Positions 1 to 64,000 of a stretch of 64,000 bases of DNA are shown here, piece after piece; the stretch's first letter is position 1; every line of letters begins with the position of its first letter. The position numbers and the translations under genes are program-made. Location: positions 85,725 to 149,724 of the forward strand of contig JACPZE010000020.1 in the NCBI GenBank assembly GCA_016195685.1, in the 5' to 3' direction. This DNA is from Candidatus Gottesmanbacteria bacterium (GTDB lineage: Bacteria; Patescibacteriota; Microgenomatia; 2-02-FULL-39-11). The notes below the pieces were generated by a model that saw only the letters and a program-made list of their open reading frames with translations, had not been told where the DNA came from and ran no database searches.

Positions 1-411
1 TTTAGAGCATATTACAAAGAAAAGGCAGATTTTGTACGTCGGATTATCGAGAAAGCAGAAAAAAAGGAAAAATTATTTGCACTTACTGATCATATATTTA
101 CTCCTACTTTTATCGATGATATCGCAAGTGCATTAGATTTAATTCTAAAAAAAGAACTGCAAGGTGTTTATCATGTGGTAGGTGGTCAAAGTCTGACTCC
201 GCATGATGCGATCCATAAAATATTGACAAAATTTGGTTTGGCTACCGATGTAGAATCTGTGACCAGAGAAGTATTTTTCAAAAATAGAGCATTTAGGCCT
301 AGAAATCTCGCACTCAAAAATGATAAAATAACAAAATTAGGTATAAAGATGAAGAGTTTTGATGAAGGGCTTAGCGAAATAGAAAAGCAAATTCACAATA
401 AACTAATATGA
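1..411 (+). CDS. dTDP-4-dehydrorhamnose reductase (RmlD-like), C-terminal fragment running off the window start
   Basis: Frame 1 is open from base 1 to the TAA at 409-411, so the listed 175..411 ORF is only an internal-Met tail. The translation (TPTFIDDIASALDLIL, GVYHVVGGQSLTPHDAIHKIL, RPRNLALKNDKI) resembles the C-terminus of the RmlD/RfbD SDR family. Confidence 0.55.
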   Translation, partial: FRAYYKEKADFVRRIIEKAEKKEKLFALTDHIFTPTFIDDIASALDLILKKELQGVYHVVGGQSLTPHDAIHKILTKFGLATDVESVTREVFFKNRAFRPRNLALKNDKITKLGIKMKSFDEGLSEIEKQIHNKLI

Positions 412-1700
412 CGATCACATTTGTAGGACATGGTTATGTAGGATTGGTGACCGCTGCTATTTTTGCAGATTTGGGTAATACCGTTTGGGTAGTAGGAAGA
501 ACAAAGGAAAAAATAGAAAAACTAAAAAAAGGAATAACTCCATTTTATGAGCCTGGTTTGGCGGAACTAGTGAAGCACAATCTCTCCGCTGGTAGGCTTA
601 AATTTACTTTAGAATACAAAGAAGCAATTCCTCATTCAAAAATAATTTTTATTTGTGTTGGAACACCGTCGACTCCTTCTGGTGATGCAGATTTATCTTC
701 AGTTTTTAAATCTGCCGAAGAAATCGGGAAAAATTTAAAAAATTACGCTGTGATAGTTACAAAGAGTACAGTTCCCATGGGAACAAACAGGAAAGTGGCT
801 CAAATAATTCAAAAGATAGTTAGAGATAAAGTGATTTTTGATGTAGCTTCATGTCCGGAATTTTTAAAAGAAGGCAGCGCACTTGCCGATACAGCAAACC
901 CTGATCGTATTGTCATAGGTGCAGATAGCGATAAAGCGAAAAATTTACTTTTGGATTTACATAAACCTATCGATGGTGAAAGGATTGTTACTACTATAGA
1001 GAGCGCCGAAATGATTAAATATGCTTCAAATGCTCTGCTTTCCACGAAGATTTCTTTTGCGAACGCCATGTCTTTTATCTGTGATGAAGTAGGGGCGGAT
1101 GTAGAAGTTGTACTGACAGGAGTTGGTCTAGATAAAAGATTAGGCAGGAGTTTTCTGTATCCCGGCGTAGGATTTGGTGGTAGCTGTTTCCCCAAAGATG
1201 TAAAAGCTCTGATTGCCATTGCCAAGCAATATAATTATGATTTCAAATTGTTATCTGCGGTTTATCAGATAAATCAGGAAGCAAAAGAAAGGTTTGTCAA
1301 TAAAGTAATTGAAACTCTTGGCGGTGTAAAAGGCAAAAAAATTGGAGTACTCGGTCTTTCGTTTAAACCAAATACAGATGATATGAGAGAGGCACCGTCA
1401 GTTTATATAATCAAAACTCTTCAGGGAAAAGGAGCCAAGATTCAGGCTTTTGATCCAGCCGCCATGGGAAACGCAGCTACTATTTTTGAGGACGTCAAGT
1501 ATTGTCAGAATCCAAAAGAAACAGCAAAAGGAGTCGATGCACTGCTTATTTTGACAGAATGGAATGAGTTTAAGCAGGTGGATTTGTTAGAATTAAAAGC
1601 ATTGATGAAAAATTATTATATTTTTGACGGTAGGAATATTTATGATCCAGTGAAAGTAAAACAAAATGGGTTTATTTATAGAGGTATTGGCAGAAATTAA
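408..1700 (+). CDS. ugd: UDP-glucose 6-dehydrogenase (nucleotide-sugar dehydrogenase family)
   Basis: N-terminal Rossmann motif FVGHGYVGLV. The catalytic-Cys region GFGGSCFPKDVKALI is typical of UDP-Glc/GDP-Man dehydrogenases. Length is 430 aa. Start overlaps the upstream stop as ATGA. Confidence 0.85.
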   Translation: MTITFVGHGYVGLVTAAIFADLGNTVWVVGRTKEKIEKLKKGITPFYEPGLAELVKHNLSAGRLKFTLEYKEAIPHSKIIFICVGTPSTPSGDADLSSVFKSAEEIGKNLKNYAVIVTKSTVPMGTNRKVAQIIQKIVRDKVIFDVASCPEFLKEGSALADTANPDRIVIGADSDKAKNLLLDLHKPIDGERIVTTIESAEMIKYASNALLSTKISFANAMSFICDEVGADVEVVLTGVGLDKRLGRSFLYPGVGFGGSCFPKDVKALIAIAKQYNYDFKLLSAVYQINQEAKERFVNKVIETLGGVKGKKIGVLGLSFKPNTDDMREAPSVYIIKTLQGKGAKIQAFDPAAMGNAATIFEDVKYCQNPKETAKGVDALLILTEWNEFKQVDLLELKALMKNYYIFDGRNIYDPVKVKQNGFIYRGIGRN

Positions 1701-1714
1701 CAGAAAGGAAAAAT

Positions 1715-2683
1715 ATGAATAAAGTAAATAATAAAAAAGCCCTTATTACCGGGATAACAGGTTTTGCCGGTAGCCATCTGGCAGAATTGTTATTAAAGGA
1801 GGGAGTTGAAACTCACGGGATTCAAAGGTGGCGATCAAAGAGTGATAATATTGAACACATTAAAAATAAAATAAAATTTCACGAAGCTGATTTATTGGAT
1901 GCTCATTCTATGTATCAGGTGGTAGATGAGGTCAGGCCAAATTATATCTTCCATCTAGCTGCGCAGTCCTACGTACAATCTTCATGGGCTTCACCTTCCA
2001 ATACTCTTGAAATAAACATTACCGGCTCTGCTCATTTGTTTGAAGCTGTCCGTAAAACAGATAAAGATATTGTAATCCAAATAGCCTGTTCATCGGAAGA
2101 ATACGGAAAAGTTCTCTCGGATGAATTGCCAATTAAAGAAACAAATCCACTCCGCCCATTATCACCATATGCTGTGTCAAAAATAGCAATGGATTATTTA
2201 GGCTATCAGTATTACCAAAGTTATGGAGTGAAAGTGATAAGGACGAGGGGATTTAACCATACTGGTCCGAGGCGCGGAGATGTTTTTGCAGAATCTACTT
2301 TTGCCAAACAAATTGCAGAAATAGAAAAGGGTACAAGGGAGCCTGTAGTTTCTGTCGGGAATCTCAACGCTGTCCGGGATTTTACAGATGTTAGAGATAT
2401 GGTTAGAGCCTATTATCTATCAGTATCAAAATGTGATCCGGGTGAAGTTTATAATATCGCCACTGGTACAGGAAGGAAAATAGAAGATGTTTTGGATATC
2501 TTTTTATCTATGAGTAAGGTAAAAATAGCAGTAAAACAAGATAAAGACAGAATGAGACCATCAGATGTCGCAGTACTTATAGGTGATTCCACTAAATTTA
2601 GGAAAAAAACAGGGTGGAAGCCAGAAATTCAATTTGAAAAAACAATGAAGGATCTTCTTGATTACTGGCGAGAGAGAGTTTAA
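1715..2683 (+). CDS. NAD-dependent sugar-nucleotide dehydratase/reductase of the GDP-mannose 4,6-dehydratase family (Gmd/Rmd-like)
   Basis: ALITGITGFAGSHLAELLL Rossmann motif. The YxxxK motif (SPYAVSK) and the NHTGPRRG/FAKQIAEIE block match Gmd/Rmd proteins. Confidence 0.6.
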   Translation: MNKVNNKKALITGITGFAGSHLAELLLKEGVETHGIQRWRSKSDNIEHIKNKIKFHEADLLDAHSMYQVVDEVRPNYIFHLAAQSYVQSSWASPSNTLEINITGSAHLFEAVRKTDKDIVIQIACSSEEYGKVLSDELPIKETNPLRPLSPYAVSKIAMDYLGYQYYQSYGVKVIRTRGFNHTGPRRGDVFAESTFAKQIAEIEKGTREPVVSVGNLNAVRDFTDVRDMVRAYYLSVSKCDPGEVYNIATGTGRKIEDVLDIFLSMSKVKIAVKQDKDRMRPSDVAVLIGDSTKFRKKTGWKPEIQFEKTMKDLLDYWRERV

Positions 2684-2721
2684 CAATGAATTTGATCTAA
2701 AGTGATAGATAATGAATAACG

Positions 2722-3684
2722 ATGACTGCAAAAATAAAATGCTTAGTTACTGGTGGAGCAGGATTTATAGGATCCCATTTGTGTGATAAGTTGATCGAAA
2801 AAAGATATGAAGTAGTTTGTTTAGATAATCTGATCACCGGTAACAAAGAAAATCTTCGTCAACTTCTAAATAATCCAAATTTCCACTTCGTCCAACATGA
2901 TGTAGTAAACCCTTTTACAACAAAACTAGATTTATTAAATCAAAAAATTCAATATATTTATCATTTAGCATCTCCTGCAAGCCCTCCACAATATCGTAAA
3001 TACTCCATAGAAACGTTGCTTACTAATTCATCTGGTACATATAATGTTTTGGAACTAGCAAGAAAAATGAAAGCATTTTATTTGCTTGCTTCAACTTCTG
3101 AGGTTTACGGTAATCCTATAATGCATCCGCAGAAAGAATCATATTTTGGCAATGTAAACCCTGTCGGACTGCGTGCATGTTATGACGAAGGAAAACGTTT
3201 TGCCGAAGCATTAACTATGGAGTATGTTCGAAAGCATAATCTTGACGCAAGGATTGTAAGAATTTTTAATACATACGGTCCTAGAATGCAAAAAGATGAT
3301 GGTCGGGTAGTTTCTAATTTCATAAATCAAGCAATTGCTGGAATATCTTTGACGATATATGGAGATGGTACCCAAACGCGATCATTTTGTTACATTTCCG
3401 ACATGGTAAATGGAATTATTGCTGCCATGGAGAGTAAAGATATGATAGGTGAGGTAGTGAATCTGGGTAATCCCAATGAATTAACCATCGAGGAAATCGG
3501 GGAAATCATTCTCAAACTGACAAACTCAAAATCATCAATGGAGAAATATGATGAAAGGATAGGCGATGATCCAGATAAAAGAAAGCCAGATATTGAAAAG
3601 GCGATGAAAAAACTGCATTGGGAACCTCAAATTGATTTGGAAACAGGTCTTAACAAAACGATAGAGTATTTTAAGAATTTATGA
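2722..3684 (+). CDS. uxs: UDP-glucuronate decarboxylase (UDP-xylose synthase)
   Basis: VTGGAGFIGSHLCDKL, then YDEGKRFAEAL (catalytic YxxxK) and RIFNTYGPRM/DGRVVSNFI blocks, match UXS/ArnA-decarboxylase-type enzymes. It sits downstream of ugd, the classical UDP-GlcA to UDP-Xyl route. Confidence 0.8.
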   Translation: MTAKIKCLVTGGAGFIGSHLCDKLIEKRYEVVCLDNLITGNKENLRQLLNNPNFHFVQHDVVNPFTTKLDLLNQKIQYIYHLASPASPPQYRKYSIETLLTNSSGTYNVLELARKMKAFYLLASTSEVYGNPIMHPQKESYFGNVNPVGLRACYDEGKRFAEALTMEYVRKHNLDARIVRIFNTYGPRMQKDDGRVVSNFINQAIAGISLTIYGDGTQTRSFCYISDMVNGIIAAMESKDMIGEVVNLGNPNELTIEEIGEIILKLTNSKSSMEKYDERIGDDPDKRKPDIEKAMKKLHWEPQIDLETGLNKTIEYFKNL

Positions 3685-4820
3685 AAATTGTTCATATTAT
3701 TCCTACATTTAATGAGAAAGAAAATATCGGGAAAATGATAGAAGCTCTTGAGGCTTTAGAGAAAGAGAAGAAGTGGGACGCGGATATTTTAATTGTAGAT
3801 GACCATTCACCCGATGGTACTGCCGAAGAGGTCAAAAAATATCAAGGCAGATTTTCAAACGTGCACTTACTATTGAAAAAAAAGGAAGGCTTAGGACGTG
3901 CATTGATAATGGGTTACGAGTATGCCATAGAAAAACTGCATGCAGACGTTGTCATCCCCAATGATGCAGATTTCCAGTGGGATCCGCAAGATATGCCCAA
4001 ACTGATAAGTAAAATTCAAGAGGGTTATGACGTGGTTGTTGCCTCCAGACACGTTTCTGGTGGTAAGGTAATCGGATGGAATTGGTTTCGAAAACTGAAT
4101 CATGAAATTTCCAATACATTTTTAGCCTGGTGGGTTGCTGGTGTACATGAGGTAGTAGATCATGCTGGGAATTTTAAAGCGATTAGGGTCAAAGGTATTT
4201 TAGATAAAGTAGCTCTATCCAAAATGAAAAACTCAGGATTTTCTTTTCAACTCCACGTTTTGTACGAATTATCCAAAACGGGTGCTAGATTCACAGAAGT
4301 GCCGTCGATTTTTAAAGAAAGAAAATTCGGCAAATCTAAAATTGGGTTTAACCGTTACTATTTGCGCGATGTACTTGAGTATATAAGGAGTAGTATCAGT
4401 ATCCGTATAGAAAGATCAAACAACTTTTTCAAATATGTAATTGTCGGTGGAACTGGATTTATTATCCAGCTTCTACTTGAGTCGTTGCTTATCACTTTCA
4501 TGCATTTTGAAGAAAGTAATGCCGTTGCCTTAGGCGCAGAAGCAGCGATTATTTCCAATTTTATCCTTAACAATGTATGGACATTTTCGCATAAAAGAAT
4601 GCAAGGGTTCAAAATGATTTATAAATTTATGCAGTTTAATATCGTATCGGTTGGATCGATAATTATTCAAAAAATTGTTATTCAATTAGGTACAAATTAT
4701 ATCAGTCATTCACTTTTGTTTGTTTTGGTCCTTAATATTTTAACGATATTAATCTTGATTATTCCATATAGCTATTTTGTCTATAATAGGTTTATTTGGA
4801 AAACACACAAAAGAAATTAA
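3681..4820 (+). CDS. GT2 polyprenol-phosphate sugar synthase (DPM1/ArnC/GtrB-like) fused to a C-terminal GtrA-like membrane domain
   Basis: N-terminus IIPTFNEKENIGKMIEAL ... ILIVDDHSPDGT carries a DxD motif and is DPM1-like. The C-terminal ~120 aa (KYVIVGGTGFIIQLLLES...NNVWTF) is a 4-TM GtrA-like segment. Confidence 0.75.
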   Translation: MKIVHIIPTFNEKENIGKMIEALEALEKEKKWDADILIVDDHSPDGTAEEVKKYQGRFSNVHLLLKKKEGLGRALIMGYEYAIEKLHADVVIPNDADFQWDPQDMPKLISKIQEGYDVVVASRHVSGGKVIGWNWFRKLNHEISNTFLAWWVAGVHEVVDHAGNFKAIRVKGILDKVALSKMKNSGFSFQLHVLYELSKTGARFTEVPSIFKERKFGKSKIGFNRYYLRDVLEYIRSSISIRIERSNNFFKYVIVGGTGFIIQLLLESLLITFMHFEESNAVALGAEAAIISNFILNNVWTFSHKRMQGFKMIYKFMQFNIVSVGSIIIQKIVIQLGTNYISHSLLFVLVLNILTILILIIPYSYFVYNRFIWKTHKRN

Positions 4821-4828
4821 TTTCCAAA

Positions 4829-6337
4829 ATGAAAAATACAAAAATAAAACAGACGATTATAAAATATCTTCCCCAAATATTGCTCACGGTTATTCTTTTA
4901 ACAGGAGCTTTTTTCCGTTTTTTTAGAATAAATGAATACATGACTTTCTTAGGGGATGAAGGCAGGGATGTCTTGGTAGTTAAAAGAATGCTCGTGGATC
5001 ATAAATTTACCCTATTGGGACCTATAACTAGCGTCGGATCAATGTATATGGGGCCAATTTATTATTATTTTATGGCTCCTTTCTTATGGCTATGGCATTT
5101 TGATCCTGTAGGACCGGCCATAATGGTTGGGCTGTTTTCAGTAGGTACTATTTTTGTTATTTATAGACTAGGATCAGATTTTTTCCATCCTGCTGTTGGA
5201 CTGACTTCTTCATTTCTTTATGCTGTATCGCCTTTGATGATCACTTCCGGCCGGTCATCCTGGAATCCAAACGTAGTTCCATTTTTTTCGGTAGTACTTA
5301 TTTACTCTCTTTTTCAAGTAATTACACGTAAAAAATATCGATGGTTTATCCTTACAGGATTAGCACTCGGTGTGCTTTTGCAACTTCATTACGTAACGTT
5401 TTTATTTTTACCGATCATTTTAGTCAGTTTAGCAATGCTAAGATTTAAGATTCCTTTGGTAAATTACTTTATGGCTGTGGTTGCTTTAATTATCTCTTAC
5501 TCGCCTTTTTTGTTATTTGAGCTTCGCCATGAATTCGTGAATACTCAAGCAGTCATCAGGTTCGTTATTCAGCAAAATACATCATCGCAGGGGTCAATAA
5601 TAGTACAATTTTTTAACGTCGTAAATGATGTATTTATCCGGTTATTTTGGAGGCTTATAACTATAAATAGTGCTGAAATAACAAAGATTTTTATTCCTTT
5701 TTTGTTTATAACTTTGGTGATTTATTTTCGAAATTATTTAAAGAGTACAGCCGATAAACTTTCATTTACGCTTATCATGATTTGGTTGATAACGGGCGTA
5801 GTATCTTTTGGTATTTATCGCGGTGTAATCTATGATTACTATTTTGGTTCACTATTTGCTGTACCTTTTATCTTGACTGGAATAATGTTGTATACGCTTT
5901 GGAGATTTTCTGCTGTCACGAAAATATTATCAGTTTTAATTTTTCTTAGTTTAAATTATTTCTTTTTACAAAAAAGTCCGTTACTTCCGACACCTAACAA
6001 TTTATTGGCAAATACGAAAAAAATAGCGGAATTTGTCTATAAAGTAAAAGATGATAAACCCTACAATTTTGCTCTAATTGCCGGAAAGAATTCGGACCAT
6101 GCATATAGATATTTTCTGGAACTTTGGGGACCACCCCCTGTCGTCATTGAAAATCCAGTGACAGATCCTACACGCAAAACAGTTACAAATCAGCTGTTAG
6201 TAGTTTGTGAGGAAAAAGTTTGTCAACCAGAAGGACATCCCCTATGGGAAATTGCAGGATTTGGCCGGGCAAAGGTTATTGGGGATTGGAATGTCGTGAC
6301 TGCACGAGTTTTTCAATTAGAACACTATAATAAATAA
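4829..6337 (+). CDS. Polytopic membrane glycosyltransferase, GT-C fold (ArnT/GT39-like) with C-terminal soluble domain
   Basis: More than 10 predicted TM helices. First extracytoplasmic loop FLGDEGRDVLVVKRM...LLGPITSVGSMYMGPIYYY carries a DE motif like ArnT-family enzymes. The track start 4796 is a TTG; the ATG at 4829 lies 8 bp after the upstream stop. Confidence 0.5.
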   Translation: MKNTKIKQTIIKYLPQILLTVILLTGAFFRFFRINEYMTFLGDEGRDVLVVKRMLVDHKFTLLGPITSVGSMYMGPIYYYFMAPFLWLWHFDPVGPAIMVGLFSVGTIFVIYRLGSDFFHPAVGLTSSFLYAVSPLMITSGRSSWNPNVVPFFSVVLIYSLFQVITRKKYRWFILTGLALGVLLQLHYVTFLFLPIILVSLAMLRFKIPLVNYFMAVVALIISYSPFLLFELRHEFVNTQAVIRFVIQQNTSSQGSIIVQFFNVVNDVFIRLFWRLITINSAEITKIFIPFLFITLVIYFRNYLKSTADKLSFTLIMIWLITGVVSFGIYRGVIYDYYFGSLFAVPFILTGIMLYTLWRFSAVTKILSVLIFLSLNYFFLQKSPLLPTPNNLLANTKKIAEFVYKVKDDKPYNFALIAGKNSDHAYRYFLELWGPPPVVIENPVTDPTRKTVTNQLLVVCEEKVCQPEGHPLWEIAGFGRAKVIGDWNVVTARVFQLEHYNK

Positions 6338-6339
6338 TT

Positions 6340-7092
6340 ATGGAAAAAATTTATCTGTCAGTAATTATTCCATGTTATAACGAAGAGCGAAATTTACGCT
6401 TAGGTGCTTTAGAAAATGTCGCCCATTTTTTATCAAAAAAAGATTATACATATGAAGTGATTGTAGTAGACGATGGGAGTACTGATGAGAGTAAAAAACT
6501 GATTAATCAATTCATTTCTGATGATCCCAAGTTTAAATTATTATCTCGAGAACATAAAGGAAAAGCGGGAACAGTCATCGCCGGTGTAAAAGAAGCAAAA
6601 GGAGAATATATTCTTTTTACGGATTTAGATCAAGCTACTCCCATGAGTCAACTAGATCTTTTTTTGCCGTATTTTAAAAAAGGATTTGATCTGGTAATAG
6701 GTTCCAGAAATACAAAAAGAAGGGGCGCACCTCTTACACGAATAGCAATGGCAAGAGGGTTTATGATACTAAGAAACATTATATTAAATTTGGGAGTCAA
6801 TGATACTCAATGTGGGTTTAAAGCATTCAGTAAAATTTGCGCAAAAAACATTTTCTCTAAGTTAAAAGTATTTAATTTACAAAATCCGGTAAGCGGTTCG
6901 ACAGTCACTGCGGGTTTTGACGTAGAATTATTATATATCGCTAAATTGTTGGGTTATAAAATCGCTGAAGTGCCCGTAGAGTGGCATTATCAAGAAACTA
7001 GAAATGTTAGCCCCATAAGAGATTCTCTGGAGGGTTTGATAGATTTAATTAAAATAAGAATCAACAGCATGAATGGGGTTTATAATAAATAA
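6340..7092 (+). CDS. GT2 glycosyltransferase, dolichyl/polyprenyl-phosphate glycosyltransferase-like (DPM1/ALG5-type)
   Basis: LSVIIPCYNEERNL ... YEVIVVDDGSTDES ... DLDQATP are GT2 DxD/DPM1 signatures. About 250 aa, soluble. Confidence 0.75.
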   Translation: MEKIYLSVIIPCYNEERNLRLGALENVAHFLSKKDYTYEVIVVDDGSTDESKKLINQFISDDPKFKLLSREHKGKAGTVIAGVKEAKGEYILFTDLDQATPMSQLDLFLPYFKKGFDLVIGSRNTKRRGAPLTRIAMARGFMILRNIILNLGVNDTQCGFKAFSKICAKNIFSKLKVFNLQNPVSGSTVTAGFDVELLYIAKLLGYKIAEVPVEWHYQETRNVSPIRDSLEGLIDLIKIRINSMNGVYNK

Positions 7093-8266
7093 GAAGAAAA
7101 TGGTTTATGTATTTTATGCTATAGTTCTTTTTCTCACCACTATCTATTCCTACTCACAGATAGATTTAAACCTGACTCTTTCTTCCAATCAGTTATACCA
7201 AAATATACAACATCAGCTTATATTGCTGGGATACTATAATCGGCCGCTATCAATGGTAATTTTAGTTGTTTTATTGTTTTTTTTGTATTTAATCTATTTA
7301 TCAATCTTATTATTGATTAGGAAAAATCAACTTTCCAAACAAAATATCTTTCACTTAGTTTTTTTAACTAGCTTGATACTATTTTTTTCTTATACTATTT
7401 TTTCACATGACCTTTTCAATTATATGTTCGATGCCAGAATTGTAACTATTTACCATCAAAATCCCTATATTCACTCTGCATTGGATTTTCCTTCTGATCT
7501 GTGGACTCGTTTTATGCATTGGACTCACAGGACATATCCTTACGGGCCTATATGGTTACTTATAACTTTACCGTTTTCATTTTTGGGATTTGGTAAATTC
7601 GTTCTGACACTTTTCAATTTCAAATTTTTGTTTACTCTTTTTCATTTGGGCAATGTTTATTTTATCTATAAGATACTTACAAAACTTAATCCTAAATTAT
7701 CATTATTAGGGACAGCCCTCTATGCATTCAACCCCGTTGTCTTAATTGAATCACTGGTGAGCCCCCATAATGAGGTTGCAATGCTTTTTTTCCTTCTTTT
7801 AGGAATATATTTTATATCTTCAGGAAAAAACAGCGCAATGTCAATTTTAAACCTTTTACTGTCAGCTGGAATTAAATTCGCAACTATTATATTGTTACCA
7901 CTTTTCCTTTTTATAAAAATTGCTGATAAACCTGATAAATATATGCATAGAATATTACTTTTTCTTCTTATAATGGTCCTGCCGGTGATTTTGGAAATTA
8001 TCTATAGGGAACCATATTCATGGTATTTTATTCCTTTAATAGGGATGGGGGCATTGTTAGTGAAATACTCAAGAATAAATATTTTGATATCTGGGATTTC
8101 TCTGGCAGCATTTCTACGGTACCTACCATTTATTTATACAGGAGACTACAGTAGACCGGTCAGAAATGTGCAGGATTTAATTTTTATTTCCACTATTTCT
8201 ATAACTATTTTAATTATATTTATTTATTCATTTACTCAAAAAATGATTAATAAAAAGATTAAGTGA
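7073..8266 (+). CDS. Polytopic integral membrane protein, possible GT-C-type glycosyltransferase (family uncertain; alternative ATG start at 7100)
   Basis: About 10 TM helices. Conserved-looking loop HDLFNYMFDARIVTIYHQNPY...HWTHRTYPYGPIWLL. No soluble domain. Confidence 0.4.
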   Translation: MGFIINKKKMVYVFYAIVLFLTTIYSYSQIDLNLTLSSNQLYQNIQHQLILLGYYNRPLSMVILVVLLFFLYLIYLSILLLIRKNQLSKQNIFHLVFLTSLILFFSYTIFSHDLFNYMFDARIVTIYHQNPYIHSALDFPSDLWTRFMHWTHRTYPYGPIWLLITLPFSFLGFGKFVLTLFNFKFLFTLFHLGNVYFIYKILTKLNPKLSLLGTALYAFNPVVLIESLVSPHNEVAMLFFLLLGIYFISSGKNSAMSILNLLLSAGIKFATIILLPLFLFIKIADKPDKYMHRILLFLLIMVLPVILEIIYREPYSWYFIPLIGMGALLVKYSRINILISGISLAAFLRYLPFIYTGDYSRPVRNVQDLIFISTISITILIIFIYSFTQKMINKKIK

Positions 8267-8293
8267 GATCAATGTTATAATTGAATTTGGAAT

Positions 8294-9784
8294 ATGGAGC
8301 TACTTGTAATTCTTATCATCGCATTAGGCACTTTTTTTACCAGGATAATTAATCTTCTTAAAATTCCTATCTTCACCGATGAAGCAATTTATATACGATG
8401 GGCACAGATCGGTTTGGCTGATCCGGCACACCGGTATATTTCACTGACAGACGGGAAACAGCCTTTACTTATTTGGCTTATGTATCCAATGTTGAAAATA
8501 TTCTCAGATCCGCTTTTTGCCGGGCGTTTTGTATCAGTATTGTCAGGTATTTTTACAGTTATCGGAATGTATTTCCTCACCCGTGAATTATTTGGGAAAA
8601 AAGAAGCGATCCTGGCGTCTTTAATTTACATTTTTTCACCTTTTACCCTTCTTTACGACCGGTTAGCCCTTTATGACAGTTTACTTGCTGGATTCGGAGT
8701 CTGGAGTTTATATCTCAGCGTTCTTTTGGTTAGAAAAAATAGGTTGGATGTTGCACTGCTTTTGGGTATAACAACTGGTTTGGGTGTGCTTACGAAGTCA
8801 TCAGCCCTTTTTTTCCTCTTTCTATTACCTTTCAGTTTGTTTCTTTTTGATTTCAAAGCGGAAGATAGAGTGAAAAAATTATTTATTTTGATGGGACTAT
8901 CTTTAATAAGTTTTGTGATTGCTCAAATCATGTATAACAGCCTTAGACTTTCTCCATGGTTTTATATTATACGGCAGAAGAATTATTCATTTGTTCTGAC
9001 CTTTTCAGAGTTTTTAAAAAAACCATTTGAGTTGTTTATGCCCAATCTTCATGGACTAGTACCAATATTGTTTACTTACTTAACTATTCCAATTTTATTA
9101 GTAATCATTTATGGTTTAGTTAGGGGAATATTGACTCGCGATAAGAAAATATTGTATCTTTTCTTCTGGTTTGTTATTCCGTATCTTGCTCTTGCCGCAA
9201 TCGGTAAGGTAATTTTCCCCAGGTTTATACTCTTTATGGTTATCCCACTTTTTGTAATTGCATCAAAAAGTATATTAGATATAACAAGCAAATTCGGCAA
9301 AAATAATAAGTTGATGTTAATAACTGTTTTATTCATATTGACTTATCCAATTTACCAAAGCGTATTGTTAATTTATAATCCGGTAGACGCTGAGATACCT
9401 ATCTCAGACAAAAATCAATTATTTAATGATTGGCCCTCAGGATATGGAGCAAAAGAAGTTATAAACTTTATAAACGAAAAAGCTATGAAGGAAAAGGTAG
9501 TATTGGGGACAGAAGGTACTTTTGGGCTTAATCCGGCTGTATATGAAATATACCTAAAAAGCAATAAAAATATAGATATACGCAGTTATTGGCCAGTAGG
9601 AGAGGTGCCGAAAGATTTATTAGAGTCTTCGAAAGGTTATCCGACATATTTAGTATTTAAAGAAACACAAAATATTCCCGGCAATTGGCCGTTAAAACTT
9701 ATAGCAAAATACCGTCGGGGTAAAGGAGATACGTTCCTGCTTTTTTATCAGGTGGAATCCAGGGATAAAAATAGTTTAAAATAG
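8294..9784 (+). CDS. GT-C glycosyltransferase, ArnT/PMT_2 (GT39/GT83-like) family
   Basis: N-terminal loop TDEAIYIRWAQ...DGKQPLLIWLMYP...FAGRFVSVLSGIFTV matches the DE...KPPL...R-PSAL pattern of ArnT-like enzymes. Multi-TM with a C-terminal soluble domain. Confidence 0.65.
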   Translation: MELLVILIIALGTFFTRIINLLKIPIFTDEAIYIRWAQIGLADPAHRYISLTDGKQPLLIWLMYPMLKIFSDPLFAGRFVSVLSGIFTVIGMYFLTRELFGKKEAILASLIYIFSPFTLLYDRLALYDSLLAGFGVWSLYLSVLLVRKNRLDVALLLGITTGLGVLTKSSALFFLFLLPFSLFLFDFKAEDRVKKLFILMGLSLISFVIAQIMYNSLRLSPWFYIIRQKNYSFVLTFSEFLKKPFELFMPNLHGLVPILFTYLTIPILLVIIYGLVRGILTRDKKILYLFFWFVIPYLALAAIGKVIFPRFILFMVIPLFVIASKSILDITSKFGKNNKLMLITVLFILTYPIYQSVLLIYNPVDAEIPISDKNQLFNDWPSGYGAKEVINFINEKAMKEKVVLGTEGTFGLNPAVYEIYLKSNKNIDIRSYWPVGEVPKDLLESSKGYPTYLVFKETQNIPGNWPLKLIAKYRRGKGDTFLLFYQVESRDKNSLK

Positions 9785-9799
9785 AAGTAGTTTGATATT

Positions 9800-11428
9800 A
9801 TGAAAAGACTGCTGCCCTTCATAGTAATATTTTTTGTAGTACTTATTTATACCAAACCTTTTTTCCGTCCCGGTTTTTTCCCCACTCATGACGGTGAATG
9901 GGCGATAGTACGTTTAGCAGAGATGCAAAGGGAAATAAAGGATTTACAGATTCCTCCCCGATGGGCTGATTATTTAAATCATGGTTACGGTTATCCTCTT
10001 TTTAACTTTACTTACCCTTTTCCGTTTTATGTTGGTACTGCATTAAGATTTTTTCATATAGGACTTACAGATAGTATCAAAATCATATTTGTGGCCAGTG
10101 CCGTTTTATCTGCTTTGTTTATGTTTCTTTTAGGTCGAGAACTGGGAGGGGAATATGCAGGGCTTCTTGCAGCTATATTTTATAGTGTTGCACCATTTAG
10201 GCTGGTAGATCTTTATATACGCGGATCCATAGGAGAGTCTTTGAGCCTTGCTATTTTTCCAATGCTTTTTTATCTGAGTCTGAAATTTATCCTCAAACCC
10301 AGTTTAATGAAAATGTCATTATGTTCAGTTGTTCTTGCGACTCTTATTCTTTCTCATAATATAATGGCTTTGGTTTTTTTCCCATTTTGGATTGTTTTTT
10401 TATACGTGTGTCTTATTTCATATTACGAAGATATAAAGTTCTACACATGGCGTTATTTTCTGCCGATGATCGCATTGGGCCTTGGTTTAGCAGCATATTT
10501 TTTCATACCTGCACTCGCAGAAAAGCAATTAGTTTTATTATCACAGGTAAAATTGGCAGACGTATCTTCAAATTTTATCAATATCAGTGATTATCTCCTT
10601 TCTCCATGGAATTACGGAATCAAACCTTCATATCAACTAGGTTGGGCTCATATTTTGGCTGGCATTTTAGCAATTATAAGTCTTATATTATCGAAAGATA
10701 TAGATAAGAAGAAATTTTGGCCCCTTTTAATTTTTATTTTGGGAAGCGTGTTTATCCTGATATTTTATGCTCATCCATTTTCCGCCGAATTTTGGAATGT
10801 ACCTCCTCTTTCGTGGTTTGACTTTCCATGGAGATTTCTCACCCCTCTGGCTTTTTTCCTGGCCCTCTCAACCATATTTCTTCCAATACATAAAGTAACT
10901 AAATTTATCGGCGGCGTTTTAGCAATCTTAACAGTAATTTTGAGTATTAATTTTGCTTCTCCACCGACTTTTATAAATAATCCTGATGCATACTATGCGA
11001 CCAACGATGCGACTACGACCTCCATGGATGAGTTAATGCCTAATTGGGTTATCAATAAACCAACCAACCGCTACGGACAAAAAATCGAGGTAGAACAAGG
11101 TAAGGCTCAACTCTATAATTTAGAATATAAATCAAACTCCATTAAATTTCGAGTTATCTCACAATCTCCAAGTATAGTAAAAGTGAATACGATTTATTAT
11201 CCAGGATGGAAATTCTATATAAATGACAAAGAAATTACTGTAAATTACAAAAGTCCCGATGGGCTTATAAGATTTGAAGCCCCTTCGGGCAATATGGGAG
11301 TTACTGGTTTGTTTAAAGAAACAAGTTTAAGATTTTGGAGTAATATTATTTCAGCTTTGAGTTTCACACTTATTATTCTGTTTTTTATATTCTCTTTGGT
11401 TAAGTGGGTAAGACTAAAGTTTGTATGA
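9800..11428 (+). CDS. YfhO/PTPS-related-family polytopic membrane protein (putative GT-C glycosyltransferase), paralog A
   Basis: N-terminal FPTHDGEW...QIPPRWADYLNHGYGYPLFNFTYPFPFY and C-terminal [17 protein letters not shown] motifs are shared with the ORFs at 11425 and 47366, and resemble the C-terminus of the long YfhO-like ORF at 26486. Confidence 0.55.
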   Translation: MKRLLPFIVIFFVVLIYTKPFFRPGFFPTHDGEWAIVRLAEMQREIKDLQIPPRWADYLNHGYGYPLFNFTYPFPFYVGTALRFFHIGLTDSIKIIFVASAVLSALFMFLLGRELGGEYAGLLAAIFYSVAPFRLVDLYIRGSIGESLSLAIFPMLFYLSLKFILKPSLMKMSLCSVVLATLILSHNIMALVFFPFWIVFLYVCLISYYEDIKFYTWRYFLPMIALGLGLAAYFFIPALAEKQLVLLSQVKLADVSSNFINISDYLLSPWNYGIKPSYQLGWAHILAGILAIISLILSKDIDKKKFWPLLIFILGSVFILIFYAHPFSAEFWNVPPLSWFDFPWRFLTPLAFFLALSTIFLPIHKVTKFIGGVLAILTVILSINFASPPTFINNPDAYYATNDATTTSMDELMPNWVINKPTNRYGQKIEVEQGKAQLYNLEYKSNSIKFRVISQSPSIVKVNTIYYPGWKFYINDKEITVNYKSPDGLIRFEAPSGNMGVTGLFKETSLRFWSNIISALSFTLIILFFIFSLVKWVRLKFV

Positions 11429-13149
11429 AAGGTTATCAACGGCGTGTTTTATACTTAATTTTAGTTATAATATTTTCTTTTTGGACTGTAAAACCACTCT
11501 TTCACGAAGGCTTTTTCCCCATGCATGATGATACTCAGCCTGCTCGCGTTTATGAGATGGCTCAAGCACTATCCCACGGTCAATTTCCGGTAAGATGGGT
11601 AGGAGATTTAGGATATGGATACGGATACCCTCTATTTAATTTTTATGCACCTTTGCCTTATTATACAGGTGCAATTTTCAATCTGATAGGATTTGATTCG
11701 ATTGTTTCTACAAAAATAATGTTTTTTATCGGAATTATCCTGGCAGGCATAACGATGTTTTACTTATTAACTAATCTAGTTGGTGAAGCAGGAGCATTGG
11801 TAGGAAGTCTGTTATACATGTACGCTCCTTATCATGCCATAGATATTTACGTTCGGGGAGCTGTGAGCGAGATTTATGCAATTGGGTTTTTGCCTTTGTT
11901 TCTTGCAGGTATTTATAGAATTTTTTCTAGTAAACTCGTAACACATCACAAGAATAATTTATTTAATTTAATCCCAACTTTAAAGTCTGATAAAGAAATT
12001 AAAAAAGGAATTTTAACAAGCATAATAGGTTTTGCGGTAATATTACTTTCTCATAATCTTATGGGGATGATCGTAATAGAATTTTTTATTGTGGGGATGA
12101 TTGTTTATTTTCTGTTTCATTTATTTAAAAGACAAAATCCAACAAAACTGTATTTATTAATGACAGTTTTCCTAATAGGATTAGGTATTTCTTCTTTTTT
12201 TATTCTTCCGGCATTTGCTGAGAAAAATTTTACTCGCATCAATGAATTGATTACCGGAGGTAGCAAATTTAGTGACCATTTTGTATATCTTGATCAATTA
12301 TGGAGTAGTCCCTGGGGATTTGGAGGTTCAGCTTTGGGTCGTGCTGATGGTATGTCTTTTATGATCGGTAAAATCCATCTATTATTAGGAATTTTATCTA
12401 TTCCGGTAGTTTTAATCTTTCATAAACGCAAAAAAATAAATAACTTTCAATTTTCTATTTTTTCCTCGCAACTAATACTTTTTGTAATTTCTGTTTTTCT
12501 TGTACTTGATATTTCCGGTTATATTTGGGCTTTAATGCCAGGATTTGCTTATATTCAATACCCTTGGAGATTTTTGGCTATTTCTATTTTCAGTATCTCT
12601 GCAATGATTTCCTTCATAGTAGTTTGTCTTAGGAAAGAGATTCAATTAATTTTTTGCATTGTTTTTATTTTATTGATGATATGGTTTAATTCAAGATATT
12701 TTGTTCCAAAAGAATATCTTCCTCTCAAACAATCAGATTACACAAGCAACCTGAATCTTCGGTATAAAATTTCTAAAATATCAGACGAATATTTGCCGTA
12801 TGATTTTATAATCCCAAAATCAACATATGAAATAGCATTGCAGGGCATAAATTCTTCTCCTGATTTTAAGGTAAAATATTTTTCAGATACTCCGGTAAAG
12901 AAATTATTTAATATTGAATCTGCTGCTAGTAAATCTTTGCAGACAAATGTTGCTTATTTTCCAGGTTGGCAGGTGAAAATAGATGGTTTCGATACAACTT
13001 TAAAATCTAGAAACGGTCGAATTGAAATTTTTATTCCACAAGGCCAACATAGTATTGAATTTAACCTTCGCAATACTTTCATACGGATACTATCAAATAG
13101 TATTTCCATATTTGCCCTTTTTTTGCTAGTATATATCATTGTTTTGTGA
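11425..13149 (+). CDS. YfhO/PTPS-related-family polytopic membrane protein, paralog B
   Basis: FPMHDDTQPARVYEMAQ...QFPVRWVGDLGYGYGYPLFNFYAPLPYY and C-terminal VAYFPGWQVKIDGFDT. The ATG at 11425 forms an ATGA overlap with the upstream stop; the track start 11404 lies further upstream. Confidence 0.55.
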   Translation: MKGYQRRVLYLILVIIFSFWTVKPLFHEGFFPMHDDTQPARVYEMAQALSHGQFPVRWVGDLGYGYGYPLFNFYAPLPYYTGAIFNLIGFDSIVSTKIMFFIGIILAGITMFYLLTNLVGEAGALVGSLLYMYAPYHAIDIYVRGAVSEIYAIGFLPLFLAGIYRIFSSKLVTHHKNNLFNLIPTLKSDKEIKKGILTSIIGFAVILLSHNLMGMIVIEFFIVGMIVYFLFHLFKRQNPTKLYLLMTVFLIGLGISSFFILPAFAEKNFTRINELITGGSKFSDHFVYLDQLWSSPWGFGGSALGRADGMSFMIGKIHLLLGILSIPVVLIFHKRKKINNFQFSIFSSQLILFVISVFLVLDISGYIWALMPGFAYIQYPWRFLAISIFSISAMISFIVVCLRKEIQLIFCIVFILLMIWFNSRYFVPKEYLPLKQSDYTSNLNLRYKISKISDEYLPYDFIIPKSTYEIALQGINSSPDFKVKYFSDTPVKKLFNIESAASKSLQTNVAYFPGWQVKIDGFDTTLKSRNGRIEIFIPQGQHSIEFNLRNTFIRILSNSISIFALFLLVYIIVL

Positions 13150-13156
13150 GTACACT

Positions 13157-13894
13157 ATGAAAAAAACTTCAGTTGAAATAGTAGTTCCTATTTATAATGA
13201 GGAAAAAGAGTTGGAAAGCAGCGTAGATAAACTTTATTCGTTTGCCCAGCAGAATTTACTTTCTTATGATTGGCATATTACTGTAGCCGATAATGCATCC
13301 ACAGATAATAGTTTCTCTATAGCACAAAAAATGGTTAAACAAAAACCTCATTTGGGATGTATGCACCTGGATCAAAAAGGCAGGGGCCGTGCAGTCAAAA
13401 AAGTATGGAGAAAAAGTATTGCAGATATTTTGGTGTATATGGATGTGGATCTCTCGACAGATTTGAAAAATCTACCCTCCCTTGTAGCGGCACTTGAGAA
13501 TAATTATGATATTGCTATTGGCTCAAGACTTTTACCAAAGTCGAAAGTTCTAAATAGACCTTTGAAACGTGAAGTTTTATCGCGTATCTATAACGTTTTG
13601 ATAAAAATATTTTTTCAGGTTCACTTTTCAGATGCTCAGTGCGGTTTTAAAGGTATTACGAGGAAAGTGGTAGATGATCTTTTACCCTTTATCGTAGATG
13701 ATGCATGGTTTTTTGATAGTGAACTTTTAATCGTTGGTGAAAAAGTTGGATTTAAAATTTACGAAGAACCGGTTCGATGGGTTGATAATCCGGGATCAAC
13801 AGTCAGAGTGCTCTCGACAGTCTCAGGTGATCTAGCGGGATTATGGCGATTATTTTGGGATAGGCCTTGGTGTAGATATAAAAATAATAAATAA
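13157..13894 (+). CDS. GT2 glycosyltransferase (DPM1/GtrB-like polyprenol-phosphate sugar synthase candidate)
   Basis: VEIVVPIYNEEKEL ... TVADNASTDNS ... DVDLSTD. The ATG at 13157 is 8 bp after the upstream stop. Confidence 0.7.
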   Translation: MKKTSVEIVVPIYNEEKELESSVDKLYSFAQQNLLSYDWHITVADNASTDNSFSIAQKMVKQKPHLGCMHLDQKGRGRAVKKVWRKSIADILVYMDVDLSTDLKNLPSLVAALENNYDIAIGSRLLPKSKVLNRPLKREVLSRIYNVLIKIFFQVHFSDAQCGFKGITRKVVDDLLPFIVDDAWFFDSELLIVGEKVGFKIYEEPVRWVDNPGSTVRVLSTVSGDLAGLWRLFWDRPWCRYKNNK

Positions 13895-13895
13895 A

Positions 13896-14930
13896 ATGAA
13901 AAATCTATTAATTACAGGTGGAGCAGGGTTCATTGGATCAAATCTGGCATCCTTTTTTCTAAAAAAAGATTATTCAGTGACCATATTTGATAACTTTGAG
14001 CGAAAAGGAACAAAACAAAATTTATCATGGCTAAAAAACCAATTTCCAAAATTAATAGTAGTAGAAGGTGATATAAGAAATAAAAAGGATTTAGATGCTG
14101 TAGTTGTTGGAAAGGAAGCGCTTTTCCATCTGGCAGCACAAGTTGCTGTAACCACTTCAGTTACTGACCCAAAAACTGATTTTGATATAAATGCACTAGG
14201 CACTTTTAATCTTTTAGAGTCGGTTCGCCAATACGGCAATAAACCTCTCGTAATTTTTTCTTCAACCAATAAAGTTTATGGTGAAATGGAAGACCTCGGA
14301 GTAGTTGAACAAAAAACACGTTATATGTATAAAGCTTTGCCTTACGGAATATCAGAAACAACCTGTCTAGATTTTCATTCTCCATACGGTTGTTCAAAAG
14401 GAGCAGCTGATCAGTATGTAAGAGATTATGCAAGAATTTATGGAATTCCAACGGTTGTCTTCAGACAATCATGCATTTACGGCCCTAATCAGTTCGGTAT
14501 AGAAGATCAAGGATGGTTAGCTTGGTTTATTATCGCCTTGTCTTTAGATCACGATATTACTATCTATGGAGATGGTAAACAAATCCGGGATGTTTTATAT
14601 ATAGACGATCTTGTACGTCTTTTTGATCTTGTTCTTGAAAATAAGGGAAAAGTGACCGGACAAATTTACAATGTGGGAGGTGGCATAAACAATACGATTT
14701 CTGTTTGGAGCGAATTCGGTCCCATACTGGAAAAATTATTTGGTAAAAAAATAAATCCCAAATTTTCTGGATGGCGTCCTGGTGATCAGAAAGTATATAT
14801 TAGTGATATAAGACATGTAGAAAAAGAATTGGGATGGAAACCAAAAATTAGCGTTGAAGAGGGTATAAGTATGCTATTTAAGTGGATCCAGATAAATAAA
14901 TCAATGCTTAAAAGCATATTATTTCAATGA
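13896..14930 (+). CDS. CDP-paratose 2-epimerase-like NAD-dependent epimerase (RfbE/Prt family)
   Basis: LITGGAGFIGSNLASFFL ... FDNFERKGTKQNLSWLK ... DFHSPYGCSKGAADQY ... DQGWLAWF closely match the Salmonella CDP-tyvelose/paratose epimerase pattern as I recall it. Confidence 0.7.
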   Translation: MKNLLITGGAGFIGSNLASFFLKKDYSVTIFDNFERKGTKQNLSWLKNQFPKLIVVEGDIRNKKDLDAVVVGKEALFHLAAQVAVTTSVTDPKTDFDINALGTFNLLESVRQYGNKPLVIFSSTNKVYGEMEDLGVVEQKTRYMYKALPYGISETTCLDFHSPYGCSKGAADQYVRDYARIYGIPTVVFRQSCIYGPNQFGIEDQGWLAWFIIALSLDHDITIYGDGKQIRDVLYIDDLVRLFDLVLENKGKVTGQIYNVGGGINNTISVWSEFGPILEKLFGKKINPKFSGWRPGDQKVYISDIRHVEKELGWKPKISVEEGISMLFKWIQINKSMLKSILFQ

Positions 14931-16051
14931 ACAAATACAAAAAAATTCTAGTCACTGGTGGAGCCGGGTTTATCGGATCTCATTTAGTGGACAAGCTTAT
15001 TGAAAATGGGTATGAGGTGAGAGTATTGGATAATCTTTTTAAACAGATTCATCCTTCTGGTCATCTTCCAGCTTATTTCAATAAAAAGGCACATTTTTTA
15101 AAAGGAGATGTGACAAATAAAGAGAATTGGTTAAAGGCATTAGATGGAATAGATGGAGTATTTCATTTTGCTGCAGCCGTAGGAGTAGGTCAAAGTATGT
15201 ATGAAATTGAGCATTATGTAAGAGTAAATTCTTTGGGTACTGCAATTCTGTTGGATATACTTGCGAATAAAAAGCATAACGTCAAAAAAATAATTGTTGC
15301 AGCTTCCATGAGTTCATATGGTGAAGGTACTTATAAGTGTAAAAATTGCGGTCTGATAAGACCCCCTTTAAGAAATGAAAAACAGTTAGAAAAACAAGAT
15401 TTTAATGTTTATTGTCCGCAATGTAGTCAAATAGTAGTTCCCGTTCCTACTAGTGAAGATGCAAAACAGAACTGTAATTCTATATATGCAATCAACAAGA
15501 AAAATCAGGAAGAAATGGTTTTAAACGTGGGTATGGCATACAGGATTCCTGCTGTGGCACTGCGATATTTTAATGTTTATGGTACAAGACAAAGTTTATC
15601 CAATCCTTACAACGGAGTCGTTGCGATTTTTATGAGCAGAATCAAAAACAATAGGCCTCCTATTATAAATGAAGATGGATTGCAAACAAGAGATTTTATA
15701 CACATCAGGGATGTCACTGCAGCAAACATTGCTGCACTTGAAGAAGATGAGGCAAATTATGAAGTATTTAATGTAGGTTCTGGTATGCCGGTTACTATAA
15801 AAAAGATAGCGGAACTTTTGGCGCAGATTTATAAGCGAAATATCAAACCGGATATCACTTCCAAAACAAGAAAACTTGATGTGAGACATTGTTATGCTGA
15901 TATAACGAAGATAACAGATTGTTTAGGTTGGCAACCGAATATGGATTTAGAAAAAGGATTATTAGAGGTTGTTGACTGGTCTCAACAAGAAAAATCAGTA
16001 GATAAATTAGATTTTGCACTACAGGAGCTTGCCAAAAGAGGATTGCGATGA
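14927..16051 (+). CDS. NAD-dependent epimerase/dehydratase (extended SDR) carrying an inserted CxxC...CxxC zinc-ribbon-like segment
   Basis: VTGGAGFIGSHLVDKL, catalytic SMSSYGEG and YAINK (YxxxK). A ~30-aa insert YKCKNCGLIRPP...VYCPQCSQ with four Cys sits between them. Confidence 0.7.
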   Translation: MNKYKKILVTGGAGFIGSHLVDKLIENGYEVRVLDNLFKQIHPSGHLPAYFNKKAHFLKGDVTNKENWLKALDGIDGVFHFAAAVGVGQSMYEIEHYVRVNSLGTAILLDILANKKHNVKKIIVAASMSSYGEGTYKCKNCGLIRPPLRNEKQLEKQDFNVYCPQCSQIVVPVPTSEDAKQNCNSIYAINKKNQEEMVLNVGMAYRIPAVALRYFNVYGTRQSLSNPYNGVVAIFMSRIKNNRPPIINEDGLQTRDFIHIRDVTAANIAALEEDEANYEVFNVGSGMPVTIKKIAELLAQIYKRNIKPDITSKTRKLDVRHCYADITKITDCLGWQPNMDLEKGLLEVVDWSQQEKSVDKLDFALQELAKRGLR

Positions 16052-16788
16052 AGATTTCCTTTATTATCCCCTTTCACAACGAAGAAAAAAATTGTCAACC
16101 TATGCTGAAAAAGGTTTTGGAATTTGCACAAAAACAAAAATTTTCATATGAGATTATACCCGTTGATGATAGAAGTACAGATAAAACAAAAATAATTTTG
16201 CGAGATTTTGCTTCACATAACAAACATATTAAACCTCTGTATCGTAAAGACGATAAAGAAGAAAAAGGAAACACCATGGGAAAAGCACTGCTGGAAGGAA
16301 CGATGAAAGCAGAAAACCCAATAATTATTTGGACGATGGGTGATCTTGCTGATGATACAAAAACATATCTAGATATAATTGAAAAAATTAATAGCGGTTT
16401 TGATATTGTTTTCGGATCAAGATATATGCCTGGTGGTTCCCGTGGAAATCTTGATTTACTTAAAGCATTCTTAAGTTCCTGGGGTACAAGAATGGCCCAA
16501 TTTTTTTTCGGAGTGCCAGTACACGATATCACGAACGCATTTCGCGGTTTTAGAAAAGAAATAATTACTCATTTAGAGCTTAAATCAACAGGATTTAGCA
16601 TTTCACCGGAATTTGCTATAAAAGCTCATCTTGCCGGTTTTAAATTGGGAGAAGTTCCTACTGTTTATATCAATAGAGTAGAGGGGGTTTCCAGTTTTAA
16701 ATTATTTAAGATGACAAAGAATTATCTCAAACTTTATTTGGATTTGTTTTGGCAGTTTAACATACTTCAAAAATCAGCTTATCAATGA
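16048..16788 (+). CDS. GT2 glycosyltransferase (DPM1-like)
   Basis: ISFIIPFHNEEKN ... IIPVDDRSTDKT ... GDLADD DxD motif. 246 aa. ATGA overlap with the upstream gene. Confidence 0.7.
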   Translation: MKISFIIPFHNEEKNCQPMLKKVLEFAQKQKFSYEIIPVDDRSTDKTKIILRDFASHNKHIKPLYRKDDKEEKGNTMGKALLEGTMKAENPIIIWTMGDLADDTKTYLDIIEKINSGFDIVFGSRYMPGGSRGNLDLLKAFLSSWGTRMAQFFFGVPVHDITNAFRGFRKEIITHLELKSTGFSISPEFAIKAHLAGFKLGEVPTVYINRVEGVSSFKLFKMTKNYLKLYLDLFWQFNILQKSAYQ

Positions 16789-17177
16789 AAATAATATTCA
16801 ATAAGAAATTAAAATATTCTCCTGCATCTCACGAAAATCCTCTTCATCGAGTAGCTTTTAAAAAAATTATTTTTACACAAAAAGATATTATGAAAGATGG
16901 AAAAATTCAGATGATTAATTGGGCAAAACTGATAAAAGGTAAATCTTTTGTACCTCATTATCATGAAGATATGGAAGAAATTTTTATAATCATAAAGGGA
17001 AGAGCTACAATTACTGTAGATAAAGAGAAAAAAGATTTAAATTCAGGCGATTCTGTATTGATTCCGCCAAAAGCAATACATGAAATGAAAAATATATCAT
17101 ATAGTGACGTAGAATATCTAGTTATAGGTATTACTTTAGGAATCGGTGGAAAAACAATAGTTACCAAAAAATTATGA
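16785..17177 (+). CDS. Cupin-domain protein (cupin_2)
   Basis: Two-His/Glu cupin motifs: FVPHYHEDMEEIFIIIKG and DSVLIPPKAIHEMKN. 130 aa. Confidence 0.6.
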   Translation: MKIIFNKKLKYSPASHENPLHRVAFKKIIFTQKDIMKDGKIQMINWAKLIKGKSFVPHYHEDMEEIFIIIKGRATITVDKEKKDLNSGDSVLIPPKAIHEMKNISYSDVEYLVIGITLGIGGKTIVTKKL

Positions 17178-18565
17178 AAACAAACATAAATATCAAATCG
17201 ATCATATTATTTTTAGTGTTTTCGATTTTTGTCAGCCTATTTTTATACAGATCGACAATCAATGCTTATTTTTTCCAAGATGATTGGTTTACGTTAAGAA
17301 TCAGTCAGGTAAAAAACTTAAGTGAGTTTTATCAATTTTTTATTCCCAGAAATGATATTATTTATTACCGTCCGTTAGGCATGCAGGTACCGTTTTTTAT
17401 TCTCCGATTGTTGTTTGGTTTAAATCCGTTGCCTTTTCATATTCTGACTATAGTCACTCATGCAGTAAATATAGTGCTGGTTTATTTACTCATTCGCTTA
17501 ATTAGAAAAGATTCTTTCACAGCGTGTTTAAGTAGCTTCCTATATGCCGTTTCCGCAATTCATTATATACCTATGTTTTGGTCATCTACCTATGCTTTTA
17601 TTTTGGGCCCTACATATGCCGTTGCTTCTTTGATTTTTTTTATTTTGTCTTTCCGAAAAAAGGAAAACCTATTTTACTGTTTGTCTTTAGTTTCATTTTT
17701 CATTGGATTGTTTGTAAACGAAATGTTAACAGTACTGCCTATAATTTTACTTTTGACGCAATTTTATTTTAATAAACTGAACATAAAAAGATTGTTGCCG
17801 TTTTTTTTGACGGTATTTATATTACTTACTTGGCGTTTTTATATTTTTCCTCCACCGGTAAGAGATGCATACCAATTAGGTATCGGAAAGGAACTGCTGA
17901 ATAATATAAAAGCTTATATATTATGGAGTTTCAATTGGCCTGAGGAAATGAAGGCTCAATTCATAACATTTTTTAATATAAACCCACAGTTTATCAGGGA
18001 ATTTTCATGGTATTTTTGGCCATTCATTATAACTTTTCTTACCAGTATTATTCTAATGTTTTTGATTCCACTTTTTCTGATTTTTTCAAAGGGTTACCAT
18101 TTAGGGAAATTGCTTATCTATAGTTCGCTTTGGTTTATTACAGGACTTCTGCCGGTTATTTTTTTCACCCAACATTCATTTTCATATTATCTGCCGATTT
18201 CTATTATCGGTTTGCTTCTTCTTCTATCATCAATGTTTAAATATCTATTTGATTTAATTCATAAAACGAGTAAGGAACTCGCTTTTATATTGATTATGAT
18301 TTTGTTGATTAATTGGAGCTATTGTACTTATATTACCATTGACTTTAACGCAAAAATTCATTGGGCTCCGAGGAGGGCAGAACTTTCAAAAACTCTTGTC
18401 ACAGAAATAGAAAAGAATTATCCTAGGTCTTTGAAAAAGGTAATACCTGTTAGCGGATCATCCGAAAACCGTCTCGCACTGAATAATCAAGATGCATTGA
18501 AAGTGATTTATAATGATGAGAGTATAGTAACTGCTTATGAATATCCTCAAACTAATTCAAAGTAA
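17174..18565 (+). CDS. Polytopic membrane protein, ArnT/GT39-like GT-C glycosyltransferase candidate
   Basis: About 11 TM helices. Loop YFFQDDWFTLR...IIYYRPLGMQVPFFILRLLFGLNPLPFHIL resembles ArnT-like first-loop architecture. Confidence 0.45.
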   Translation: MKTNINIKSIILFLVFSIFVSLFLYRSTINAYFFQDDWFTLRISQVKNLSEFYQFFIPRNDIIYYRPLGMQVPFFILRLLFGLNPLPFHILTIVTHAVNIVLVYLLIRLIRKDSFTACLSSFLYAVSAIHYIPMFWSSTYAFILGPTYAVASLIFFILSFRKKENLFYCLSLVSFFIGLFVNEMLTVLPIILLLTQFYFNKLNIKRLLPFFLTVFILLTWRFYIFPPPVRDAYQLGIGKELLNNIKAYILWSFNWPEEMKAQFITFFNINPQFIREFSWYFWPFIITFLTSIILMFLIPLFLIFSKGYHLGKLLIYSSLWFITGLLPVIFFTQHSFSYYLPISIIGLLLLLSSMFKYLFDLIHKTSKELAFILIMILLINWSYCTYITIDFNAKIHWAPRRAELSKTLVTEIEKNYPRSLKKVIPVSGSSENRLALNNQDALKVIYNDESIVTAYEYPQTNSK

Positions 18566-19679
18566 AAAGATACAATCGGTGCTTTGGTGGATATTATTCA
18601 CGCTGATAATTACCAAGTTGCTTTTTTACTTAATATCAAATAGACAGTTTTTTACTAGAATTTTCGATCCTGTCTATTATGGTGATCTATATTCCAAATC
18701 ACAATATGTAGTGGGATCAAGATCCGTAGGCGGCATTGGTGATGATGGATTGTATGCCTTTGCAGGATATTATTATTTATTCCAAAAAGGTGATGTCTCT
18801 GCAGTGAATTTTGAGCACCCGCCGTTAGGAAAATATCTAATAGGTTTGTCGATACTAATTTTTCGGAATGAAAATCTCATCAATATAATTTATTTTTCGA
18901 TATTGTTATTTGTTACTTATAAAATCGGGAATATAATACTTAAAAATAAACTGCTGTCATTACTATCGGTAGGGATAATCTCTTTTGACCCCCTTTTTTT
19001 GGATAATCTTATCAGATCACTTTTGGATTTACCGTTCACGCTGTTTTTTATACTCGGGATATATTTTTTTCTTATGAGTTTGCACAATGCCAAATATCAT
19101 TATTTTTCAATGCTTTTCTGGGGGATATCTTTTTCGACGAGATTTTTCCCAGCATTATTAATAATTTATGGATTCCTGTTTTTAGTGATTTTTCTGTATA
19201 AACGAAAAGATCTCTCAATATTGATTAAAGCCTCATTTTTAATACCTATTGTTTATCTCCTTTCACACATATCTTTTTTTGTATACCATCCGTCACTGGT
19301 AGAATTCTTGCGGCATAAAAAATGGATGTTGGCTTGGTTTACCGGATCACCGAAAATATTTGGAAATATCTGGCGGAACATTTTTACAGGGTTTTATATT
19401 GATACTACGAATAAATTAATGAAAAATGAATTTTGGATACTCTTAATTCCGATTATTATTATATTTTCGCTAATCCCCACAGTGAAAATTCAGAAAAAAA
19501 ATAGTCTAGAGTTTATAGTGTTATATGGATTAAATATTTTGTATCTAGCCTATGTAACGATTCTAACGGACGGTAATCAAAAATTCATGATGCCTATATA
19601 TCCAATGCTTTGTATTATGGCTGTAAGTAATTTTACCCTTTTGTATAGTATAATAGCCTCATGGAAGAAGTCGAATTAG
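18537..19679 (+). CDS. PMT-family (GT39) membrane mannosyltransferase-like protein
   Basis: DDGLYAFAGYYYLFQKGD...NFEHPPLGKYLIGL matches the DE...HPPL(A)K signature loop of protein O-mannosyltransferases. It is much shorter (380 aa) than eukaryotic PMTs. Confidence 0.55.
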   Translation: MNILKLIQSKKIQSVLWWILFTLIITKLLFYLISNRQFFTRIFDPVYYGDLYSKSQYVVGSRSVGGIGDDGLYAFAGYYYLFQKGDVSAVNFEHPPLGKYLIGLSILIFRNENLINIIYFSILLFVTYKIGNIILKNKLLSLLSVGIISFDPLFLDNLIRSLLDLPFTLFFILGIYFFLMSLHNAKYHYFSMLFWGISFSTRFFPALLIIYGFLFLVIFLYKRKDLSILIKASFLIPIVYLLSHISFFVYHPSLVEFLRHKKWMLAWFTGSPKIFGNIWRNIFTGFYIDTTNKLMKNEFWILLIPIIIIFSLIPTVKIQKKNSLEFIVLYGLNILYLAYVTILTDGNQKFMMPIYPMLCIMAVSNFTLLYSIIASWKKSN

Positions 19680-21184
19680 CGATAATAAAAGGAAAGATAG
19701 TCAAAGGCGTTGCAGCTTTAATCTCCAGAACCTTTATTATTCAAGTCATTACTCAGATAGCCAACTTGGTTCTTCTTGCATTATTATCACAATACGAATA
19801 CGGGATTTATTGGATAGTTATAGCTATAATCTCGTTTCTTTCGTATTTTTCGGATATAGGTCTTGCGGCAGCGTTAATACAAAAAAAAGAAGATCCTACG
19901 CGGCAGGATTTAGTCACAGCTTTTACAATTCAGCAAATATTAGTTGGAATCATAGTAATTTTCACTTTTGTTTATACGCCTTCTCTAAGCTCATTTTTCC
20001 ATCTGACTCAAGATACTGAATTTGTGATAAGAGCTTTTATAATATCCTTTTTCCTTTCCTCATTGAAAACTATTCCATCAGTTATTCTTGAAAGAAAGCT
20101 GGATTTTACCAAACTTATTTTGCCTCAAATTTTTGAGACAGCTGCTTTTTATTTAGTTACTATTATTTTGGCTCTATCGAATTTTGGTGTAGCAAGTTTT
20201 GCGTGGGCAGCAGTAGTTAGGGGAATCGTTGGGCTAGTTGCGATTTATCTCATTAATCCTTGGCCCATAGGAATTGGTATTTCAAGAAAATCAATTCGTC
20301 ATTTGTTAACTTTTGGAATTCCTTTTCAGCTGAACTCATGCTTGGCACTTATAAAAGATGACTTGATGACTTTATTTCTGGGGCGAATACTTAGCTTCAG
20401 CAGAGTTCATTTTATTCCCCCAACAGTAGCTTGTGCGAAAGCTCCTAACATATGTGAAATTGGTTATATAGGTGTAGCAAAGAGAAATGCTGAAATTTCT
20501 CTTAAGTTGGTTATGGATAATGTTATTAGAGTAACTTTTCCAGTATATTCCAGACTCCAAAAAGATATGGAAATTTTAGGTAAAGCTGTACAAAAATCAT
20601 TAACTTTCTTAGCATTGCTGATAATTCCATCAAATATTATCTTAGCGATATATATAAAACCTATAATGCATTTGATACCAAAATATGCGAAATGGGAACC
20701 GACACTTTTTTCATTTTATTTCTTTTCTTTTTCTTCTGTGATGTCCTCTTTTTCTACACCATTATTTAATGCACTCAATGCAATTGGAAAAGTTAAAACG
20801 ACTTTGATTCTTATGATTTTTTGGACGACTCTAACTTGGATTTTGTATCCAATTTTTGTTTACTTTTATGGATATAATGGAGTCTCCATGGCTGCATTTG
20901 TAATCTCATTTACGGCTATTATTCCTGTATTTATAATGAAAAAGTTCGTTCAATTTTCCGTAATCTCATCTCTGTATAAACCCGTAATAATTTCTTTTAT
21001 AACAGCATTACCGGCATTTATTCTCATGAAATTATCACAAGACTTGCTATTGGTTATATTTTCTCTAGCTTTAACTTTTGGCATATATACTTTACTGGTA
21101 TGGCTTTGGATGGGAGAGGATGTTAGACCATACCTGCCTCATCAGTTGGCAGGTTTGCCAAAATTCTTCAAGCGCAACAAGTGA
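19661..21184 (+). CDS. wzx: Wzx-type oligosaccharide flippase (MOP/polysaccharide biosynthesis protein family)
   Basis: N-terminus KGVAALISRTFIIQVITQIANLVLLALLSQYEYGIYWIV...DIGLAAALIQKKE is typical of Wzx/PST proteins. About 12-14 TM helices. Confidence 0.7.
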   Translation: MEEVELAIIKGKIVKGVAALISRTFIIQVITQIANLVLLALLSQYEYGIYWIVIAIISFLSYFSDIGLAAALIQKKEDPTRQDLVTAFTIQQILVGIIVIFTFVYTPSLSSFFHLTQDTEFVIRAFIISFFLSSLKTIPSVILERKLDFTKLILPQIFETAAFYLVTIILALSNFGVASFAWAAVVRGIVGLVAIYLINPWPIGIGISRKSIRHLLTFGIPFQLNSCLALIKDDLMTLFLGRILSFSRVHFIPPTVACAKAPNICEIGYIGVAKRNAEISLKLVMDNVIRVTFPVYSRLQKDMEILGKAVQKSLTFLALLIIPSNIILAIYIKPIMHLIPKYAKWEPTLFSFYFFSFSSVMSSFSTPLFNALNAIGKVKTTLILMIFWTTLTWILYPIFVYFYGYNGVSMAAFVISFTAIIPVFIMKKFVQFSVISSLYKPVIISFITALPAFILMKLSQDLLLVIFSLALTFGIYTLLVWLWMGEDVRPYLPHQLAGLPKFFKRNK

Positions 21185-22851
21185 AAAAATATCTTATACT
21201 TTTGCTTTTTATTATTTCTTTTTCGCCATCAAATGTTTTAGCTTTTGAAACGAATCATTATGTGACTATAGTTCATCCGGTCAGGGGAAGAAATCTCTGG
21301 CAATCAGATGAATCCGTAAAAAACCAGATCAACCTGATAAGAAAGAATCACCTTCCATCGACATGGTTACTACAGTATGACGTCATTACTGATAACCAAA
21401 ACTCAAAGTTGTTTAAAGAATTACCCGTTAATCAGGAGTTAGGCGTTTTCCTTGAAGTGAGTGAGAGGCTTGCTACAGACTCAAATGTTCCCTATATATA
21501 CGGAAGTGGAGATTGGGCTCGAGCCGATAAAGTTCTTTTTTCTGGTTATACCCCTGCTGAACGAGAACGGATGATAGATATTCTTTTTGAAACATTTAAG
21601 GATAGATTTGGATACTACCCTGTATCTGTCGGGGCATGGTATATCGATACTGTATCACTTAATTATTTATCACAAAAATATAAAATTAAGGCTGCCATGG
21701 ATGTATCGGATCAATATCAAACAGACACTTATGGTGTATGGGGTCAACCCTGGGGGGCGCCTTATTATCCATCTCAATTTAACTCAATTATGCCTGCAAA
21801 TAGTATTGCCGATCGTTTGGATATGGTGAAAATTCAATGGGCTGCCAGGGATCCTGTTCGTGGATATGGGTTAAAAGCTACAGATTCCATATACAGCGTA
21901 CAGGCGAATGATTATGTTGGAAACAACTTGAATACCACTTATTTCCAAAAACTTGCTCAAGCATACCTCTTATTTCCTAATCCAATTACCCAACTAACAG
22001 TTGGATTAGAAGCCGGTCAGGAAGGTGCAGTTTATTATGATGAGTATGAGAAACAATTAAGCTTTTTGGTCGATCTTGCCCAAAAAGAAAATTTATCCTT
22101 CCTTACAATGTCATCTTTTGCAAAAGATTATCAAAAACAGTTTCCAAATTATTCACCAAGTTTTTTTGTCCATGATACCGATGTTTCAAATCCTCATATT
22201 GAAGCGTTTTGGTATTCAAACAAGTCTTATCGTATCGGGTTATTACTGAAGGATAAAAGTTTATTTATAAGAGACCTACGTCTATATAATATTCCATTCC
22301 TTTATGGTGATATCTTCACAAACGATAAAAATCACTTATTGAAAAGAGTAATTCCTGCAATTATAGATGAAGCTTTAAATCATAATGAAATAATGTTGAT
22401 GTCTCATATTAATAAAATTGACTTACAACGGGATGGGGACAATCTTTATTTACTATTGGTAGACGAAGCGGGTAGTAAACATAAAATATCTTTTACCAAT
22501 GAAAGTATATTATTAGATCAAAAACAGGTTTTAAAAACTCCAAAGATGGCGAATTATATCACGCAAATATTAACTAAAGTATTGATGTCATATTGGATAA
22601 ATTACCCCCATAGCTGGATTGGCGGCTGGAGATATTCATCTATCGAAGGCAAATTTTATTTATGGTTTATGATAAAACCCGATAGATTAATAGGTATAAA
22701 ATCGGAAATGCCCTTTTTAGGGATTTTTAAATTTCCATTTCAGGTACTTGTACGGTTCAAAAGTCTGCCTCAAATAGATCTTTCAAGATTAATTAGTGTT
22801 TATTTGGTGAATAGAATAAACCATAGTACAATCAAATTAACCGTAAATTAA
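21181..22851 (+). CDS. Secreted hypothetical protein with N-terminal signal peptide (function unknown, possibly glycan-active)
   Basis: GTG start overlapping the upstream stop (GTGA). MKKYLILLLFIISFSPSNVLAFE looks like a Sec signal peptide. The rest is soluble and aromatic-rich (AWYIDTV...YGVWGQPWGAPYYPSQFN), with no family I can assign confidently. Confidence 0.4.
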   Translation: MKKYLILLLFIISFSPSNVLAFETNHYVTIVHPVRGRNLWQSDESVKNQINLIRKNHLPSTWLLQYDVITDNQNSKLFKELPVNQELGVFLEVSERLATDSNVPYIYGSGDWARADKVLFSGYTPAERERMIDILFETFKDRFGYYPVSVGAWYIDTVSLNYLSQKYKIKAAMDVSDQYQTDTYGVWGQPWGAPYYPSQFNSIMPANSIADRLDMVKIQWAARDPVRGYGLKATDSIYSVQANDYVGNNLNTTYFQKLAQAYLLFPNPITQLTVGLEAGQEGAVYYDEYEKQLSFLVDLAQKENLSFLTMSSFAKDYQKQFPNYSPSFFVHDTDVSNPHIEAFWYSNKSYRIGLLLKDKSLFIRDLRLYNIPFLYGDIFTNDKNHLLKRVIPAIIDEALNHNEIMLMSHINKIDLQRDGDNLYLLLVDEAGSKHKISFTNESILLDQKQVLKTPKMANYITQILTKVLMSYWINYPHSWIGGWRYSSIEGKFYLWFMIKPDRLIGIKSEMPFLGIFKFPFQVLVRFKSLPQIDLSRLISVYLVNRINHSTIKLTVN

Positions 22852-22856
22852 AGTCT

Positions 22857-23762
22857 ATGATTTCTGCTGTTGTTCATACCTATAACGAGGAAAAAAACAT
22901 CGAACGCTGTCTGTCTTCGCTTTCTTTCGTTGACGAGATCGTACTGATAGATATGGATTCAAAAGATCGTACAAGGGAAATTGCATCCAATTACAAAGCG
23001 AAAATATTTAATCATCCTTATACTGGATTTGTAGAGCCTGCTAGAAATTTTGGCATTCAAAAAGTTCTTGGATCTTGGGTTTTGATAGTGGATGCGGATG
23101 AAGAAATATCGAAAACTTTAGCTGATAAACTTATTTCTATTTCAAGAGAGAAGCGGGTCGACTATTGTCGAGTAGCAAGAAAGAATATAATTTTTCACAA
23201 ATGGATTAAGCATTCTGGTTGGTGGCCCGATTATCAGATCCGATTTTTTAAAAAGGGATGCGTATCTTGGAGTGAGAAAATTCACGGTGTCCCGTTGACT
23301 CGCGGAACTGGCTTAGATTTAGAAGCAAATTCAGATTTAAGCATAAGTCATTATAACTACCAAACAATAGAGCAATACATCGCTAGGTTGAATCGGTATA
23401 CAAATATTTCCGCGAAAGAATTTTTTTTGTCGAATAAAAAATTTTCTTATCGTGATGTGGTAAATCTCTCAAGTAAGGAATTTATCAATAGATACTTAGT
23501 GTGGGAAGGATATAAAGATGGTATTCACGGCTTAGCCTTAGCCTTTTTGCAGTCATTATCCGAAGTAGTAACTTATTTAAAATTGTGGGAGTTAGAAAAT
23601 TTTAAAGAGGAGCGAATTTCTTTATTGGAATCAAAAGAGGTAATATCTGATGGGCAAAACGAAACTCAATATTGGTTTTATAACACTCTTCTTAAAGAAC
23701 CGCATGATTTTATCAGTGATTTGATTTGGAGATTAAAAAGGAAATTATCTCAGCATGGATAA
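22857..23762 (+). CDS. GT2 glycosyltransferase (paralog set with 24681 and 49015)
   Basis: ISAVVHTYNEEKNIERCLSSLSFVDEIVLIDMDSKDRTREIA ... VDADEEI. Confidence 0.7.
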   Translation: MISAVVHTYNEEKNIERCLSSLSFVDEIVLIDMDSKDRTREIASNYKAKIFNHPYTGFVEPARNFGIQKVLGSWVLIVDADEEISKTLADKLISISREKRVDYCRVARKNIIFHKWIKHSGWWPDYQIRFFKKGCVSWSEKIHGVPLTRGTGLDLEANSDLSISHYNYQTIEQYIARLNRYTNISAKEFFLSNKKFSYRDVVNLSSKEFINRYLVWEGYKDGIHGLALAFLQSLSEVVTYLKLWELENFKEERISLLESKEVISDGQNETQYWFYNTLLKEPHDFISDLIWRLKRKLSQHG

Positions 23763-24684
23763 GGCAGCTATAATCATCGTCCACTATAAAAACGAGAAAG
23801 ATACCTTGGAGTGTTTGAATTCTATCTTTATAAATCATTCATCAAATAAAAAGGTACAGGTCATCGTCGTTATAAATCCTCCGTATGTATCAGAGTCGGT
23901 AGGCAAAAATGATAGTTTTAAAACAATCTTAAGAAAAAAATACCCTCAAGTAATTGTTATTGAAAATAATACTAATACAGGTTTTGCTCAGGCTAATAAC
24001 ATTGGTATTCAGAAAGCCCTAGATTTGGAGTGTGAATATATACTTTTACTAAATAACGATACCATTGTTTCTCTTGAGCTTTTAGATAAATTGATTAAGT
24101 ATGCAAAATCTGATTCAAAAGTTGGTGTCATGTCTCCAAAAATTTATTTTGCAAAAGGTTTTGAATACCATAAAGATAGATATAAAGATAAAGAAAAAGG
24201 AAAAGTAATATGGTACGCTGGTGGTAAGATTGATTGGGCAAATGTTTATGCTTCTCACAAGGGCGTAGATGAAGTAGACGTTGGTCAATATGGTGAAACA
24301 TGCGAAACTGATTTCGCTACAGGGTGTTGTATGTTAATAACGCGTAAAACTATCGATAAAATTGGTCTTTTTGACTCAAAATATTTTTTGTATTATGAGG
24401 ATGTAGATTATTCTGTCCGAGTTAAAAATAATAATATGAAGGTAATTTATTTCCCCAAGGTTGTTTTATGGCATAAAAATGCCTCATCATCTGGTAAACC
24501 TGGATCAAAAATGCATATTTACTATCAAAACCGCAACCGACTCTACTTTGGGTTTAAATATGCCACTAGCAAAACAAAAAAATCCCTTTTTTGGGATAGT
24601 TTGAGATTACTGATCAAAGGCGGAGTATACACAAAGAGTACAATGGATTACCACTTGGGGAGACTTGGCAAGGCCAGTATATGA
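23755..24684 (+). CDS. GT2 glycosyltransferase (rhamnosyl/WbbL-like type)
   Basis: AAIIIVHYKNEKDTLECLNSI ... NTGFAQANNIGIQKAL ... LLNNDT ... YYEDVDYS. Confidence 0.7.
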   Translation: MDKAAIIIVHYKNEKDTLECLNSIFINHSSNKKVQVIVVINPPYVSESVGKNDSFKTILRKKYPQVIVIENNTNTGFAQANNIGIQKALDLECEYILLLNNDTIVSLELLDKLIKYAKSDSKVGVMSPKIYFAKGFEYHKDRYKDKEKGKVIWYAGGKIDWANVYASHKGVDEVDVGQYGETCETDFATGCCMLITRKTIDKIGLFDSKYFLYYEDVDYSVRVKNNNMKVIYFPKVVLWHKNASSSGKPGSKMHIYYQNRNRLYFGFKYATSKTKKSLFWDSLRLLIKGGVYTKSTMDYHLGRLGKASI

Positions 24685-25436
24685 ATATAAGCGCGATCAT
24701 TATTAGCCGAAATGAAGAAGAAAATATCTCTGCATGTATAAAAGCACTGGATTTTGCTGACGAGATTATCGTAATTGATAATTGCTCTTCCGACAATACT
24801 CGTGAATTGGCAGAAAAGTCGGGAGCTAAAGTCTATGAAATTTCAGGATTGGATTTTTCATATCTTAGAAATATTGGAAAAGAAAAAGCAGCGTCTCAGT
24901 GGCTACTGTATATTGATGCAGATGAAAGGGTGAGTAAAAATTTGTCTATAGAAATAAAAAAAGCAGTCAAAAATCCAGAAAGTAATTCTGCATTTTCTAT
25001 CGTCAGAAAAAACTATTTTCTAGGGAAACCTTCTCCAAAATTAGAAAGGATAAACAGACTTATCAAAAAAGACGCTTTAATCGGTTGGCATGGCTCGCTG
25101 CATGAAAGTCCAATAATAACCGGTTCAATTGGTGAATTACAATTCTATTTGTTACATTATACTCACAAGAATATTTCTTCAATGGTTGCCAAAACCAATG
25201 AATGGTCAGCTATAGAAGCGCAACTTTTATACAAGAGTAATCATCCTCTCATGAGAGAATGGCGTTTTTTTAGAATTTTGGTAACTTCTTTTTTCCGATC
25301 TTACATACAAAATCAAGCTTGGAAAATGGGGACAACAGGTTTTATAGAAAGTACTTATCAGGCATTTAGTAATTTCATTACATACGCCAAATTATGGGAA
25401 AAACAGAATAAATCTGAAGTTGCAAATGAAAAATGA
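24681..25436 (+). CDS. GT2 glycosyltransferase (paralog of 22857 and 49015)
   Basis: ISAIIISRNEEENISACIKALDFADEIIVIDNCSSDNTRELAEK ... IDADERV. Confidence 0.7.
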   Translation: MNISAIIISRNEEENISACIKALDFADEIIVIDNCSSDNTRELAEKSGAKVYEISGLDFSYLRNIGKEKAASQWLLYIDADERVSKNLSIEIKKAVKNPESNSAFSIVRKNYFLGKPSPKLERINRLIKKDALIGWHGSLHESPIITGSIGELQFYLLHYTHKNISSMVAKTNEWSAIEAQLLYKSNHPLMREWRFFRILVTSFFRSYIQNQAWKMGTTGFIESTYQAFSNFITYAKLWEKQNKSEVANEK

Positions 25437-26517
25437 AAAAGAAATAAAAAACTTAAAAATCGGCATTTATAGTCCATATCTCAATATTTTTGGTGGCGGA
25501 GAAAGATATATACTTTCGATTGCAAGAGCATTTAGCCAAGATAGCGAAGTCTATCTATACGCAGATAAAGATCTGAGTAAAAGATCCTTGGAGATATTTG
25601 GAATAAACCTAAAAAATACTCATTTGTTACCTTCTGATTTATTACTTCAACAGAATTTTCTTAAAAAATATGCTTATCTACACAAATACGATTTGTTTTT
25701 TTACATGAGTGATGGCAGCCTCTTTTTTTCCTCTGCAAAAAAGAATTTTCTCATAGTTCAGTCTCCTCTTCATATACCTAACAAAAATTTTCTTAATAGA
25801 ATGAAATTAGCTAACTGGAAGATAATTTGTTATTCACAGTTTATGAGAAATATAATCAGACAAAAATTAAACTGCGGCATAAAAAGTTTAACACTAGCAC
25901 CTTGTATCGACGTGCCGAACAAAAAGGAAAAAGTGACAAAAGATAATATTATTTTATCAGTAGGCCGATTTTTCCCATATCCTCACGATAAAAAACATGA
26001 AATTCTAGTAGATTTATTTAAAAAGTCATATAGTAAATACTTTTCTGGATGGAAATTAATAATTGCAGGAGGATTAACTGAAAAAGGCGGGGATGATATT
26101 TTCAGGCGTCTAAAAGATAAAAGTATAGGATATCCGATCGAGATTATGTCAAATCTTTCATCAGATAGATTATTAGAATTTTACCAAAAGTCTAAAATAT
26201 ACTGGCATGCTGCAGGATTTGGTGAAGATTTAACCACAAATCCTGAAAAAGCAGAGCATTTTGGAATAGCACCTCTTGAGGCGATGGCAAATGGTGTAGT
26301 TCCGATTGTCTTTAATGGTGGAGGACTTATGGATATTATTGATGGGGAAAATGGTGGTTATTTATGGAATACTTTGGAGGAACTAACGCAAAAGACGGTT
26401 AATTTAATCGTTGATGAAAAATTATTAACTCATCAGGAAAAATTGGTAAGAGCAGAGGCAAATAAATATTCCTGCGATCAATTTTATGGAAAATTGGAAA
26501 AAATTATTATTGAATAA
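25420..26517 (+). CDS. GT4 (retaining) glycosyltransferase
   Basis: C-terminal EX7E-type region GIAPLEAMANGVVPIVFNGGGLMDIID of GT-B/GT4 enzymes. Confidence 0.7.
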   Translation: MQMKNEKEIKNLKIGIYSPYLNIFGGGERYILSIARAFSQDSEVYLYADKDLSKRSLEIFGINLKNTHLLPSDLLLQQNFLKKYAYLHKYDLFFYMSDGSLFFSSAKKNFLIVQSPLHIPNKNFLNRMKLANWKIICYSQFMRNIIRQKLNCGIKSLTLAPCIDVPNKKEKVTKDNIILSVGRFFPYPHDKKHEILVDLFKKSYSKYFSGWKLIIAGGLTEKGGDDIFRRLKDKSIGYPIEIMSNLSSDRLLEFYQKSKIYWHAAGFGEDLTTNPEKAEHFGIAPLEAMANGVVPIVFNGGGLMDIIDGENGGYLWNTLEELTQKTVNLIVDEKLLTHQEKLVRAEANKYSCDQFYGKLEKIIIE

Positions 26518-28780
26518 TATCTATCCGATATTATTGATAGGAACGGTTTTGTTATTTTTCTATCCTACTTTCCTGTCCAGACGGATTCCTATTCCAGCAG
26601 ATACAATTGTAGGGATGTATCATCCTTGGCGGGATGAGATTTGGGATAACTTTACAAGCGGTATACCATATAAGAATTTTCTGATTACAGATCCTGTAAG
26701 ACAGCAGTATGTCTGGCGGAAAATGGCGATAGAAGAGTTAAAAAAGGGAATTTTACCTGTTTGGAATCCCTATTCTTTTTCCGGATCACCTCTATTGGCT
26801 AACTTTCAATCTGCCGCATTTTATCCGCTTAATCTGCTGTATTTTGTCTTGCCGTTTAACATTGTTTGGACTTTGCAGGTCATATTACAACCGATACTTG
26901 CTTCTGTTTTTCTTTATTTATATTTAAGATATATCAAAGTAAGTAAAATGGGAAGCTTCTTCGGTGGGGTTACATTCGCATTCTGCGGATTTTCTATTGC
27001 ATGGTTGGAATGGAATACGATTATCCAAACAGTTTTATGGCTCCCACTAATACTTCTTGCCAAGGAAAAGTTATTAGCGAAAATAACAATTAAATGGTCA
27101 ATGATTCTTTTTTTTGCTGAAATTTCCTCATTTTTAGCAGGTCATATTCAGGTGTTATTTTATACCCTCATAGTTAGCAATTCTTATCTTTTTGTCAGAA
27201 TTATTCAGTTATCATTCAGAGACCAAAAAGGAAAAAATATTTTTAATTCGGTCTTTAAAAGATATATACTATTTCTATTCATTGGATTAATTGTTTTGTT
27301 AAGTACTTCTGTCCAATGGGCTCCAACTCTTCAATTTATATTACATAGCGCTCGGGATTTTGACCAGAGCTCATGGATGAAGGATGGATGGTTTATTCCA
27401 TGGCAAAATGCAATCCAATTTATAGCGCCTGACTTTTTCGGAAACCCGGCAACTGGAAATTATTGGGGTATATGGAACTATGGTGAATTTATTGGTTTTA
27501 TCGGTAGTGCTCCCTTAATTCTTGCCTGTTATAGTCTAATATTTAAAAAAGACAGGAAAGTCTTATTTTTTGGAAGCCTGGCTTTTTTAGGTGCTATTTT
27601 TTCTTTCCCTACACTATTAGCCAAGCTTCCTTTTATATTTAAAATTCCTTTTATATCCACAAGCCAACCAACTAGACTTATGGTGATTATAGATTTTGCA
27701 CTATGTATTTTGGCTGCATTCGGATTTGATCAGTTTGTTAAAGACAAAAAGCCACAAAAAATAATATTTCTTTTGGGTGTTTTTGCAGTATTGTTATTCT
27801 GTTTGTGGATAGTTGTCTTGAAATCTTCCATTTTTCATTTACAGATAAATTTCGAAAACTTAACAGTGATGAAAAACAATCTAATTATCCCAACAGCGTT
27901 TATGATTTTAAGTGCAATAGTCTTAATCTTCATTACTAAGGCGAAAAATAATTTTAAAAAAGCGGCAACAATGCTTTTTTTCGTAATAGTAATATTAGAA
28001 TTATTAAGGTTTGGATGGAAATTTACCCCATTTTCAAATGAGAATTGGATATTTCCGGAAACAAAAGCAATTTCATATCTGAGACAAAACGCTAATTATT
28101 ATAGAGTTATGTTTGTCGATAGAAGACTTATGCCTCCTAATTTTTCCATATATTATGGATTGTATGATGTGAGCGGCTATGACCCTTTGTACTTCCTTAA
28201 TTATGGTCAATTAGTGGCTGCATGGGAAAGAGATAAGCCAGATATTACACCAGCTTCGTTCAACAGAATCATTACTCCTTCTAAATTCGAAAACTTTATT
28301 ACAGATTTACTAGGTGTCAAATTCATCGTGAGCATGAATCCTTTGATATCATCAAAGCTCATCTTTATTCTTCAGGAAGGTAATACACATATATACGAGA
28401 ATAAAAACGTTTTTCCAAAAGTTTTCCTTACTGAGGATATTATAAGCGTGGATAATCCACAAGAAATTATTACAAAGATGTTTGAGTTAGGTGATAATTT
28501 AAGACGTGTTGCCGTTTTATCAGATAAAATTGATCATACATATCAAAAACTAATTGGGGGTGAAACAGCAAATATTACTTCTTATTTATCAAATAAAGTA
28601 GAGATAAAAGTAAAGTCTAATTCAACAAGATTATTAGTTTTGACCGATATTTATTCTCCATCATGGAAAGTTTTTATTGATGGAAAAAAGGAAAAATTAT
28701 ACCAAGTGGATTTTGCATTGCGCGGAGTTTTAGTTCCTAGCGGTAATCATAATGTAGAGTTTAGAGAGGATTTGCTATGA
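26486..28780 (+). CDS. YfhO-family large polytopic membrane protein (GT-C-type)
   Basis: 764 aa with many TM helices. C-terminal beta-rich tail DIYSPSWKVFIDGKKEKLYQVDFALRGVLVPSGNHNVEF resembles the YfhO C-terminus. Confidence 0.55.
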   Translation: MENWKKLLLNNIYPILLIGTVLLFFYPTFLSRRIPIPADTIVGMYHPWRDEIWDNFTSGIPYKNFLITDPVRQQYVWRKMAIEELKKGILPVWNPYSFSGSPLLANFQSAAFYPLNLLYFVLPFNIVWTLQVILQPILASVFLYLYLRYIKVSKMGSFFGGVTFAFCGFSIAWLEWNTIIQTVLWLPLILLAKEKLLAKITIKWSMILFFAEISSFLAGHIQVLFYTLIVSNSYLFVRIIQLSFRDQKGKNIFNSVFKRYILFLFIGLIVLLSTSVQWAPTLQFILHSARDFDQSSWMKDGWFIPWQNAIQFIAPDFFGNPATGNYWGIWNYGEFIGFIGSAPLILACYSLIFKKDRKVLFFGSLAFLGAIFSFPTLLAKLPFIFKIPFISTSQPTRLMVIIDFALCILAAFGFDQFVKDKKPQKIIFLLGVFAVLLFCLWIVVLKSSIFHLQINFENLTVMKNNLIIPTAFMILSAIVLIFITKAKNNFKKAATMLFFVIVILELLRFGWKFTPFSNENWIFPETKAISYLRQNANYYRVMFVDRRLMPPNFSIYYGLYDVSGYDPLYFLNYGQLVAAWERDKPDITPASFNRIITPSKFENFITDLLGVKFIVSMNPLISSKLIFILQEGNTHIYENKNVFPKVFLTEDIISVDNPQEIITKMFELGDNLRRVAVLSDKIDHTYQKLIGGETANITSYLSNKVEIKVKSNSTRLLVLTDIYSPSWKVFIDGKKEKLYQVDFALRGVLVPSGNHNVEFREDLL

Positions 28781-29688
28781 AAATTAGTGTAATAATTCCC
28801 AACTTTAACGGAGCCAATCTTCTAAAACAAAATTTGCCAAAAGTTTTATCTTCTGTTGAAGATAGTGAAATAATAGTCGTTGATGATGCCTCAACTGATA
28901 ATAGTGTAAATATACTTCATCAATATTTTCCTCAAGTAAAAATTATTGCGAAGGATAAAACCGAAGGATTTAGCAGTAGTGTAAATGATGGTGTGAGGAA
29001 GGCCTCAGGAGATTTAATAGTACTATTAAATAGTGATGTTTGGCCAAATGAAAATCTCTTAAAATTCTTGAAACCCTATTTTCAGGATCCGTTGGTATTT
29101 GCGGTTGGTTGTTTACAGAAGAGTATGAATAGAGAACAACTTAATAAGCAGGGAAGAGGAATAGGTCAATTCAAAGAAGGCTTCATGCTTCACGGTCCGG
29201 GTAAATACAACAAAACAAACACTCTTTGGGTTTTTGGTGGTGCTGGTATGTATAGGAAAAAAATTTGGAATGAGTTAGGTGGGATGGATCCGATTTATAA
29301 TCCATTTTACTGGGAAGATATCGATATATCATATCGAGCGATAAAAGCTGGTTTTAAGGTTTTATTTGAACCTAAAAGTATAGTAAATCATGAACAATCC
29401 ACAGGATCTATCCGCTCTTTTTACTCTCCCGACTTTATTAAGACAATTGCATATCGGAACCAGATTTTGTTTGTGTGGTTAAATATAACAGATTCAATGC
29501 TAGTACTTAAGCATATAATTTACTTGCCAATTCATATACTCAGAGCATTTTTCGCACGAAACTTTCCATTTCTGGATGGGTTATTGAAAGCTTTAATTAA
29601 ACTGCCAAAAGTTCTGAGAAAGAGGCAGTTGAACAAAAAATTAAATCAAAGAACAGATAGAGAAGTCTTGTTTGGTTTGGGGGAATAA
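28777..29688 (+). CDS. GT2 glycosyltransferase
   Basis: ISVIIPNFNGANLL ... IIVVDDASTDNS ... LLNSDV ... YWEDIDISYR. Confidence 0.75.
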   Translation: MKISVIIPNFNGANLLKQNLPKVLSSVEDSEIIVVDDASTDNSVNILHQYFPQVKIIAKDKTEGFSSSVNDGVRKASGDLIVLLNSDVWPNENLLKFLKPYFQDPLVFAVGCLQKSMNREQLNKQGRGIGQFKEGFMLHGPGKYNKTNTLWVFGGAGMYRKKIWNELGGMDPIYNPFYWEDIDISYRAIKAGFKVLFEPKSIVNHEQSTGSIRSFYSPDFIKTIAYRNQILFVWLNITDSMLVLKHIIYLPIHILRAFFARNFPFLDGLLKALIKLPKVLRKRQLNKKLNQRTDREVLFGLGE

Positions 29689-29716
29689 GTTAAATTGTTA
29701 TGCTAAAATACCAATT

Positions 29717-31393
29717 ATGAGAAGACTCTTTTTTGTCATTGCGATCTTATTTTTGGCTTTTATACTTCGCTTTTATAAATTAGGACAAGTTCCTATTTCC
29801 CTTGAATGGGATGAGGTTGCTCTTGGTTATGATGCTTATTCAATTTTAAATACTGGTAAAGATCAATTCGGAAAATTTTTCCCTTCAACTTTTCGCTCAC
29901 TTGACGATTATAAACCTCCTATTTATGAGTATGCGACTGTACCGCCTGTTGCGATATTTGGATTGAATGAATTCGCAGTCAGATTCCCATCAGCGCTGTT
30001 TGGAACATTAACTGTATTATTGACATATTTGCTAGTTAAAGTTATTTTCGACCAAATTCCTCAATTTAAAAAAAGTTCTCTAAATATAGCACTAATAGCG
30101 TCTTTTTTATTGGCTATTTCTCCTTGGCATCTGCAGTTTAGCAGAGCTGCTTTTGAAGTTAATTTATCTGTTTTTATTACTGTTGCAGCGCTATTATCAT
30201 TTTTTATTGGGCTGAAAAAACCAAAATATTTTTTACTTTCCTCATTTCTATTTGGGTTTGATTTATTTTCTTATCACAGTACTAGAGTCATCACCCCTCT
30301 TCTTTTAATATTCTTATTTTTTATTTTTAATAAAAACTTGCCCTCAAGAAAAACAGTTTTGGGCTTTTTAGCAATTTATGGTTTGTTTTTCTTAGGTTTT
30401 ATTCCAATATTATTATCTCCTGATGCACAGATAAGATTTAGAGCCACGAACATATTTAATCCTGGAGCCAGATATACAGATGAGAAAGATTTGCCGAAAA
30501 TTTTTCTAGATAAGAGGCTAGAAGATAAAAATGCTGGTTTTGAATTAGCAGGAAAAATATTTCACAACCAACGCTTGATTTATACCGATTATGATACTCT
30601 AAAGAAAGCTTTTTTCAAGTATCTTTCACATTTTGATTTTGAATTTTTATTCGTAAAAGGAGATGCACCTCTCCATCATGCTCCGGATTTTGGTCTTCTC
30701 TATCTTTGGGAATTTCCATTCTTAATTACCGGTCTGTTTTTTATGTTTAAAAATGGATTGAATAGGTATTCTGTTTTTTTGCCTATTTGGATGTTACTTG
30801 CTCCACTTCCTGTTGCAGTTACCCGAGAGGCACCTCACGCGGTCAGATCAGAACTTATCCTGCCTACTTTTCAAATTTTTACTGCAGTAGGATTGATTGT
30901 ATTTCTTAATAAAATTAAGAATGAATCTCATTGGGTAAAATTTTCCCTAGTTAGTTTAGCTGTATCTTTACTGATGATAAATAATTCCAATTATTTGCAT
31001 CAATATTTTGTCCATACAAATTATGATCTATCCAAATATTGGCTTTATGGGAGAAAGGAAGCAGTAGAGTTTACAGAACAAAATAAAGTAAATTTTGATA
31101 AAGTTTTGGTATCTATGAAGGTCGATATGCCTTTTATATTCTGGCTATTTTATAGTAAATATCCTCCTGAAACGTATTTGCATGAGGGGGGTACTGTTTC
31201 CGGTGGTTTTGCTAATGAGAGAAATCATTTTGATAAATATGAATTCCGAAATTTTGATTACAACAGTCTACCGTCAAATGAAAATCTCCTTTTGGTAGGA
31301 ACGCCGGATAGTTTTCCAGATGATGCCAAAATCCTGAAAACTATTTACTATCTTGACGGGACTCAAGCATTGAAAATCGCTGCCAATAAATAA
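29717..31393 (+). CDS. ArnT/PMT_2-like GT-C glycosyltransferase, tandem paralog 1
   Basis: WDEVALGYDAYSILNTGKDQFGKFFP..FRSLDDYKPPIYEY...FGLNEFAVRFPSALFGTLTV and C-terminal YYLDGTQALKIA. ATG at 29717; the track start 29672 overlaps the upstream gene. Confidence 0.7.
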   Translation: MRRLFFVIAILFLAFILRFYKLGQVPISLEWDEVALGYDAYSILNTGKDQFGKFFPSTFRSLDDYKPPIYEYATVPPVAIFGLNEFAVRFPSALFGTLTVLLTYLLVKVIFDQIPQFKKSSLNIALIASFLLAISPWHLQFSRAAFEVNLSVFITVAALLSFFIGLKKPKYFLLSSFLFGFDLFSYHSTRVITPLLLIFLFFIFNKNLPSRKTVLGFLAIYGLFFLGFIPILLSPDAQIRFRATNIFNPGARYTDEKDLPKIFLDKRLEDKNAGFELAGKIFHNQRLIYTDYDTLKKAFFKYLSHFDFEFLFVKGDAPLHHAPDFGLLYLWEFPFLITGLFFMFKNGLNRYSVFLPIWMLLAPLPVAVTREAPHAVRSELILPTFQIFTAVGLIVFLNKIKNESHWVKFSLVSLAVSLLMINNSNYLHQYFVHTNYDLSKYWLYGRKEAVEFTEQNKVNFDKVLVSMKVDMPFIFWLFYSKYPPETYLHEGGTVSGGFANERNHFDKYEFRNFDYNSLPSNENLLLVGTPDSFPDDAKILKTIYYLDGTQALKIAANK

Positions 31394-31404
31394 TTTCAAA
31401 AACC

Positions 31405-32268
31405 ATGAAGGGCAAAATTTTATTCTTAGGTATTTTGGTATTTACAGCGGTCACAAGACTATTTCTCTTAAATAAAATTCCTCCTTCGATTAATTCGTCC
31501 GTTTATATTTGGCGCTTACTTTCAGTGTTTGCCTGTCTGATCAGCACGATTGTTGTATATACCTTGGTGAAGATGAATGTACGAAAGAAGAAGATTGCCC
31601 TTTTATCTTCCTGGATATTTGTGAATTTACCCTGGGTATTTGAGCAAAGTCGGATTATATCTTCTCCAAATTTAGCATTAACTTTGGTATTACTAATTAT
31701 GCTTTTAGTGTTAAATACCAAATATAAATTAAGAGTAGTTTTTTTATTATTTATTCCTGTTATTTTTTTTGTAAGTTATCCTAAAATGTGGATTTTTCAC
31801 GCATCTGAATTCAAATTTAATTACATTAATTTTATTAATAATTTATTTATGTTATTTTCTTTTGATTTCCTTTTTTTCAAAAATTTTACTTTTTGGTGGG
31901 GAGGAGTAAAGGAATTTGGAGTTATGTTCACGGCGTTTTTGCCATTTTTTATTGTTGGTATTTATGAAATGATAAACAGACAGGAATTTAAATTATTATT
32001 ATTGATAGTTTTTTTTGGAATTTTTTCAGCCTTAAGTCCATACTTTCCTGAAAGCCGCGAATTCTATCTAGCTGTACCTATAATTTCATTCATAACAGCG
32101 CTAGGTATTTATTGTGTCACGCAGAAAATGAAATCGGTTAACAGATCTATTTTAATATTTATGATTTTTTTGATATTGTATGAATCAGCACAATTTTTTC
32201 ACTTCTATTTTATCCATTATCCACAACAAATCATTAGTAATGTTTCCCAAATACATGAATCTTTCTAA
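31405..32268 (+). CDS. Truncated/divergent ArnT-like paralog (membrane core only; lacks catalytic first loop and C-terminal domain)
   Basis: RLLSVFACLISTIVVYTLVK...IALLSSWIFVNLPWVFEQSRIISSPNLALTLVLL aligns to the R-PSAL...ISPWH.QFSR segment of neighbouring paralogs. The ORF starts there and ends after ~7 TM helices. Confidence 0.45.
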   Translation: MKGKILFLGILVFTAVTRLFLLNKIPPSINSSVYIWRLLSVFACLISTIVVYTLVKMNVRKKKIALLSSWIFVNLPWVFEQSRIISSPNLALTLVLLIMLLVLNTKYKLRVVFLLFIPVIFFVSYPKMWIFHASEFKFNYINFINNLFMLFSFDFLFFKNFTFWWGGVKEFGVMFTAFLPFFIVGIYEMINRQEFKLLLLIVFFGIFSALSPYFPESREFYLAVPIISFITALGIYCVTQKMKSVNRSILIFMIFLILYESAQFFHFYFIHYPQQIISNVSQIHESF

Positions 32269-33916
32269 CAAGACTTACTTTTTATTAATTCTAATTGTTA
32301 TTCTTGCAGCAACGATAAGGCTGATTTGGTTGGATAAATATCCTTCCTCACTCTATTCTGATGAAATAGATCAAGGCTATAATGCGTATTCGTTGATGCT
32401 GACAGGTAAAGATGAACATGGAGTTTACATGCCTGTATCACTTCGATCTTTTGGTGATTGGAAGCCACCGTTACCGTCATATTTCATGATTCCATTTATA
32501 CGCTTAATAGGACTTTCGGAAGTTTCTGTAAGAATGCCATCAGCTCTACTAGGAATCATTACAATTATTCTTATTTTTTTCCTGACCATGGAATTATTTT
32601 CCGATCAGGAAAAACGCACGAAAATTGCTTTACTTTCTTCCTTCTTTTTATCTATTTCTCCTTGGGATATTTTACAAAGCAGAGCAGCAATGTTGGTGGT
32701 AACAGGATTATTTTTTCTAGTATTTGGCGTATATTTATTCATGAAAGGCTTAAAAAATAGTAAATTGCTTTATCTTTGTGAGTTATCGTTTGCATTGTCT
32801 ATTTATTCTTACTATGGCCTCAGAGTTGTCATCCCAGTTATTTTGATAACCTTACTTTTCTCTTTTAAAAAGCGCTTATTAGGCACGCTTACCCACAAAG
32901 ACTTTTTAGGTCTATTTATTCTTGGGTGCATATTACTTCTTCCTCTCCTTATTTCCTTTATAAAACAACCTGATGTGATTTTCGGTCGAGCAAAAACAGT
33001 AAGTATCTTCTATGATCAGGGAATAAATCTTAGAAAATGGGAATTAATTACGCAGGATGGAATTAATGCAAATCCCCTTATCACGCGTTTATTCCATAAT
33101 AATTTTTATATGTATGGAAGAAATATTCTGCAAAGATTTTTATCGCATTTTGATGGACGTTACTTATTCATGATTGGTGATACTTCTCAACCATTTCAGA
33201 TACCAAACATGGGTATACTGAATTTTACGGATTTATTTTTTATACCCTTGGGATTATTAGTTATATTTAAGAAAAATTATGCGTCACGCTGGTTAATTTT
33301 TTGTTGGATAATTGCAGGAATTTTACCATCCGCTTTTACTTTTGTTACGCCTTCCAGTAATAGGACTTTTAATGCAATTGTCATTTACTCTATTTTAGTT
33401 GCAGTGGGTACATTTTATTTCGCAAGAATATTATCCAAAAGATTATTGGGTATATTTGTTATATCTCTACTTTATTCTTTAAGTTTCGGATATTTCCTAA
33501 ATCAATACTTTGTCGAGTTACCAATTAACCATGCTGACTGGTGGAATTACGGTTGGAAACAGGTAGTAGAAATGGTAAAAAACAAGGAGGATAAATATAA
33601 CAATATAATAGTTCCAGATGTAAACGGAATGCCATATATCTATTTTCTTTTTTACGAAAAATATTCTCCAGAAGAATTTCAAAAAAGAGCTATCAAAACA
33701 TATATAGCTGATAGATTCGGATATGAGCACGTGGAGGGTTTTGGAAAATATTTGTTTCCAAATGAATTTGATTGGAATTTTATCAAGAAAAACAGTTTAG
33801 ATAAACACGCCTTGTATATTGTACCGGAAGATTTAGCGAAAAGCGATACTAATTATATTAATGCCATTTATTACCCAAATGGTAAAATAGCCTTTAAGAT
33901 ATTTGCTTATGAATAA
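32240..33916 (+). CDS. ArnT/PMT_2-like GT-C glycosyltransferase, tandem paralog 2
   Basis: YSDEIDQGYNAYSLMLTGKDEHGVYMPVSLRSFGDWKPPLPSY...VRMPSALLG and C-terminal YYPNGKIAFKIFA. The track start 32180 overlaps the upstream ORF by ~90 bp; internal ATGs at 32240 and 32255 precede the first TM. Confidence 0.65.
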   Translation: MFPKYMNLSNKTYFLLILIVILAATIRLIWLDKYPSSLYSDEIDQGYNAYSLMLTGKDEHGVYMPVSLRSFGDWKPPLPSYFMIPFIRLIGLSEVSVRMPSALLGIITIILIFFLTMELFSDQEKRTKIALLSSFFLSISPWDILQSRAAMLVVTGLFFLVFGVYLFMKGLKNSKLLYLCELSFALSIYSYYGLRVVIPVILITLLFSFKKRLLGTLTHKDFLGLFILGCILLLPLLISFIKQPDVIFGRAKTVSIFYDQGINLRKWELITQDGINANPLITRLFHNNFYMYGRNILQRFLSHFDGRYLFMIGDTSQPFQIPNMGILNFTDLFFIPLGLLVIFKKNYASRWLIFCWIIAGILPSAFTFVTPSSNRTFNAIVIYSILVAVGTFYFARILSKRLLGIFVISLLYSLSFGYFLNQYFVELPINHADWWNYGWKQVVEMVKNKEDKYNNIIVPDVNGMPYIYFLFYEKYSPEEFQKRAIKTYIADRFGYEHVEGFGKYLFPNEFDWNFIKKNSLDKHALYIVPEDLAKSDTNYINAIYYPNGKIAFKIFAYE

Positions 33917-35654
33917 TAAAAGGTTTTTATTGGGGATGATATTTTTGTTAGGATTAATTCTTCGATTTTGGAATCTTAAAGAAGCGCCTCCTGGACTTAA
34001 TAGAGATGAAGCTTCTATTGGATACACCGCATATTCACTTCTAAAGACTGGTAAAGATGAGTATGGTAAATCTTGGCCGATTTCATTTAAATCTTTTGGG
34101 GACTGGAAACTCCCTTTATATATTTATGTTGATATACCTTTCATAAATTCTTTAGGAATGACAGATATATCTGTAAGGTTACCCTCTGCAATATTCGGTA
34201 GCCTTACAGTATTTATCGTTTATTTTCTATCAAAAGAATTATTCAAAAAAGCAGAACACCTCCCATTATTATCGGCTTTTTTATTTTCTTTTTCCCCCTG
34301 GAGTATACATCTTTCACGAACTGCATCAGAAGCAAATGTAGCTGTTTTTTTTACGGCTTTGGGATTTTTATTTTATTTGCGGACTTCTAATATATGGAAT
34401 CAATTATTGGGAACAATTTTATTGTCTTTATCATTATATACATATCATGCGAATCATATATTTACACCTCTTTTATTTGCTGGGCTGGTCTTTTTTGCTT
34501 GGAGAAAAAATCGTTATCTGAAAACTCATCTTATTCCAATTTTCATTTTTTGCGTTTTAAGTTTTTTTATTTATAGCCAGACACTATTTAGTGCAGATAA
34601 AACTAAAATATCAGGATTATTTCCCGTTTCCGACCCATCTCTAGTATATGAAAAGGTAATTACCGATAGGTTGCAACATGTTAAGTCTCCAATATTTTTA
34701 TCAAATTTATTACATAACAAATTGCTTTTTATAACAATGTCAACGTTGCAAAATTATATTAAAAGTTTTTCTCCAGAGTTTTTATTTATTACCGGTGGAG
34801 GCAATGATCAACATAATATACCTGATTTTGGTAACCTATACTTGTGGGAAGCCCCATTTTTAATTCTCGGTTTTTCTTATTTTCTTATTATGAGAAGCGA
34901 AAACAAAAATATTATGCTTTGGTGGATATTGATTTCTCCAATTGCCGCAAGTATGACTAAAGATGCACCACATACAGCCAGAATGGCTTCCATAATTCCA
35001 TTATTTGAGATTCTCATTGCAATCGGAATTCTTAAATCAATAGATAATTTAAAACGAAGAGAAAATTATTTTCTTAGAATGTTTATTCCCATTGCGACTT
35101 TCTTATTTTTTATAAACTGTATTATTTGGGCGGATCGATATTTCATCCATTTTCCTCTTAAGCGTGTTTCGGAATGGGGAGAAGGATACTCGAAATTATT
35201 GACTTACCTGAAGGAAAATAATAATTTTGTTGCCAAGGAAATCGTAATGTCCAGACCGGAATATTCACCTTATATATATTTCCTTTTTTACAATTCAGTT
35301 GATCCTAGTTATTATCAAAATGCAGCAGTGAGATATCCGGAAACTGAAGAAGGCTTTCAGCATGTAGCCAAGTTTGATAATTATTCTTTTCGACAAATAG
35401 ATTGGACTGGAGATTTGGCAATACCAGATAGATTATACATTGAATGGAGTGAACAAATACCCAAGAGTGCAACTAATAGTTCGACGCTTATTACAAAAGA
35501 AGTAATGATGCAATTAATTAAGGACAATAAAAATCTATCCAACTTAAAAATTGGAGACATTATTATAAGTGAAAAAATTGGAGATATTAAACTACAAAAT
35601 AATAAATTTATGTTTTCACTTATCAAGACGTCGAAGCAGAATGAAAAAAACTGA
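33903..35654 (+). CDS. ArnT/PMT_2-like GT-C glycosyltransferase, tandem paralog 3
   Basis: NRDEASIGYTAYSLLKTGKDEYGKSWPISFKSFGDWKLPLYIY...VRLPSAIFGSLTV. Confidence 0.65.
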   Translation: MLMNNKRFLLGMIFLLGLILRFWNLKEAPPGLNRDEASIGYTAYSLLKTGKDEYGKSWPISFKSFGDWKLPLYIYVDIPFINSLGMTDISVRLPSAIFGSLTVFIVYFLSKELFKKAEHLPLLSAFLFSFSPWSIHLSRTASEANVAVFFTALGFLFYLRTSNIWNQLLGTILLSLSLYTYHANHIFTPLLFAGLVFFAWRKNRYLKTHLIPIFIFCVLSFFIYSQTLFSADKTKISGLFPVSDPSLVYEKVITDRLQHVKSPIFLSNLLHNKLLFITMSTLQNYIKSFSPEFLFITGGGNDQHNIPDFGNLYLWEAPFLILGFSYFLIMRSENKNIMLWWILISPIAASMTKDAPHTARMASIIPLFEILIAIGILKSIDNLKRRENYFLRMFIPIATFLFFINCIIWADRYFIHFPLKRVSEWGEGYSKLLTYLKENNNFVAKEIVMSRPEYSPYIYFLFYNSVDPSYYQNAAVRYPETEEGFQHVAKFDNYSFRQIDWTGDLAIPDRLYIEWSEQIPKSATNSSTLITKEVMMQLIKDNKNLSNLKIGDIIISEKIGDIKLQNNKFMFSLIKTSKQNEKN

Positions 35655-37260
35655 TATTTTACTTATTCTAATTCTAATTTTATCAATAGCGTTGCGTTTT
35701 TTTTATCTCGGCAAAATCCCTAATGGGTTTTATAGTGATGAGGCAGCTTATGGTTATAATGCCTATTCGATACTCAAAACAGGTAGAGACGAATATGGTA
35801 ATTTTTTACCACTGGCATTCAAATCATTCGGAGATTATAAAGCTCCATTATACATTTATTTTATGGTACCCTTCGTTTGGATTTTTGGACTTACAGAGTA
35901 TTCGGTGAGACTTAGTTCAGTAGTTTTAGGTATAGGAAGTATTTTTCTCATTTACCATCTGACAAAAAAATTATTTCAAACTAATTCTATCCCATTGCTT
36001 TCCGCTTTTTTAATTGCGACTTCACCTTTTGCTCTACAATATAATCGTATGGCGCATGAAAATAATCTTGTTTTATTTCTAATTACATTATCGATATTAC
36101 TCTTTTTTATATCATTCAAAAAACCAAAATACCTGATATTATCACTGATTACCTTTGCAGGAAGTATATACGCTTATCATGATACGAAAATATTTACTCC
36201 ACTTATACTGGTAACTTTATTTATACTATATAGAAAAAATATACGGATCAATAAATATACCACCATAAAGGCAATCATAATATTTCTTCTTCTCCTTGCG
36301 CCATTTTTCAAAAGCATAAATGACAAAAATAACTGGTCAAGAGCTCTATATACAAATATCTTCACTGATAAAGGTATAGTTTATGAAATAAATCAAGAAA
36401 TAGGAGAAAATATAGAAAGTGGTTTCAATGCTCCTAAAATATTCCATAATAAAGTAATTTCTTATACCCAGAAATTAATAGAAAACTATCTTAAGCAGTT
36501 TTCTCCAGAATTTATCTTTATTTTTGACGATCCAACAAAAATATATCAAATTGGCGGAAGTGGAATTTTATATCTAACAACCTTGCCTTTTCTCCTTTTA
36601 GGTATATATATATTTTTCCGAAAGAATTTAAATCATAAATGGTTAATTTTTCTTTGGCTAGGGATTTCTCCCTTACCAGCGGTTTTCACAAGGCTTGTTC
36701 CTTCCTCTAGTAGGATAATATCTTTTTTACCTGTCATTTCAATTATTATCGCAATAGGATATTTGTCTTCATTACCATATATTAAAAATAATTTCTCCAG
36801 GAAAATATATATAATAATTTTGTCTGTTATTTTTACATTAAATATAAGTTACTATCTGCATTATTATTATTTTAATACTCCCATCCGATTCGCTCATGAA
36901 TGGCATTATGGCATGAAAGAAGTGATTGGAGATGTTCTGAAAGTCCAAAATAAATATTCCCAGGTATGGTTTAGTAAAACTGCCTGGGGTTATATTTATC
37001 CGCTTTTTTATATGAAATACCCTCCAGATATATACCAAACTCAAGCAAAACTATCTGCATTAAATGAATTCGGATTTGGCTGGATAGATAATTTTGGAAA
37101 ATATACCTTTGCAGATATTCCGGATAAGTTGTATAGACGACCGGAAGTTTTATACATAGGTGATGTTTCTGATTTTCCGGATATCAAGAAACCGTTGAAT
37201 ACGGTATATTATCCAGACAATCATGTAGCCTTTTATTTAGCTGATCAAACGTCATTTTGA
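35641..37260 (+). CDS. ArnT/PMT_2-like GT-C glycosyltransferase, tandem paralog 4
   Basis: YSDEAAYGYNAYSILKTGRDEYGNFLPLAFKSFGDYKAPLYIY...VRLSSVVLG and C-terminal VYYPDNHVAFYLA. ATG at 35641 (MKKTDILLIL); the track start 35569 overlaps the upstream gene by 86 bp. Confidence 0.65.
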   Translation: MKKTDILLILILILSIALRFFYLGKIPNGFYSDEAAYGYNAYSILKTGRDEYGNFLPLAFKSFGDYKAPLYIYFMVPFVWIFGLTEYSVRLSSVVLGIGSIFLIYHLTKKLFQTNSIPLLSAFLIATSPFALQYNRMAHENNLVLFLITLSILLFFISFKKPKYLILSLITFAGSIYAYHDTKIFTPLILVTLFILYRKNIRINKYTTIKAIIIFLLLLAPFFKSINDKNNWSRALYTNIFTDKGIVYEINQEIGENIESGFNAPKIFHNKVISYTQKLIENYLKQFSPEFIFIFDDPTKIYQIGGSGILYLTTLPFLLLGIYIFFRKNLNHKWLIFLWLGISPLPAVFTRLVPSSSRIISFLPVISIIIAIGYLSSLPYIKNNFSRKIYIIILSVIFTLNISYYLHYYYFNTPIRFAHEWHYGMKEVIGDVLKVQNKYSQVWFSKTAWGYIYPLFYMKYPPDIYQTQAKLSALNEFGFGWIDNFGKYTFADIPDKLYRRPEVLYIGDVSDFPDIKKPLNTVYYPDNHVAFYLADQTSF

Positions 37261-37391
37261 AAATATGAAAGATTAATCTGCTAAATTTATTTAAGTTAAT
37301 CCATTAAATTATAGATTTATGGATAAATACGGTATTATAAATGATAATAAAGATATACATAAGATGACCGAGTAGGAGATTTTATAACCTT
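37261..37391 (+). promoter_or_regulatory. 131-bp AT-rich intergenic spacer, the largest in the locus; candidate internal promoter/RBS region
   Basis: Contains TATAAT-like hexamers (ggtattataaat), an 8-bp palindrome GATTAATC, and a GGAG Shine-Dalgarno-like motif ~12 nt before the ATG at 37392. Confidence 0.3.
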
Positions 37392-39023
37392 ATGAAGACC
37401 AAAGTATTATTTATTTTAATTATTTTATTAGCCTTTCTTCTTAGGACTTACAAATTGGATAAGTATCCGGGATTATTATATGGTGATGAGCAGGCTTTTG
37501 CCTGGAATGCTTATACAATATTGAAGATGGGAACCGATGAATTTGGGACGCCATACCCTCTTGAATTCCGTTCGTTTGATGATTATAAAGCCCCGATACC
37601 AGTTTATCTTCTTGTTCCCTTTATTAAGTTTTTGGGATTTAATCCTTTTGCTATCAGACTGCCGATTGCATTGGCTTCAATATTCACAGTAATTGCAGTT
37701 TACTTTTTCGCAAGGTTATACTTTAACCAAAAAGCATCTTTTATTATTACATTTCTTATGGCTGTGTCAGCATGGCATATACATTTATCGAGGGGATTTT
37801 TTGAGAGCACCCTTGCCTTGCTATGGTTTATACTCGGGGTTTATTTTTTCGTCAAAGACAAGCCTAATACAAGAAGGACTCTTCTGAGTATGACTTTTTT
37901 CGCTTTATCAATATATAGCTATTTTACACCAAGACTATTATTACCCTTATTTCTATTATTTCTTTTATTTTTTCAAAGATCTTATATTTTTTCCACCGGT
38001 AGGTTTTTATTTACCAACATAAAAATTTATATAATTGGCTTCCTTTTTCTTTTTGTTATTTCTCTGCCGCTTCTTCAGGTGACATTTTTCGGCCAGGGTC
38101 TTTCAAGGATGAAGAAACTTAATGAAAGTACAAATAATCTTATTGCCGAAACAGTAAAGCATGATAGATTTGCCACTAATCTGGAACCGGAATGGAATCG
38201 CTTCTTTCACAATAAGCTTACTGTTTGGGTAAGGTTATTCAAGGATAATTATTTAGAGCATTTGTCGGCTAATTTTTGGTATATATATGGAGATAGTTCT
38301 TTGCGGTATTTTACCGGCAATATGGGGATGTTTTACCTTATAGAATCTCCTTTCTTTATATTTGGTTTATATAACTTATGGAAAGAGAAGCGACGGGCAG
38401 CAACATTATCCTTAGGCTGGATATTACTTGCTCCCATTCCTGCTAGTTTGGTCGGACGCCCTTTTGCTTTAAGAAGTTTAGCTATGTTGCCGGTACCATT
38501 TTTTATCGTCGGATTTGGTATATATAAAGCAACTCAATATTTTAAGCAAATATTTATAAATTTGATTTTGAGCGCACTCATTTCTATTGCATTTATTACC
38601 TCTCTTTGTAGTTTATCTATTCGGTATTATCTGGAATATCCTGTATATGCGGCTACCTGGTGGGGTTGGGAAAATAAAGCAGCGTTTGATTTTGCAAAAG
38701 TGAGAGAATCAAACTTTGATAATATTTTTATTTCTGATTTTTATACAGGTTCAACCTTGGCTTTTGCTGTATATACCGGATACGACCCGAAAGAATATAT
38801 ATACTCAATAAATCATCCAGTTGTTTTGGCGGATGGAAGGCACCTGATTAAATTGGGTAAATATTATTTCGGTTCTTTAGACATCGATAGCAAAAGACTG
38901 CAGGAAGGGGTTATTCCACCACGTAGTTTATATATTGGTCGACCTGAAGAAGCTGATTCGGCTCTCCAAATTAAAGCTCCAGATGATGGAAGGGTAATAT
39001 TTAAAATATATGAGGTAAGGTAA
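37392..39023 (+). CDS. ArnT/PMT_2-like GT-C glycosyltransferase, tandem paralog 5
   Basis: YGDEQAFAWNAYTILKMGTDEFGTPYPLEFRSFDDYKAPIPVY...IRLPIALASIFTV. Preceded by the only >100-bp intergenic gap in the locus. Confidence 0.65.
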   Translation: MKTKVLFILIILLAFLLRTYKLDKYPGLLYGDEQAFAWNAYTILKMGTDEFGTPYPLEFRSFDDYKAPIPVYLLVPFIKFLGFNPFAIRLPIALASIFTVIAVYFFARLYFNQKASFIITFLMAVSAWHIHLSRGFFESTLALLWFILGVYFFVKDKPNTRRTLLSMTFFALSIYSYFTPRLLLPLFLLFLLFFQRSYIFSTGRFLFTNIKIYIIGFLFLFVISLPLLQVTFFGQGLSRMKKLNESTNNLIAETVKHDRFATNLEPEWNRFFHNKLTVWVRLFKDNYLEHLSANFWYIYGDSSLRYFTGNMGMFYLIESPFFIFGLYNLWKEKRRAATLSLGWILLAPIPASLVGRPFALRSLAMLPVPFFIVGFGIYKATQYFKQIFINLILSALISIAFITSLCSLSIRYYLEYPVYAATWWGWENKAAFDFAKVRESNFDNIFISDFYTGSTLAFAVYTGYDPKEYIYSINHPVVLADGRHLIKLGKYYFGSLDIDSKRLQEGVIPPRSLYIGRPEEADSALQIKAPDDGRVIFKIYEVR

Positions 39024-41005
39024 TGATGCTAGTTCTATCGATTATTAAATTTCTTGGATTCCTCACTTTTTTTATATATATTCCATCCCAAATAGTATTT
39101 AATCTTTGCAAAATCAAAATTAAAGATAATCTGGTAAACATTGGCTTGTCATTTGTATCTGGAATTGTCATAATAACTCTTATTTCTTTGGTGATAAGGT
39201 ATGCGGGATTAAGTTTCTCGGTGTTATGGATTATATTTCTCCTGAGTTTATTTTATTTAGTTTTCAGATTTAAGATAAAAAATTTCAGAGAAATTTTAAA
39301 GCAAAAAATCTTCCCCAAAAATAAGTCAGCCCAAATAATATTATTCCTAGTTTTAGGAATGTGTGTTATCTTACAAAATTTAGTACTTTTTTCCGGTGGA
39401 ACACAAGTGTCTGGTGGTTTAGCTTTTCCCTCTCCACATGATACTATGTGGAATATAGCTTTGGCATCGGAATTAATTCACCGTTTTCCGGCCGATAATC
39501 CTGCAGTTTCAGGCATATTATTGAAAAATAACCATTATTTTTACCCCCTTTTTCTTTCTGTTGCTAGATCCATAACCGGTATTGATATTTTTGACCTTTA
39601 TTTTAGATTTGGTCCAATTTTAGTCTCCATACTATTTGGTTTGGGATTGTATTCAGTCAGCAAAGTTTTTATCGATAATATTTATTTTCGGATTACTGCA
39701 GTTTTCCTGGGATATTTTTCTGGAAATTTTGCTTATTTACTGCCATTTATATTTGGTAAGAATTTTGATTGGAAAGGTAATACGTTTTTTTCCGATCAGC
39801 CTTTTGATCAACTTATAAATCCTTACTCAGTGTTAGGTTTTGCGCTTATGCTTTTTGGAATTTATTGTTTATCACAAATTCATACCCCAAAGAAAAATTT
39901 ATCTCTGGGATATAGTATTGTGGGTGGAATATTATTGGGTTCTTTATACGGATTTAAATCATTTGGTGGTGTTATAGTAATTTTAACTTTAGTAATCAGT
40001 ACTTCTATTTCTTTTGCTTTCAGTAAAAAGCTGACTTTTCTTCCGGTTACTGCATTAAGCATGGGTTTATTTGTTTTTATCTTTCTATTTACTACAGATC
40101 CATCAAAAGCATCATTAATTTGGGCACCGGGTTGGTTGCTTACTCAACTTATGACTGATCAGGATAAACTGAATTTACCCCAATTTGCCAATCTTGAAAG
40201 ATTCTACGCTTTTTCTTTCAATAGACTGGGGTTTCTGAAAATAAAGTTTATAGAATTTTTTATTTATTTGATTGGAAATCTTGGTACACGACTCTTAGGT
40301 ATGATTTATCTGGTTTTTTATTTTTTAAAAAAATCAGTTTATATTTTTGATAAATATATCTATTTATTTATGATAGTCGCTACAATCATATCCATTGCGA
40401 TTCCTCTTTTTTTTAATCTCACAAACAGTACTTTCAATATTATTCAATTCACACCTTACGCATTGGTAATTCTTAGTTTGATTAGTACGGTCATACTGGA
40501 GATAATTTATAGTTTCTTGGTTTTTAAAAAACAGCGACTTATTGGTATAGTTATCATAATTATTTTTATAATTTTATCTATACCGGTGAATGTCAAAAAT
40601 GTTATTAGCAAATTTGAAAGACCAAAAGATATTCTTTCGTATGGAGAATTATCAGCATTAAAATATTTGCAAGACAATTCAAACGCGCAAGATATTATTC
40701 TGATAAATCCTTCTACTTTTTCCCAAGATCCAATTTATATTCCTGCGATTAGTGAAAGAAGAGTATATCTAGCAAGTCCAGGTTATGCTATTCAGACAGG
40801 TGTTGATCCTGTAAGTCGTTTGAAAGAAATTAATATATTTTTTCATACTTATAATAAAGAATTTTTGGCAAAAAATAAGATAGCATATATATATGAGTTA
40901 AGAACAAATTCTTCCTCAAATCGAAATGATTCTTTATTTAAGCTGGGATTATCAAGCGTCTTTGAGAATGATAAAGTTATAATATGGAAAGTTAATATAA
41001 CTTAA
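39023..41005 (+). CDS. Large polytopic membrane protein of unknown family (660 aa) embedded in the ArnT-like array
   Basis: About 14+ predicted TM helices. Conserved-looking loop FPSPHDTMWNIALASELIHRFPADNP. Hydrophilic C-terminal ~120 aa (LINPSTFSQDPIYIPAISERRVYLASPGYAIQTG...). TAATG overlap with the upstream gene. Confidence 0.4.
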   Translation: MMLVLSIIKFLGFLTFFIYIPSQIVFNLCKIKIKDNLVNIGLSFVSGIVIITLISLVIRYAGLSFSVLWIIFLLSLFYLVFRFKIKNFREILKQKIFPKNKSAQIILFLVLGMCVILQNLVLFSGGTQVSGGLAFPSPHDTMWNIALASELIHRFPADNPAVSGILLKNNHYFYPLFLSVARSITGIDIFDLYFRFGPILVSILFGLGLYSVSKVFIDNIYFRITAVFLGYFSGNFAYLLPFIFGKNFDWKGNTFFSDQPFDQLINPYSVLGFALMLFGIYCLSQIHTPKKNLSLGYSIVGGILLGSLYGFKSFGGVIVILTLVISTSISFAFSKKLTFLPVTALSMGLFVFIFLFTTDPSKASLIWAPGWLLTQLMTDQDKLNLPQFANLERFYAFSFNRLGFLKIKFIEFFIYLIGNLGTRLLGMIYLVFYFLKKSVYIFDKYIYLFMIVATIISIAIPLFFNLTNSTFNIIQFTPYALVILSLISTVILEIIYSFLVFKKQRLIGIVIIIIFIILSIPVNVKNVISKFERPKDILSYGELSALKYLQDNSNAQDIILINPSTFSQDPIYIPAISERRVYLASPGYAIQTGVDPVSRLKEINIFFHTYNKEFLAKNKIAYIYELRTNSSSNRNDSLFKLGLSSVFENDKVIIWKVNIT

Positions 41006-41006
41006 A

Positions 41007-42617
41007 ATGAAAAAAGTACTTCTTTTATTCATTATTGGTTTGGCATTGAGTTTGCGTATTTTTCAATTAGGACAAACTCCAGCTTCCCTTTATTGGGATG
41101 AGGTTTCTTTAGGTTATAATGCCTATTCAATAGCTACTTCACTTCATGATGAACATGGGGAATACGTCCCTCTTGCTAGATTTATAGCATTTGGCGATTA
41201 TAAGCCTCCTGGATATATCTATGCAGCGGTACCAAGTATTTTAACCTTCGGGCTAAATGAATTTGCCGTTCGTTTTCCTTCAATGTTAGCAGGATTACTT
41301 ATGGTCTTGATTACTTATTATTTCACAAAAGAACTTTTTGCGAACGATAGTATTGCATTATTATCAAGCTTAGTTATAGCTATCTCACCTTGGGCGATTC
41401 AATTTTCCAGGGCAGCCTTTGAGGCCAATTTGGCAGCATTTTTCAATCTATTTGGAGTTTATTTATTTTTAGTTTCTCGAAGGAAAAAATGGATAATTAT
41501 TTTGTCTGTAATTTCGTTCATTTTATCTTTTTATACTTTTAATGCCAATAGAATTATTGCCCCACTTCTTCTTTTATCCTTGTCAATTATATACGGGAAA
41601 TCAATAATCAATAACAAGAAATGGGTTCTAATTTCCATAATAATTTCATTGATTGCTCTAATGCCTAGTTACTCTTATTTGCAAAGTCACGAGAGTAAAC
41701 TTAGATTTCAAGAAGTATCGATATTTAATAATTTATCCCCGGTTGAAATTTCAAATGAAAGAATCAAAACAGATGGTAACACTTGGTGGGCGAAAATAAT
41801 TCATAATAGACGAATACTATTTGCGGAAGATTATTTAAAACATTATTTCGACAATTTTTCCGGGCGCTTTCTTTTTACTCATGGGGATATCAATCCGAGG
41901 TTGGCGGTACAGAGTATGGGAGAATTTTATCCTTGGGATTTGCCGTTTTTACTTATAGGAATTTATTGGTTAGTAAAAAAAAGGGAAAAAAATCTTGCAG
42001 TTTTATCCATTTGGATGATGATAGCGGCCATACCAGCCGCAACAGCACGGGAAACTCCTCATGCCCTTCGGATATTATCAATATTGCCAACTTATCATAT
42101 ACTCATCGCTTATGGATTATTTCATGTGATTAAATGGATGAAATTAAAAATACATAAGCAAAATATACTAATTGCTTTCTCTGTCATTTGCTTTTTGCTA
42201 TCTGTAAATATTTTTTATTACCTACATGATTATTATATACATTATTCTAGAGATTGGAGCGGCGAGTGGCAATATGGGTATAAGCAAATGGTTTCTTATG
42301 TATCATCTGTTGCAGATAAGTATGATCATATTTTTGTAACCAATGCATTAGGTAGACCATATATTTATTTTGCTTTTTTTGATAAATATTCTTCTGCTGA
42401 TTTTAGTAAAAATAGGGTAGCAGAAAGAGATTGGTTTGGTTTCTGGGACGTGAAATCTCTAGGAAAAATTCAATTCGATTTTAGTACTTTACCCAAGTCA
42501 ACGGGGAGAATATTAATTGTGAATACACCCGGTAATCTACCAGGAGATTTTCATCTGTTACAAAAAGTTAAAAACCTAAAAGATGAAGATGTTTTCTGGA
42601 TTGCAGAGAGAATATGA
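41007..42617 (+). CDS. ArnT/PMT_2-like GT-C glycosyltransferase, tandem paralog 6
   Basis: WDEVSLGYNAYSIATSLHDEHGEYVPLARFIAFGDYKPPGYIY...VRFPSMLAGLLMV. Confidence 0.65.
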   Translation: MKKVLLLFIIGLALSLRIFQLGQTPASLYWDEVSLGYNAYSIATSLHDEHGEYVPLARFIAFGDYKPPGYIYAAVPSILTFGLNEFAVRFPSMLAGLLMVLITYYFTKELFANDSIALLSSLVIAISPWAIQFSRAAFEANLAAFFNLFGVYLFLVSRRKKWIIILSVISFILSFYTFNANRIIAPLLLLSLSIIYGKSIINNKKWVLISIIISLIALMPSYSYLQSHESKLRFQEVSIFNNLSPVEISNERIKTDGNTWWAKIIHNRRILFAEDYLKHYFDNFSGRFLFTHGDINPRLAVQSMGEFYPWDLPFLLIGIYWLVKKREKNLAVLSIWMMIAAIPAATARETPHALRILSILPTYHILIAYGLFHVIKWMKLKIHKQNILIAFSVICFLLSVNIFYYLHDYYIHYSRDWSGEWQYGYKQMVSYVSSVADKYDHIFVTNALGRPYIYFAFFDKYSSADFSKNRVAERDWFGFWDVKSLGKIQFDFSTLPKSTGRILIVNTPGNLPGDFHLLQKVKNLKDEDVFWIAERI

Positions 42618-44227
42618 AGTCTAAAGTTATTATTTTATTGATATTCGTATTGTCATTTATTTTGCGTTTTTGGCAACTTGGTATAAATCCTCCATCACTT
42701 GATTGGGATGAAGCCTCTTTAGGATACAATGCTTATTCTATACTTAAAACTGCGAAAGATGAGTACGGTAACTTTCTGCCTCTTTCGATTCGTTCTTTTA
42801 ATGATTATAAACCACCTCTTTATAGTTATTTAACTATTGGACCAGTAGCTTTTTTTGGATTGAATGAATTTTCTACAAGATTCATTTCAGCCTTATTGGG
42901 AAGTCTTACGGTTGTCGTAGCATATTTTTTAATGAAAGAATTATTACCGCAAAAATCAAAAATATTATATATGCTTTTTAGTCTTTTTTTTGCTGTTTCT
43001 CCATGGCATCTACAATTTTCTAGAATCGCATTTGAAGCAAATAGCGCATTATTTTTCGTGATATTTGGAATGTGGTTATTTTTTAAAGGTTTTAAAAAAG
43101 AACAATTCTTTCTTCTTTCTTTTGTCTCGTTTAGTCTATCTACTTATGCTTACCATAGTGAAAGATTGGTAGTTCCTCTTATTTTAATTGGGTTACTTTT
43201 CCTTTATCGAAAAGAGTTGAAGCAAAAAATGAAGTGGGTAGTAATTAGTATAGTTATTTTTGTTTTATTATTTATTCCTATTATTCAACAGCTACGTTTA
43301 ACTTCAGCCAGGTTTGGATCCGTAACCATACTAAATCCAGATGAAAAACTTGGAAAGAGTATACAATCGATTGAATATGATAAGCAACAAAAAGATTGGC
43401 TTGGAACATTGATGCACAATCGAAGAATTGTTTATGCCAGGGAAGTTTTGGGAGGTTATTTGGATCATTTTAATTTTGATTTCTTATTCATGACAGGAGA
43501 TCCTCCAGGGAGACATCATGCAGCTGGAATGGGCATGTTATATTTCTGGGATATTCCTTTTGTTCTTATCGGATTGTATATGTTACTTAGGGATAGGAAT
43601 AAGGAAAATTTATTTATACTTTGGTGGTTCGCACTAGCACCTGTAGCTTCTGCATTTACTTCTGGCACTCCTCATGCAGTGAGAGCTCTTACATACCTTC
43701 CTACATATCAGATTTTTATTGCCATCGGATCAATAGAAATGATCAGATTACTCAAAAAGCATAAAAGAAAAGTTTATGGAAGATTTTTGTTGTTTTTTAC
43801 CTTTACTTTACTCATCGTTAATTTTTCATACTATCTACACATGTATTATTTACATACGCCTCGGGAATACTCCCAATGGTGGCAGTATGGGTATAAGCAA
43901 ATGATATCCGAAGTAGCTAAATATGAAAAAAATGTTGATAAAGTCATTGTAACTTATAGGTACGATCAGCCATATGTTTTTTTCCTTTTTTATAATCAAA
44001 TAGATCCAGATTGGTACCAAAAAAATTGGGGAGGGGGAGAAATTATGAGAGCAAATAGAAGTTTTGGAAAATATGAATTCCACAATTTAGATTGGGCAAA
44101 GGATTCTCATACTACTGGCATACTTTTAGTTGGTACACCAGATGAGATCCCGAAAGACTCTTTTGGTATCCTGTCTGAAATAAAATTTTTGGACGGGTCG
44201 GTTGCCTTCAGAATTGCAGCAAGGTAA
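42614..44227 (+). CDS. ArnT/PMT_2-like GT-C glycosyltransferase, tandem paralog 7
   Basis: WDEASLGYNAYSILKTAKDEYGNFLPLSIRSFNDYKPPLYSY...TRFISALLGSLTV and C-terminal KFLDGSVAFRIAA. ATGA overlap upstream. Confidence 0.65.
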   Translation: MKSKVIILLIFVLSFILRFWQLGINPPSLDWDEASLGYNAYSILKTAKDEYGNFLPLSIRSFNDYKPPLYSYLTIGPVAFFGLNEFSTRFISALLGSLTVVVAYFLMKELLPQKSKILYMLFSLFFAVSPWHLQFSRIAFEANSALFFVIFGMWLFFKGFKKEQFFLLSFVSFSLSTYAYHSERLVVPLILIGLLFLYRKELKQKMKWVVISIVIFVLLFIPIIQQLRLTSARFGSVTILNPDEKLGKSIQSIEYDKQQKDWLGTLMHNRRIVYAREVLGGYLDHFNFDFLFMTGDPPGRHHAAGMGMLYFWDIPFVLIGLYMLLRDRNKENLFILWWFALAPVASAFTSGTPHAVRALTYLPTYQIFIAIGSIEMIRLLKKHKRKVYGRFLLFFTFTLLIVNFSYYLHMYYLHTPREYSQWWQYGYKQMISEVAKYEKNVDKVIVTYRYDQPYVFFLFYNQIDPDWYQKNWGGGEIMRANRSFGKYEFHNLDWAKDSHTTGILLVGTPDEIPKDSFGILSEIKFLDGSVAFRIAAR

Positions 44228-44236
44228 AATACAAGA

Positions 44237-45169
44237 ATGAGAATCTTAGTTACTGGAGGAGCCGGATTTATCGCTTCCCATATAGTCGATGCTTATATAA
44301 AAGATGGTCATGAAGTAATCATTATAGATAATCTATCCACAGGGAAAAAAGATTTCATAAATAAAAAAGCCCGGTTTTACAAAATTGATATCAGAAATAG
44401 AAGAGAATTAGAATTAGTTCTCAAAAAAGAAAAGCCTTCGGTAATCAATCATCATGCGGCACAAATAAGTGTACGCCATTCTGTAGAGAATCCATTTTTT
44501 GATCTGGAGATAAATTTAATCGGATTACTAAATCTAATTCAGCTAGGAAAAAAAGCGGGTTTAAAGAAAATGATTTTTGCTTCATCTGGAGGAGTTGTAT
44601 ACGGAGAGGCGGATACAATTCCTACGCCAGAGAACTATGTACCGCTTAAACCGCAATCTCCCTATGGAATAACTAAATTATCGAGTGAATACTATCTAGA
44701 TTACTTTTTTCAAAATTACCGGATTCCTTATATTGCTTTACGCTATTCCAATGTTTACGGTCCGAGGCAAAACCCCCATGGGGAAGCCGGAGTTATAGCA
44801 ATTTTCACATCGAAGCTTCTCAGAGGTGAAACCTCAATAATTAATGGGGATGGGTTGCAGACTAGGGATTATGTTTATGTAAAAGATGTAGTGGAGGCTA
44901 ATCGGAAAGCTCTGATTTCAGATAAAGTAGGCGCTTTTAACATAGGAACGTCCAGAGAAACAAATGTTTTAGAGATCTTTAACCGTTTGAGAAAGTTAAT
45001 AGGTAAAAATACTACGGTTTCCCATGGATCGGCAAAGAAAGGGGAGCAAAAAAGAAGCTGTTTGAATTGTAACTTAGCATTAAAAGTGTTAGGTTGGAAG
45101 GCAGAAAGTACTTTAAATCAGGGGCTAAAAAAAACCGTAGAATATTTTCAGCAAAATGAAAAAGTTTAA
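44237..45169 (+). CDS. UDP-glucose 4-epimerase-family NAD-dependent epimerase (GalE-like)
   Basis: ILVTGGAGFIASHIVDAY, catalytic SPYGITK (YxxxK), ASSGGVVYGE. 310 aa. Confidence 0.65.
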   Translation: MRILVTGGAGFIASHIVDAYIKDGHEVIIIDNLSTGKKDFINKKARFYKIDIRNRRELELVLKKEKPSVINHHAAQISVRHSVENPFFDLEINLIGLLNLIQLGKKAGLKKMIFASSGGVVYGEADTIPTPENYVPLKPQSPYGITKLSSEYYLDYFFQNYRIPYIALRYSNVYGPRQNPHGEAGVIAIFTSKLLRGETSIINGDGLQTRDYVYVKDVVEANRKALISDKVGAFNIGTSRETNVLEIFNRLRKLIGKNTTVSHGSAKKGEQKRSCLNCNLALKVLGWKAESTLNQGLKKTVEYFQQNEKV

Positions 45170-46622
45170 CAATAACGGATCTATTATTATAATGGGTGGC
45201 GGCTTGGCTGGACTTGCCGCGGGGTATGAACTTTCAAGAGCTAAAAAAAGGGTACTAATCATAGAAAAATGGGATGACGTAGGGGGGTTAGCTCGAACTC
45301 TTGAAGTGAATGGATTTCGTTTTGATACTGGTCCTCATCGGTGGTATACAAAAAGCAATATGGTCAATGATTGGATGCTTAAAATACTAGGTGATGAGGT
45401 GATAAAAGTACCGAGGTTAACCAGAATCTATTTTGATAACAGATTTTTCTTTTATCCAATCAAGTTAATGAATGCACTTACGGGGATAGGAATTATTACA
45501 GCTTGTCGTGCTGTGATAGATTATATTTTTGCCAGATTCCGAGCGCGTTTGTTAAAGCCTCACCTTTTGACTATGGAAGATGGTTACATCAACCAATTTG
45601 GCAAAACTCTTTACGAAACTTTCTTTAAGCGTTACAGCGAAAAACTATGGGGACAGGACTGCAAACAAATATCGATTGACTGGGTAGGTCAGAGAACTCG
45701 GGGACTTAACATTCTGACTATACTAAAAGATACTTTTTTTAAAAGTAAAGACGTTGTTTCTTTGGTGGATGAATTTTCTTACCCTAAGAAGGGGATTGGT
45801 AGATTAGCAGAAAAGTTAGTAATCGAAATCAAAAAAAGAGGTGGTGAAATCATTACATCCGCCGAAGTTAATGAGATTAATGTAATAAAAAATAAAATAT
45901 CAAGCATAGGTTTCAAAAAGAATGGTCAAAAGACTTTGGTTAAAGGTCAACAATTTATCTCCAGCATACCAATCGATGATTTTGTAAAATTAATAAATCC
46001 CAAAATAGATAAAAAAATAATTCATCTTGCGCAAAAACTTCAGTATAGAGATGAATTGCAGGTTGCACTGTTTGTAAAAAAAACTCACATAACTGCCGAT
46101 ACTTGGATATATGTACATCCCAAGACAATTCCTTTTATGAGAGTGATGGAGATGGATAATTGGAGTGATGACTTGTCTCCTGTCGGAACTACGACTTTGG
46201 TTTTTGAAGTAGCCTGCAATATTGGAGATAATATGTGGAAGAAAAGTGATACCGAAGTTATCAAAATGATTTCTGATTCATATATAAATGAGTTTAAACT
46301 AATTAACAAAAATGATATTATTGGGGGTTTTGTCCACAGAGTGCCGAAAGAATACCCTGTTTACCATATAGGCTATAAAGAAGATACTGATATCATAAAA
46401 AAACATCTTAGTGGTTTATCAAATATACAGTTAGTTGGTAGGAATGGGACTTTTAGATATAATAACATGGATCATTCAGTAGAGATGGGTTTATATGCCG
46501 CTTGGAATATTCTAAAAAACAAGAAGATGTATGAAATAGAATCTATAAACATCGAGCGAGAGTATCTTGAAGAAAAAAAGATCGAAAATATCGAAGATTT
46601 TTCTCTTGAAGAAAATGATTAA
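45156..46622 (+). CDS. FAD-dependent oxidoreductase of the amine-oxidase/UDP-galactopyranose-mutase superfamily (UGM-like candidate)
   Basis: N-terminal dinucleotide-binding [17 protein letters not shown]...[16 protein letters not shown]...GPHRW. Internal block [21 protein letters not shown] resembles the Glf/UGM segment ...ELYEKFFKGYTRKQWG.D. Adjacent to the GalE-like gene. Confidence 0.45.
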
Positions 46623-47379
46623 GAAGTCTCCGCAGACTCCCAAAGTGATTGTGGTAATGCCTGCATATAACGCCGCAAGAACGTTAGAAAAAACATATCA
46701 TGATATCCCAAAAATAATTGATGAAGTACTGGTTATAGATGATGATAGTAATGATGAGACCGTATTCATAGCAAAAAAACTCCAACTTCCCGTTTTTGTC
46801 CATAAAAAAAATCTAGGTTATGGTGGTAATCAAAAGACATGTTACGTAGAAGCACTGAAAAGAAAAGCAGATATTATTGTAATGATTCATCCTGACTATC
46901 AATATGATGCTACTCTTACAGAAGTTTTAATTAAGCCTATTTTACAGGGAAGAGAAGATATTATGCTCGGAAGTCGAATAAGAAGCAGAAGAGAAGCTCT
47001 TGTTGGAGGAATGCCTTTATATAAATATATTAGCAACAGAGCCTTGACCTTTTTGGAAAATATAGTTCTGGGTCTTAATTTAAGTGAATATCATACTGGT
47101 TTTCGAGCGTTTAGAAGAGAAGTGCTTGAAAAGGTTCCATTTGATTTATTTTCAAATGATTTTGTTTTTGATCAGGAAATCCTGATTGTTGCTCATCAAT
47201 TGGGATTTCGCATGGGAGAGATAGCAGTACCTGTACGTTATTTTCCTGAGGCTTCTTCTATTAATTTTATGCGTTCAGTGAAATATGGTTTTATGATAAT
47301 AATCATATTAATTAGATTTATATTGGATAATTTCGGTATTAAGCAAAAAATATTCAGACATAAGAATGAAAAAAATTGA
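46615..47379 (+). CDS. GT2 glycosyltransferase (DPM1-like polyprenol-phosphate sugar synthase candidate)
   Basis: [17 protein letters not shown] ... [12 protein letters not shown] ... [13 protein letters not shown] ... [10 protein letters not shown] at 46615 avoids a 56-bp overlap with the upstream gene. Confidence 0.7.
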
Positions 47380-49018
47380 TTACCTCATCATATTATTTAT
47401 AATTTCAGCATCGGTAATCGTTTTGAAAGACTTATTCAAACCAGGTATGTATACAAGTCATGACGGTATACATCAAGTGGTGCGTTTTTATTATTTTGAC
47501 CAGATATTGAGAGAGGGACAAATACCACCTCGTTGGGTAGGGGGACTGATGAACGGTTTTGGTTATCCTCTTTTTATTTTTTCATATCAACTGCCATGGT
47601 TTATAGCAGAAGTAATACATAATTTGGGAAGTTCGATCATCGATAGTGTGAAGATGACGTTTCTAGTTGGATTTGCAATATCTGGAATCACCATGTATCT
47701 TTTTCAAAAAGACATTTTTGGCAGATTACCGGCTTTTGCCGGTACCGCCCTTTATCTTATTTCTCCTTACCGCTTTTCCAACATTTTTGTCCGGGGTGCT
47801 ATTGGGGATGCAACAGCCTTTATATTTGCACCCCTGCTTTTTTGGGCATTTTTCCATTTAAAAAGCAGTTGGTCATGGAGGTGGATTGCTATAGGGGCGG
47901 GAGCCTTGGTAGGACTTATTTTATCCCATGTAATGGTAACAGCACTATTTATGAGTAGTTTAATAATTTATCTGATTTTTTTTCTTGCAACTATAAAAGA
48001 TAAACTAAGTTTTTTGAAAAGTTTTTTAAGCGTGATTTTATTGGGAAGCGGAATATCCGCATATTATTTAATTCCTTCATTGGTTGAAAAAAGTAATACT
48101 CAATTCCAGTCGCTTATGAGTCAGATTTTCATTGGATCATATTTTCCGACGATAAGTGAGTTAATTTATTCCAAGTGGGGATACGGTGTTTTTCATTCAA
48201 AAGAAGGGGCGATGTCACTGCAGGTAGGATTGACAGGGTGGTTTGTGGTCTTTATGACGCTGATTGGAGTTATATTCTTACCGTTATTATATAGAAAAAC
48301 TTCTAAACCAGAGGTAGAACTTTTTGTTTCTGGGAGAATCATTCTAGTTATTTTTGCTTTTACCATTTTTATGATGCTGCCTGCATCATTGCCTATTTGG
48401 AAAATAATAAGCCCAGTAGTTTTTGTTGATTTTCCCTGGCGCTATCTTGCGGTAATTACCTTTTTTGTTTCTCTCTGTGCTGGATTATTGATTGCCTTAA
48501 TAAAAAGATTTGAATTTATTTTGACATTATTTTTAATATTGTCTGCTTTATATTTTAACCGCAACCATTTGCGAATCAACGAAACGCTTGGTTGGGATTT
48601 ACCGTTTATGCTTAAGCTTGAAAGGACAACAAATAGTTTTGATGAATATAAACCGAAATGGGTTAAAGAAGAATTTATTAAAGAGAAAAAGCCTAGAATT
48701 GAATTTTCCGATAGCAATGCAAAAATTACTATAAATAAAGTTATATCAAATTATCAAAAATTTACCATTAACAATAAAGAGGATGGAAAAGTACGAGTCA
48801 ATACAATTTATTACCCCGGATGGGAGCTATTTGTAAATGGTAAATCTAAAGTCATAAATTATCAAAGCACCGGTTTAATTGAATTTGACCTCGATAGCGG
48901 CAACTCAGAGATAATTTTGAAATTTGTAGATACTCCATTGAGAAAACTAAGTAATGCCTTAAGTCTTTTTTCCATAGGAATCTTACTCTTTGGTTTTATA
49001 AAATATAGAAAAGTATGA
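47366..49018 (+). CDS. YfhO/PTPS-related-family polytopic membrane protein, paralog C
   Basis: [50 protein letters not shown] and C-terminal [23 protein letters not shown] match paralogs A and B at 9800 and 11425. Confidence 0.55.
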
Positions 49019-49770
49019 ATACTATTTCTGTAGCCCTAGCCACTTTTAATGAAGAGAAGAATATCATCAAATGTTTGGAAAGTGTAAAAGATTGGGTTGA
49101 TGAAATAGTTATAGTTGATGGTTCATCGACTGATAAAACAGTTGAAATTGCTAAGAAATTTAAAGCAAAAATACTAGTTACCGATAACCCTCCTATCTTT
49201 CATATCAACAAGCAAAAAGCCATAGATTTATGCAGAAATGATTGGATTTTACAACTTGATGCTGACGAGGTTATCAAGGAAGAACTTAAAAAAGAGATTT
49301 TAAGAGTTATAATCAATAAACAAATAAATGGCTATTGGATTCCCAGGAAAAACTACTTTCTCGGTAGATGGTTATCCAAGGGAGGCCAATATCCCGATTA
49401 CACGTTGAGGTTGTATAAAAAGGGTAAAGGAAGGTTGCCGTGTAAAAGCGTGCATGAACAGGCACATGTAGAAGGAGAAACTAAGTATCTTAAAAGTCCG
49501 CTCTTACATTACCCTTACCCTGATTTTTCCCACTATTTGGATCATTTCAAAAGATATACTGATATTTTCTCGTCTGAATTAAAACAGGAAAAAGTGGAGA
49601 TCAATTTTATTAATTCTATACAATATATATTTATTAAACCTTCTTTATGGTTTTTAAAAACCTATATTAGACATAAGGGAATCGTAGATGGATTTCCTGG
49701 ATTGATATTTTGTTTTTTTTCTGCAATAAGGTTTCCAGTCGCATATTTGAAATATTGGAAAGGAAAATAA
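49015..49770 (+). CDS. GT2 glycosyltransferase (paralog of 22857 and 24681)
   Basis: ISVALATFNEEKNIIKCLESVKDWVDEIVIVDGSSTDKTVEIAKK ... LDADEVI. Confidence 0.7.
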   Translation: MNTISVALATFNEEKNIIKCLESVKDWVDEIVIVDGSSTDKTVEIAKKFKAKILVTDNPPIFHINKQKAIDLCRNDWILQLDADEVIKEELKKEILRVIINKQINGYWIPRKNYFLGRWLSKGGQYPDYTLRLYKKGKGRLPCKSVHEQAHVEGETKYLKSPLLHYPYPDFSHYLDHFKRYTDIFSSELKQEKVEINFINSIQYIFIKPSLWFLKTYIRHKGIVDGFPGLIFCFFSAIRFPVAYLKYWKGK

Positions 49771-49782
49771 TTTTAGGATAAT

Positions 49783-50838
49783 ATGGTTTTCTCTAAAAAA
49801 ATAAATGTAGCAATCGTAATCCCACCAATATCTGGTCATAAATTGCGTGGTGTTGGTGTTTACTCAGAAGAGTTATATAAAGCTATTAATAAGGATGGTA
49901 GAGTAAATATCGAAAAGGTAGAACTTAAAAAAGATATCTCAAGATTTGATGTAGTTCATTATCCTTACTTTGACCCTTTCTTCCTCACGCTCCCCGTTTT
50001 TAAAATTCGACCTACTATAGTAACAGTGCATGATTTGATACCTTTTAAATATCCTAGTCAATTTCCAAAAGGAGTAAAAGGAGAATTAAAATGGCTAATT
50101 CAAAAATATTCTTTACAAAACTCATCCGCCATAATTACAGATTCATATACCTCAAAAAAAGATATTATTCATTACGGGCGGATAGATGAGGAGAAAGTTA
50201 ATATCATTTATCTTGGGGTAAGAAAAGAGTTTAAGTTATTGAAATCAACGAGTATTCTTAATCAAATCAGAAAAAAATATAATTTACCAAGCAATTTTAT
50301 ACTTTACGTAGGGGATGTTAATTACAACAAAAATATTACAGGTATTATCAGAACGTTTGCAAAAATTGTTAACAATCTTCAATCCCTAGGTTTAGTATTA
50401 GTAGGAAATGGGTTTATAAATAATTCATTACAATTATCAGAGATCCTTACCTTAATTTCAGAATTAGGGTTGAATAAAAAAATATTACGATTGGGATATG
50501 TAGAAATACACGATCTAGCAGCAATTTACAATTTAGCAAAAATCTACCTGCAGCCATCTTTTGCAGAAGGATTCGGTTTACCAATTGTTGAGGCAATGGC
50601 TTGTGGATGTCCAGTTATTGTGAGTAATACTTCCAGTTTGCCTGAAATAACCCACGATGCGGCGACTTTGGTTAACCCAGCTAATATAGATGATATTGTG
50701 AATGCCGTTATAAAGGTTGTTAAAGGCAAAATTTTAAGAGAAGAATTTATTCAAAAAGGGTTAGAAAGAGTGAAATTATTTACTTGGGATAATTGTGCTA
50801 GTCAAACAATAAAAGTATATAAAGAAGTTTTACGATGA
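49783..50838 (+). CDS. GT4 glycosyltransferase
   Basis: C-terminal FAEGFGLPIVEAMACGCPVIVSNTSSLPEI (GT4 EX7E region). Confidence 0.7.
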   Translation: MVFSKKINVAIVIPPISGHKLRGVGVYSEELYKAINKDGRVNIEKVELKKDISRFDVVHYPYFDPFFLTLPVFKIRPTIVTVHDLIPFKYPSQFPKGVKGELKWLIQKYSLQNSSAIITDSYTSKKDIIHYGRIDEEKVNIIYLGVRKEFKLLKSTSILNQIRKKYNLPSNFILYVGDVNYNKNITGIIRTFAKIVNNLQSLGLVLVGNGFINNSLQLSEILTLISELGLNKKILRLGYVEIHDLAAIYNLAKIYLQPSFAEGFGLPIVEAMACGCPVIVSNTSSLPEITHDAATLVNPANIDDIVNAVIKVVKGKILREEFIQKGLERVKLFTWDNCASQTIKVYKEVLR

Positions 50839-51959
50839 ATTTATTTGTATTTGCCGTTTTTATTATATGGAGAGTATGGCTTTTTTTTGTTGCCGCAGTA
50901 GGAGAAAAAATACTAGCATTTACTCCCAGATTTCCTTATTCGGATGTGTACTTCATTCCGTCGCATTTACCCAGTTGGTTATGGGGCTTTGCAAATTTCG
51001 ATGGAGTACATTATCTAACAATAGCTAAATTTGGTTATTCTGCTCAATTTACTCAAGTTTTTTTTCCACTTTATCCGATGATGGTAGGATTTATTAACCA
51101 GTTATTACAAAAGGTAAATCCGGTTATAATTGGTTTGTTAATCTCGAATTTATTATTCTTTCTGAGTTTACTGATCTTAACAAAATTATTATCACTGGAT
51201 TATAAAGTGGATACAATTAAATGGATTTTACTATTCCTAATTTTTTTTCCCACTTCTTTTTTCTTCGGAAGCCTTTATACGGAAAGCTTATTTTTATTTT
51301 TGATCCTTACTGCATTTTATGCGGCGCGTAAAAATCAATGGTTAGCAGCTTCAATTTTTGGCGTTTTGGCATCCTCCACCAAATTTATTGGCATATTTCT
51401 TCTGCCGGCATTACTGTGGGAATGGCAGGAACAAAAAAGAAAAAAAATCACTACAATTTTCCGTTCGCCGCTTTCCTTAATTCCGGTGGGATTATTATCA
51501 TATATGCTTTATCTACAGGTAAAATTTGGTGATTGGCTTTATTTCTGGCATGCCCAGCCTGTATTTGGTGCCCAGAGAAGTGGAGGAGGAGTAATTTTAA
51601 TACCTCAGGTTTTGTGGCGCTATATGAAAATATTGACCAGCGTTTCCTATAAAACCGAGGCTTTTTGGATACCACTTTTAGAGCTGATTTCAACTTTGGG
51701 AGTAATCACTTTGCTAATTATGGCCTTTAAGAAAAAAATAAGATCGTCATACTTAGTTTTTTCGTTTCTTACAATCATTACGCCTACCTTTACTGGGACC
51801 TTCTCGAGTATGCCTAGGTATATTTTGGTAGCATTTCCTATATTTATTGTCCTTGGTATGTTAAAATCAAGGCTAATTAAAGGCATTTTTCTGGCTATAT
51901 TTTCGGTGTTACTTCTTGTTTTAACAATACTTTTTACCAGAGGACATTGGGTATCATAA
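50835..51959 (+). CDS. PIG-V/GT76-like mannosyltransferase-family polytopic membrane protein
   Basis: FANFDGVHYLTIAKFGY...QVFFPLYP matches the W/FDg.hYl.IA..GY...aFFPL signature of GPI mannosyltransferase 2 (PIG-V) homologs. About 9 TM helices. Confidence 0.5.
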   Translation: MNLFVFAVFIIWRVWLFFVAAVGEKILAFTPRFPYSDVYFIPSHLPSWLWGFANFDGVHYLTIAKFGYSAQFTQVFFPLYPMMVGFINQLLQKVNPVIIGLLISNLLFFLSLLILTKLLSLDYKVDTIKWILLFLIFFPTSFFFGSLYTESLFLFLILTAFYAARKNQWLAASIFGVLASSTKFIGIFLLPALLWEWQEQKRKKITTIFRSPLSLIPVGLLSYMLYLQVKFGDWLYFWHAQPVFGAQRSGGGVILIPQVLWRYMKILTSVSYKTEAFWIPLLELISTLGVITLLIMAFKKKIRSSYLVFSFLTIITPTFTGTFSSMPRYILVAFPIFIVLGMLKSRLIKGIFLAIFSVLLLVLTILFTRGHWVS

Positions 51960-51965
51960 ATATTC

Positions 51966-52646
51966 ATGAAACTACTTATTGGCATACCCGCTTATAATGA
52001 AGAACTGATGATAGGTAATGTTATCGAATCATTGCCGAAGAGAATTCCTGACTTTGAAAAAGTTGACATACTTGTAGTTGATGATGGTTCTTCCGATAAC
52101 ACACGTAAAGTTGCAAAAGATTGTAAAGCAATAGTTTTATCACATATAATAAATCGTGGCCTTGGGGCAGCTCTAAAAACCATTCTTGCTTATGCGAAAA
52201 TTAATGATTACGATATTTTAATTACCTTTGATGCGGATGGTCAGCATAACCCAAAATATATTAAAAGGATACTAGAATCTATACTTGATCATAAAGCTAA
52301 CATTGTAATCGGAAGTAGATGGAAAGACATAAATGATGCACCACGGAGTCGGATAATTGTTAATCAAATAGCTAATATAATTACTTTTTTACTTTTTGGA
52401 GTTAAAACTTCTGATTCACAATCTGGACTCAGAGTACTAGATAAAAAATCAATTACAAATATTAAATTATTTTCTGATGGCATGGAAGTATCGAGTGAGT
52501 TTTTCAAGGAAATTTATAGAAATAAATTGATTTATAAAGAAGTTAAAATCGATGCAATTTATACGAAATATTCTATTGCCAAAGGTCAGCAATTAACCAA
52601 TGCGCCTAGTATTTTATTAAATTTAATATTAAGATTACTAAGATAA
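51966..52646 (+). CDS. GT2 polyprenol-phosphate sugar synthase-like glycosyltransferase (DPM1/GtrB-like)
   Basis: LLIGIPAYNEELMIGNVIESL ... ILVVDDGSSDNT ... FDADGQH ... GSRW. Confidence 0.7.
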   Translation: MKLLIGIPAYNEELMIGNVIESLPKRIPDFEKVDILVVDDGSSDNTRKVAKDCKAIVLSHIINRGLGAALKTILAYAKINDYDILITFDADGQHNPKYIKRILESILDHKANIVIGSRWKDINDAPRSRIIVNQIANIITFLLFGVKTSDSQSGLRVLDKKSITNIKLFSDGMEVSSEFFKEIYRNKLIYKEVKIDAIYTKYSIAKGQQLTNAPSILLNLILRLLR

Positions 52647-52651
52647 ATAAT

Positions 52652-53014
52652 ATGAGCTTGACTCTGACGCAAATACTTCTGACTTTATTTTTAATATTTG
52701 CTATAAGTAGGGTAGTACTACGGTTTAAAGATGGAGAGGTGTCATGGTTGGCTCTTTTATTCTGGGTTACCCTTTTTAGTTTAGCTATCATTGCAATCTT
52801 ATTGCCACAAATTACAAGTGAATTAGCATGGATTTTAGGGGTAGGTAGGGGAGCAGATGCGGTAATTTATATATCCATAGTCTTGCTTTTTTATTTAGTT
52901 TTTCGCCTTTATGTATATCTTGGCGATTTAAGACACGATATTACCGAATTAATAAAAGAAATTGCATTAAAAGATCTACCCAAACGACATGACAAGAAAA
53001 CTTCCAAAGATTAG
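52652..53014 (+). CDS. Small 3-4-TM membrane protein, DUF2304-like (companion of GT2 polyprenol-P sugar synthases)
   Basis: 120 aa and hydrophobic. C-terminal amphipathic tail LYVYLGDLRHDITELIKEI. Sits immediately downstream of a DPM1-like GT2, the usual context of DUF2304 proteins. Confidence 0.45.
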   Translation: MSLTLTQILLTLFLIFAISRVVLRFKDGEVSWLALLFWVTLFSLAIIAILLPQITSELAWILGVGRGADAVIYISIVLLFYLVFRLYVYLGDLRHDITELIKEIALKDLPKRHDKKTSKD

Positions 53015-53792
53015 TGTCATTACTCCTTCATATAATCAGGGGAAATTTATCCAACAAACCATAGAATCTGTCCTTTCCCAAAACTATCCAAATATTGAAT
53101 ATGTAGTTATGGATGGAGGATCTAAGGATCAGACAATAAAAATATTGGAAAAATATAAAGATAAACTTAGTTGGATTTCAGAAAAAGACAAAGGTCAGTC
53201 AGATGCTATAAATAAAGGACTAAAAACAACTTCAGGAGAAATTGTTGCTTATATCAATTCAGATGATTATTACATACCTGGAAGTTTTCTTACAGTTGGG
53301 AAATTTTTTTCAGAAAATAAGGATGCTTATTGGCTGACCGGAAAATGTAAAATCGTTGATGAAGATGGACTTGAAGTAAGAGGAGTAGTCACTTTTTATA
53401 AAGATTTGTTCTTGAAATATTTAAGATTTAAAAATATTTTATATATCGTTCAGTTTATATCACAGCCGGCAACTTTTTGGCGAAGGGAATTACTTGATCA
53501 AATAGGATTTTTTGAAGAGAGACTCGATTATGATATGGATTATGATTATTGGTTAAAGATCTGGCAAAAATATAAATTGTATTATTTGGATGAATATTTA
53601 GCTTCCTATAGAGTACATAATTTGTCGAAAGCCGTAGTTTCAGCAAAGACGCAGTTTGAAACAGCTTACAAAATCACCAAGAGATATACCCGCTCTAAAT
53701 TAATTTTGGTATTACATCAAATGCATGCTAAGCTTGCCCAGGTTATCTATAGAAAATTTTGGATAAAAAATGAAAAGAATACTTACACATGA
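52989..53792 (+). CDS. GT2 glycosyltransferase
   Basis: ISVITPSYNQGKFIQQTIESVLSQNYPNIEYVVMDGGSKDQT ... INSDDYY. Confidence 0.7.
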   Translation: MTRKLPKISVITPSYNQGKFIQQTIESVLSQNYPNIEYVVMDGGSKDQTIKILEKYKDKLSWISEKDKGQSDAINKGLKTTSGEIVAYINSDDYYIPGSFLTVGKFFSENKDAYWLTGKCKIVDEDGLEVRGVVTFYKDLFLKYLRFKNILYIVQFISQPATFWRRELLDQIGFFEERLDYDMDYDYWLKIWQKYKLYYLDEYLASYRVHNLSKAVVSAKTQFETAYKITKRYTRSKLILVLHQMHAKLAQVIYRKFWIKNEKNTYT

Positions 53793-55291
53793 AAAAGATA
53801 AGATATCTATTTATTTCACTGGTTATTATGAGTCTGCCTTTCAGGCTTTACCATCTGAATTATCCGCTCTTAGATGCAACTAATTTTAGACAAACTCAGA
53901 CAGCTACGATAGCCTTGAACTTTTATAAATACGGTATTAACTTATTTGGTTCGCAACTTGATATATTTGGCATAGGAAAAGAAAAATATCTTACCTTAGA
54001 ATTTCCTTTATATGAAGCAGTAGTGGCATCTTTATATAAAATTGGTTTTAGTGAGGTATGGGGAAGGGTTGTTTCGATAATTGCGGGATTTGTTGGCGCA
54101 TATTTTTTATTTAAACTTACTTTATTGATACTTGATACTTGGAAAGTAGCGTACTTTTCCGCTTTCTTCTTTTTATTTGCCCCATTGAATATGTTTTATG
54201 AGCGTACCTTTATGATCGAGCCTACATTGATAGCGTGTCTCCTTGCTGGTCTATACTATTTTTGTTTGTGGAACGAAAAGCAAAATAAAATTCACTTAGT
54301 TTTCTCAATTATTTTTTTAACATTTGGTTTTATCCAAAAAGCCTTATACGGGCCATTCTGGCTTCTTCCTATATTGGCATATTTTATAAGAAAAAAAACT
54401 TCACGCTTCCATAAGTTTTTTAAATTTATCTTATTTGCAGCTATCCCGTTGATTATATTGATAGTTTGGCAGGAATATGCAAATTATATAAATACTCAAA
54501 ATGGGCATGAATACTTTACTTCTGGTAATATCAAACAATTAATATGGAATTTTGGCCTGCTGGAGGATAGATTTTCATTCTCGATGTGGCAGCCGCGTCT
54601 CCAGCAGTTAGTTGATGGAATTTTTCTTAAACCGGGACTTATTATTTTTCTCTTAGGTTTGGTAAGTGGACTTTATTTGAAAAATACTCGTTTCTTTTAT
54701 GCATGGATCGCCTCGCAAATACTATATTTCTTAATTGTATTCAGAATTCAATCCCATAATTATTATCAGATGATAATGATCCCAGCAGCTTCGGTGTTTA
54801 TGTCGATAGGCTTAATAAAATTATCTGATTGGATATCTTTGGGACTTCGAGAATTGAAATTTAATCATATAAACACAAAACACACGAAAACTGTCTTTTT
54901 GACTTTATTTTGCGCATTTTTTATTTTGAGATCATGGATGCATACTAGATGGGATTTTTATCTAGATTGGAAATGGTATAACAGATTATTATTAGTAGGG
55001 AAATCTGTACACCCAAATAAATATGGGATACTTATCAACCCGGGGTATGATTGGAATTCTAGTTATACCTACTACCCACGTCTCAAAGCATTACTTGTAT
55101 CGGTTGAAGATGTTTCGCCTGCAAGTATAGGGAAATTGCAACAGACTGGATATTCATACTTGATACTTCATGATGATACTCAATATCCAGGCTATCTAAA
55201 GGGGATCAATCGTGAGGTTAGCTTGGATTTTTTACAAAAATACAAGCAGGTTTTGAATCTTGAAGATTTTAAGGTATACCTTTTCAAATAG
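53789..55291 (+). CDS. Polytopic membrane protein, ArnT/GT39-like GT-C glycosyltransferase candidate
   Basis: About 12 TM helices. First loop LDATNFRQTQTATIALNFYKYG...LEFPLYEAVVASLYKIGFSEVWGRVVSIIAGFV resembles ArnT-family architecture. C-terminal soluble domain. Confidence 0.5.
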   Translation: MKKIRYLFISLVIMSLPFRLYHLNYPLLDATNFRQTQTATIALNFYKYGINLFGSQLDIFGIGKEKYLTLEFPLYEAVVASLYKIGFSEVWGRVVSIIAGFVGAYFLFKLTLLILDTWKVAYFSAFFFLFAPLNMFYERTFMIEPTLIACLLAGLYYFCLWNEKQNKIHLVFSIIFLTFGFIQKALYGPFWLLPILAYFIRKKTSRFHKFFKFILFAAIPLIILIVWQEYANYINTQNGHEYFTSGNIKQLIWNFGLLEDRFSFSMWQPRLQQLVDGIFLKPGLIIFLLGLVSGLYLKNTRFFYAWIASQILYFLIVFRIQSHNYYQMIMIPAASVFMSIGLIKLSDWISLGLRELKFNHINTKHTKTVFLTLFCAFFILRSWMHTRWDFYLDWKWYNRLLLVGKSVHPNKYGILINPGYDWNSSYTYYPRLKALLVSVEDVSPASIGKLQQTGYSYLILHDDTQYPGYLKGINREVSLDFLQKYKQVLNLEDFKVYLFK

Positions 55292-55317
55292 TCTAAAAAT
55301 CGATATAATCTACATTT

Positions 55318-56340
55318 ATGATAAATACAAAATTCTGGAGCAAGAAAAAAGTTCTGGTTACCGGAGTTTCTTTTATTGGCTCACATCTTGTTGACAGATT
55401 GGTTGAGATGAATGCGGATATTACGGTAGTTAATCTTACCCGTAAGCATATTTCAAATATAAAAAGGCATATAGATAAAAAAAGAATTAAATTTTATACT
55501 CGTGATCTTCGTGATTTAGAGAATGCAAAGAAAAGCGTCAAGGGTCAAGATTTGGTTTTTCATCTAGCATGTGATCATGGAGGGAGGGGATATGTAGAGC
55601 TTCATCAGGGTGCAACAGCTTCAAATTTTCTTCTTGACGGATCAGTTTTTTATGCGGCTTTAAATGAGGGCGTTAAGAAAGTAATTTTTGCTTCATCTGG
55701 TTGTGTTTATCCAAATTCTTTACAAACAAATCCTAAAGAAACAATTTATTTAAAAGAAGATCTGGTTAAACCTCCATATGATTCCGATAATATGTATGGT
55801 TGGGGCAAACTAATGGGAGAATTAACATTACAGGCATACTATAAGGATTTTGGATTAAAATCAGCAGTGTGTAGGTATTTCACTGTTTTCGGGGAAAGAG
55901 GAATTGAAAACCATGCAGTGATAGCTATGATTGCTCGTGCTTTTGTTAAACAGAACCCTTTTGATGTTTGGGGGACAGGAGAACAGATTAGAAACTGGAC
56001 TTATGTTGGGGATATTGTGGACGGTACCCTTTTGGCGGCAGAAAAAATAAGCGATTCTACCGCCGTGAACCTAGGAACAATGGAACGTACAAGAGTGTTA
56101 GACGCAGTTGAAGAAGTTCTAAAATATACAGGTCATCGTGCAAAAATTGTACCACATCCCGAGATGCCTACAGGTCCCTACAACAGAGTAGCTGATAATT
56201 CAAAAGCTGAGAAACTGCTTGAATGGACACCAAAAGTAAAATTTATGGATGGATTACATAAAACCATAGACTGGTATTTTAAAACAAAAGATAGACAATT
56301 TGTTTCTAAACAACTTGCTAAACTTCTTACAGAAAGATGA
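55318..56340 (+). CDS. NAD-dependent epimerase/dehydratase (extended SDR)
   Basis: VLVTGVSFIGSHLVDRL, where the middle Gly of GxxGxxG is replaced by Ser. Catalytic ASSGCVYP and YGWGK (YxxxK). Confidence 0.65.
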   Translation: MINTKFWSKKKVLVTGVSFIGSHLVDRLVEMNADITVVNLTRKHISNIKRHIDKKRIKFYTRDLRDLENAKKSVKGQDLVFHLACDHGGRGYVELHQGATASNFLLDGSVFYAALNEGVKKVIFASSGCVYPNSLQTNPKETIYLKEDLVKPPYDSDNMYGWGKLMGELTLQAYYKDFGLKSAVCRYFTVFGERGIENHAVIAMIARAFVKQNPFDVWGTGEQIRNWTYVGDIVDGTLLAAEKISDSTAVNLGTMERTRVLDAVEEVLKYTGHRAKIVPHPEMPTGPYNRVADNSKAEKLLEWTPKVKFMDGLHKTIDWYFKTKDRQFVSKQLAKLLTER

Positions 56341-56353
56341 TTTTCTTAGCACT

Positions 56354-56373
56354 TATTTAATATTTATTAAATA
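56354..56373. repeat. Perfect 9-bp-arm inverted repeat TATTTAATA-tt-TATTAAATA in the 43-bp gap upstream of the acetyltransferase gene
   Basis: Read directly from the sequence at 56354-56373. Candidate dimeric-regulator operator; the 2-nt spacer is too short for a stable RNA hairpin loop. Confidence 0.3.
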
Positions 56374-56383
56374 GCAATAGTTA

Positions 56384-57013
56384 ATGTTTAAAATACTTCA
56401 TGATTCTTTAGCAACGCCATGGAAGGTATCCAACGAAATTTTCAGGGTACTAATTTACCCATTGGTCCGTTTCAAATTTGCTCTTTCTGGTGCTGGATGG
56501 GGTAAAGGTTGGAAAATATATGGTATGCCAAATTTGCAAATTACAAGAGGTGCAAAGTTGTCAATCGGAGAGGGTTTACAATTACGATCGTGGATATCAA
56601 GTAATCCGTTGGGGTCAAATCACCCAGTAATAATTAGCATAAGAAGACATAATGCTAGAATTACTATTGGGAATAAATTTGGTATGTCGGGAGGATCTAT
56701 AGTTTCAGAAAAAAGTATAAAAATTGGAAATAGAGTACTAGTTGGAGCAAATTGTATTATTATTGATTCTGATTTTCATCCTTTGGACTATCAAAATCGC
56801 GCCAATCCTGAAAATTCCGGAAAAGTATTATCAGTAATTATAGAAGATGACGTATTTATAGGCATGGAAACAATTATTTTAAAAGGTACACATATTGGAG
56901 CCCGTAGTGTTATAGGTGCTGGTAGTGTGGTCTCTGGGAAAGTACCCGCTGATGTCTTAGCAGCAGGTAATCCCATCAAAATTATAAGAAAATTGGATAC
57001 TGCCTCAAAATGA
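56384..57013 (+). CDS. Left-handed beta-helix (hexapeptide-repeat) sugar O-/N-acetyltransferase
   Basis: Imperfect hexapeptide repeats IGNRVLVGANCIIIDSDFH...VIIEDDVFIGMETIILKGTHIGARSVIGAGSVVSGKVPADVLAAGNP, typical of MAT/LacA-like acetyltransferases. Confidence 0.7.
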   Translation: MFKILHDSLATPWKVSNEIFRVLIYPLVRFKFALSGAGWGKGWKIYGMPNLQITRGAKLSIGEGLQLRSWISSNPLGSNHPVIISIRRHNARITIGNKFGMSGGSIVSEKSIKIGNRVLVGANCIIIDSDFHPLDYQNRANPENSGKVLSVIIEDDVFIGMETIILKGTHIGARSVIGAGSVVSGKVPADVLAAGNPIKIIRKLDTASK

Positions 57014-57039
57014 AACCTAAAAATTAAATTCTATTAAAT

Positions 57040-58218
57040 GTGTTATACAATATTTTACATGTTATTCCTTATTTTGCGCCCGCTTGGGGTTTTGGAGGCC
57101 CAGTTAGGATTTCCTGGGATTTAGCGAAGAAATCTTCCTCTGTTGGTCATAAAGTAACTGTCTTTACAACTACAATATCAGATGGAAAAACAAAAGAATT
57201 TGCTTCAGGAGAAGAATTTATTAACAATATTAGAGTGGTAAGATTTCCCAACGATAATAACTGGGCAGCGAGCCAAAAAATATGGAATCCAAAAGGATTA
57301 TCTGAGCAGCTAAATAAAGAGATAAAACAATTCGATCTTATATGTCTTCATGAATACAGAACATTGCTAAATGTCCAGGTTAGTAAATTAGCTCTACAAA
57401 ATAAGACTCCCTATTTTTTATTTGCATATGGCACTATACCCAGAGGAGACGGTTGGAAAGTATTGGCTAAATTTTTATTTGATAAATGCTGGGGTTATAA
57501 AATGATTAAAAATGCCAACCGAGTATTTGCGCAAACAACAAATGAGAAGTCAGAATATCGCAAATCTGGTGTCTCTCCCCAAAAAATAAGTATGTTTCCA
57601 CTAATGGTGAATTTAGATGAATTTAAGATCTTGCCAACAAAAAAATATGCAAGGGAAAAGTTTAATTTTTCTCAGAAAGATTTCGTTATATTATTTTTAG
57701 GGAGACTTCATAAGTATAAAGGTATAGAGTTAATTATACGTGCTGTAGAGGGGCTAAAAAATAAAATTCCTAATTTAAAATTATTAATAGTGGGTAATGA
57801 TGAAGGATATCTTCCGATAATCAAACAGGTTATTAAGAAAAAAAATCTTGGCGCTTTTATAAAAATTTCTCCACCTTTATACGAAAAGGAAAGACTATTT
57901 GCATATTGTGCGTCAGATTTGTTTGTTTTGACTCCTTATTTCTATGAAGAAACTTCACTTGCAGCTTTAGAGGCACTTGCCTGTGGAATACCGGTTATAG
58001 TCACAAAGCAAGCAGAAATTCCTCACCTTGTCCAATATCATGCAGGATATATTATCAAACATGATGAAGATATATTAATCGAGAATATTAATTATTTCTA
58101 CGAAAATAAAAAACATATGCACTTTTGGAGTCTGAATGCCAAAAAGCTTATAAAACAAAAATATAATCTTGGCCACTTGTATTATCAATTTGAGCAATAT
58201 ATCCAAAGCATTTTATGA
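57040..58218 (+). CDS. GT4 glycosyltransferase
   Basis: YEETSLAALEALACGIPVIVTKQAEIPHLV (GT4 C-terminal nucleotide-sugar binding region). Confidence 0.7.
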   Translation: MLYNILHVIPYFAPAWGFGGPVRISWDLAKKSSSVGHKVTVFTTTISDGKTKEFASGEEFINNIRVVRFPNDNNWAASQKIWNPKGLSEQLNKEIKQFDLICLHEYRTLLNVQVSKLALQNKTPYFLFAYGTIPRGDGWKVLAKFLFDKCWGYKMIKNANRVFAQTTNEKSEYRKSGVSPQKISMFPLMVNLDEFKILPTKKYAREKFNFSQKDFVILFLGRLHKYKGIELIIRAVEGLKNKIPNLKLLIVGNDEGYLPIIKQVIKKKNLGAFIKISPPLYEKERLFAYCASDLFVLTPYFYEETSLAALEALACGIPVIVTKQAEIPHLVQYHAGYIIKHDEDILIENINYFYENKKHMHFWSLNAKKLIKQKYNLGHLYYQFEQYIQSIL

Positions 58219-58913
58219 AAAATAGGAAAACTTTAATCCAGGAAAAACAATATAAGGAGTCCAAAAGAGGAGATATAAATAAGATCAGGCAATTTTTAGA
58301 TAAATATTCAACATACAGAGAAGATAAAGCCCTTGATCTTCTTAGAGCAGGAAACAAAGTACTTGATATCGGATGTGGTGATGGATTATTACTTGCAAAA
58401 TTATCCTCAAAATACAAATCTTTGTGGGGATTAGATATTTCGCAAAGTAGACTTAAAAGAGCTAAAGAAAATTTATTTAAAAAAGGACTATTTGGGAAAA
58501 GTCATATGATCGCAGCAGATTTCGATGAGAAACTACCATTTAGGTCTTGCTTCTTTGATTCAGTGGTTTGTATTGCAACTTTGGAAACAAGTATAGATCC
58601 ATATCATCTGTTACATGAAATAAACAGAATCATGCTTTCCGGCGGTATATTAATTATTCAAGTATCAAATATGGCATTTTTTCCCAGAAGAATCTCACTA
58701 ATGCTAGGTAGAATGCCTAAAACCTGGGAAGCAGAAGGCCTTTGGAACGGTGGCGCACTGCACTATTTTACAAAGTCCTCCCTGAAAGATTTATTACAGG
58801 AGAGTGGATTTATGGTAACGACGATAAAATGTACAGGGTTTCTGTCAAATATTCGCAATTTTTGGGTATCGCTTCTCGGAGCAGATATTATCATAAAAGC
58901 TATTAAAAAATGA
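58215..58913 (+). CDS. Class I SAM-dependent methyltransferase
   Basis: Motif I VLDIGCGDGLLLAKL, then motif II/III-like VVCIATLE and GGILII. 232 aa. Confidence 0.7.
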   Translation: MKNRKTLIQEKQYKESKRGDINKIRQFLDKYSTYREDKALDLLRAGNKVLDIGCGDGLLLAKLSSKYKSLWGLDISQSRLKRAKENLFKKGLFGKSHMIAADFDEKLPFRSCFFDSVVCIATLETSIDPYHLLHEINRIMLSGGILIIQVSNMAFFPRRISLMLGRMPKTWEAEGLWNGGALHYFTKSSLKDLLQESGFMVTTIKCTGFLSNIRNFWVSLLGADIIIKAIKK

Positions 58914-60118
58914 AAATTGTTCATCTAACTGAATATTTTCAGCCTAAAATCGGGTATCAAGAATATTATTTAGCACTAGAACAACAAAAATTAGGTCATG
59001 AAGTTACAGTGGTTACTTCAGATCGTTACTTTCCTTTCCATGATTTTCATAAAATTTATAAAGGTATTTTAAAGGAAAGAATAATAAATCCCGGAAAGTT
59101 TATTGAGGAAAACGTTTCAGTTATCAGATTACCCGTTTTATTTGAATTCGGCCATGGGTCAGCTATTTATTTAAAGAATCTTTTCTCGACCGTTAAAAAT
59201 ATTTCGCCTGATATCATTGAAGTTGATGGTGTGTTTTCTATTTTATCTTGGCAAATCAGCACTATTGCAGAGACACTTGGTATTCCATTAGTTTATGATT
59301 CTCATGCTTCTACTTTCAATACGAAACTGAATGATACTTTTATTAAGAAAATATATTATTATTTTTTCAAATTATTTGCTATTCCACATATTAAACGCTG
59401 CGCCAAATATTACCTTGCGGTAGGAGAATCAGAAAAGTATCTATTGCAGCGTGAATATAGCCTTAAAGATAGTGAGATCACTATTATTCCACTAGGTGCT
59501 GATACGAGTAAATTTAAATTTAATGAAAAGCACCGGAATGATTTACGCAAACAATTACGTATACCAAATAATACTGTGGTTTTTATTTATGCTGGTAAAA
59601 TAACTCCCAATAAGGATATACATATACTTCTGGACGCTTTTAACCGTGTATCTAGGAATATTCCCAACGTGAAAATGTTATTGATCGGAGATGGTAATCC
59701 AACTTACATAAACACACTAGAGGATAAAATTAAAGAATATAATTTAGAGACTAGTATTATCTTCCATCCATTCGTAAAACACAAAGATTTAGCCCAATAC
59801 TTCTCTGCCGCAGACATTGGGATCTGGCCCGGCAACCTTTCCAATACTATTTTGGAAGCCCTTTCTTGTAGTTTACCTATAATTGTGCCCAAGGTTATCT
59901 CCGAAGCTCAAACGAGCGATCATCTTGTTTCATATAAAAATGGGTTTCAATTTAAAAGGGGAAGCCGATCGAGTTTGGCTGATGCTATAGAAAAATTTAA
60001 AAATAAAACAATAAGAAAACAAATGGGAGAAGCAAGTAAAAGATTAGTGATGGATTTTTTCGACTGGGAAGCAATTGCTGAAAAACATCTAAGAATATAT
60101 AATCAAATCTTACAATGA
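58910..60118 (+). CDS. GT4 glycosyltransferase
   Basis: KIVHLTEYFQPKIGYQEYYLA N-terminal GT-B domain. C-terminal GNLSNTILEALSCSLPIIVPKV. Confidence 0.7.
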   Translation: MKIVHLTEYFQPKIGYQEYYLALEQQKLGHEVTVVTSDRYFPFHDFHKIYKGILKERIINPGKFIEENVSVIRLPVLFEFGHGSAIYLKNLFSTVKNISPDIIEVDGVFSILSWQISTIAETLGIPLVYDSHASTFNTKLNDTFIKKIYYYFFKLFAIPHIKRCAKYYLAVGESEKYLLQREYSLKDSEITIIPLGADTSKFKFNEKHRNDLRKQLRIPNNTVVFIYAGKITPNKDIHILLDAFNRVSRNIPNVKMLLIGDGNPTYINTLEDKIKEYNLETSIIFHPFVKHKDLAQYFSAADIGIWPGNLSNTILEALSCSLPIIVPKVISEAQTSDHLVSYKNGFQFKRGSRSSLADAIEKFKNKTIRKQMGEASKRLVMDFFDWEAIAEKHLRIYNQILQ

Positions 60119-61125
60119 TAAAGATCGGAATTATCGGTACTGGATATTGGGGTAAACACCACATCCGCATTTTTTCAAAACTTCCATGTCAATTGGTGGG
60201 TATTGCTGATATTGATAAAACAAAAGAAAGTCTAGCAAGAGAATATAATATAAAATTTTTTACTGATTTTAACAAACTTTTGAATACGGTTGATGCAATT
60301 TCCATAGTTACCCCACCTTCAACCCATTTCGATATCGCAAAGAAGGCATTAACTGTGGGAAAACATGTGTTTATCGAAAAGCCATTTGTGTTGAAGCGAA
60401 AAGAAGCATTAGAACTGGAATCATTGAGAAAAGCTAAAAATCTAATTTTGATGGTTGGTCATATATTTTTATATCATCCAGCTATTATAGAATTGAAAAA
60501 GATAATTGAAAAGGGAGATTTAGGTCAGATATATTATATAATCTCTCAAAGACTAAATCTTGGAATAGTAAGACATGACGTAAATTCTCTTTGGAATTTC
60601 GCTCCTCATGATTTGTCTATAATTATTTATTTGTTGGGAAAGATGCCAAAAGAAGTTGAATGTATAGGCCAGTCATATTTGCAAAATAATTTAGAGGATA
60701 TAATTTTTTTAACTCTAAAATTTTCGAATAAAATATTGGCTCATATTATCCTTTCCTGGTTACATCCGTCTAAGATAAGAGAATTAACAATTGTTGGAAG
60801 TAAAAAAATGGCAGTTTTTAATGATCTTAATACAAATACTCCACTTACTGTCTATGATAAAGGTATTGACAGACAAAGATTAGGAAAAGATACGCAGTGG
60901 AAGAATTTCACAGACTTTAAAATGAAAACGCGATATGGAGAAATTATTACTCCACAGGTAAAAAGCGGGGAACCGTTAGAATTTGAATTAGAACATTTCC
61001 TAAATTGTATAAAAACTCTCTCACAACCCAGATCAGATGGTGAAAATGGATTGAAAGTTATTACTATATTAGAGGCTGCTACTAAATCCTTAAAAGAGGG
61101 AGGAAAAATAATTGATATCAAATAA
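60115..61125 (+). CDS. Gfo/Idh/MocA-family NAD(P)-dependent oxidoreductase (WbpB-like sugar-nucleotide dehydrogenase candidate)
   Basis: IKIGIIGTGYWGKHHIRIF N-terminal Rossmann motif and HVFIEKP motif typical of Gfo/Idh/MocA. Confidence 0.7.
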   Translation: MIKIGIIGTGYWGKHHIRIFSKLPCQLVGIADIDKTKESLAREYNIKFFTDFNKLLNTVDAISIVTPPSTHFDIAKKALTVGKHVFIEKPFVLKRKEALELESLRKAKNLILMVGHIFLYHPAIIELKKIIEKGDLGQIYYIISQRLNLGIVRHDVNSLWNFAPHDLSIIIYLLGKMPKEVECIGQSYLQNNLEDIIFLTLKFSNKILAHIILSWLHPSKIRELTIVGSKKMAVFNDLNTNTPLTVYDKGIDRQRLGKDTQWKNFTDFKMKTRYGEIITPQVKSGEPLEFELEHFLNCIKTLSQPRSDGENGLKVITILEAATKSLKEGGKIIDIK

Positions 61126-61738
61126 TAAGATTTATAAAAGAGTCAGTATAGGCAAAGGGGGAGAATTGGGAGATTTCCTTATTATTGGTATTCCGGCTGA
61201 GGGAATAAAAGATGGACAATTTCAAACAATTATAGGGAACAGTTCCCAAATTCGCTCTCATACTGTTATATATTCCGCAAATAAAATAGGTAATAATTTC
61301 CAGACTGGTCATGGAGTTTTAATTCGAGAAAAAAATCAAATTGGAGATGATGTCAGTGTAGGAAGTCATTCAACTATAGAGCATCATGTAAAAATTGGAA
61401 ATAAAGTGAGGATTCATAGTAATACTTTTATTCCAGAATATACAATTATCAAAGATAAAGTCTGGATAGGACCCTGTGTAGTTATAACAAATGCATATCA
61501 CCCTAACAGTAAGCCAAAATGTCTAAAGGGAGTAACAATCAAAAGTGGAGCTATAATAGGAGCAAATGTCACACTTTTACCAGGGATTATAATTGGAGAT
61601 AATTCATTCATTGGAGCAGGTAGCGTAGTTACTCAAAATGTACCAAATGGCGAGATTCATGTTGGAAACCCAAATAGGAAAATACACGATAGGAAAGAAT
61701 TAATTTGTCCTTTTTGCAAAAGTATGCCTTATCGTTAA
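61112..61738 (+). CDS. Hexapeptide-repeat (LbH) N-acetyltransferase (WbpD/PglD-like candidate)
   Basis: Repeats IGNNFQTGHGVLIREKNQIGDDVSVGSHSTIEHHVKIGNKVRIHSNTFIPEYTIIKDKVWIGPCVVITNA. Follows the Gfo/Idh/MocA oxidoreductase, as in WbpB/WbpD pairs. Confidence 0.65.
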   Translation: MISNNKIYKRVSIGKGGELGDFLIIGIPAEGIKDGQFQTIIGNSSQIRSHTVIYSANKIGNNFQTGHGVLIREKNQIGDDVSVGSHSTIEHHVKIGNKVRIHSNTFIPEYTIIKDKVWIGPCVVITNAYHPNSKPKCLKGVTIKSGAIIGANVTLLPGIIIGDNSFIGAGSVVTQNVPNGEIHVGNPNRKIHDRKELICPFCKSMPYR

Positions 61739-62974
61739 TTTGCGTCTGTGCAATCCATCCGAAAAAAATATATATATAATTCGCAAAGTAATTATAAATT
61801 GTAATATACCCAGAATGCTTAAAAGCGGATCCATATTTAATCCAAATGGAATCCGTATATCCCTGCCAAGACCATATCGAAGGAAGATATTGTAAAATTG
61901 AAAAATCTCCGATATGATTAACGGCCAGAGTAAACGCGTATTTACTAAGGTAAGTGGTGTAAGTAATATTGTGGCATTATAAAAATGGTTTTCATGTGAT
62001 CTGGTAACGATCTGAGGGAAAAGTAGAGCACCGATTGCAAATAGTTTCAAAAATAAGTAAGAGATTTTATGCTTCTGGCTTATATTTTTTAATTGCCTTA
62101 CGTAAAGGAAAGCAATAATAAAAAATACAGCAAAAGAAAGCTTTTCCAGTAATGAGTATGGGTAGTAAAGAGTATTGAGTGAATAAATAGGACCTGTTAT
62201 TCCACTAATATACATGATGAATCTTGTGATCGTATACCAAATATTCACTTGATTTGCGTTAAGACTTGGCATGTAAAAACGCAAGCTGGTATACCAACCA
62301 GCAAAATAATATATAGGTTTACCAGAAATAAAGAAGTAGATACTAAATAAAATAGGAAGGATTGCGAGTCCCAGAGTAAATGTCAAAGTTTCTTTAAACT
62401 TTTTTCGTAGGACAAAATTGATTAACAAAAATAAAAAGAAAACAGTTAACGGACCTGAGACTTGTGGTTTTATCAATAAGGCTAGACTTGTAAGAAGTCC
62501 CGATACAAAAAAGGAGTTTGCCCTTTGAAGTCGATTTAAATATATCCCAGCTGATAATAAAAAGAAGGCCATACCCGCATCGAAATAGCCTAACCATGCC
62601 CCTTCTATAATAAACCAAGGATTTAGCCAATATATGAGTAAAATTAAAAATTGCTTTTTCGGGAATAGCTTAATAAGTAAAATTAGAGTTGATATTTCAA
62701 AAATTTGATTTGCAAATTTAATCGGTAAGAACCAAAGTTTAGGAATGAGCGCAGAAAAAAAACTTGCAACTGCAAAAATTAAATATGCTATGGGAAAATA
62801 CAAGCCCTCAAATCCTTTTGCTAGTCCATAAACCCTGGTATTTGTTCCCCACCTCAAGTGAGGATCCATATCAAATGTACCATTAAAGAAAAGCCCAGTA
62901 ATTCTTAAAATTAATCCAAGCAATAACAAACTAAAGAGGAAAAATCTTTGATGCTTTTTCAAAAATTCTAGCAT
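61700..62974 (-). CDS. Polytopic membrane protein (GT-C-like candidate); only minus-strand gene in the window
   Basis: Minus-strand ORF with ~10 TM helices. The longest ORF starts at 63124, but the Met at 62974 (MLEFLKKHQRFFLFSLLLLGLIL) gives a typical TM N-terminus. The stop overlaps the convergent 61112..61738 gene by 39 bp. Confidence 0.45.
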   Translation of the reverse strand: MLEFLKKHQRFFLFSLLLLGLILRITGLFFNGTFDMDPHLRWGTNTRVYGLAKGFEGLYFPIAYLIFAVASFFSALIPKLWFLPIKFANQIFEISTLILLIKLFPKKQFLILLIYWLNPWFIIEGAWLGYFDAGMAFFLLSAGIYLNRLQRANSFFVSGLLTSLALLIKPQVSGPLTVFFLFLLINFVLRKKFKETLTFTLGLAILPILFSIYFFISGKPIYYFAGWYTSLRFYMPSLNANQVNIWYTITRFIMYISGITGPIYSLNTLYYPYSLLEKLSFAVFFIIAFLYVRQLKNISQKHKISYLFLKLFAIGALLFPQIVTRSHENHFYNATILLTPLTLVNTRLLWPLIISEIFQFYNIFLRYGLGRDIRIPFGLNMDPLLSILGILQFIITLRIIYIFFSDGLHRRKLTIRHTFAKRTN

Positions 62975-63110
62975 ATAATAAGCAATTATATTATAATCCT
63001 TTGAAAATTTTGTAAACATGTCTTTCCAATGGACCAAAAAATATAAATATAAATTCCTTTTCCCATCATTAGTTATATTTATTATAATCTTTTCGTTTTT
63101 CTTTCCTCTC
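62975..63110. promoter_or_regulatory. Putative divergent promoter region between the minus-strand membrane gene and the plus-strand partial membrane gene
   Basis: AT-rich ~136-bp segment (tataatcc, ttataat hexamers) if the minus-strand gene starts at 62974. If it starts at 63124 the two genes overlap head-to-head instead. Confidence 0.3.
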
Positions 63111-64000
63111 ATGAATAGCTTCAAGGGTTTAGTTTTACATGACGAATCATATATTATTGATGGAGCATATAGGTTTTCCTTAGGCCAAGTACCTTATCGA
63201 GATTTCATTTATGTGACTACTCCGTTAACAGCAATGATGCATGGGGTTGTCTTCAAAATCTTTGGATATCAATATATATTTAGTAAAATATTTATAAGTT
63301 TTCAAAATGTCGTATTTACTATTTTTTTATTCATATTACTTCTTAGATTTCTTCCGATTCTTCCATCATTTCTAGCTACCCTAGCCGGATCTGTCTGGTT
63401 TTATGCAATAATTAGCGCTCCTTGGTATGATATGGACGCGTGGTTTTTCTCTCTGTTTGCTATATTTGCGTTTCTCTATTTTTATTATCTTAAAAAAGAA
63501 AATTATTTTTGGCTTTTTTTAACAGGAGTATTTGCAGCTCTTAGTTTACTTAGTAAGCAGAATATTGGTGGCGTATCCTTAGTTCTTGGAGCTTTTTCTA
63601 TATTTCTGTTACCCAGAGGTGATATAGGTAAACGCCTAATTGCATATATTATCGGGGGATCTTTAATTCTGATTTTGTTTCTCGTTTATTTAAATTTGCA
63701 TGGTGCGCTACAATATTTCTATGATCAGGCCATAAAATTGGCATTTCTTGCCAAAAGTGAACAAAAATATCTCTCAATACCATTTTTTGGTCCAGTCTGG
63801 CAACCACACTTTATAATAATAGATTTAATCATTTTAATTACATGTTTTTCTTTTCTGCTTTGCATAATTCAATATTACAGGGACAAAGACAAAGAGGCTC
63901 TAGTCCATCTTTTAACAATAATCTGGATAGGTTTTATATTTGAGGCAGGAATATTTTCTCAAGATGGGGCTAATATATTATGGCAATTAAGTTTTACCGG
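63111..64000 (+). CDS. Polytopic membrane protein, 5' partial (runs off window end)
   Basis: ATG at 63111 (MNSFKGLVLHDESYIIDGAYRFSLGQVPYRDFIYVTTPLTAMMHG...) opens a frame that stays open to base 64000, with at least 8 hydrophobic segments. Not in the ORF track because it has no stop in the window. Confidence 0.5.
   Translation, partial: MNSFKGLVLHDESYIIDGAYRFSLGQVPYRDFIYVTTPLTAMMHGVVFKIFGYQYIFSKIFISFQNVVFTIFLFILLLRFLPILPSFLATLAGSVWFYAIISAPWYDMDAWFFSLFAIFAFLYFYYLKKENYFWLFLTGVFAALSLLSKQNIGGVSLVLGAFSIFLLPRGDIGKRLIAYIIGGSLILILFLVYLNLHGALQYFYDQAIKLAFLAKSEQKYLSIPFFGPVWQPHFIIIDLIILITCFSFLLCIIQYYRDKDKEALVHLLTIIWIGFIFEAGIFSQDGANILWQLSFT

Follow-up and report, generated by a model that had tools for sequence, protein, structure and literature searches.

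Four genes of an uncultured member of Candidatus Gottesmanbacteria (CPR), located in a very large gene cluster for cell-surface glycans, are real and encode related membrane glycosyltransferases of the GT-C type. Three encode paralogs of the PTPS_related family (PF10131), here called A, B and C or the trio, and the fourth encodes a member of the YfhO family (PF09586). We consider it likely that the four make up one sub-branch of the GT-C enzymes, whose members would move polyprenyl-linked sugars to an acceptor on the external side of the membrane. The annotation is sound and reveals no new kind of system. An earlier note on this DNA had proposed four such open reading frames, and all of them are present on the + strand of the window, which is the whole 64-kb stretch analyzed:

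9800..11428, + strand: paralog A (o9800), PTPS_related-type GT-C, 542 aa; Pfam PF10131, 43.6 bits
11425..13149, + strand: paralog B (o11425), PTPS_related-type GT-C, 574 aa; BLASTP paralogy
26486..28780, + strand: YfhO-family GT-C glycosyltransferase (o26486), 764 aa; PF09586, 93.9 bits, E 1.2e-26
47366..49018, + strand: paralog C (o47366), PTPS_related-type GT-C, 550 aa; PF10131, 28.0 bits

Sequence families of the four proteins

The trio share 27–29% pairwise identity over approximately 560–590 aligned columns in BLASTP, which is far beyond chance (E = 3e-71 for A and C, 2.7e-54 for B and C, and 1.6e-51 for A and B) and bears out the paralogy proposed earlier. In a three-way alignment, the N-terminal motif consists of H30-D31, R38, Q50-x-P52-x-R54-W55 and G64-Y65-P66-L67-F68-x-F70, and a C-terminal Y-[YF]-P-G-W motif is common to all three. 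Both motifs agree with those reported in the earlier note apart from small deviations: paralog C has GFGYPLFIF, with the E of R..E..Q missing, and paralog B reads YFPGW. Paralog B also carries a 20-residue insertion after P154 (paralog A numbering). Its start may be the ATG at 11425 used in the public gene call (574 aa) or a GTG at 11404 (581 aa).

When the four proteins were searched against the two family models, as the earlier note had suggested, the PF10131 gathering threshold (26.4 bits) was passed by two of the three paralogs, A and, marginally, C. Paralog B has no direct Pfam match. We assign it to PTPS_related on the basis of its paralogy and the presence of PF10131 in its orthologs, such as the one in locus L003. 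In addition, 51 of the 53 family members in an alignment that includes paralog B (A2) match PF10131 at E ≤ 0.01, and hhalign relates B to the family profile at 100%. The PF09586 threshold (28.5 bits) is reached by none of the three ~550-aa paralogs; the sole match, by C, scores 25.5 bits and is confined to the C-terminal 70 residues. The o26486 match covers PF09586 profile positions 68–599, and this protein, whose C-terminus reads exactly as previously quoted, is a clear YfhO family member; NCBI gives its homologs the name 'YfhO family protein'.

The product of paralog A is listed by NCBI as 'hypothetical protein HY029_03475' (Candidatus Gottesmanbacteria) and that of paralog C as 'glycosyltransferase family 39 protein'. 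The latter label, which refers to CAZy GT39/PMT, finds no support in the PMT (PF02366) and PMT_2 (PF13231) models: neither matches any of the trio even at E up to 1, and the only connection is a clan-level profile link to o8294, a PMT_2-type gene. Among the 53 relatives there are weak PMT_2 matches in five and weak GT-C_AftD matches in two. None of the four proteins is assigned to a family by NCBIfam, and PDB sequence searches with paralog A, o26486 and the family profile returned nothing meaningful; neither family has a member with a solved structure detectable by sequence.

Profile-profile comparison joins the trio to o26486, as the earlier note had anticipated. The membrane cores align at 96.5% (hhalign E 8.4e-10, 326 columns), with D31 of the trio placed on D50 of o26486, and the C-terminal beta-sandwiches align at 94% (E 1.5e-7). 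The shared features are the first-loop (EL1) aspartate, the P-x-[RV]-W and Y-P-L motifs, the membrane core, and a terminal beta-sandwich bearing Y-x-P-x-W...DG. We rejected generic membrane-protein noise as the source of this similarity because the window has 46 ORFs of 250 aa or more and, of the 42 apart from these four, only o8294, itself a GT-C clan member, also scores high (~94.7–94.8%); all the rest fall below 30%.

The two types nevertheless differ in architecture. In o26486 a large C-terminal extracytoplasmic domain ends in the same beta-sandwich as in the trio, whereas the trio are about 220 residues shorter, lack the large extracytoplasmic alpha/beta domain and have an extra terminal membrane helix. 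Paralogs A and C match PF10131 over the membrane core (profile positions ~5–304), but this is only the first half of a 621-position model, and it is the final part of the YfhO model that recognizes the C-terminal beta-sandwich. Judged from sequence, the trio are best described as YfhO-like members of PTPS_related rather than as YfhO proper, a relationship visible only at the profile level.

PF10131, a family of GT-C clan CL0111 without an assigned function (PMC7801869), is large, with approximately 20,900 clusters (50% identity) matching its profile. The literature searched yielded no characterized member and no biochemical data. Archaeal AglS, a Dol-P-Man mannosyltransferase, might also be a member, an assumption on which we do not rely.

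Predicted fold and conserved residues

AF2 produced confident models of paralog A (pLDDT 92.2, pTM 0.91) and of o26486 (pLDDT 88.8). The model of A consists of about 11 membrane helices, an extracytoplasmic beta-sandwich (residues 429–505) and a C-terminal membrane helix. In Foldseek searches of the PDB, the best 30 matches of paralog A are all GT-C enzymes, led by STT3, PglB, AglB, AftD and ArnT, and the best 17 of o26486 are likewise all GT-C (STT3A, ArnT, AftD and AftA). Only STT3, PglB, AglB, ArnT, AftD, AftA, Emb and DPY19 are represented among the matches of the two models. The Foldseek probability is 1.00 and E values reach 8e-6; the TM-scores are moderate (0.38–0.52), as is expected for distant GT-C members. 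The C-terminal beta-sandwich finds its local structural matches in the beta-sandwiches of glycoside hydrolases. Both models display the polytopic architecture of 8–13 or more helices and the fold similarity that characterize the GT-C superfamily, and D31 provides the conserved acidic (DxD-like) residue in the first extracytoplasmic loop. The earlier note would have given up its grouping if significant matches to the two family models and a shared fold had both been lacking; matches to both models were obtained, and the structural matches are to GT-C enzymes only.

Across 151 sequences, identity within each of the three subfamilies reaches at least 90% at D31, R141-G142, H186, E241, W344 and P468/W470, and helix counting on the model would place all these residues on the outer face. 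D31 directly follows membrane helix 1 and does not vary among 53 orthologs and paralogs, and D50 is invariant in the YfhO-like family. We infer a catalytic role for D31. The same conservation bears on the idea that at least one paralog is an inactive duplicate, serving as a pseudo-enzyme or scaffold. The divergence of paralog B past the Pfam model and its 20-residue insertion might be read in this way. However, D31, R141-G142, H186, E241 and W344 are kept in all three, and each subfamily is conserved over dozens of genomes with intact ORFs. We rejected inactive duplicates, which we regard as highly improbable, on account of this conservation of the key residues in every subfamily.

The surrounding glycan locus

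The locus is approximately 61 kb long and co-directional, with about 17 recognizable GT-C genes and six DPMS/ArnC-like GT2 genes. The 'four members in one locus' of the earlier note are indeed four related genes, although they understate the number of GT-C genes. The locus is conserved across Microgenomates-group CPR bacteria, with gene order kept in 80 genomes. Besides the four genes, it includes the following features:

6340-7092, + strand: DPMS-like GT2, conserved upstream block (Pfam)
7073-8266, + strand: MptA_B-type GT-C, conserved upstream block (precomputed PF26314)
8294-9784, + strand: PMT_2-type GT-C (o8294), conserved upstream block (Pfam)
13139..13894, + strand: short GT2 (o13139), candidate polyprenyl-phosphate-sugar synthase, directly downstream of A/B (PDB DPMS match)
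19661..21184, + strand: Wzx-type (Polysacc_synt_3) flippase (PF13440, E 1.2e-40)
22857..26517, + strand: conserved GT2-GT2-GT2-GT4 block directly upstream of the YfhO-like gene (Pfam)
44237-45169, + strand: SDR epimerase/dehydratase (Pfam)
45156-46622, + strand: FAD oxidoreductase, PRK07208/UDP-galactopyranose-mutase-like type (Pfam, NCBIfam NF005548)
46567..47379, + strand: short GT2 (o46567), candidate polyprenyl-phosphate-sugar synthase, directly upstream of C (DPMS 5mlz)
51966-52646, + strand: DPMS-like GT2 (Pfam PF00535)
52652-53014, + strand: small DUF2304 membrane protein (PF10066, E 1.2e-20)

The paralogs had been described as dispersed, which is true of C, approximately 34 kb downstream of the others, but not of A and B, which form a tandem pair in which the stop of A overlaps the start of B (ATGA). 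Of 66 related Microgenomates loci, 60 have a B-type gene directly after the A-type gene, and P0241 is a fusion of the two in this order. The A-type gene is directly preceded by a PMT_2-type GT-C in 70 of 74 loci, a short GT2 of the o13139 type follows the pair in 55 of 60, and the Wzx-type flippase lies downstream of the pair in most. Similarly, the gene context of paralog C is kept in orthologs at 44–51% identity: the SDR and FAD genes retain their order upstream of C in orthologous loci, and the position of o46567 is kept in L085 and L086. The order GT2b-GT2c-GT2b-GT4-YfhO recurs in many Levybacteria-type loci. Scans of positions 9000–18000 for promoters and terminators were uninformative, since promoter-like sites were fewer than in shuffled controls and no convincing terminators were found.

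The best PDB matches of o13139 are DPMS (5mlz, 4.8e-17) and ArnC, and its best NCBIfam matches are ArnC, PgfS, AglJ and PpgS; o46567 has DPMS 5mlz as its sole PDB match (1.5e-9) and AglJ and PpgS as its best NCBIfam matches. These NCBIfam scores all lie far below the curated cut-offs. The resemblance of the flanking GT2s to DPMS, ArnC, PpgS and AglJ fits a lipid-linked sugar that is made inside and transferred outside by a GT-C enzyme. Together with the GacJ-like DUF2304 protein, it lends contextual support to a polyprenyl-phosphate-linked donor. The GT2 and DUF2304 genes at 51966..53014 resemble the GacI/GacJ pair, in which the DUF2304 protein GacJ stimulates the Und-P-GlcNAc synthase GacI (bioRxiv 10.1101/180810). 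Multiple distinct lipid-linked sugar transfers, as suggested in the earlier note, can reasonably be inferred, backed by the six DPMS/ArnC-like GT2 genes. The SDR and FAD enzymes probably synthesize the donor sugar used by the paralog C module. The FAD enzyme scores 452.7 bits with NF005548 (cut-off 389) and 63.9 bits, below cut-off, with UDP-GALP_mutase. No DprE1/DprE2-type donor pathway was identified, and no initiating phosphoglycosyl transferase was found in the window.

The presence of PgfS and AglJ among the matches of o13139, the family 39 label of paralog C and the leading Foldseek matches to STT3, PglB and AglB would agree with protein O- or N-glycosyltransferases that modify secreted or surface proteins (S-layer, pilins) in the manner of PMT/Pmt, streptococcal Pgf or the oligosaccharyltransferases. 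We consider this role unlikely. The PMT and PMT_2 results for paralogs A and C argue against it, the OST-defining periplasmic domain found no match, the C-terminal domain being a small beta-sandwich, and the locus contains no obvious target-protein gene.

Characterized YfhO proteins glycosylate lipoteichoic acid (LTA) in B. subtilis and S. aureus or wall teichoic acid (WTA) in Listeria (PMC8035078), and o26486 is a bona fide PF09586 member. The four proteins might accordingly transfer GlcNAc or another sugar from an Und-P-sugar onto LTA or WTA. However, the trio lie outside YfhO by the Pfam threshold, there are no LtaS-, TagF-, TagB- or TagO-type genes among the 50 genes of the window, and the GT2 adjacent to o26486 (o28777) is generic rather than CsbB/DPMS-like. 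In these respects and in its CPR host, what the window shows differs from the GlcNAc-transferring YfhO system with its CsbB and GtcA partners: DPMS/ArnC-like GT2s occur elsewhere in the locus, and the window contains no stand-alone GtcA or other GtrA-type flippase, a GtrA domain being present only as a fusion to the GT2 o3681. Teichoic acid, the acceptor named in the earlier note, is known as such only for Firmicutes YfhO, nothing here shows it to be the acceptor of these enzymes, and we judge such a function to be quite improbable.

Proposed mechanism and significance

A multi-component scheme of GT-A enzyme, flippase and GT-C enzyme is established for YfhO, GtlB, GacL and CsdB/D/F (PMC8035078). 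In our preferred reading, a sub-branch of outer-face GT-C enzymes, the short cytoplasmic GT2s encoded alongside would take a sugar from a nucleotide-sugar donor and attach it to polyprenyl phosphate, and the SDR and FAD enzymes would tailor those nucleotide sugars. The lipid-linked sugar would then be flipped across the membrane, the candidates being the Wzx-type protein and the GtrA domain fused to one GT2. Each GT-C enzyme would move its sugar to an acceptor on the outside of the membrane. The invariant aspartate with which the first outer loop begins (D31 of paralog A and D50 of the YfhO-like protein) would serve in this transfer, and the beta-sandwich may help to hold the acceptor. The acceptor is most probably a glycopolymer or glycoprotein of the cell envelope that the ~61-kb locus itself produces.

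The arrangement resembles the transmembrane glycosylation systems GtrA/B/V, GacI-J-K-L, CsdAB/CsdCD/CsdEF and ArnC/ArnT in having a polyprenyl-phosphate-sugar-synthase-like GT2 beside a GT-C enzyme, as well as a GacJ-like DUF2304 helper and a Wzx-type flippase in the locus. In contrast to those systems, the modules are multiplied within a single locus, and most of its GT2 synthases have no membrane segments.

Emb, Aft and MptA/B assemble mycobacterial arabinogalactan and lipoarabinomannan. The four proteins share the GT-C fold with EmbA/B/C, AftA-D and MptA/B, and the locus resembles those sets in its MptA_B-family member and in combining many GT-C enzymes with few lipid-linked donors, but there is no sequence-level family membership (the AftD matches noted above are weak). 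The four might also be chain-building enzymes that, with about 13 other GT-C proteins, use a small number of polyprenyl-phosphate monosaccharides to put together a branched heteropolysaccharide on the outside of the membrane, and A and B may form a heterodimer like EmbA-EmbB. The excess of GT-C over DPMS-like GT2 genes, the MptA_B-family and PIG-V-like GT-C genes of the locus, and the adjacency and fusion of A and B are consistent with this possibility, as is AftD, which gives the lowest rmsd among the full-length structural matches of paralog A (5.7 Å over 407 columns). However, the Wzx-type flippase of the locus and its numerous cytoplasmic enzymes of the GT2 and GT4 families fit a classical lipid-linked repeat unit that is decorated later, and fusion proteins could in some cases be assembly or gene-calling artefacts. 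We view chain building as possible, although doubtful.

For the preferred reading, new members of a known GT-C kind, the annotation is solid but unsurprising. The shared loop-1 aspartate and terminal beta-sandwich show PF10131, at the level of sequence profiles, to be a sister of YfhO, and the strongly conserved gene order beside candidate lipid-sugar synthases in Microgenomates gives a concrete, testable hypothesis for the function of PF10131. Our literature searches on CPR, Patescibacteria or Microgenomates with GT-C, YfhO or mannosyltransferase returned nothing relevant. Surface glycans apparently take up a very large part of a small CPR genome, which is relevant to envelope building in episymbiotic or ultra-small cells. 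More speculatively, and by analogy, the tandem A/B pair, paralog C and the YfhO-like protein could be central components of a Microgenomates-wide machine of ~60 kb and ~17 GT-C enzymes, with A and B as an obligate heterodimer. Such a machine would draw on a few polyprenyl-phosphate sugars to make a hitherto undescribed glycopolymer of the envelope, mostly outside the membrane, in a manner analogous to the assembly of mycobacterial arabinogalactan and LAM. If this is true, it would provide a first function for PF10131 and a CPR-specific cell-wall component.

Four related membrane proteins

Three paralogs and one longer relative, all on the forward strand, are present as an earlier note on this DNA had described.

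Genes for the three paralogs and the long YfhO-like protein
9800-11428, + strand: paralog A (o9800), 542 aa
11425-13149, + strand: paralog B (o11425), 574 aa from ATG
47366-49018, + strand: paralog C (o47366), 550 aa
26486-28780, + strand: YfhO-like protein (o26486), 764 aa

The paralogs had been called dispersed, which applies to C alone: A and B are immediate neighbours, with the start codon ATG of B overlapping A's stop codon TGA. The public gene call for B uses this ATG; an alternative GTG at 11404 gives 581 aa. A protein identical to o9800 is listed by NCBI as 'hypothetical protein HY029_03475' from Candidatus Gottesmanbacteria bacterium, which makes the source an uncultured member of the CPR / Microgenomates group. 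When the window's 51 ORFs of 150 aa or more were compared all-against-all by BLASTP, A, B and C proved mutually 27–29% identical over nearly their full length (E 3e-71, 3e-54 and 2e-51). Their alignment contains the N-terminal motif quoted in the note (H30-D31, R38, Q50-x-P52-x-R54-W55 and G64-Y65-P66-L67-F68; o9800 numbering) and its tail motif Y-[YF]-P-G-W, and the C-terminus of the 764-aa o26486 also reads as quoted.

All four proteins belong to known families, o26486 to YfhO and the trio to PTPS_related. In the HMM search that had been proposed, o26486 matches YfhO (PF09586) with 93.9 bits, and o9800 and o47366 match PTPS_related (PF10131) with 43.6 and 28.0 bits, respectively (cut-off 26.4). 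The trio falls below the YfhO threshold and is best described as YfhO-like members of PTPS_related; the YfhO match of o47366 (25.5 versus 28.5 bits) is limited to its last 70 residues. No Pfam model matches o11425. Despite this, its sequence places it in the family, because it is a clear paralog by BLASTP, its ortholog in a related locus (L003) carries PF10131, and PF10131 matches 51 of the 53 sequences in the family alignment. The trio also fails the PMT and PMT_2 models, although o47366 is nonetheless labelled 'GT39' by NCBI, and no NCBIfam model matches any of the four proteins. PF10131 is placed in GT-C clan CL0111 with 'function unknown' (PMC7801869), and we found no characterised member in the literature searched.

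BLASTP aligns the trio and o26486 over no more than 69 C-terminal residues (E 1.7e-4). Profile comparison extends this relationship. A profile of the o9800 family (A2, 53 sequences) matches the single sequence of o26486 in the terminal beta-rich domain (94%, E 1.5e-7), and matches a profile of the o26486 family (A3, 42 sequences) across 326 columns of the membrane core (96.5%, E 8.4e-10), pairing D31 with D50 of o26486, P-x-R-W with L-P-x-W, and Y-P-L with Y-P-L. To gauge specificity, each profile was compared with all window ORFs 250 aa or longer. Besides the trio and o26486, the PMT_2 gene o8294 alone exceeded 90% with A2. A3 gave 100% for o26486 and 77–88% for the trio; all other ORFs remained below 30%. 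Together, these scores and the window-wide control indicate that the note's grouping of the four proteins is specific and real.

Predicted fold and conserved residues

Sequence searches detected no solved structure for these proteins. Modelled from A2 with AlphaFold2 (mean pLDDT 92.2, pTM 0.91), o9800 shows approximately eleven membrane helices (residues 5-385), a first loop in which 32-47 and 74-84 form short helices, a beta-sandwich of eight strands (429-505) and a last membrane helix (509-541). The o26486 model (pLDDT 88.8, pTM 0.89) has a larger alpha/beta extracytoplasmic domain and a similar beta-sandwich at its end. For both models the top PDB matches found by Foldseek are solely GT-C enzymes (STT3, PglB, AglB, AftD, ArnT, AftA, Emb and DPY19; probability 1.00, E down to 8e-6), so the structure prediction that the note had called for yields a GT-C fold. 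The o9800 model superimposes on AftD at 5.7 A over 407 columns, and o26486 reaches a target-normalised TM-score of 0.50-0.52 against ArnT. This link between PF10131 and YfhO, at the level of both profile and fold, goes beyond routine annotation.

Residues D31, R38, P52, R54, G64-Y65-P66, F68, K94, R141-G142, H186, E241-K242, W332, P343, E411, P414, P468 and W470 are invariant among 53 orthologs and paralogs. Across 151 sequences of the three subfamilies from 80 genomes, G25, D31, G64, P66, Y77, R141, G142, P154, H186, P237, E241, G281, W344, P468, W470, G497 and T508 are at least 90% identical within each subfamily. Counting helices on the o9800 model from a cytoplasmic, positively charged N-terminus would put the charged and aromatic residues of this set (D31, R141, H186, E241, W344 and W470), together with the beta-sandwich, on the outer face. 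An invariant aspartate opening the first outer loop is an established hallmark of GT-C catalysis (PMC8035078), and none of the paralogs looks inactivated.

Gene content and conserved gene order

The four genes lie among 50 tightly packed forward-strand genes (408-61738, G+C ~33%). The sole large ORF on the opposite strand (61700-63124, 474 aa, no Pfam match) forms the downstream limit of this co-directional cluster. Judged by its gene content, the rest of the window is a glycan factory, with sugar-nucleotide enzymes (a UDP-glucose dehydrogenase, six SDR epimerase/dehydratases, a PRK07208 / UDP-galactopyranose-mutase-like FAD oxidoreductase, hexapeptide acyltransferases and a methyltransferase), 13 GT2 and four GT4 cytoplasmic glycosyltransferases, and one Wzx-type flippase. 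Seventeen GT-C genes are recognisable. Pfam assigns seven of them to PMT_2 and paralogy adds four; the others are the PTPS-like trio and one each of YfhO, PIG-V-like and MptA_B-family. The last (7073-8266, polytopic, 397 aa) had no match in our local Pfam scan, and precomputed annotation of an identical gene gives PF26314 MptA_B_family, a model probably absent from, or newer than, the local copy.

Seven PMT_2-type GT-C genes (29672, 32180, 33903, 35569, 37392, 41007 and 42614) are tandem paralogs spanning 29672-44227, with 28-41% identity and E down to 6e-134. Three polytopic membrane proteins lie outside the assigned groups.

Polytopic membrane proteins outside assigned groups
17174-18565: 463 aa, no Pfam match
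31405: within the PMT_2-type tandem, 287 aa, weakly similar to parts of the paralogs
39023: within the PMT_2-type tandem, 660 aa, no Pfam match

In the first, membrane helix 1 is followed directly by 'FFQDDWF', an arrangement seen in GT-C enzymes, and the L003 ortholog of this protein weakly matches PF19528 (GT_STM0557_N); hhalign comparison with PTPS-like and YfhO-like profiles was negative. It may be a further unrecognised GT-C. An Arn-pathway-like module at 408-6337, whose gene order is kept in Gottesmanbacteria loci, encodes UDP-glucose dehydrogenase, two SDRs (one with sub-threshold similarity to UDP-xylose synthase / ArnA C-terminal domain), a GT2-GtrA fusion and a PMT_2 GT-C, and suggests a lipid-linked donor derived from pentose or uronic acid. 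The FAD oxidoreductase (45156-46622) passes NCBIfam NF005548 ('PRK07208 hypothetical protein'), with a sub-threshold UDP-galactopyranose mutase match; it always has an SDR on one side and the GT2 / paralog C pair on the other, and may provide a donor with a furanose or some other modification.

Homologs number more than 800 for o9800 (from Gottesmanbacteria or Levybacteria wherever the source gives a name), 2,400 for o26486 and 500 for o47366. An exhaustive profile search recovered 20,915 clusters (50% identity) at E<=1e-3 and 6,516 at E<=1e-30. Scanning 185,579 species genomes gave 236 relatives, of which 80 loci were kept, from Gottesman-, Levy-, Roizman-, Shapiro- and Curtissbacteria, other Patescibacteria, and MAGs with implausible placeholder taxon labels. 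Many TPA MAGs with this Microgenomates-type locus (L005, L008, L011 and others) are titled 'uncultured Gammaproteobacteria bacterium' and two 'Candidatus Saccharimonadales'; their proteins are 40-69% identical to those of Gottesmanbacteria and Levybacteria, and on this and their gene content the titles look like placeholders or misassignments.

ORFs of the 80 loci were classed by best BLASTP match to window genes. Of 66 loci that could be evaluated, 60 have the B-type gene immediately after the A-type gene, and 55 of these 60 continue with a DPMS-like GT2. Immediately before the pair lies a PMT_2-type GT-C in 70 of 74. The recurring order is GT2 - MptA_B - PMT_2 - (YfhO / PMT_2 copies) - A - B - GT2 - Wzx - GT2 - GT2 - GT2 - GT4 - YfhO, which the window reproduces with insertions. 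Paralog C, with orthologs 44-51% identical in three loci, also keeps its setting (PMT_2 copies - SDR - FAD oxidoreductase - GT2 - C - GT2 - GT4 - PIG-V-like - GT2 - DUF2304 - GT2), except that one of the three (L087) lacks the GT2 immediately 5' of C. These separate conserved settings show that A, B and C are old lineages, each maintained on its own, and did not arise by recent duplication. Two more points go beyond routine annotation: the conserved A/B tandem, and how large and how well conserved this GT-C-rich locus is in Microgenomates; we found no description of the locus in the searchable literature.

Four predicted long database proteins (P0241, P0242, P0243 and P0265) each fuse two to six GT-C modules, which hints at physical cooperation. 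P0241 (1116 aa) joins A-type and B-type modules in genomic order through a helix-RKR-helix junction, and in the high-G+C P0243 (3329 aa) YfhO-like and PTPS-like modules are combined with other GT-C-like ones.

Candidate donor synthases and a proposed transmembrane glycosylation scheme

Six short GT2s (3681, 6340, 13139, 16048, 46567 and 51966) form one BLAST group, 3681 being fused to a GtrA membrane domain. The GT2s flanking the paralogs, 13139 and 46567, best match the dolichol-phosphate-mannose synthase 5mlz in PDB (13139 additionally ArnC) and ArnC, PgfS, AglJ and PpgS in NCBIfam, every one below its curated cut-off. The GT2 adjoining the YfhO-like gene (28777) is of a generic type.

GT2 and DUF2304 pair
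51966-53014: DPMS-like GT2 without membrane segment, followed directly by a DUF2304 protein (52652-53014, 120 aa, E 1.2e-20) in an apparent intergenic gap

The same pairing occurs in GacI/GacJ and PpgS/Rv3632; GacJ, of the DUF2304 family, activates the Und-P-GlcNAc synthase GacI (bioRxiv 10.1101/180810).

The window holds four homologous membrane proteins with a GT-C fold, an intact loop-1 aspartate and a common outer beta-sandwich, alongside DPMS/ArnC-like GT2 and sugar-nucleotide tailoring genes in an order conserved class-wide. We propose that the GT2 enzymes would make polyprenyl-phosphate sugars, that a Wzx-type protein or GtrA domain would flip these, and that each GT-C would act at the outer face, passing its sugar to a growing glycan or glycoprotein of the envelope. 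The beta-sandwich may aid acceptor binding, as a review suggests the extracellular domain does in S. aureus YfhO (PMC8035078). The scheme is that established for YfhO/CsbB, GtlA/B, GacI/J/L and CsdA-F (PMC8035078), and we consider such multi-component transmembrane glycosylation by these GT-C enzymes, as a general reading, quite probable. Protein glycosylation by these enzymes seems unlikely, and glycosylation of teichoic acids in the strict sense, the role the note attached to YfhO proteins, slightly less likely still. The enzymes might build chains extracytoplasmically, like mycobacterial Emb, Aft and Mpt enzymes, rather than decorate them. The excess of GT-C genes over donor synthases (17 versus six) and the conserved or fused A/B pair point this way, and we entertain the idea tentatively. 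If the locus does assemble a CPR-specific envelope polymer outside the membrane, the finding would carry greater weight.

Follow-up and report, generated by a model that had tools for sequence, protein, structure and literature searches.

Few enzyme families have been studied as thoroughly as the extended SDR sugar-nucleotide enzymes, which, to our knowledge, are regarded as metal-free. The gene described here, from Candidatus Gottesmanbacteria (CPR/Patescibacteria), encodes an enzyme of this type with two CxxC pairs between its catalytic serine and tyrosine, and raises the question of what four cysteines do in such a place. No link between extended SDR sugar-nucleotide enzymes and a structural zinc site was found in the literature searched. 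We consider it probable, with moderate confidence, that residues 135–173 form a structural Zn(Cys4/Cys3His) ribbon that stabilises a family-specific cap and takes no part in catalysis. The window, by which we mean the whole stretch of DNA analysed, is 64,000 nucleotides long, and all features given below lie on its forward strand.

The open reading frame at 14927..16051 is translated without interruption into 374 residues, including VAASMSSYGEGTYKCKNCGLIRPPLRNEKQLEKQDFNVYCPQCSQIVVPVPTSEDAKQNCNSIYAINKK, and its product is 100% identical to a protein of Candidatus Gottesmanbacteria held at NCBI. Translation, Pfam, NCBIfam and homologues assign it to the extended SDRs of the NDP-sugar epimerase type and, within these, to a WbiB/Tle-like subfamily; PF01370 is matched at 166 bits, well past its gathering cutoff of 20.9. 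The NAD-binding Rossmann motif TGGAGFIGS (residues 10–18; 14954..14980) occupies invariant alignment columns. The catalytic serine is Ser127 (15305..15307), the equivalent of Tle S121 with the same spacing as in that enzyme, and alignment places the catalytic Tyr187-x3-Lys191 (YAINK) at 15485..15499. Y187 and K191 are invariant throughout the subfamily, and S127 is kept in at least 90% of the sequences. The product scores 159.4 bits against TIGR01179, the GalE equivalog, which has a cutoff of 262.3, and none of the curated NCBIfam equivalogs is reached at its cutoff. The protein ends in a helix of about 20 residues with an ELxxRGL motif (15989..16048); GalE-type structures stop short of this helix.

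The four cysteines belong to a family-specific insert of about 39 residues (135–173; 15329..15445), delimited by Pfam, by alignment to PDB structures, by homologues and by an AF2 model. The codons of Cys138, Cys141, Cys163 and Cys166 (15338–15340, 15347–15349, 15413–15415 and 15422–15424) give a spacing of exactly CxxC-x21-CxxC over nucleotides 15338..15424, between the serine block VAASMSSYGEG, which contains Ser127, and YAINK. Profile matches break at this point: PF01370 aligns in two stretches, over residues 7–136 (profile positions 1–124) and then from about residue 173, and the TIGR01179 match, likewise split in two by the insert, picks up again at residue 173. In the best solved homologue, the GalE of Thermotoga maritima (4zrm), residues 3–128 align to 4–134 of the window protein and residues 133–306 to 174–351, so that 39 residues stand in place of a 4-residue loop. 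GalE-type UDP-hexose 4-epimerases (T. maritima TM0509, 4zrm; WbpP, 1sb8) share the NAD motif and the Ser-Tyr-Lys triad with the window protein, but differ from it in this short loop and have no metal site. They also provide the best solved structural match to the AF2 model (Foldseek E 2e-30; TM 0.76 query-normalised and 0.91 target-normalised). Translation, the split Pfam and GalE matches and 4zrm thus agree with the preliminary description of this locus, which had reported a four-cysteine insert between the serine block and YxxxK; the coordinates that it gave, 15335..15425, are off by no more than one codon, the peptide that it quoted (Y136..Q168) spanning 15332..15430. Its statement that canonical SDR epimerases have no such insert also holds, since none of the 88 solved SDR relatives at E <= 1e-10 aligns through the segment. 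When the PDB was searched by sequence with the insert and its flanks, no chain aligned across the insert, and the sole cysteine-rich match, HscB (E 0.16), is no better than chance. The 368-residue protein Mth375 (6pmh) was considered as a possible solved relative with the insert and dropped, its Foldseek match (TM 0.72, rmsd 6.5 Å) being no better than that of GalE.

The four-cysteine pattern is above chance. Shuffling this protein 200,000 times produces a pattern of the form C..C.{10,40}C..C in 101 cases, an expectation of about 5e-4, and only one of the 52 open reading frames of the window has it; cysteine makes up 1.9% of the epimerase and 0.57% of the window's proteins.

The full-length AF2 model has a mean pLDDT of 89.2, with values of 81–92 per 10-residue block over residues 121–180. 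Strands 135–138 and 142–144 form a predicted β-hairpin with Cys138 and Cys141 at its turn, where the putative zinc knuckle 1 (C138-K-N-C141-G142) occupies 15338..15352. An RPPLR motif ending in Arg149 (15359..15373) follows, then a short predicted helix at 151–155 with the conserved Leu154 (15377..15391), Phe159-Asn160 (15401..15406) and the putative zinc knuckle 2 (C163-P-Q-C166; 15413..15424), for which the family consensus is C-P-x-C-G. Knuckle 2 leads to a strand, predicted at 169–173 and modelled by AF2 at 171–173, that runs into a conserved P-T-x-E segment. When the isolated insert is folded separately the same secondary structure elements return, at a pLDDT of 72.5.

Comparison with known folds and families points weakly in the direction of zinc. 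C-x2-C-G and C-P-x-C, both present in the insert, are classical zinc-ribbon knuckle motifs. The Pfam matches of the isolated insert are nearly all to zinc-ribbon or zinc-finger families and all lie below their cutoffs: none of the curated zinc-ribbon families is reached at its gathering score, the window insert scoring best against Zn_Ribbon_TF (18.3 bits; cutoff 29) and the highest score overall, Zn_ribbon_FGT1_2 (18.7 bits; cutoff 27), coming from the insert of a cysteine-containing relative. Foldseek with the whole AF2 model returns only GalE-like folds (query-normalised TM at most 0.76 in the top matches, with a maximum of 0.77 among the 50 listed), and with the isolated insert it finds no significant fold in the PDB (best E 0.34). 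The top non-significant matches are to what we take to be the zinc modules of LeuRS and sirtuins, set in Rossmann enzymes, and zinc-ribbon ribosomal proteins. The predicted fold, with knuckle 1 on its β-hairpin, and these resemblances are consistent with a zinc ribbon, and 'zinc-ribbon-like', the term first applied to the insert, is its best description.

Rubredoxins and thiol-disulfide oxidoreductases likewise have CxxC pairs as their motif, and the insert has a weak Pfam resemblance to the rubredoxin-like domains RUBY_RBDX (E 0.018) and Zn_ribbon_LapB (E 0.17). CPR bacteria are largely anaerobic. The four cysteines might be redox-active, as a rubredoxin-like Fe(Cys)4 site or as a thiol/disulfide switch, and might sense the redox state and gate epimerase activity. 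The variation of the ligands among homologues, described below, makes this very unlikely, as does the chemistry of the host enzyme: epimerisation by NAD-dependent SDRs needs no external electron carrier.

The preliminary description had named conservation of the cysteines among close homologues as a check on its reading. In a close set of 120 homologues, 64–84% identical to the window protein and nearly all equal to it in length, 111 keep all four. The remaining nine comprise four with a CxxH first knuckle, one with CxxD and four in which all four cysteines are gone and the insert is of full length. For a broader view, 1.84 billion cluster representatives were searched exhaustively with HMMER. 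Of the 2,875 matches below 1e-30 the best 150 were taken, one per 50%-identity cluster and 38–56% identical to the window protein. Most of these 150 align across the insert in a single stretch. The CxxC..CxxC form is found in 62 of them and CxxH..CxxC in 35, making 97 ligand-complete representatives; about 37 have an insert of the same length with no or one cysteine, intermediates are few, and a short loop or no insert occurs in 4 to 7, according to the length cut-off. Among the 98 ligand-bearing representatives, positions 138 and 163 are always cysteine, position 141 is cysteine in 61 and histidine in 34, and position 166 is cysteine in 96 and histidine in two. Zinc sites typically show a ligand pattern of this sort, nearly all-or-none and with one position at which Cys and His are exchanged. 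The histidine at ligand 2, seen in 35 of the 97 ligand-complete representatives and in four close CPR homologues, departs from the strict Cys4 ligation of rubredoxins; it fits zinc but neither rubredoxin iron nor a disulfide, and the repeated loss of all four cysteines with the catalytic residues intact likewise argues against a redox centre, as does the full activity of WbiB and Tle, which have no cysteine ligands.

The same counts bear on the simplest alternative, that the cysteines are incidental and bind nothing, being tolerated in a self-folding insert and persisting by lineage. About a quarter of the representatives have an insert of the same length without cysteines, which shows that cysteines are not strictly needed for the fold. 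Nevertheless, all four positions are 96–100% Cys/His in the ligand-bearing group at sequence identities of only 38–56%, losses are nearly all-or-none and the chance expectation of the pattern is as low as noted above, so that incidental cysteines seem extremely improbable.

What the insert keeps in all its forms is a set of other residues. Arg149 is present in 95 of 98 zinc-type and in all 29 cysteine-less representatives (124/127), and shows no variation in the alignment with WbiB and Tle. An aromatic residue at position 159 (W, F or Y, usually followed by Glu or Asp) is present in 97 of 98 zinc-type and 29 of 29 cysteine-less representatives (126/127), and also in WbiB and Tle, while Tyr136 and Leu154 are conserved with or without the cysteines. 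Because these four residues are kept regardless of cysteine state, the insert has a metal-independent function, and the metal itself resembles a stabilising device.

The insert is widely distributed. Among sampled GTDB genomes, insert-bearing members occur in Planctomycetota, Acidobacteriota, Chloroflexota, Sumerlaeia, Binatia and Rokubacteria, and further in Omnitrophota, Bacteroidota, Alpha- and Gammaproteobacteria and Actinomycetota. In the same sample Streptomyces has the CxxH..CxxC form and Mycobacterium the cysteine-less one; the plasmid-borne copies of Sinorhizobium meliloti (pSymB) and Fuscovulum are cysteine-less. Judged by its sequences, the insert is the mark of a large multi-phylum subfamily and is not peculiar to the window gene. 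On a neighbour-joining tree of 141 tips, built without the insert columns, Fitch parsimony gives, as a crude estimate, a ligand-bearing root and about 25 state changes, compared with a mean of 36.7 for shuffled states; this rough reconstruction indicates many independent losses of the metal site.

The only two characterised members of the subfamily, WbiB and Tle, carry the classification EC 5.1.3.25 (KEGG K17947). WbiB of Burkholderia thailandensis (UniProt Q2SYH7) and Tle of Mycobacterium abscessus (MAB_4111c) are active dTDP-L-rhamnose 4-epimerases (PMC11549994), and their sequences were taken here from the supplement of that paper. The window protein is 33–34% identical to the two enzymes (34% to WbiB, pairwise E 3e-66) and has the same extended-SDR scaffold, including a Ser-Tyr distance of 60 residues. 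In Tle, described in JBC in 2024, the catalytic residues are S121, Y181 and K185, and N210 and R249 are essential (PMC11549994); these five correspond to S127, Y187, K191, N216 and R255 of the window protein, with identical spacing, and the counterparts of the four that mutagenesis shows Tle to require (S121, Y181, N210 and R249) are invariant in the alignment. Both enzymes carry an insert of similar length at the same place, across which the alignment continues, with equivalents of Arg149 and of the aromatic residue at 159. In the AlphaFold model of Tle the insert is called an 'extended secondary structure element', consisting of an extra helix, a loop and β-strands and covering residues 128–165; the paper mentions neither zinc nor cysteine anywhere, and its authors report a yield too low for structural analysis (PMC11549994). 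Unlike the window protein, WbiB and Tle have neither CxxC knuckles nor the C-terminal ELxxRGL helix. The lack of cysteines extends to the mycobacterial orthologues of Tle: of 120, 89 have no cysteine in the insert, 29 have one and two have two.

These comparisons change the standing of the insert. It is real and conserved; it is not an oddity of one gene but the defining insert of the large WbiB/Tle subfamily, and had already been noted for Tle (PMC11549994). The preliminary description had said that membership of a well-characterised subfamily with this insert as a common feature would speak against the finding, and half of this applies: the insert is common, and the subfamily is only lightly characterised, with two enzyme assays and no structure. 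Our searches of the literature, on WbiB and zinc, on SDR epimerases and zinc ribbons and on extended SDRs and structural zinc, returned nothing relevant, and a metal site in a WbiB/Tle-type insert is not described in the literature searched, although the putative metal-binding version is the commoner of the two. The site seems to have gone undescribed because both studied enzymes, to judge from their sequences, had lost the cysteines. What is already known is the insert as a hallmark of the WbiB/Tle family, barely discussed and noticed once without its metal site. What appears to be new is the recognition of a probable Zn(Cys4/Cys3His) site that is ancestral and was lost repeatedly, of an invariant core of arginine and aromatic residue within the insert and of a conserved pairing with a homologue of tyvelose 2-epimerase. 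The name 'dTDP-L-rhamnose 4-epimerase' is attached by JGI to close homologues of the window protein and, in the family, to cysteine-bearing and cysteine-less members alike; at about 33% identity, the window protein may differ in substrate specificity from WbiB and Tle, enzymes defined by the interconversion of dTDP-L-rhamnose and dTDP-6-deoxy-L-talose.

From the insert, its ligand pattern, its conservation and loss and its family membership, we infer a small zinc-ribbon-like module in which two CxxC knuckles on β-hairpins would be bridged by a short helix. One structural Zn2+ is most likely held by Cys138, Cys141, Cys163 and Cys166, and in most lineages such an ion would clamp together two hairpins of a cap. 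The general topology of extended SDRs and the predicted continuity of the strand at 169–173 suggest that the insert extends the loop between the strand of the catalytic serine and the strand with which the substrate-binding domain begins, and so would form this cap. The host would be an ordinary NAD-dependent Ser-Tyr-Lys SDR of the 4-epimerase type, and the metal would stiffen the cap without sharing in the chemistry. The functional core of the cap would consist of Arg149 and the aromatic at 159; these two are the likeliest residues either to touch the NDP-sugar or to hold the cap in place. The zinc form is probably ancestral. Metal-free versions of the insert, those of WbiB and Tle included, may have taken its place on many occasions, and in cysteine-less lineages packing or turn motifs such as D-P-x-T-G-E may stand in for the metal. 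The cysteine-less WbiB and Tle are active epimerases, as expected if the metal is not catalytic, and the loss of the cysteines in many lineages disfavours a catalytic or obligatory regulatory role. Of the roles first suggested for the insert (structural, in interaction with a partner, or in regulating nucleotide-sugar binding), the structural one is favoured and an obligatory regulatory one is not, as the cysteines are dispensable in many lineages.

The genes around the epimerase are relevant to its possible partners. Its start overlaps the stop codon of the upstream gene in an ATGA, so that it is translationally coupled to an SDR (13896..14930) that structure-sequence matches and a survey of neighbours identify as a homologue of CDP-tyvelose 2-epimerase (TyvE-like; 9rl0, E 5.5e-105; 1orr, E 6e-95). 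Downstream, a second ATGA overlap joins its stop to the next gene (16048..16788; Pfam), whose product is a GT2 glycosyltransferase similar to polyprenyl-phosphate sugar synthases; a small cupin protein follows (16785..17177; Pfam). The block of GT2, TyvE-like enzyme, SDR, GT2 and cupin is kept as a whole in related CPR genomes, among them other Gottesmanbacteria. At six loci of distant phyla, too, an insert-bearing SDR is accompanied by a TyvE-like protein 40–51% identical to that of the window. Such neighbours adjoin zinc-type members (loci L001 and L002, and CPR) and cysteine-less ones (loci L009, L012, L017 and L020), and most insert-bearing loci are without them. In this the window gene differs from WbiB and Tle: it adjoins the tyvelose-2-epimerase homologue, with no rml-type genes nearby among the proteins scanned. 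There is no Pfam match to RmlA/C/D-type genes among the 50 window proteins scanned, a set from which 12 window open reading frames of at least 100 residues fall outside. A wider look for rml or nucleotidyltransferase genes near the epimerase, covering these 50 proteins and loci L002 and L012, turned up nothing beyond glycosyltransferases and LPS-type genes. The open reading frame at 50835..51959, also of 374 residues and with a similar upstream arrangement, was considered as a possible paralogue and is unrelated, encoding a PIG-V-like membrane mannosyltransferase.

Coupling of the epimerase gene to both neighbours would fit a different role for the ribbon, as a docking or oligomerisation surface for the TyvE-like enzyme, for the GT2 polyprenyl-phosphate sugar synthase or for a second subunit, as in the zinc lobe of alcohol dehydrogenase. 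The pairing of TyvE-like enzyme and insert-bearing SDR in distant phyla is in keeping with this, and the insert lies directly before helix 186–204, the counterpart of Tle helix 180–199, which is one of two helices in the predicted Tle dimer interface (PMC11549994). A mutual-information scan adds that position 361 is the sole, weak tracker of cysteine state outside the insert; the family-specific C-terminal helix thus provides the only association of this kind with the presence of the site, and a weak one. Against docking, TyvE-like neighbours adjoin zinc-type and cysteine-less forms alike, so that the cysteines do not track the partner, and such a neighbour is missing at most insert-bearing loci. 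We regard docking as unlikely, and prefer the zinc ribbon as a stabiliser of the cap.

The neighbourhood also allows a suggestion about the pathway. One characterised enzyme of the CDP-tyvelose 2-epimerase family interconverts CDP-glucose and CDP-mannose (PMC7851689), and WbiB acts on C4 of a manno-configured sugar. By analogy, it is a reasonable but speculative idea that the 2-epimerase supplies a manno NDP-sugar, which the window enzyme would turn into its talo epimer for transfer to polyprenyl phosphate. A bolder form makes the zinc ribbon, with Arg149 and the aromatic residue at 159, a substrate-gating lid and the defining mark of a class of extended SDR 4-epimerases that has so far gone unrecognised and was ancestrally metal-bearing. 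In its operon such an enzyme would act after the TyvE-like one, the two converting an NDP-gluco to an NDP-talo sugar by 2-epimerisation and then 4-epimerisation of the manno intermediate, and the GT2 would attach the talo sugar to a polyprenyl phosphate, serving extracytoplasmic glycosylation in these CPR bacteria. We offer this form very tentatively and think it distinctly improbable.

A structural ribbon that stabilises a cap and can be lost has parallels in other systems. The LID of adenylate kinase is a Cys4 site in many Gram-positive bacteria and a hydrogen-bond network in Escherichia coli, and the C+ and C− zinc-ribbon ribosomal proteins are metal-bound and metal-free versions of one module. 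The structural-zinc lobe of medium-chain alcohol dehydrogenases lies at a subunit interface, and sirtuins and LeuRS have zinc modules inserted into Rossmann folds. On this reading the window insert resembles these in being a small Cys4/Cys3His ribbon set in a host, non-catalytic and repeatedly lost with the fold kept. It differs from them in having no detectable homology and another position in the host fold, so that the likeness is confined to design and evolutionary behaviour.

These findings leave what is known of the chemistry of the enzyme class as it was. The sequence record indicates that a zinc ribbon was an ancestral part of the signature insert in the WbiB/Tle branch, of which the two assayed members would be derived, metal-free forms. 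Zinc supplements and reducing conditions may be required when these enzymes are expressed or crystallised. For annotation, the JGI name 'dTDP-L-rhamnose 4-epimerase' reaches relatives that are about 33% identical to the assayed enzymes, some of them in other genomic contexts. The family as a whole provides a natural series of zinc-bound and zinc-free versions of one insert, in which the replacement of structural metal sites may be studied.

The gene for the insert-bearing SDR, a WbiB/Tle-like epimerase of 374 residues, is directly preceded by a TyvE-like SDR gene (13896..14930, + strand), a CDP-tyvelose 2-epimerase homologue to which 9rl0 is a strong match (E 5.5e-105). Start and stop codons overlap as ATGA at 14927-14930 and 16048-16051, as read from the sequence, and the ORF coordinates place a further 4-nt overlap at 16785-16788; these overlaps join the TyvE-like SDR, the insert-bearing SDR, a GT2 and a cupin, and suggest that the four form one translationally coupled operon. 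The same four-gene block is kept in other Gottesmanbacteria (loci L081 and L082). Six loci belonging to distant phyla likewise have a TyvE-like copy, 40-51% identical, next to their insert-bearing SDR (copies at L001 2656-3681, L002 7883-8917, L009 3011-4024, L012 7146-8147, L017 7152-8168 and L020 7128-8153), and the two-epimerase module is therefore conserved.

Glycan-biosynthesis genes occupy nearly all of the 64 kb as one unbroken same-strand run (1..61738, + strand). The run comprises a UDP-glucose dehydrogenase, six or more additional SDR epimerase/dehydratase genes and numerous GT2/GT4 genes, together with approximately 10 large membrane proteins that are GT-C-like (PMT_2, PTPS_related, YfhO and PIG-V-like). 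One ORF (50835..51959, + strand) also encodes exactly 374 amino acids and has a 251-aa GT2 upstream; it was considered as a duplicate of the insert-SDR cassette and rejected, the product being an unrelated PIG-V-like membrane mannosyltransferase.

Outside the insert, the VGVGQSMY motif is invariant among close homologues, yet in the AF2 model its GVGQS segment (residues 86-90; 15182..15196) falls below pLDDT 50, as no other stretch at least three residues long does; the segment may be a cofactor-dependent loop. Most insert-bearing members carry a family-specific C-terminal helix (residues 355-374; 15989..16048) with a conserved E-L-x-x-R-G-L motif, whereas WbiB and Tle lack it and GalE-type structures end before it. 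Position 361, within this helix, is the only one outside the insert associated with presence of the Cys site, and the association is weak.

In a small CPR subgroup of homologues 69-71% identical (P0098, P0103, P0107 and P0108), both knuckles are replaced, the first by YH/WFxxKG instead of YxCKNCG and the second by YYPGT instead of YCPxC, while insert length is unchanged. The predicted metal site has been lost here very recently, and the subgroup suits direct comparison of Zn and Zn-free forms. Actinomycete members (L023, L027, L022, L026, L021 and L018; hosts Streptomyces, Allonocardiopsis, Dactylosporangium, Microthrixaceae and an unclassified Actinomycetota MAG) lack the C-terminal helix and consistently carry CxxH..CxxC (Cys3His), providing cultured sources of the ligand-bearing form.

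Follow-up and report, generated by a model that had tools for sequence, protein, structure and literature searches.

Nine back-to-back genes for GT-C-fold membrane proteins lie at positions 29672-44227 of the window analysed here, a 64-kb (64,000-nucleotide) stretch of a Candidatus Gottesmanbacteria genome: seven full-length copies (A-G), a short protein (s) and gene X. We propose, with a probability of about 60%, that this array works as an assembly line outside the cytoplasm, in which transferases that depend on polyprenyl-phosphate sugars act on a surface glycan, copies A-G being duplicates older than the species and having separate roles. The proposal builds on observed homology, fold, residue conservation, orthology and synteny; the site of action of the array enzymes would be outside the membrane. 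Candidatus Gottesmanbacteria is a groundwater bacterium of the Candidate Phyla Radiation, with a tiny genome.

Organization of the array and its flanks

The ORFs listed in an earlier note on this DNA are present at their coordinates, but its count of eight consecutive genes omitted a ninth, gene X, between copies E and F. Its starts for copies A, B and D are internal ATGs of longer ORFs (opening with TTG, ATG and GTG, respectively), yet they are the more plausible starts. Stop and start codons of array neighbors overlap or lie 1-11 nt apart, with one exception, the 131-nt AT-rich gap 5' of copy E that is the sole sizeable intergenic gap within the array; we count this tight spacing in favor of array co-expression. 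The stretch from F through G to the epimerase is identical in two independent read-set assemblies, which together with the same gene order in many other genomes rules out an assembly artefact as the source of the array.

Table 1. Genes of the array and of its flanks (positions in the window)
Feature	Position	Strand	Description
YfhO-family GT-C	26486-28780	+	Pfam YfhO 93.9 bits
Upstream GT2	28777-29688	+	Pfam Glycos_transf_2 92.4 bits
Copy A	29717-31393	+	Full-length PMT_2-type GT-C; longest ORF from TTG 29672, likely start ATG 29717
s	31405-32268	+	287 aa, about 8 TM; short GT-C-derived homolog, directly upstream of copy B
Copy B	32240-33916	+	Full-length PMT_2-type GT-C; longest ORF from 32180, overlapping 3' end of s
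Copy C	33903-35654	+	Full-length PMT_2-type GT-C; C-terminus longer, divergent
Copy D	35641-37260	+	Full-length PMT_2-type GT-C; longest ORF from GTG 35569
Copy E	37392-39023	+	Full-length PMT_2-type GT-C, most divergent of the seven
Gene X	39023-41005	+	660 aa, polytopic; GT-C fold; between copies E and F
Copy F	41007-42617	+	Full-length PMT_2-type GT-C
Copy G	42614-44227	+	Full-length PMT_2-type GT-C; used for structure model
GalE-like SDR epimerase	44237-45169	+	Best solved relative UDP-glucose 4-epimerase 4zrm, E 3e-86
UGM-like FAD protein (PRK07208 family)	45156-46622	+	NCBIfam NF005548 452.7 vs cutoff 389
DPMS/GtrB-like GT2 (gt2b)	46567-47379	+	Putative polyprenyl-phosphate sugar synthase; Pfam Glycos_transf_2
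PTPS_related/YfhO-like GT-C	47366-49018	+	Pfam
Downstream GT2	49015-49770	+	Pfam
Downstream GT4	49783-50838	+	Pfam

In most related loci the YfhO/GT2 pair is found upstream of copy A (adjoining it in many) and the GalE-like, UGM-like and DPMS-like trio downstream of copy G; the order of the last three genes of the table is likewise conserved. The epimerase scores 180.9 bits against NCBIfam galE, below the cutoff of 262. The best 20 PDB matches of the UGM-like protein are all UDP-galactopyranose mutases (top hit 4dsg, E 1.5e-18, residues 9-453), but it reaches only 64 bits against the NCBIfam UGM model (cutoff 304) and is thus far from characterised mutases, a distance that makes the furanose idea weak. 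The trio may supply one donor, a polyprenyl-phospho-hexose, possibly a furanose.

The third trio member, gt2b, is the best-conserved gene of the neighborhood (55-78% identity) and provides a GtrB/DPMS-type GT2 synthase encoded together with the GT-C genes, conserved 3' of the array. It has one C-terminal hydrophobic helix, a single PDB match (dolichol-phosphate mannose synthase 5mlz, E 1.5e-9) and sub-threshold NCBIfam matches to AglJ, PpgS and Dol-P-hexose transferase. Six small GT2 genes of the window form one BLAST group, and the two GT2 genes tested against NCBIfam resemble polyprenyl-phosphate sugar synthases. No dedicated small flippase (GtrA or SMR-type) was found within or beside the array; the sole GtrA domain found (PF04138) is in a GT2-GtrA fusion at 3681-4820, about 25 kb away, and the window also holds a MOP flippase gene. 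The 64 kb yielded neither a phosphoglycosyltransferase for initiation nor an obvious gene for an acceptor protein or polymer.

Family, fold and conserved residues

In all-against-all BLASTP the seven full-length copies match each other over their whole length at 28-41% identity (E 1e-42 to 1e-134), and in a MAFFT alignment at 26-41%; the strong divergence described earlier is real, although the range is slightly lower than the 30-45% estimated by eye. The assignment to the GT-C/PMT_2 family with ArnT-like architecture is borne out by Pfam search and structure comparison. Rather than falling in an unrelated transporter family, every copy reaches at least the PMT_2 or the PMT gathering threshold (26.1 bits for PF13231, 22.7 for PF02366). 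PMT_2 scores are 43.5 (A), 44.6 (B), 26.2 (C, marginal), 46.1 (D), 40.9 (E), 31.9 (F) and 42.9 bits (G). PMT is above threshold for A (29.1), C (32.3), F (49.6) and also G, a range of 29-50 bits, and below it for B (19.7) and D (18.5), with no match for E. NCBI names copy G a 'phospholipid carrier-dependent glycosyltransferase'.

More specific identities were rejected. In GT39 protein O-mannosyltransferases (PMTs) the large lumenal loop contains a MIR domain, and PMT_4TMC forms the C-terminal module; neither domain was reported for any copy (Pfam, E<=0.01), and what lies at the C-terminus is an alpha/beta globular domain (about 115 aa) of unrelated type, so these are not bona fide PMTs. Orthology to ArnT fails on the NCBIfam model NF009784, which gives 15.8-18.7 bits for A, D and G (cutoff 567) and no score for B, C, E and F. 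The Agl23 family (TIGR03663) matches at 28-49 bits over the N-terminal third only, its cutoff of 126 bits being unreached.

Copies A-G share a multi-helix membrane module, an outward first loop with an Asp-Glu pair and a phosphate-binding Lys, and a C-terminal outward globular domain. The AF2 model of copy G (pLDDT 90.6) superimposes in its overall fold on solved GT-C enzymes (fold class A, ArnT/PMT/STT3-like), with the DE pair placed where the first loop helix begins. ArnT is the nearest solved structure, and ArnT and ALG12 are closer than PMT enzymes. The family profile likewise reaches ArnT as its only PDB sequence, the family KPP aligning with ArnT KPPF, whose K85 touches the phosphate of the carrier (PMC7801869). 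In loop 1, the hallmark of catalysis is the DE motif (PMC8698208).

As had been noted, both the acidic DE loop and the KPP lysine are conserved in each of the seven copies. Among the residues invariant in the alignment (ORF-A numbering) are D47, E48, A55, Y56, D64, G67, P71, D79, K81, P83 and Y87, and further G97, R104, R158, H298 and N299. In G numbering, neither residue of D32-E33 varies among the seven copies or among the 96 sequences of the orthogroups (see below), and no member of any of the seven orthogroups has lost D32, E33, D49, R89, R137 or R357. The same holds for D64 and K66, except that group D has conservative D/E64 and K/R66. Group B has the fixed changes E141L and H354S/A. The C-terminal YYLDG/YYPNG...AFKIA ending, described earlier as shared, holds for A, B and D and is looser in the remaining copies. 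From the retained D/E/K/R set, copies A-G are predicted to be catalytically competent glycosyltransferases, and the alignment of the KPP lysine with ArnT K85, with the adjacent DPMS-like GT2 genes, suggests that their donor would be a polyprenyl-phosphate-linked sugar.

Protein s had been taken for a truncated copy; we found instead a conserved short family of about 285 aa, a remodelled GT-C form that is always 5' of B. Three parts are missing from s: the DE/KPP loop, some 130 aa in the middle of the protein and the C-terminal domain. It has no Pfam match, but hhalign aligns it with the paralog profile, loop deleted, at 99.8% probability (E 1.3e-29). Fourteen s orthologs align and conserve motifs particular to them (FWWGGVRE.G and SP.FPESREFYL), all 37 homologs are 282-321 aa long, and a B ortholog follows s in 30 of 30 cases. 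This uniform length, the private motifs and the constant place before copy B rule out a decayed gene or remnant. Because the catalytic loop is absent, s cannot be catalytic; it is probably a partner subunit of copy B.

Gene X has no Pfam match, and by sequence no relation to known families is detectable, but its fold is of the GT-C type and its C-terminal globular domain resembles that of AglB. An STT3/AglB/PglB oligosaccharyltransferase would be expected to match Pfam STT3 and to contain WWDYG in its C-terminal domain; this identity was rejected. X is missing in some related genomes, and its role is among the points that we infer.

Age and divergence of the copies

We found positional orthologs of the copies at 18 loci in 16 Gottesmanbacteria species assemblies, mostly at 43-69% identity (42-69% in orthogroup A) versus 26-42% between paralogs, except that some copy D orthologs are just 32-39% identical. 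A neighbor-joining tree resolves seven clean orthogroups of 10-17 sequences each, counting the window copy (A 12, B 13, C 10, D 11, E 17, F 17). Across the 16 assemblies orthology is 1:1 for A, s-B, E, F and G, their order is kept and the within-group trees look broadly similar. Copy C is absent from some related genomes, its presence differing between loci, and some lack copy D or have a more divergent form of it; three loci (L005, L009, L017) have extra divergent copies, and other contigs show a second array layout. With C, D and X missing from some genomes and extra copies elsewhere, the pathway is not rigidly fixed. That the duplications are old and not a recent amplification, as proposed in the earlier note, agrees with these clean orthogroups and with orthologs being closer than paralogs; judged by sequence comparison, they predate the divergence of the sampled Gottesmanbacteria. 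A seven-fold tandem expansion is indeed highly unusual against textbook bacteria, but within the lineage it is the conserved norm: all 33 metagenome loci of >=15 kb hold 2-7 family members side by side. Clustered at 50% identity, the family comprises about 6,400 representatives at E<=1e-30.

Divergence is uneven along the protein. Paralogs agree best in the catalytic loop (51% identity) and least in the outward loop 230-306 (23%) and the C-terminal domain (26%); within orthogroups the corresponding values are 75%, 56% and 53%. We count this regional pattern, with the group-specific fixed substitutions, as evidence for a division of labor. The conserved catalytic loop would reflect shared chemistry and donor handling, and the diverged second outward loop and C-terminal domain a changed recognition of acceptor or linkage. 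The suggestion that copies were retained for different specificities thus fits the seven orthogroups and the concentration of divergence in outward-facing regions, and each paralog appears to have persisted as an enzyme in its own right that the others cannot replace.

Function of the array and its alternatives

Under the assembly-line proposal, cytoplasmic GT2 enzymes would put sugars onto polyprenyl phosphate, the lipid-linked sugars would flip across the membrane, and every paralog would then contribute a single residue or linkage of its own to a glycoconjugate of the cell surface, whether still growing or pre-formed. The mycobacterial embCAB genes are also arranged in tandem. EmbA/B/C and AftA-D are GT-C paralogs that form different linkages outside the membrane from one decaprenyl-phospho-arabinofuranose donor, a lipid-linked furanose made by genes nearby (PMC11127046), and Emb proteins can be heteromeric, as in the EmbA-EmbB structure; by analogy, this arabinan assembly is the best functional parallel for the array. 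The lumenal ALG enzymes acting on the N-glycan precursor are a second analogy for stepwise action, although ALG3/9/12/6/8/10 are eukaryotic ER-lumenal proteins from unlinked genes, without the C-terminal globular domain and at 9-11% identity. Combination of a GT2 polyprenyl-phosphate sugar synthase with a GT-C is shared with the GtrA/GtrB/Gtr*, CsbB/GtcA/YfhO and GT136 systems, whose three-component logic (synthase, flippase, GT-C) is set out in PMC11127046, and the flanking YfhO-family genes recall CsbB/GtcA/YfhO-type systems. Those systems have one synthase per GT-C, whereas the array has many GT-Cs, few synthases and no small flippase adjoining.

One alternative is that the paralogs are PMT/TMTC-like protein O-glycosyltransferases, each serving other secreted or surface proteins (S-layer, pilins), with no polysaccharide made. 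PMTs (GT39; Pmt1/2/4 and bacterial Pmt) do resemble the array in their Pfam PMT/PMT_2 matches and invariant loop-1 DE (PMC8698208), in having several paralogs, and in that they can form heteromers such as Pmt1-Pmt2. We consider this unlikely given the missing MIR and PMT_4TMC matches, the different C-terminal globular domain, the closer structural relation to ArnT and ALG12, which have lipid-linked acceptors, and the surroundings, which are mostly polysaccharide-type (MOP flippase, GT4, GT2, nucleotide-sugar enzymes) and include no candidate target protein gene within 64 kb. ArnT (GT83, undecaprenyl-phosphate-Ara4N:lipid A transferase, 5EZM/5F15) invites another reading, in which the copies add sugars to membrane lipids, for instance in cationic antimicrobial peptide resistance. 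It is the closest solved structure and the one PDB sequence within reach of the family profile, and JGI labels relatives 'Ara4N transferase-like'. Yet identity to ArnT is just 10-12%, the equivalog model fails (16-19 bits), no ArnA/B/C/D set or other Ara4N pathway genes were identified, and one lipid target poorly explains seven specialised copies where ArnT is one enzyme with its pathway; the odds of this reading seem close to negligible.

The copies might also be interchangeable cassettes that vary a surface glycan against phages or for host recognition, their number being set by turnover. The species-dependent presence of C, D and X, the extra copies and the second layout point that way, and side chains added by periplasmic GT-Cs are a classical cause of differences between serotypes (PMC11127046). 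The 1:1 orthology and conserved order of the other members speak against it, as does the 53-56% identity of outward-facing regions within orthogroups, which indicates purifying and not diversifying selection; we regard the cassette explanation as improbable. Finally, GT-C-like proteins are not necessarily all transferases, since purified Agl23, an archaeal PMT_2-like protein, is reported to move lipid-linked oligosaccharide (PMC11182771), and some paralogs could likewise translocate or chaperone lipid-linked sugars. In copies A, B, C and G the N-terminal third has Agl23 as its best, though sub-threshold, NCBIfam match, dedicated small flippases are few in the window, and s retains the membrane core with its catalytic loop gone. 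Those scores are far below cutoff, however, and all seven full-length copies keep the acidic/Lys/Arg set expected of an active GT-C, which transport alone would not need; we judge such a role very improbable.

A more specific joint reading, which we offer tentatively and think doubtful as a whole, is that 7-9 GT-Cs build an extracytoplasmic, arabinogalactan-like furanose wall heteropolymer from one trio-made polyprenyl-phospho-furanose donor, with s a B-bound pseudoenzyme and X a new GT-C family. If true, a reduced-genome CPR bacterium would build a complex cell-wall heteropolymer entirely outside its membrane; s would be a new type of GT-C pseudoenzyme, an obligate heteromer with B that presents or flips the lipid-linked donor or serves as a scaffold, and X would found a GT-C family without sequence link to known ones. 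The conserved array points to an elaborate, hitherto undescribed sugar coat made outside the cell membrane.

A tandem array of diverged GT-C paralogs

The interval 29672-44227 contains nine ORFs: seven full-length PMT_2-type GT-C paralogs (copies A to G), a short homolog (s) and gene X, which interrupts the run of genes that the earlier note had called consecutive. The array of seven related proteins itself is real, with full-length mutual matches by both BLASTP (28-41% identity, E 1e-42 to 1e-134) and MAFFT (26-41% identity). The multiple alignment also bears out the shared motifs proposed for these proteins; invariant are an Asp-Glu pair, then AY, D, G and P, then D.K.P..Y, with more invariant Arg, His and Asn residues beyond this loop motif. 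Window G+C is ~32%, nearly all genes lie on the + strand, and spacing is minimal. An internal promoter could lie in the sole sizeable intergenic gap of the array, between D and E, two genes that in related genomes are directly adjacent or overlapping. Promoter and terminator consensus scans did no better than on shuffled sequence and are thus uninformative on operon boundaries and on the D-E gap.

Taken one by one, the array genes are already under generic annotation. Copy G is 100% identical to a Candidatus Gottesmanbacteria NCBI protein named "phospholipid carrier-dependent glycosyltransferase", and relatives of G carry the NCBI name "glycosyltransferase family 39 protein". NCBIfam gave sub-threshold matches only, and therefore no equivalog name for the copies. 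A PDB sequence search with copy G found no match; the family profile reached ArnT alone in the PDB, weakly (E 0.008).

Features of the window (window coordinates)
Feature	Position	Strand	Description
Copies A, B, C, D, E, F, G (starts, in order)	29672/29717, 32180/32240, 33903, 35569/35641, 37392, 41007, 42614	+	536-583 aa; mutual full-length matches
s	31405-32268		Short homolog
D-E gap	37261-37391		131 nt, AT-rich; GGAG ahead of E start
X	39023-41005		660 aa; "hypothetical protein", no Pfam match
Trio	44237-47379		GalE-like epimerase directly after G (PDB 4zrm, E 3e-86); UGM-like flavoprotein, PRK07208 family (best 20 PDB matches all UDP-galactopyranose mutases); DPMS-like GT2 (46567-47379)
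Further PMT_2 genes	4796-6337, 8294-9784, 18537-19679, 53789-55291
YfhO/PTPS-like paralogs	9800-11428, 11404-13149, 26486-28780, 47366-49018
PIG-V-like gene	50835-51959
MOP flippase	19661-21184
GT2-GtrA/DPMS fusion	3681-4820		GT2 fused to GtrA/DPMS transmembrane domain
GT2-DUF2304-GT2	51966-53792		Adjoins PMT_2 gene
Weakly matched polytopic genes	7073-8266, 17174-18565		Weak matches only (EpsG-like; BLAST to array copies)
DUF3863-like gene	21181-22851		556 aa; weak DUF3863 match only; <4 predicted membrane helices
Minus-strand gene	61700-63124	-	474 aa, about 8 TM, no Pfam match

With copy E as the query, GTDB species genomes yielded 18 loci in 16 assemblies. In these loci each copy of the window is matched by a positional ortholog, mostly at 43-69% identity (some orthologs of copy D are exceptions, down at 32-39%), while the next match in rank, at 26-42%, is a paralog. 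In a neighbour-joining tree of 100 homologs, seven orthogroups separate cleanly, each of 10-17 sequences including the window copy, along with a few extra divergent copies. These comparisons of sequence and position indicate that the duplications are older than the divergence of these species, as the earlier note had supposed. We rejected recent amplification, since identity among the paralogs is 26-41% and their origin predates the separation of the species, and likewise an assembly artefact, given independent assemblies and synteny across species; the F-G-epimerase stretch is identical in two independent assemblies.

The usual order across loci is YfhO-GT2-A-s-B-(C)-(D)-E-(X)-F-G-epimerase-FAD protein-GT2-PTPS/YfhO-like-GT2-GT4, the presence of C, D and X being variable. 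Seven of the related loci compared for gene order (L006, L007, L009, L012, L016, L017 and L020) are labelled "uncultured Gammaproteobacteria" or "Bacteroidota", yet carry the Gottesmanbacteria-type array, with copy E at 47-62% identity and the same gene order; the assemblies are probably mis-assigned bins. At another locus (L004, 1222-2865) the B ortholog is divided between an ORF of 229 aa and one of 267 aa, through either a frameshift or pseudogenization or a faulty assembly.

Searched with a profile built from the seven paralogs, the 50%-identity cluster representatives gave 6,366 matches at E<=1e-30; at E<=1e-10 the number rose to 16,147. Each of the 33 loci of 15 kb or longer from a metagenome scan had 2-7 strong family members (mode 4) within about 10 kb of the match; G+C of these loci was 0.29-0.48. 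Tandem arrays are thus the rule for the family, and the seven-fold array is a lineage hallmark rather than a one-off. The array had been thought highly unusual, but within its lineage it is typical rather than unique and to that extent less surprising. In the literature searched we found no description of such arrays in CPR bacteria, an absence that is not proof that none exists. Eight of the metagenome loci (L040, L043, L044, L045, L050, L065, L072 and L080; G+C about 0.35-0.38) have a second layout, YfhO-GT2-GT2b-...-PTPS-A-like-paralog-F-like-unknown-paralog-paralog-GT2-GT4, which is without s, B and E and presumably comes from a sister lineage.

The short protein s and gene X

The short homolog s, previously taken for a truncated copy, is more than a truncation and forms a conserved family of its own. 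Fourteen orthologs align well and have their own conserved motifs (FWWGGVRE.G, SP.FPESREFYL and HYPQ). The hhalign comparison with the paralog profile gave a probability of 99.8% (E 1.3e-29), and showed that s lacks the DE/KPP loop, ~130 residues in its centre and the C-terminal domain. A database search found 37 homologs, all of 282-321 aa; the five with a source name are all labelled hypothetical proteins. We scored the pairing of s with B in the window (31405-33916) and in loci L004-L020 and L021-L099. A B ortholog directly follows s in 30 of the 30 cases with a visible downstream gene (26 distinct sequences after de-duplication), the longest ORFs typically overlapping by 14 nt. Conversely, among B orthologs that no contig end cuts short, all are preceded by s, and where B is missing s is missing too (both are absent in L005 and L022). 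At least 26 distinct sequences preserve s as an intact ORF of ~285 aa, for which reason a pseudogene reading was rejected. Its own motifs, the loss of the loop and the constant pairing therefore mark s as a conserved derivative of GT-C enzymes that is not catalytic and whose function is tied to that of B. The two may form a heteromer, as Pmt1-Pmt2 and EmbA-EmbB do; alternatively, for s, reports on Agl23 (PMC11182771) suggest that it might handle the lipid-linked sugar.

Gene X was placed by structure model and not by sequence profile, the hhalign comparison with the paralog profile being negative. The model predicts a GT-C fold enzyme with a C-terminal domain similar to the one in archaeal AglB; the WWDYG motif is absent from X. 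The family is small (74 homologs, the named members coming from Gottesmanbacteria, Microgenomates and related assemblies) and constitutes a new object, a predicted GT-C fold invisible to sequence profiles.

A glycosylation island and its proposed working

The whole window (1-64000) forms one glycosylation island, with its genes on a single strand, and encodes 22 polytopic membrane proteins, 18 of them with GT-C evidence: 11 PMT_2 proteins, s, X, four YfhO/PTPS-related and one PIG-V-like. There are also about a dozen GT2 genes, including six small ones that form one BLAST group (the two tested resemble polyprenyl-phosphate sugar synthases), four GT4 enzymes, a UDP-glucose dehydrogenase, several SDR epimerases/dehydratases, acetyltransferases and a methyltransferase. 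The trio of GalE-like, UGM-like and DPMS-like genes lies directly 3' of G in most related loci as well and looks like a synthesis module for a lipid-linked sugar, possibly a furanose. The GT2 fusion, which has the window's only GtrA-type domain, and the GT2-DUF2304-GT2 genes look like further lipid-linked-sugar modules. For the two weakly matched polytopic genes, candidate roles are those of polymerase, ligase or another GT-C type, and the sole sizeable minus-strand gene possibly marks the island end.

This gene content fits the logic of extracytoplasmic glycosylation, in which a GT2 loads a sugar on polyprenyl phosphate and, after flipping, a GT-C enzyme transfers it outside the membrane (PMC11127046). 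We infer the donor class, sidedness and division of labour of A to G accordingly with caution: the copies would work as an assembly line on a surface glycoconjugate, with a particular residue or linkage contributed by each, and a polyprenyl-phospho-hexose, possibly a furanose, may be among the donors. Such a line would be functionally like Emb/Aft on arabinan and the lumenal ALG series.

Residues D32, E33, D49, R89, R137 and R357 (copy G numbering) are kept in all sequences of all seven orthogroups, as are D64 and K66 bar conservative D/E and K/R changes in group D. This full catalytic set in the full-length copies speaks against a role as translocators, which we disfavour. The paralogs are most alike in the catalytic loop (51% identity); the value is lowest, at 23%, in a second outward loop (residues 230-306) and, at 26%, in the C-terminal domain; the corresponding values within orthogroups are 75%, 56% and 53%. 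Some substitutions are fixed by orthogroup, e.g. E141L in B, H354S/F in B, D and E, and D296G in C. The pattern is as expected from sequences that share chemistry and donor handling and have diverged in acceptor or linkage specificity, and the low paralog identity of the outward parts fits the retention for different acceptors or linkages that the earlier note had envisaged; its core interpretation was right overall. Protein O-glycosylation of the PMT type, with different targets for each copy, is plausible, though of low probability, and lipid modification in the manner of ArnT is unlikely. The 1:1 orthology of the copies speaks against interchangeable cassettes that vary the surface, a reading we disfavour.

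Glycan biosynthesis genes beyond those for peptidoglycan and lipopolysaccharide were almost missing from CPR/Patescibacteria in a genomic survey (PMC7137472). An island of 64 kb on one strand, with at least 18 GT-C-type genes and a core array conserved across Gottesmanbacteria, contrasts with this glycan-poor picture. One Gottesmanbacteria contig among the search matches reaches 1.1 Mb; in a genome of that kind the island could take up several percent. The seven orthogroups, with the same chemistry and diverged outward parts, offer a natural set for the study of GT-C acceptor choice, and the loop-less homolog s tied to B and the sequence-orphan GT-C gene X are two further new objects. CPR organisms are thought to be attached to or dependent on other cells, and contact with hosts and phages probably takes place at this surface; here a tiny genome appears to invest heavily in an elaborate surface glycan.
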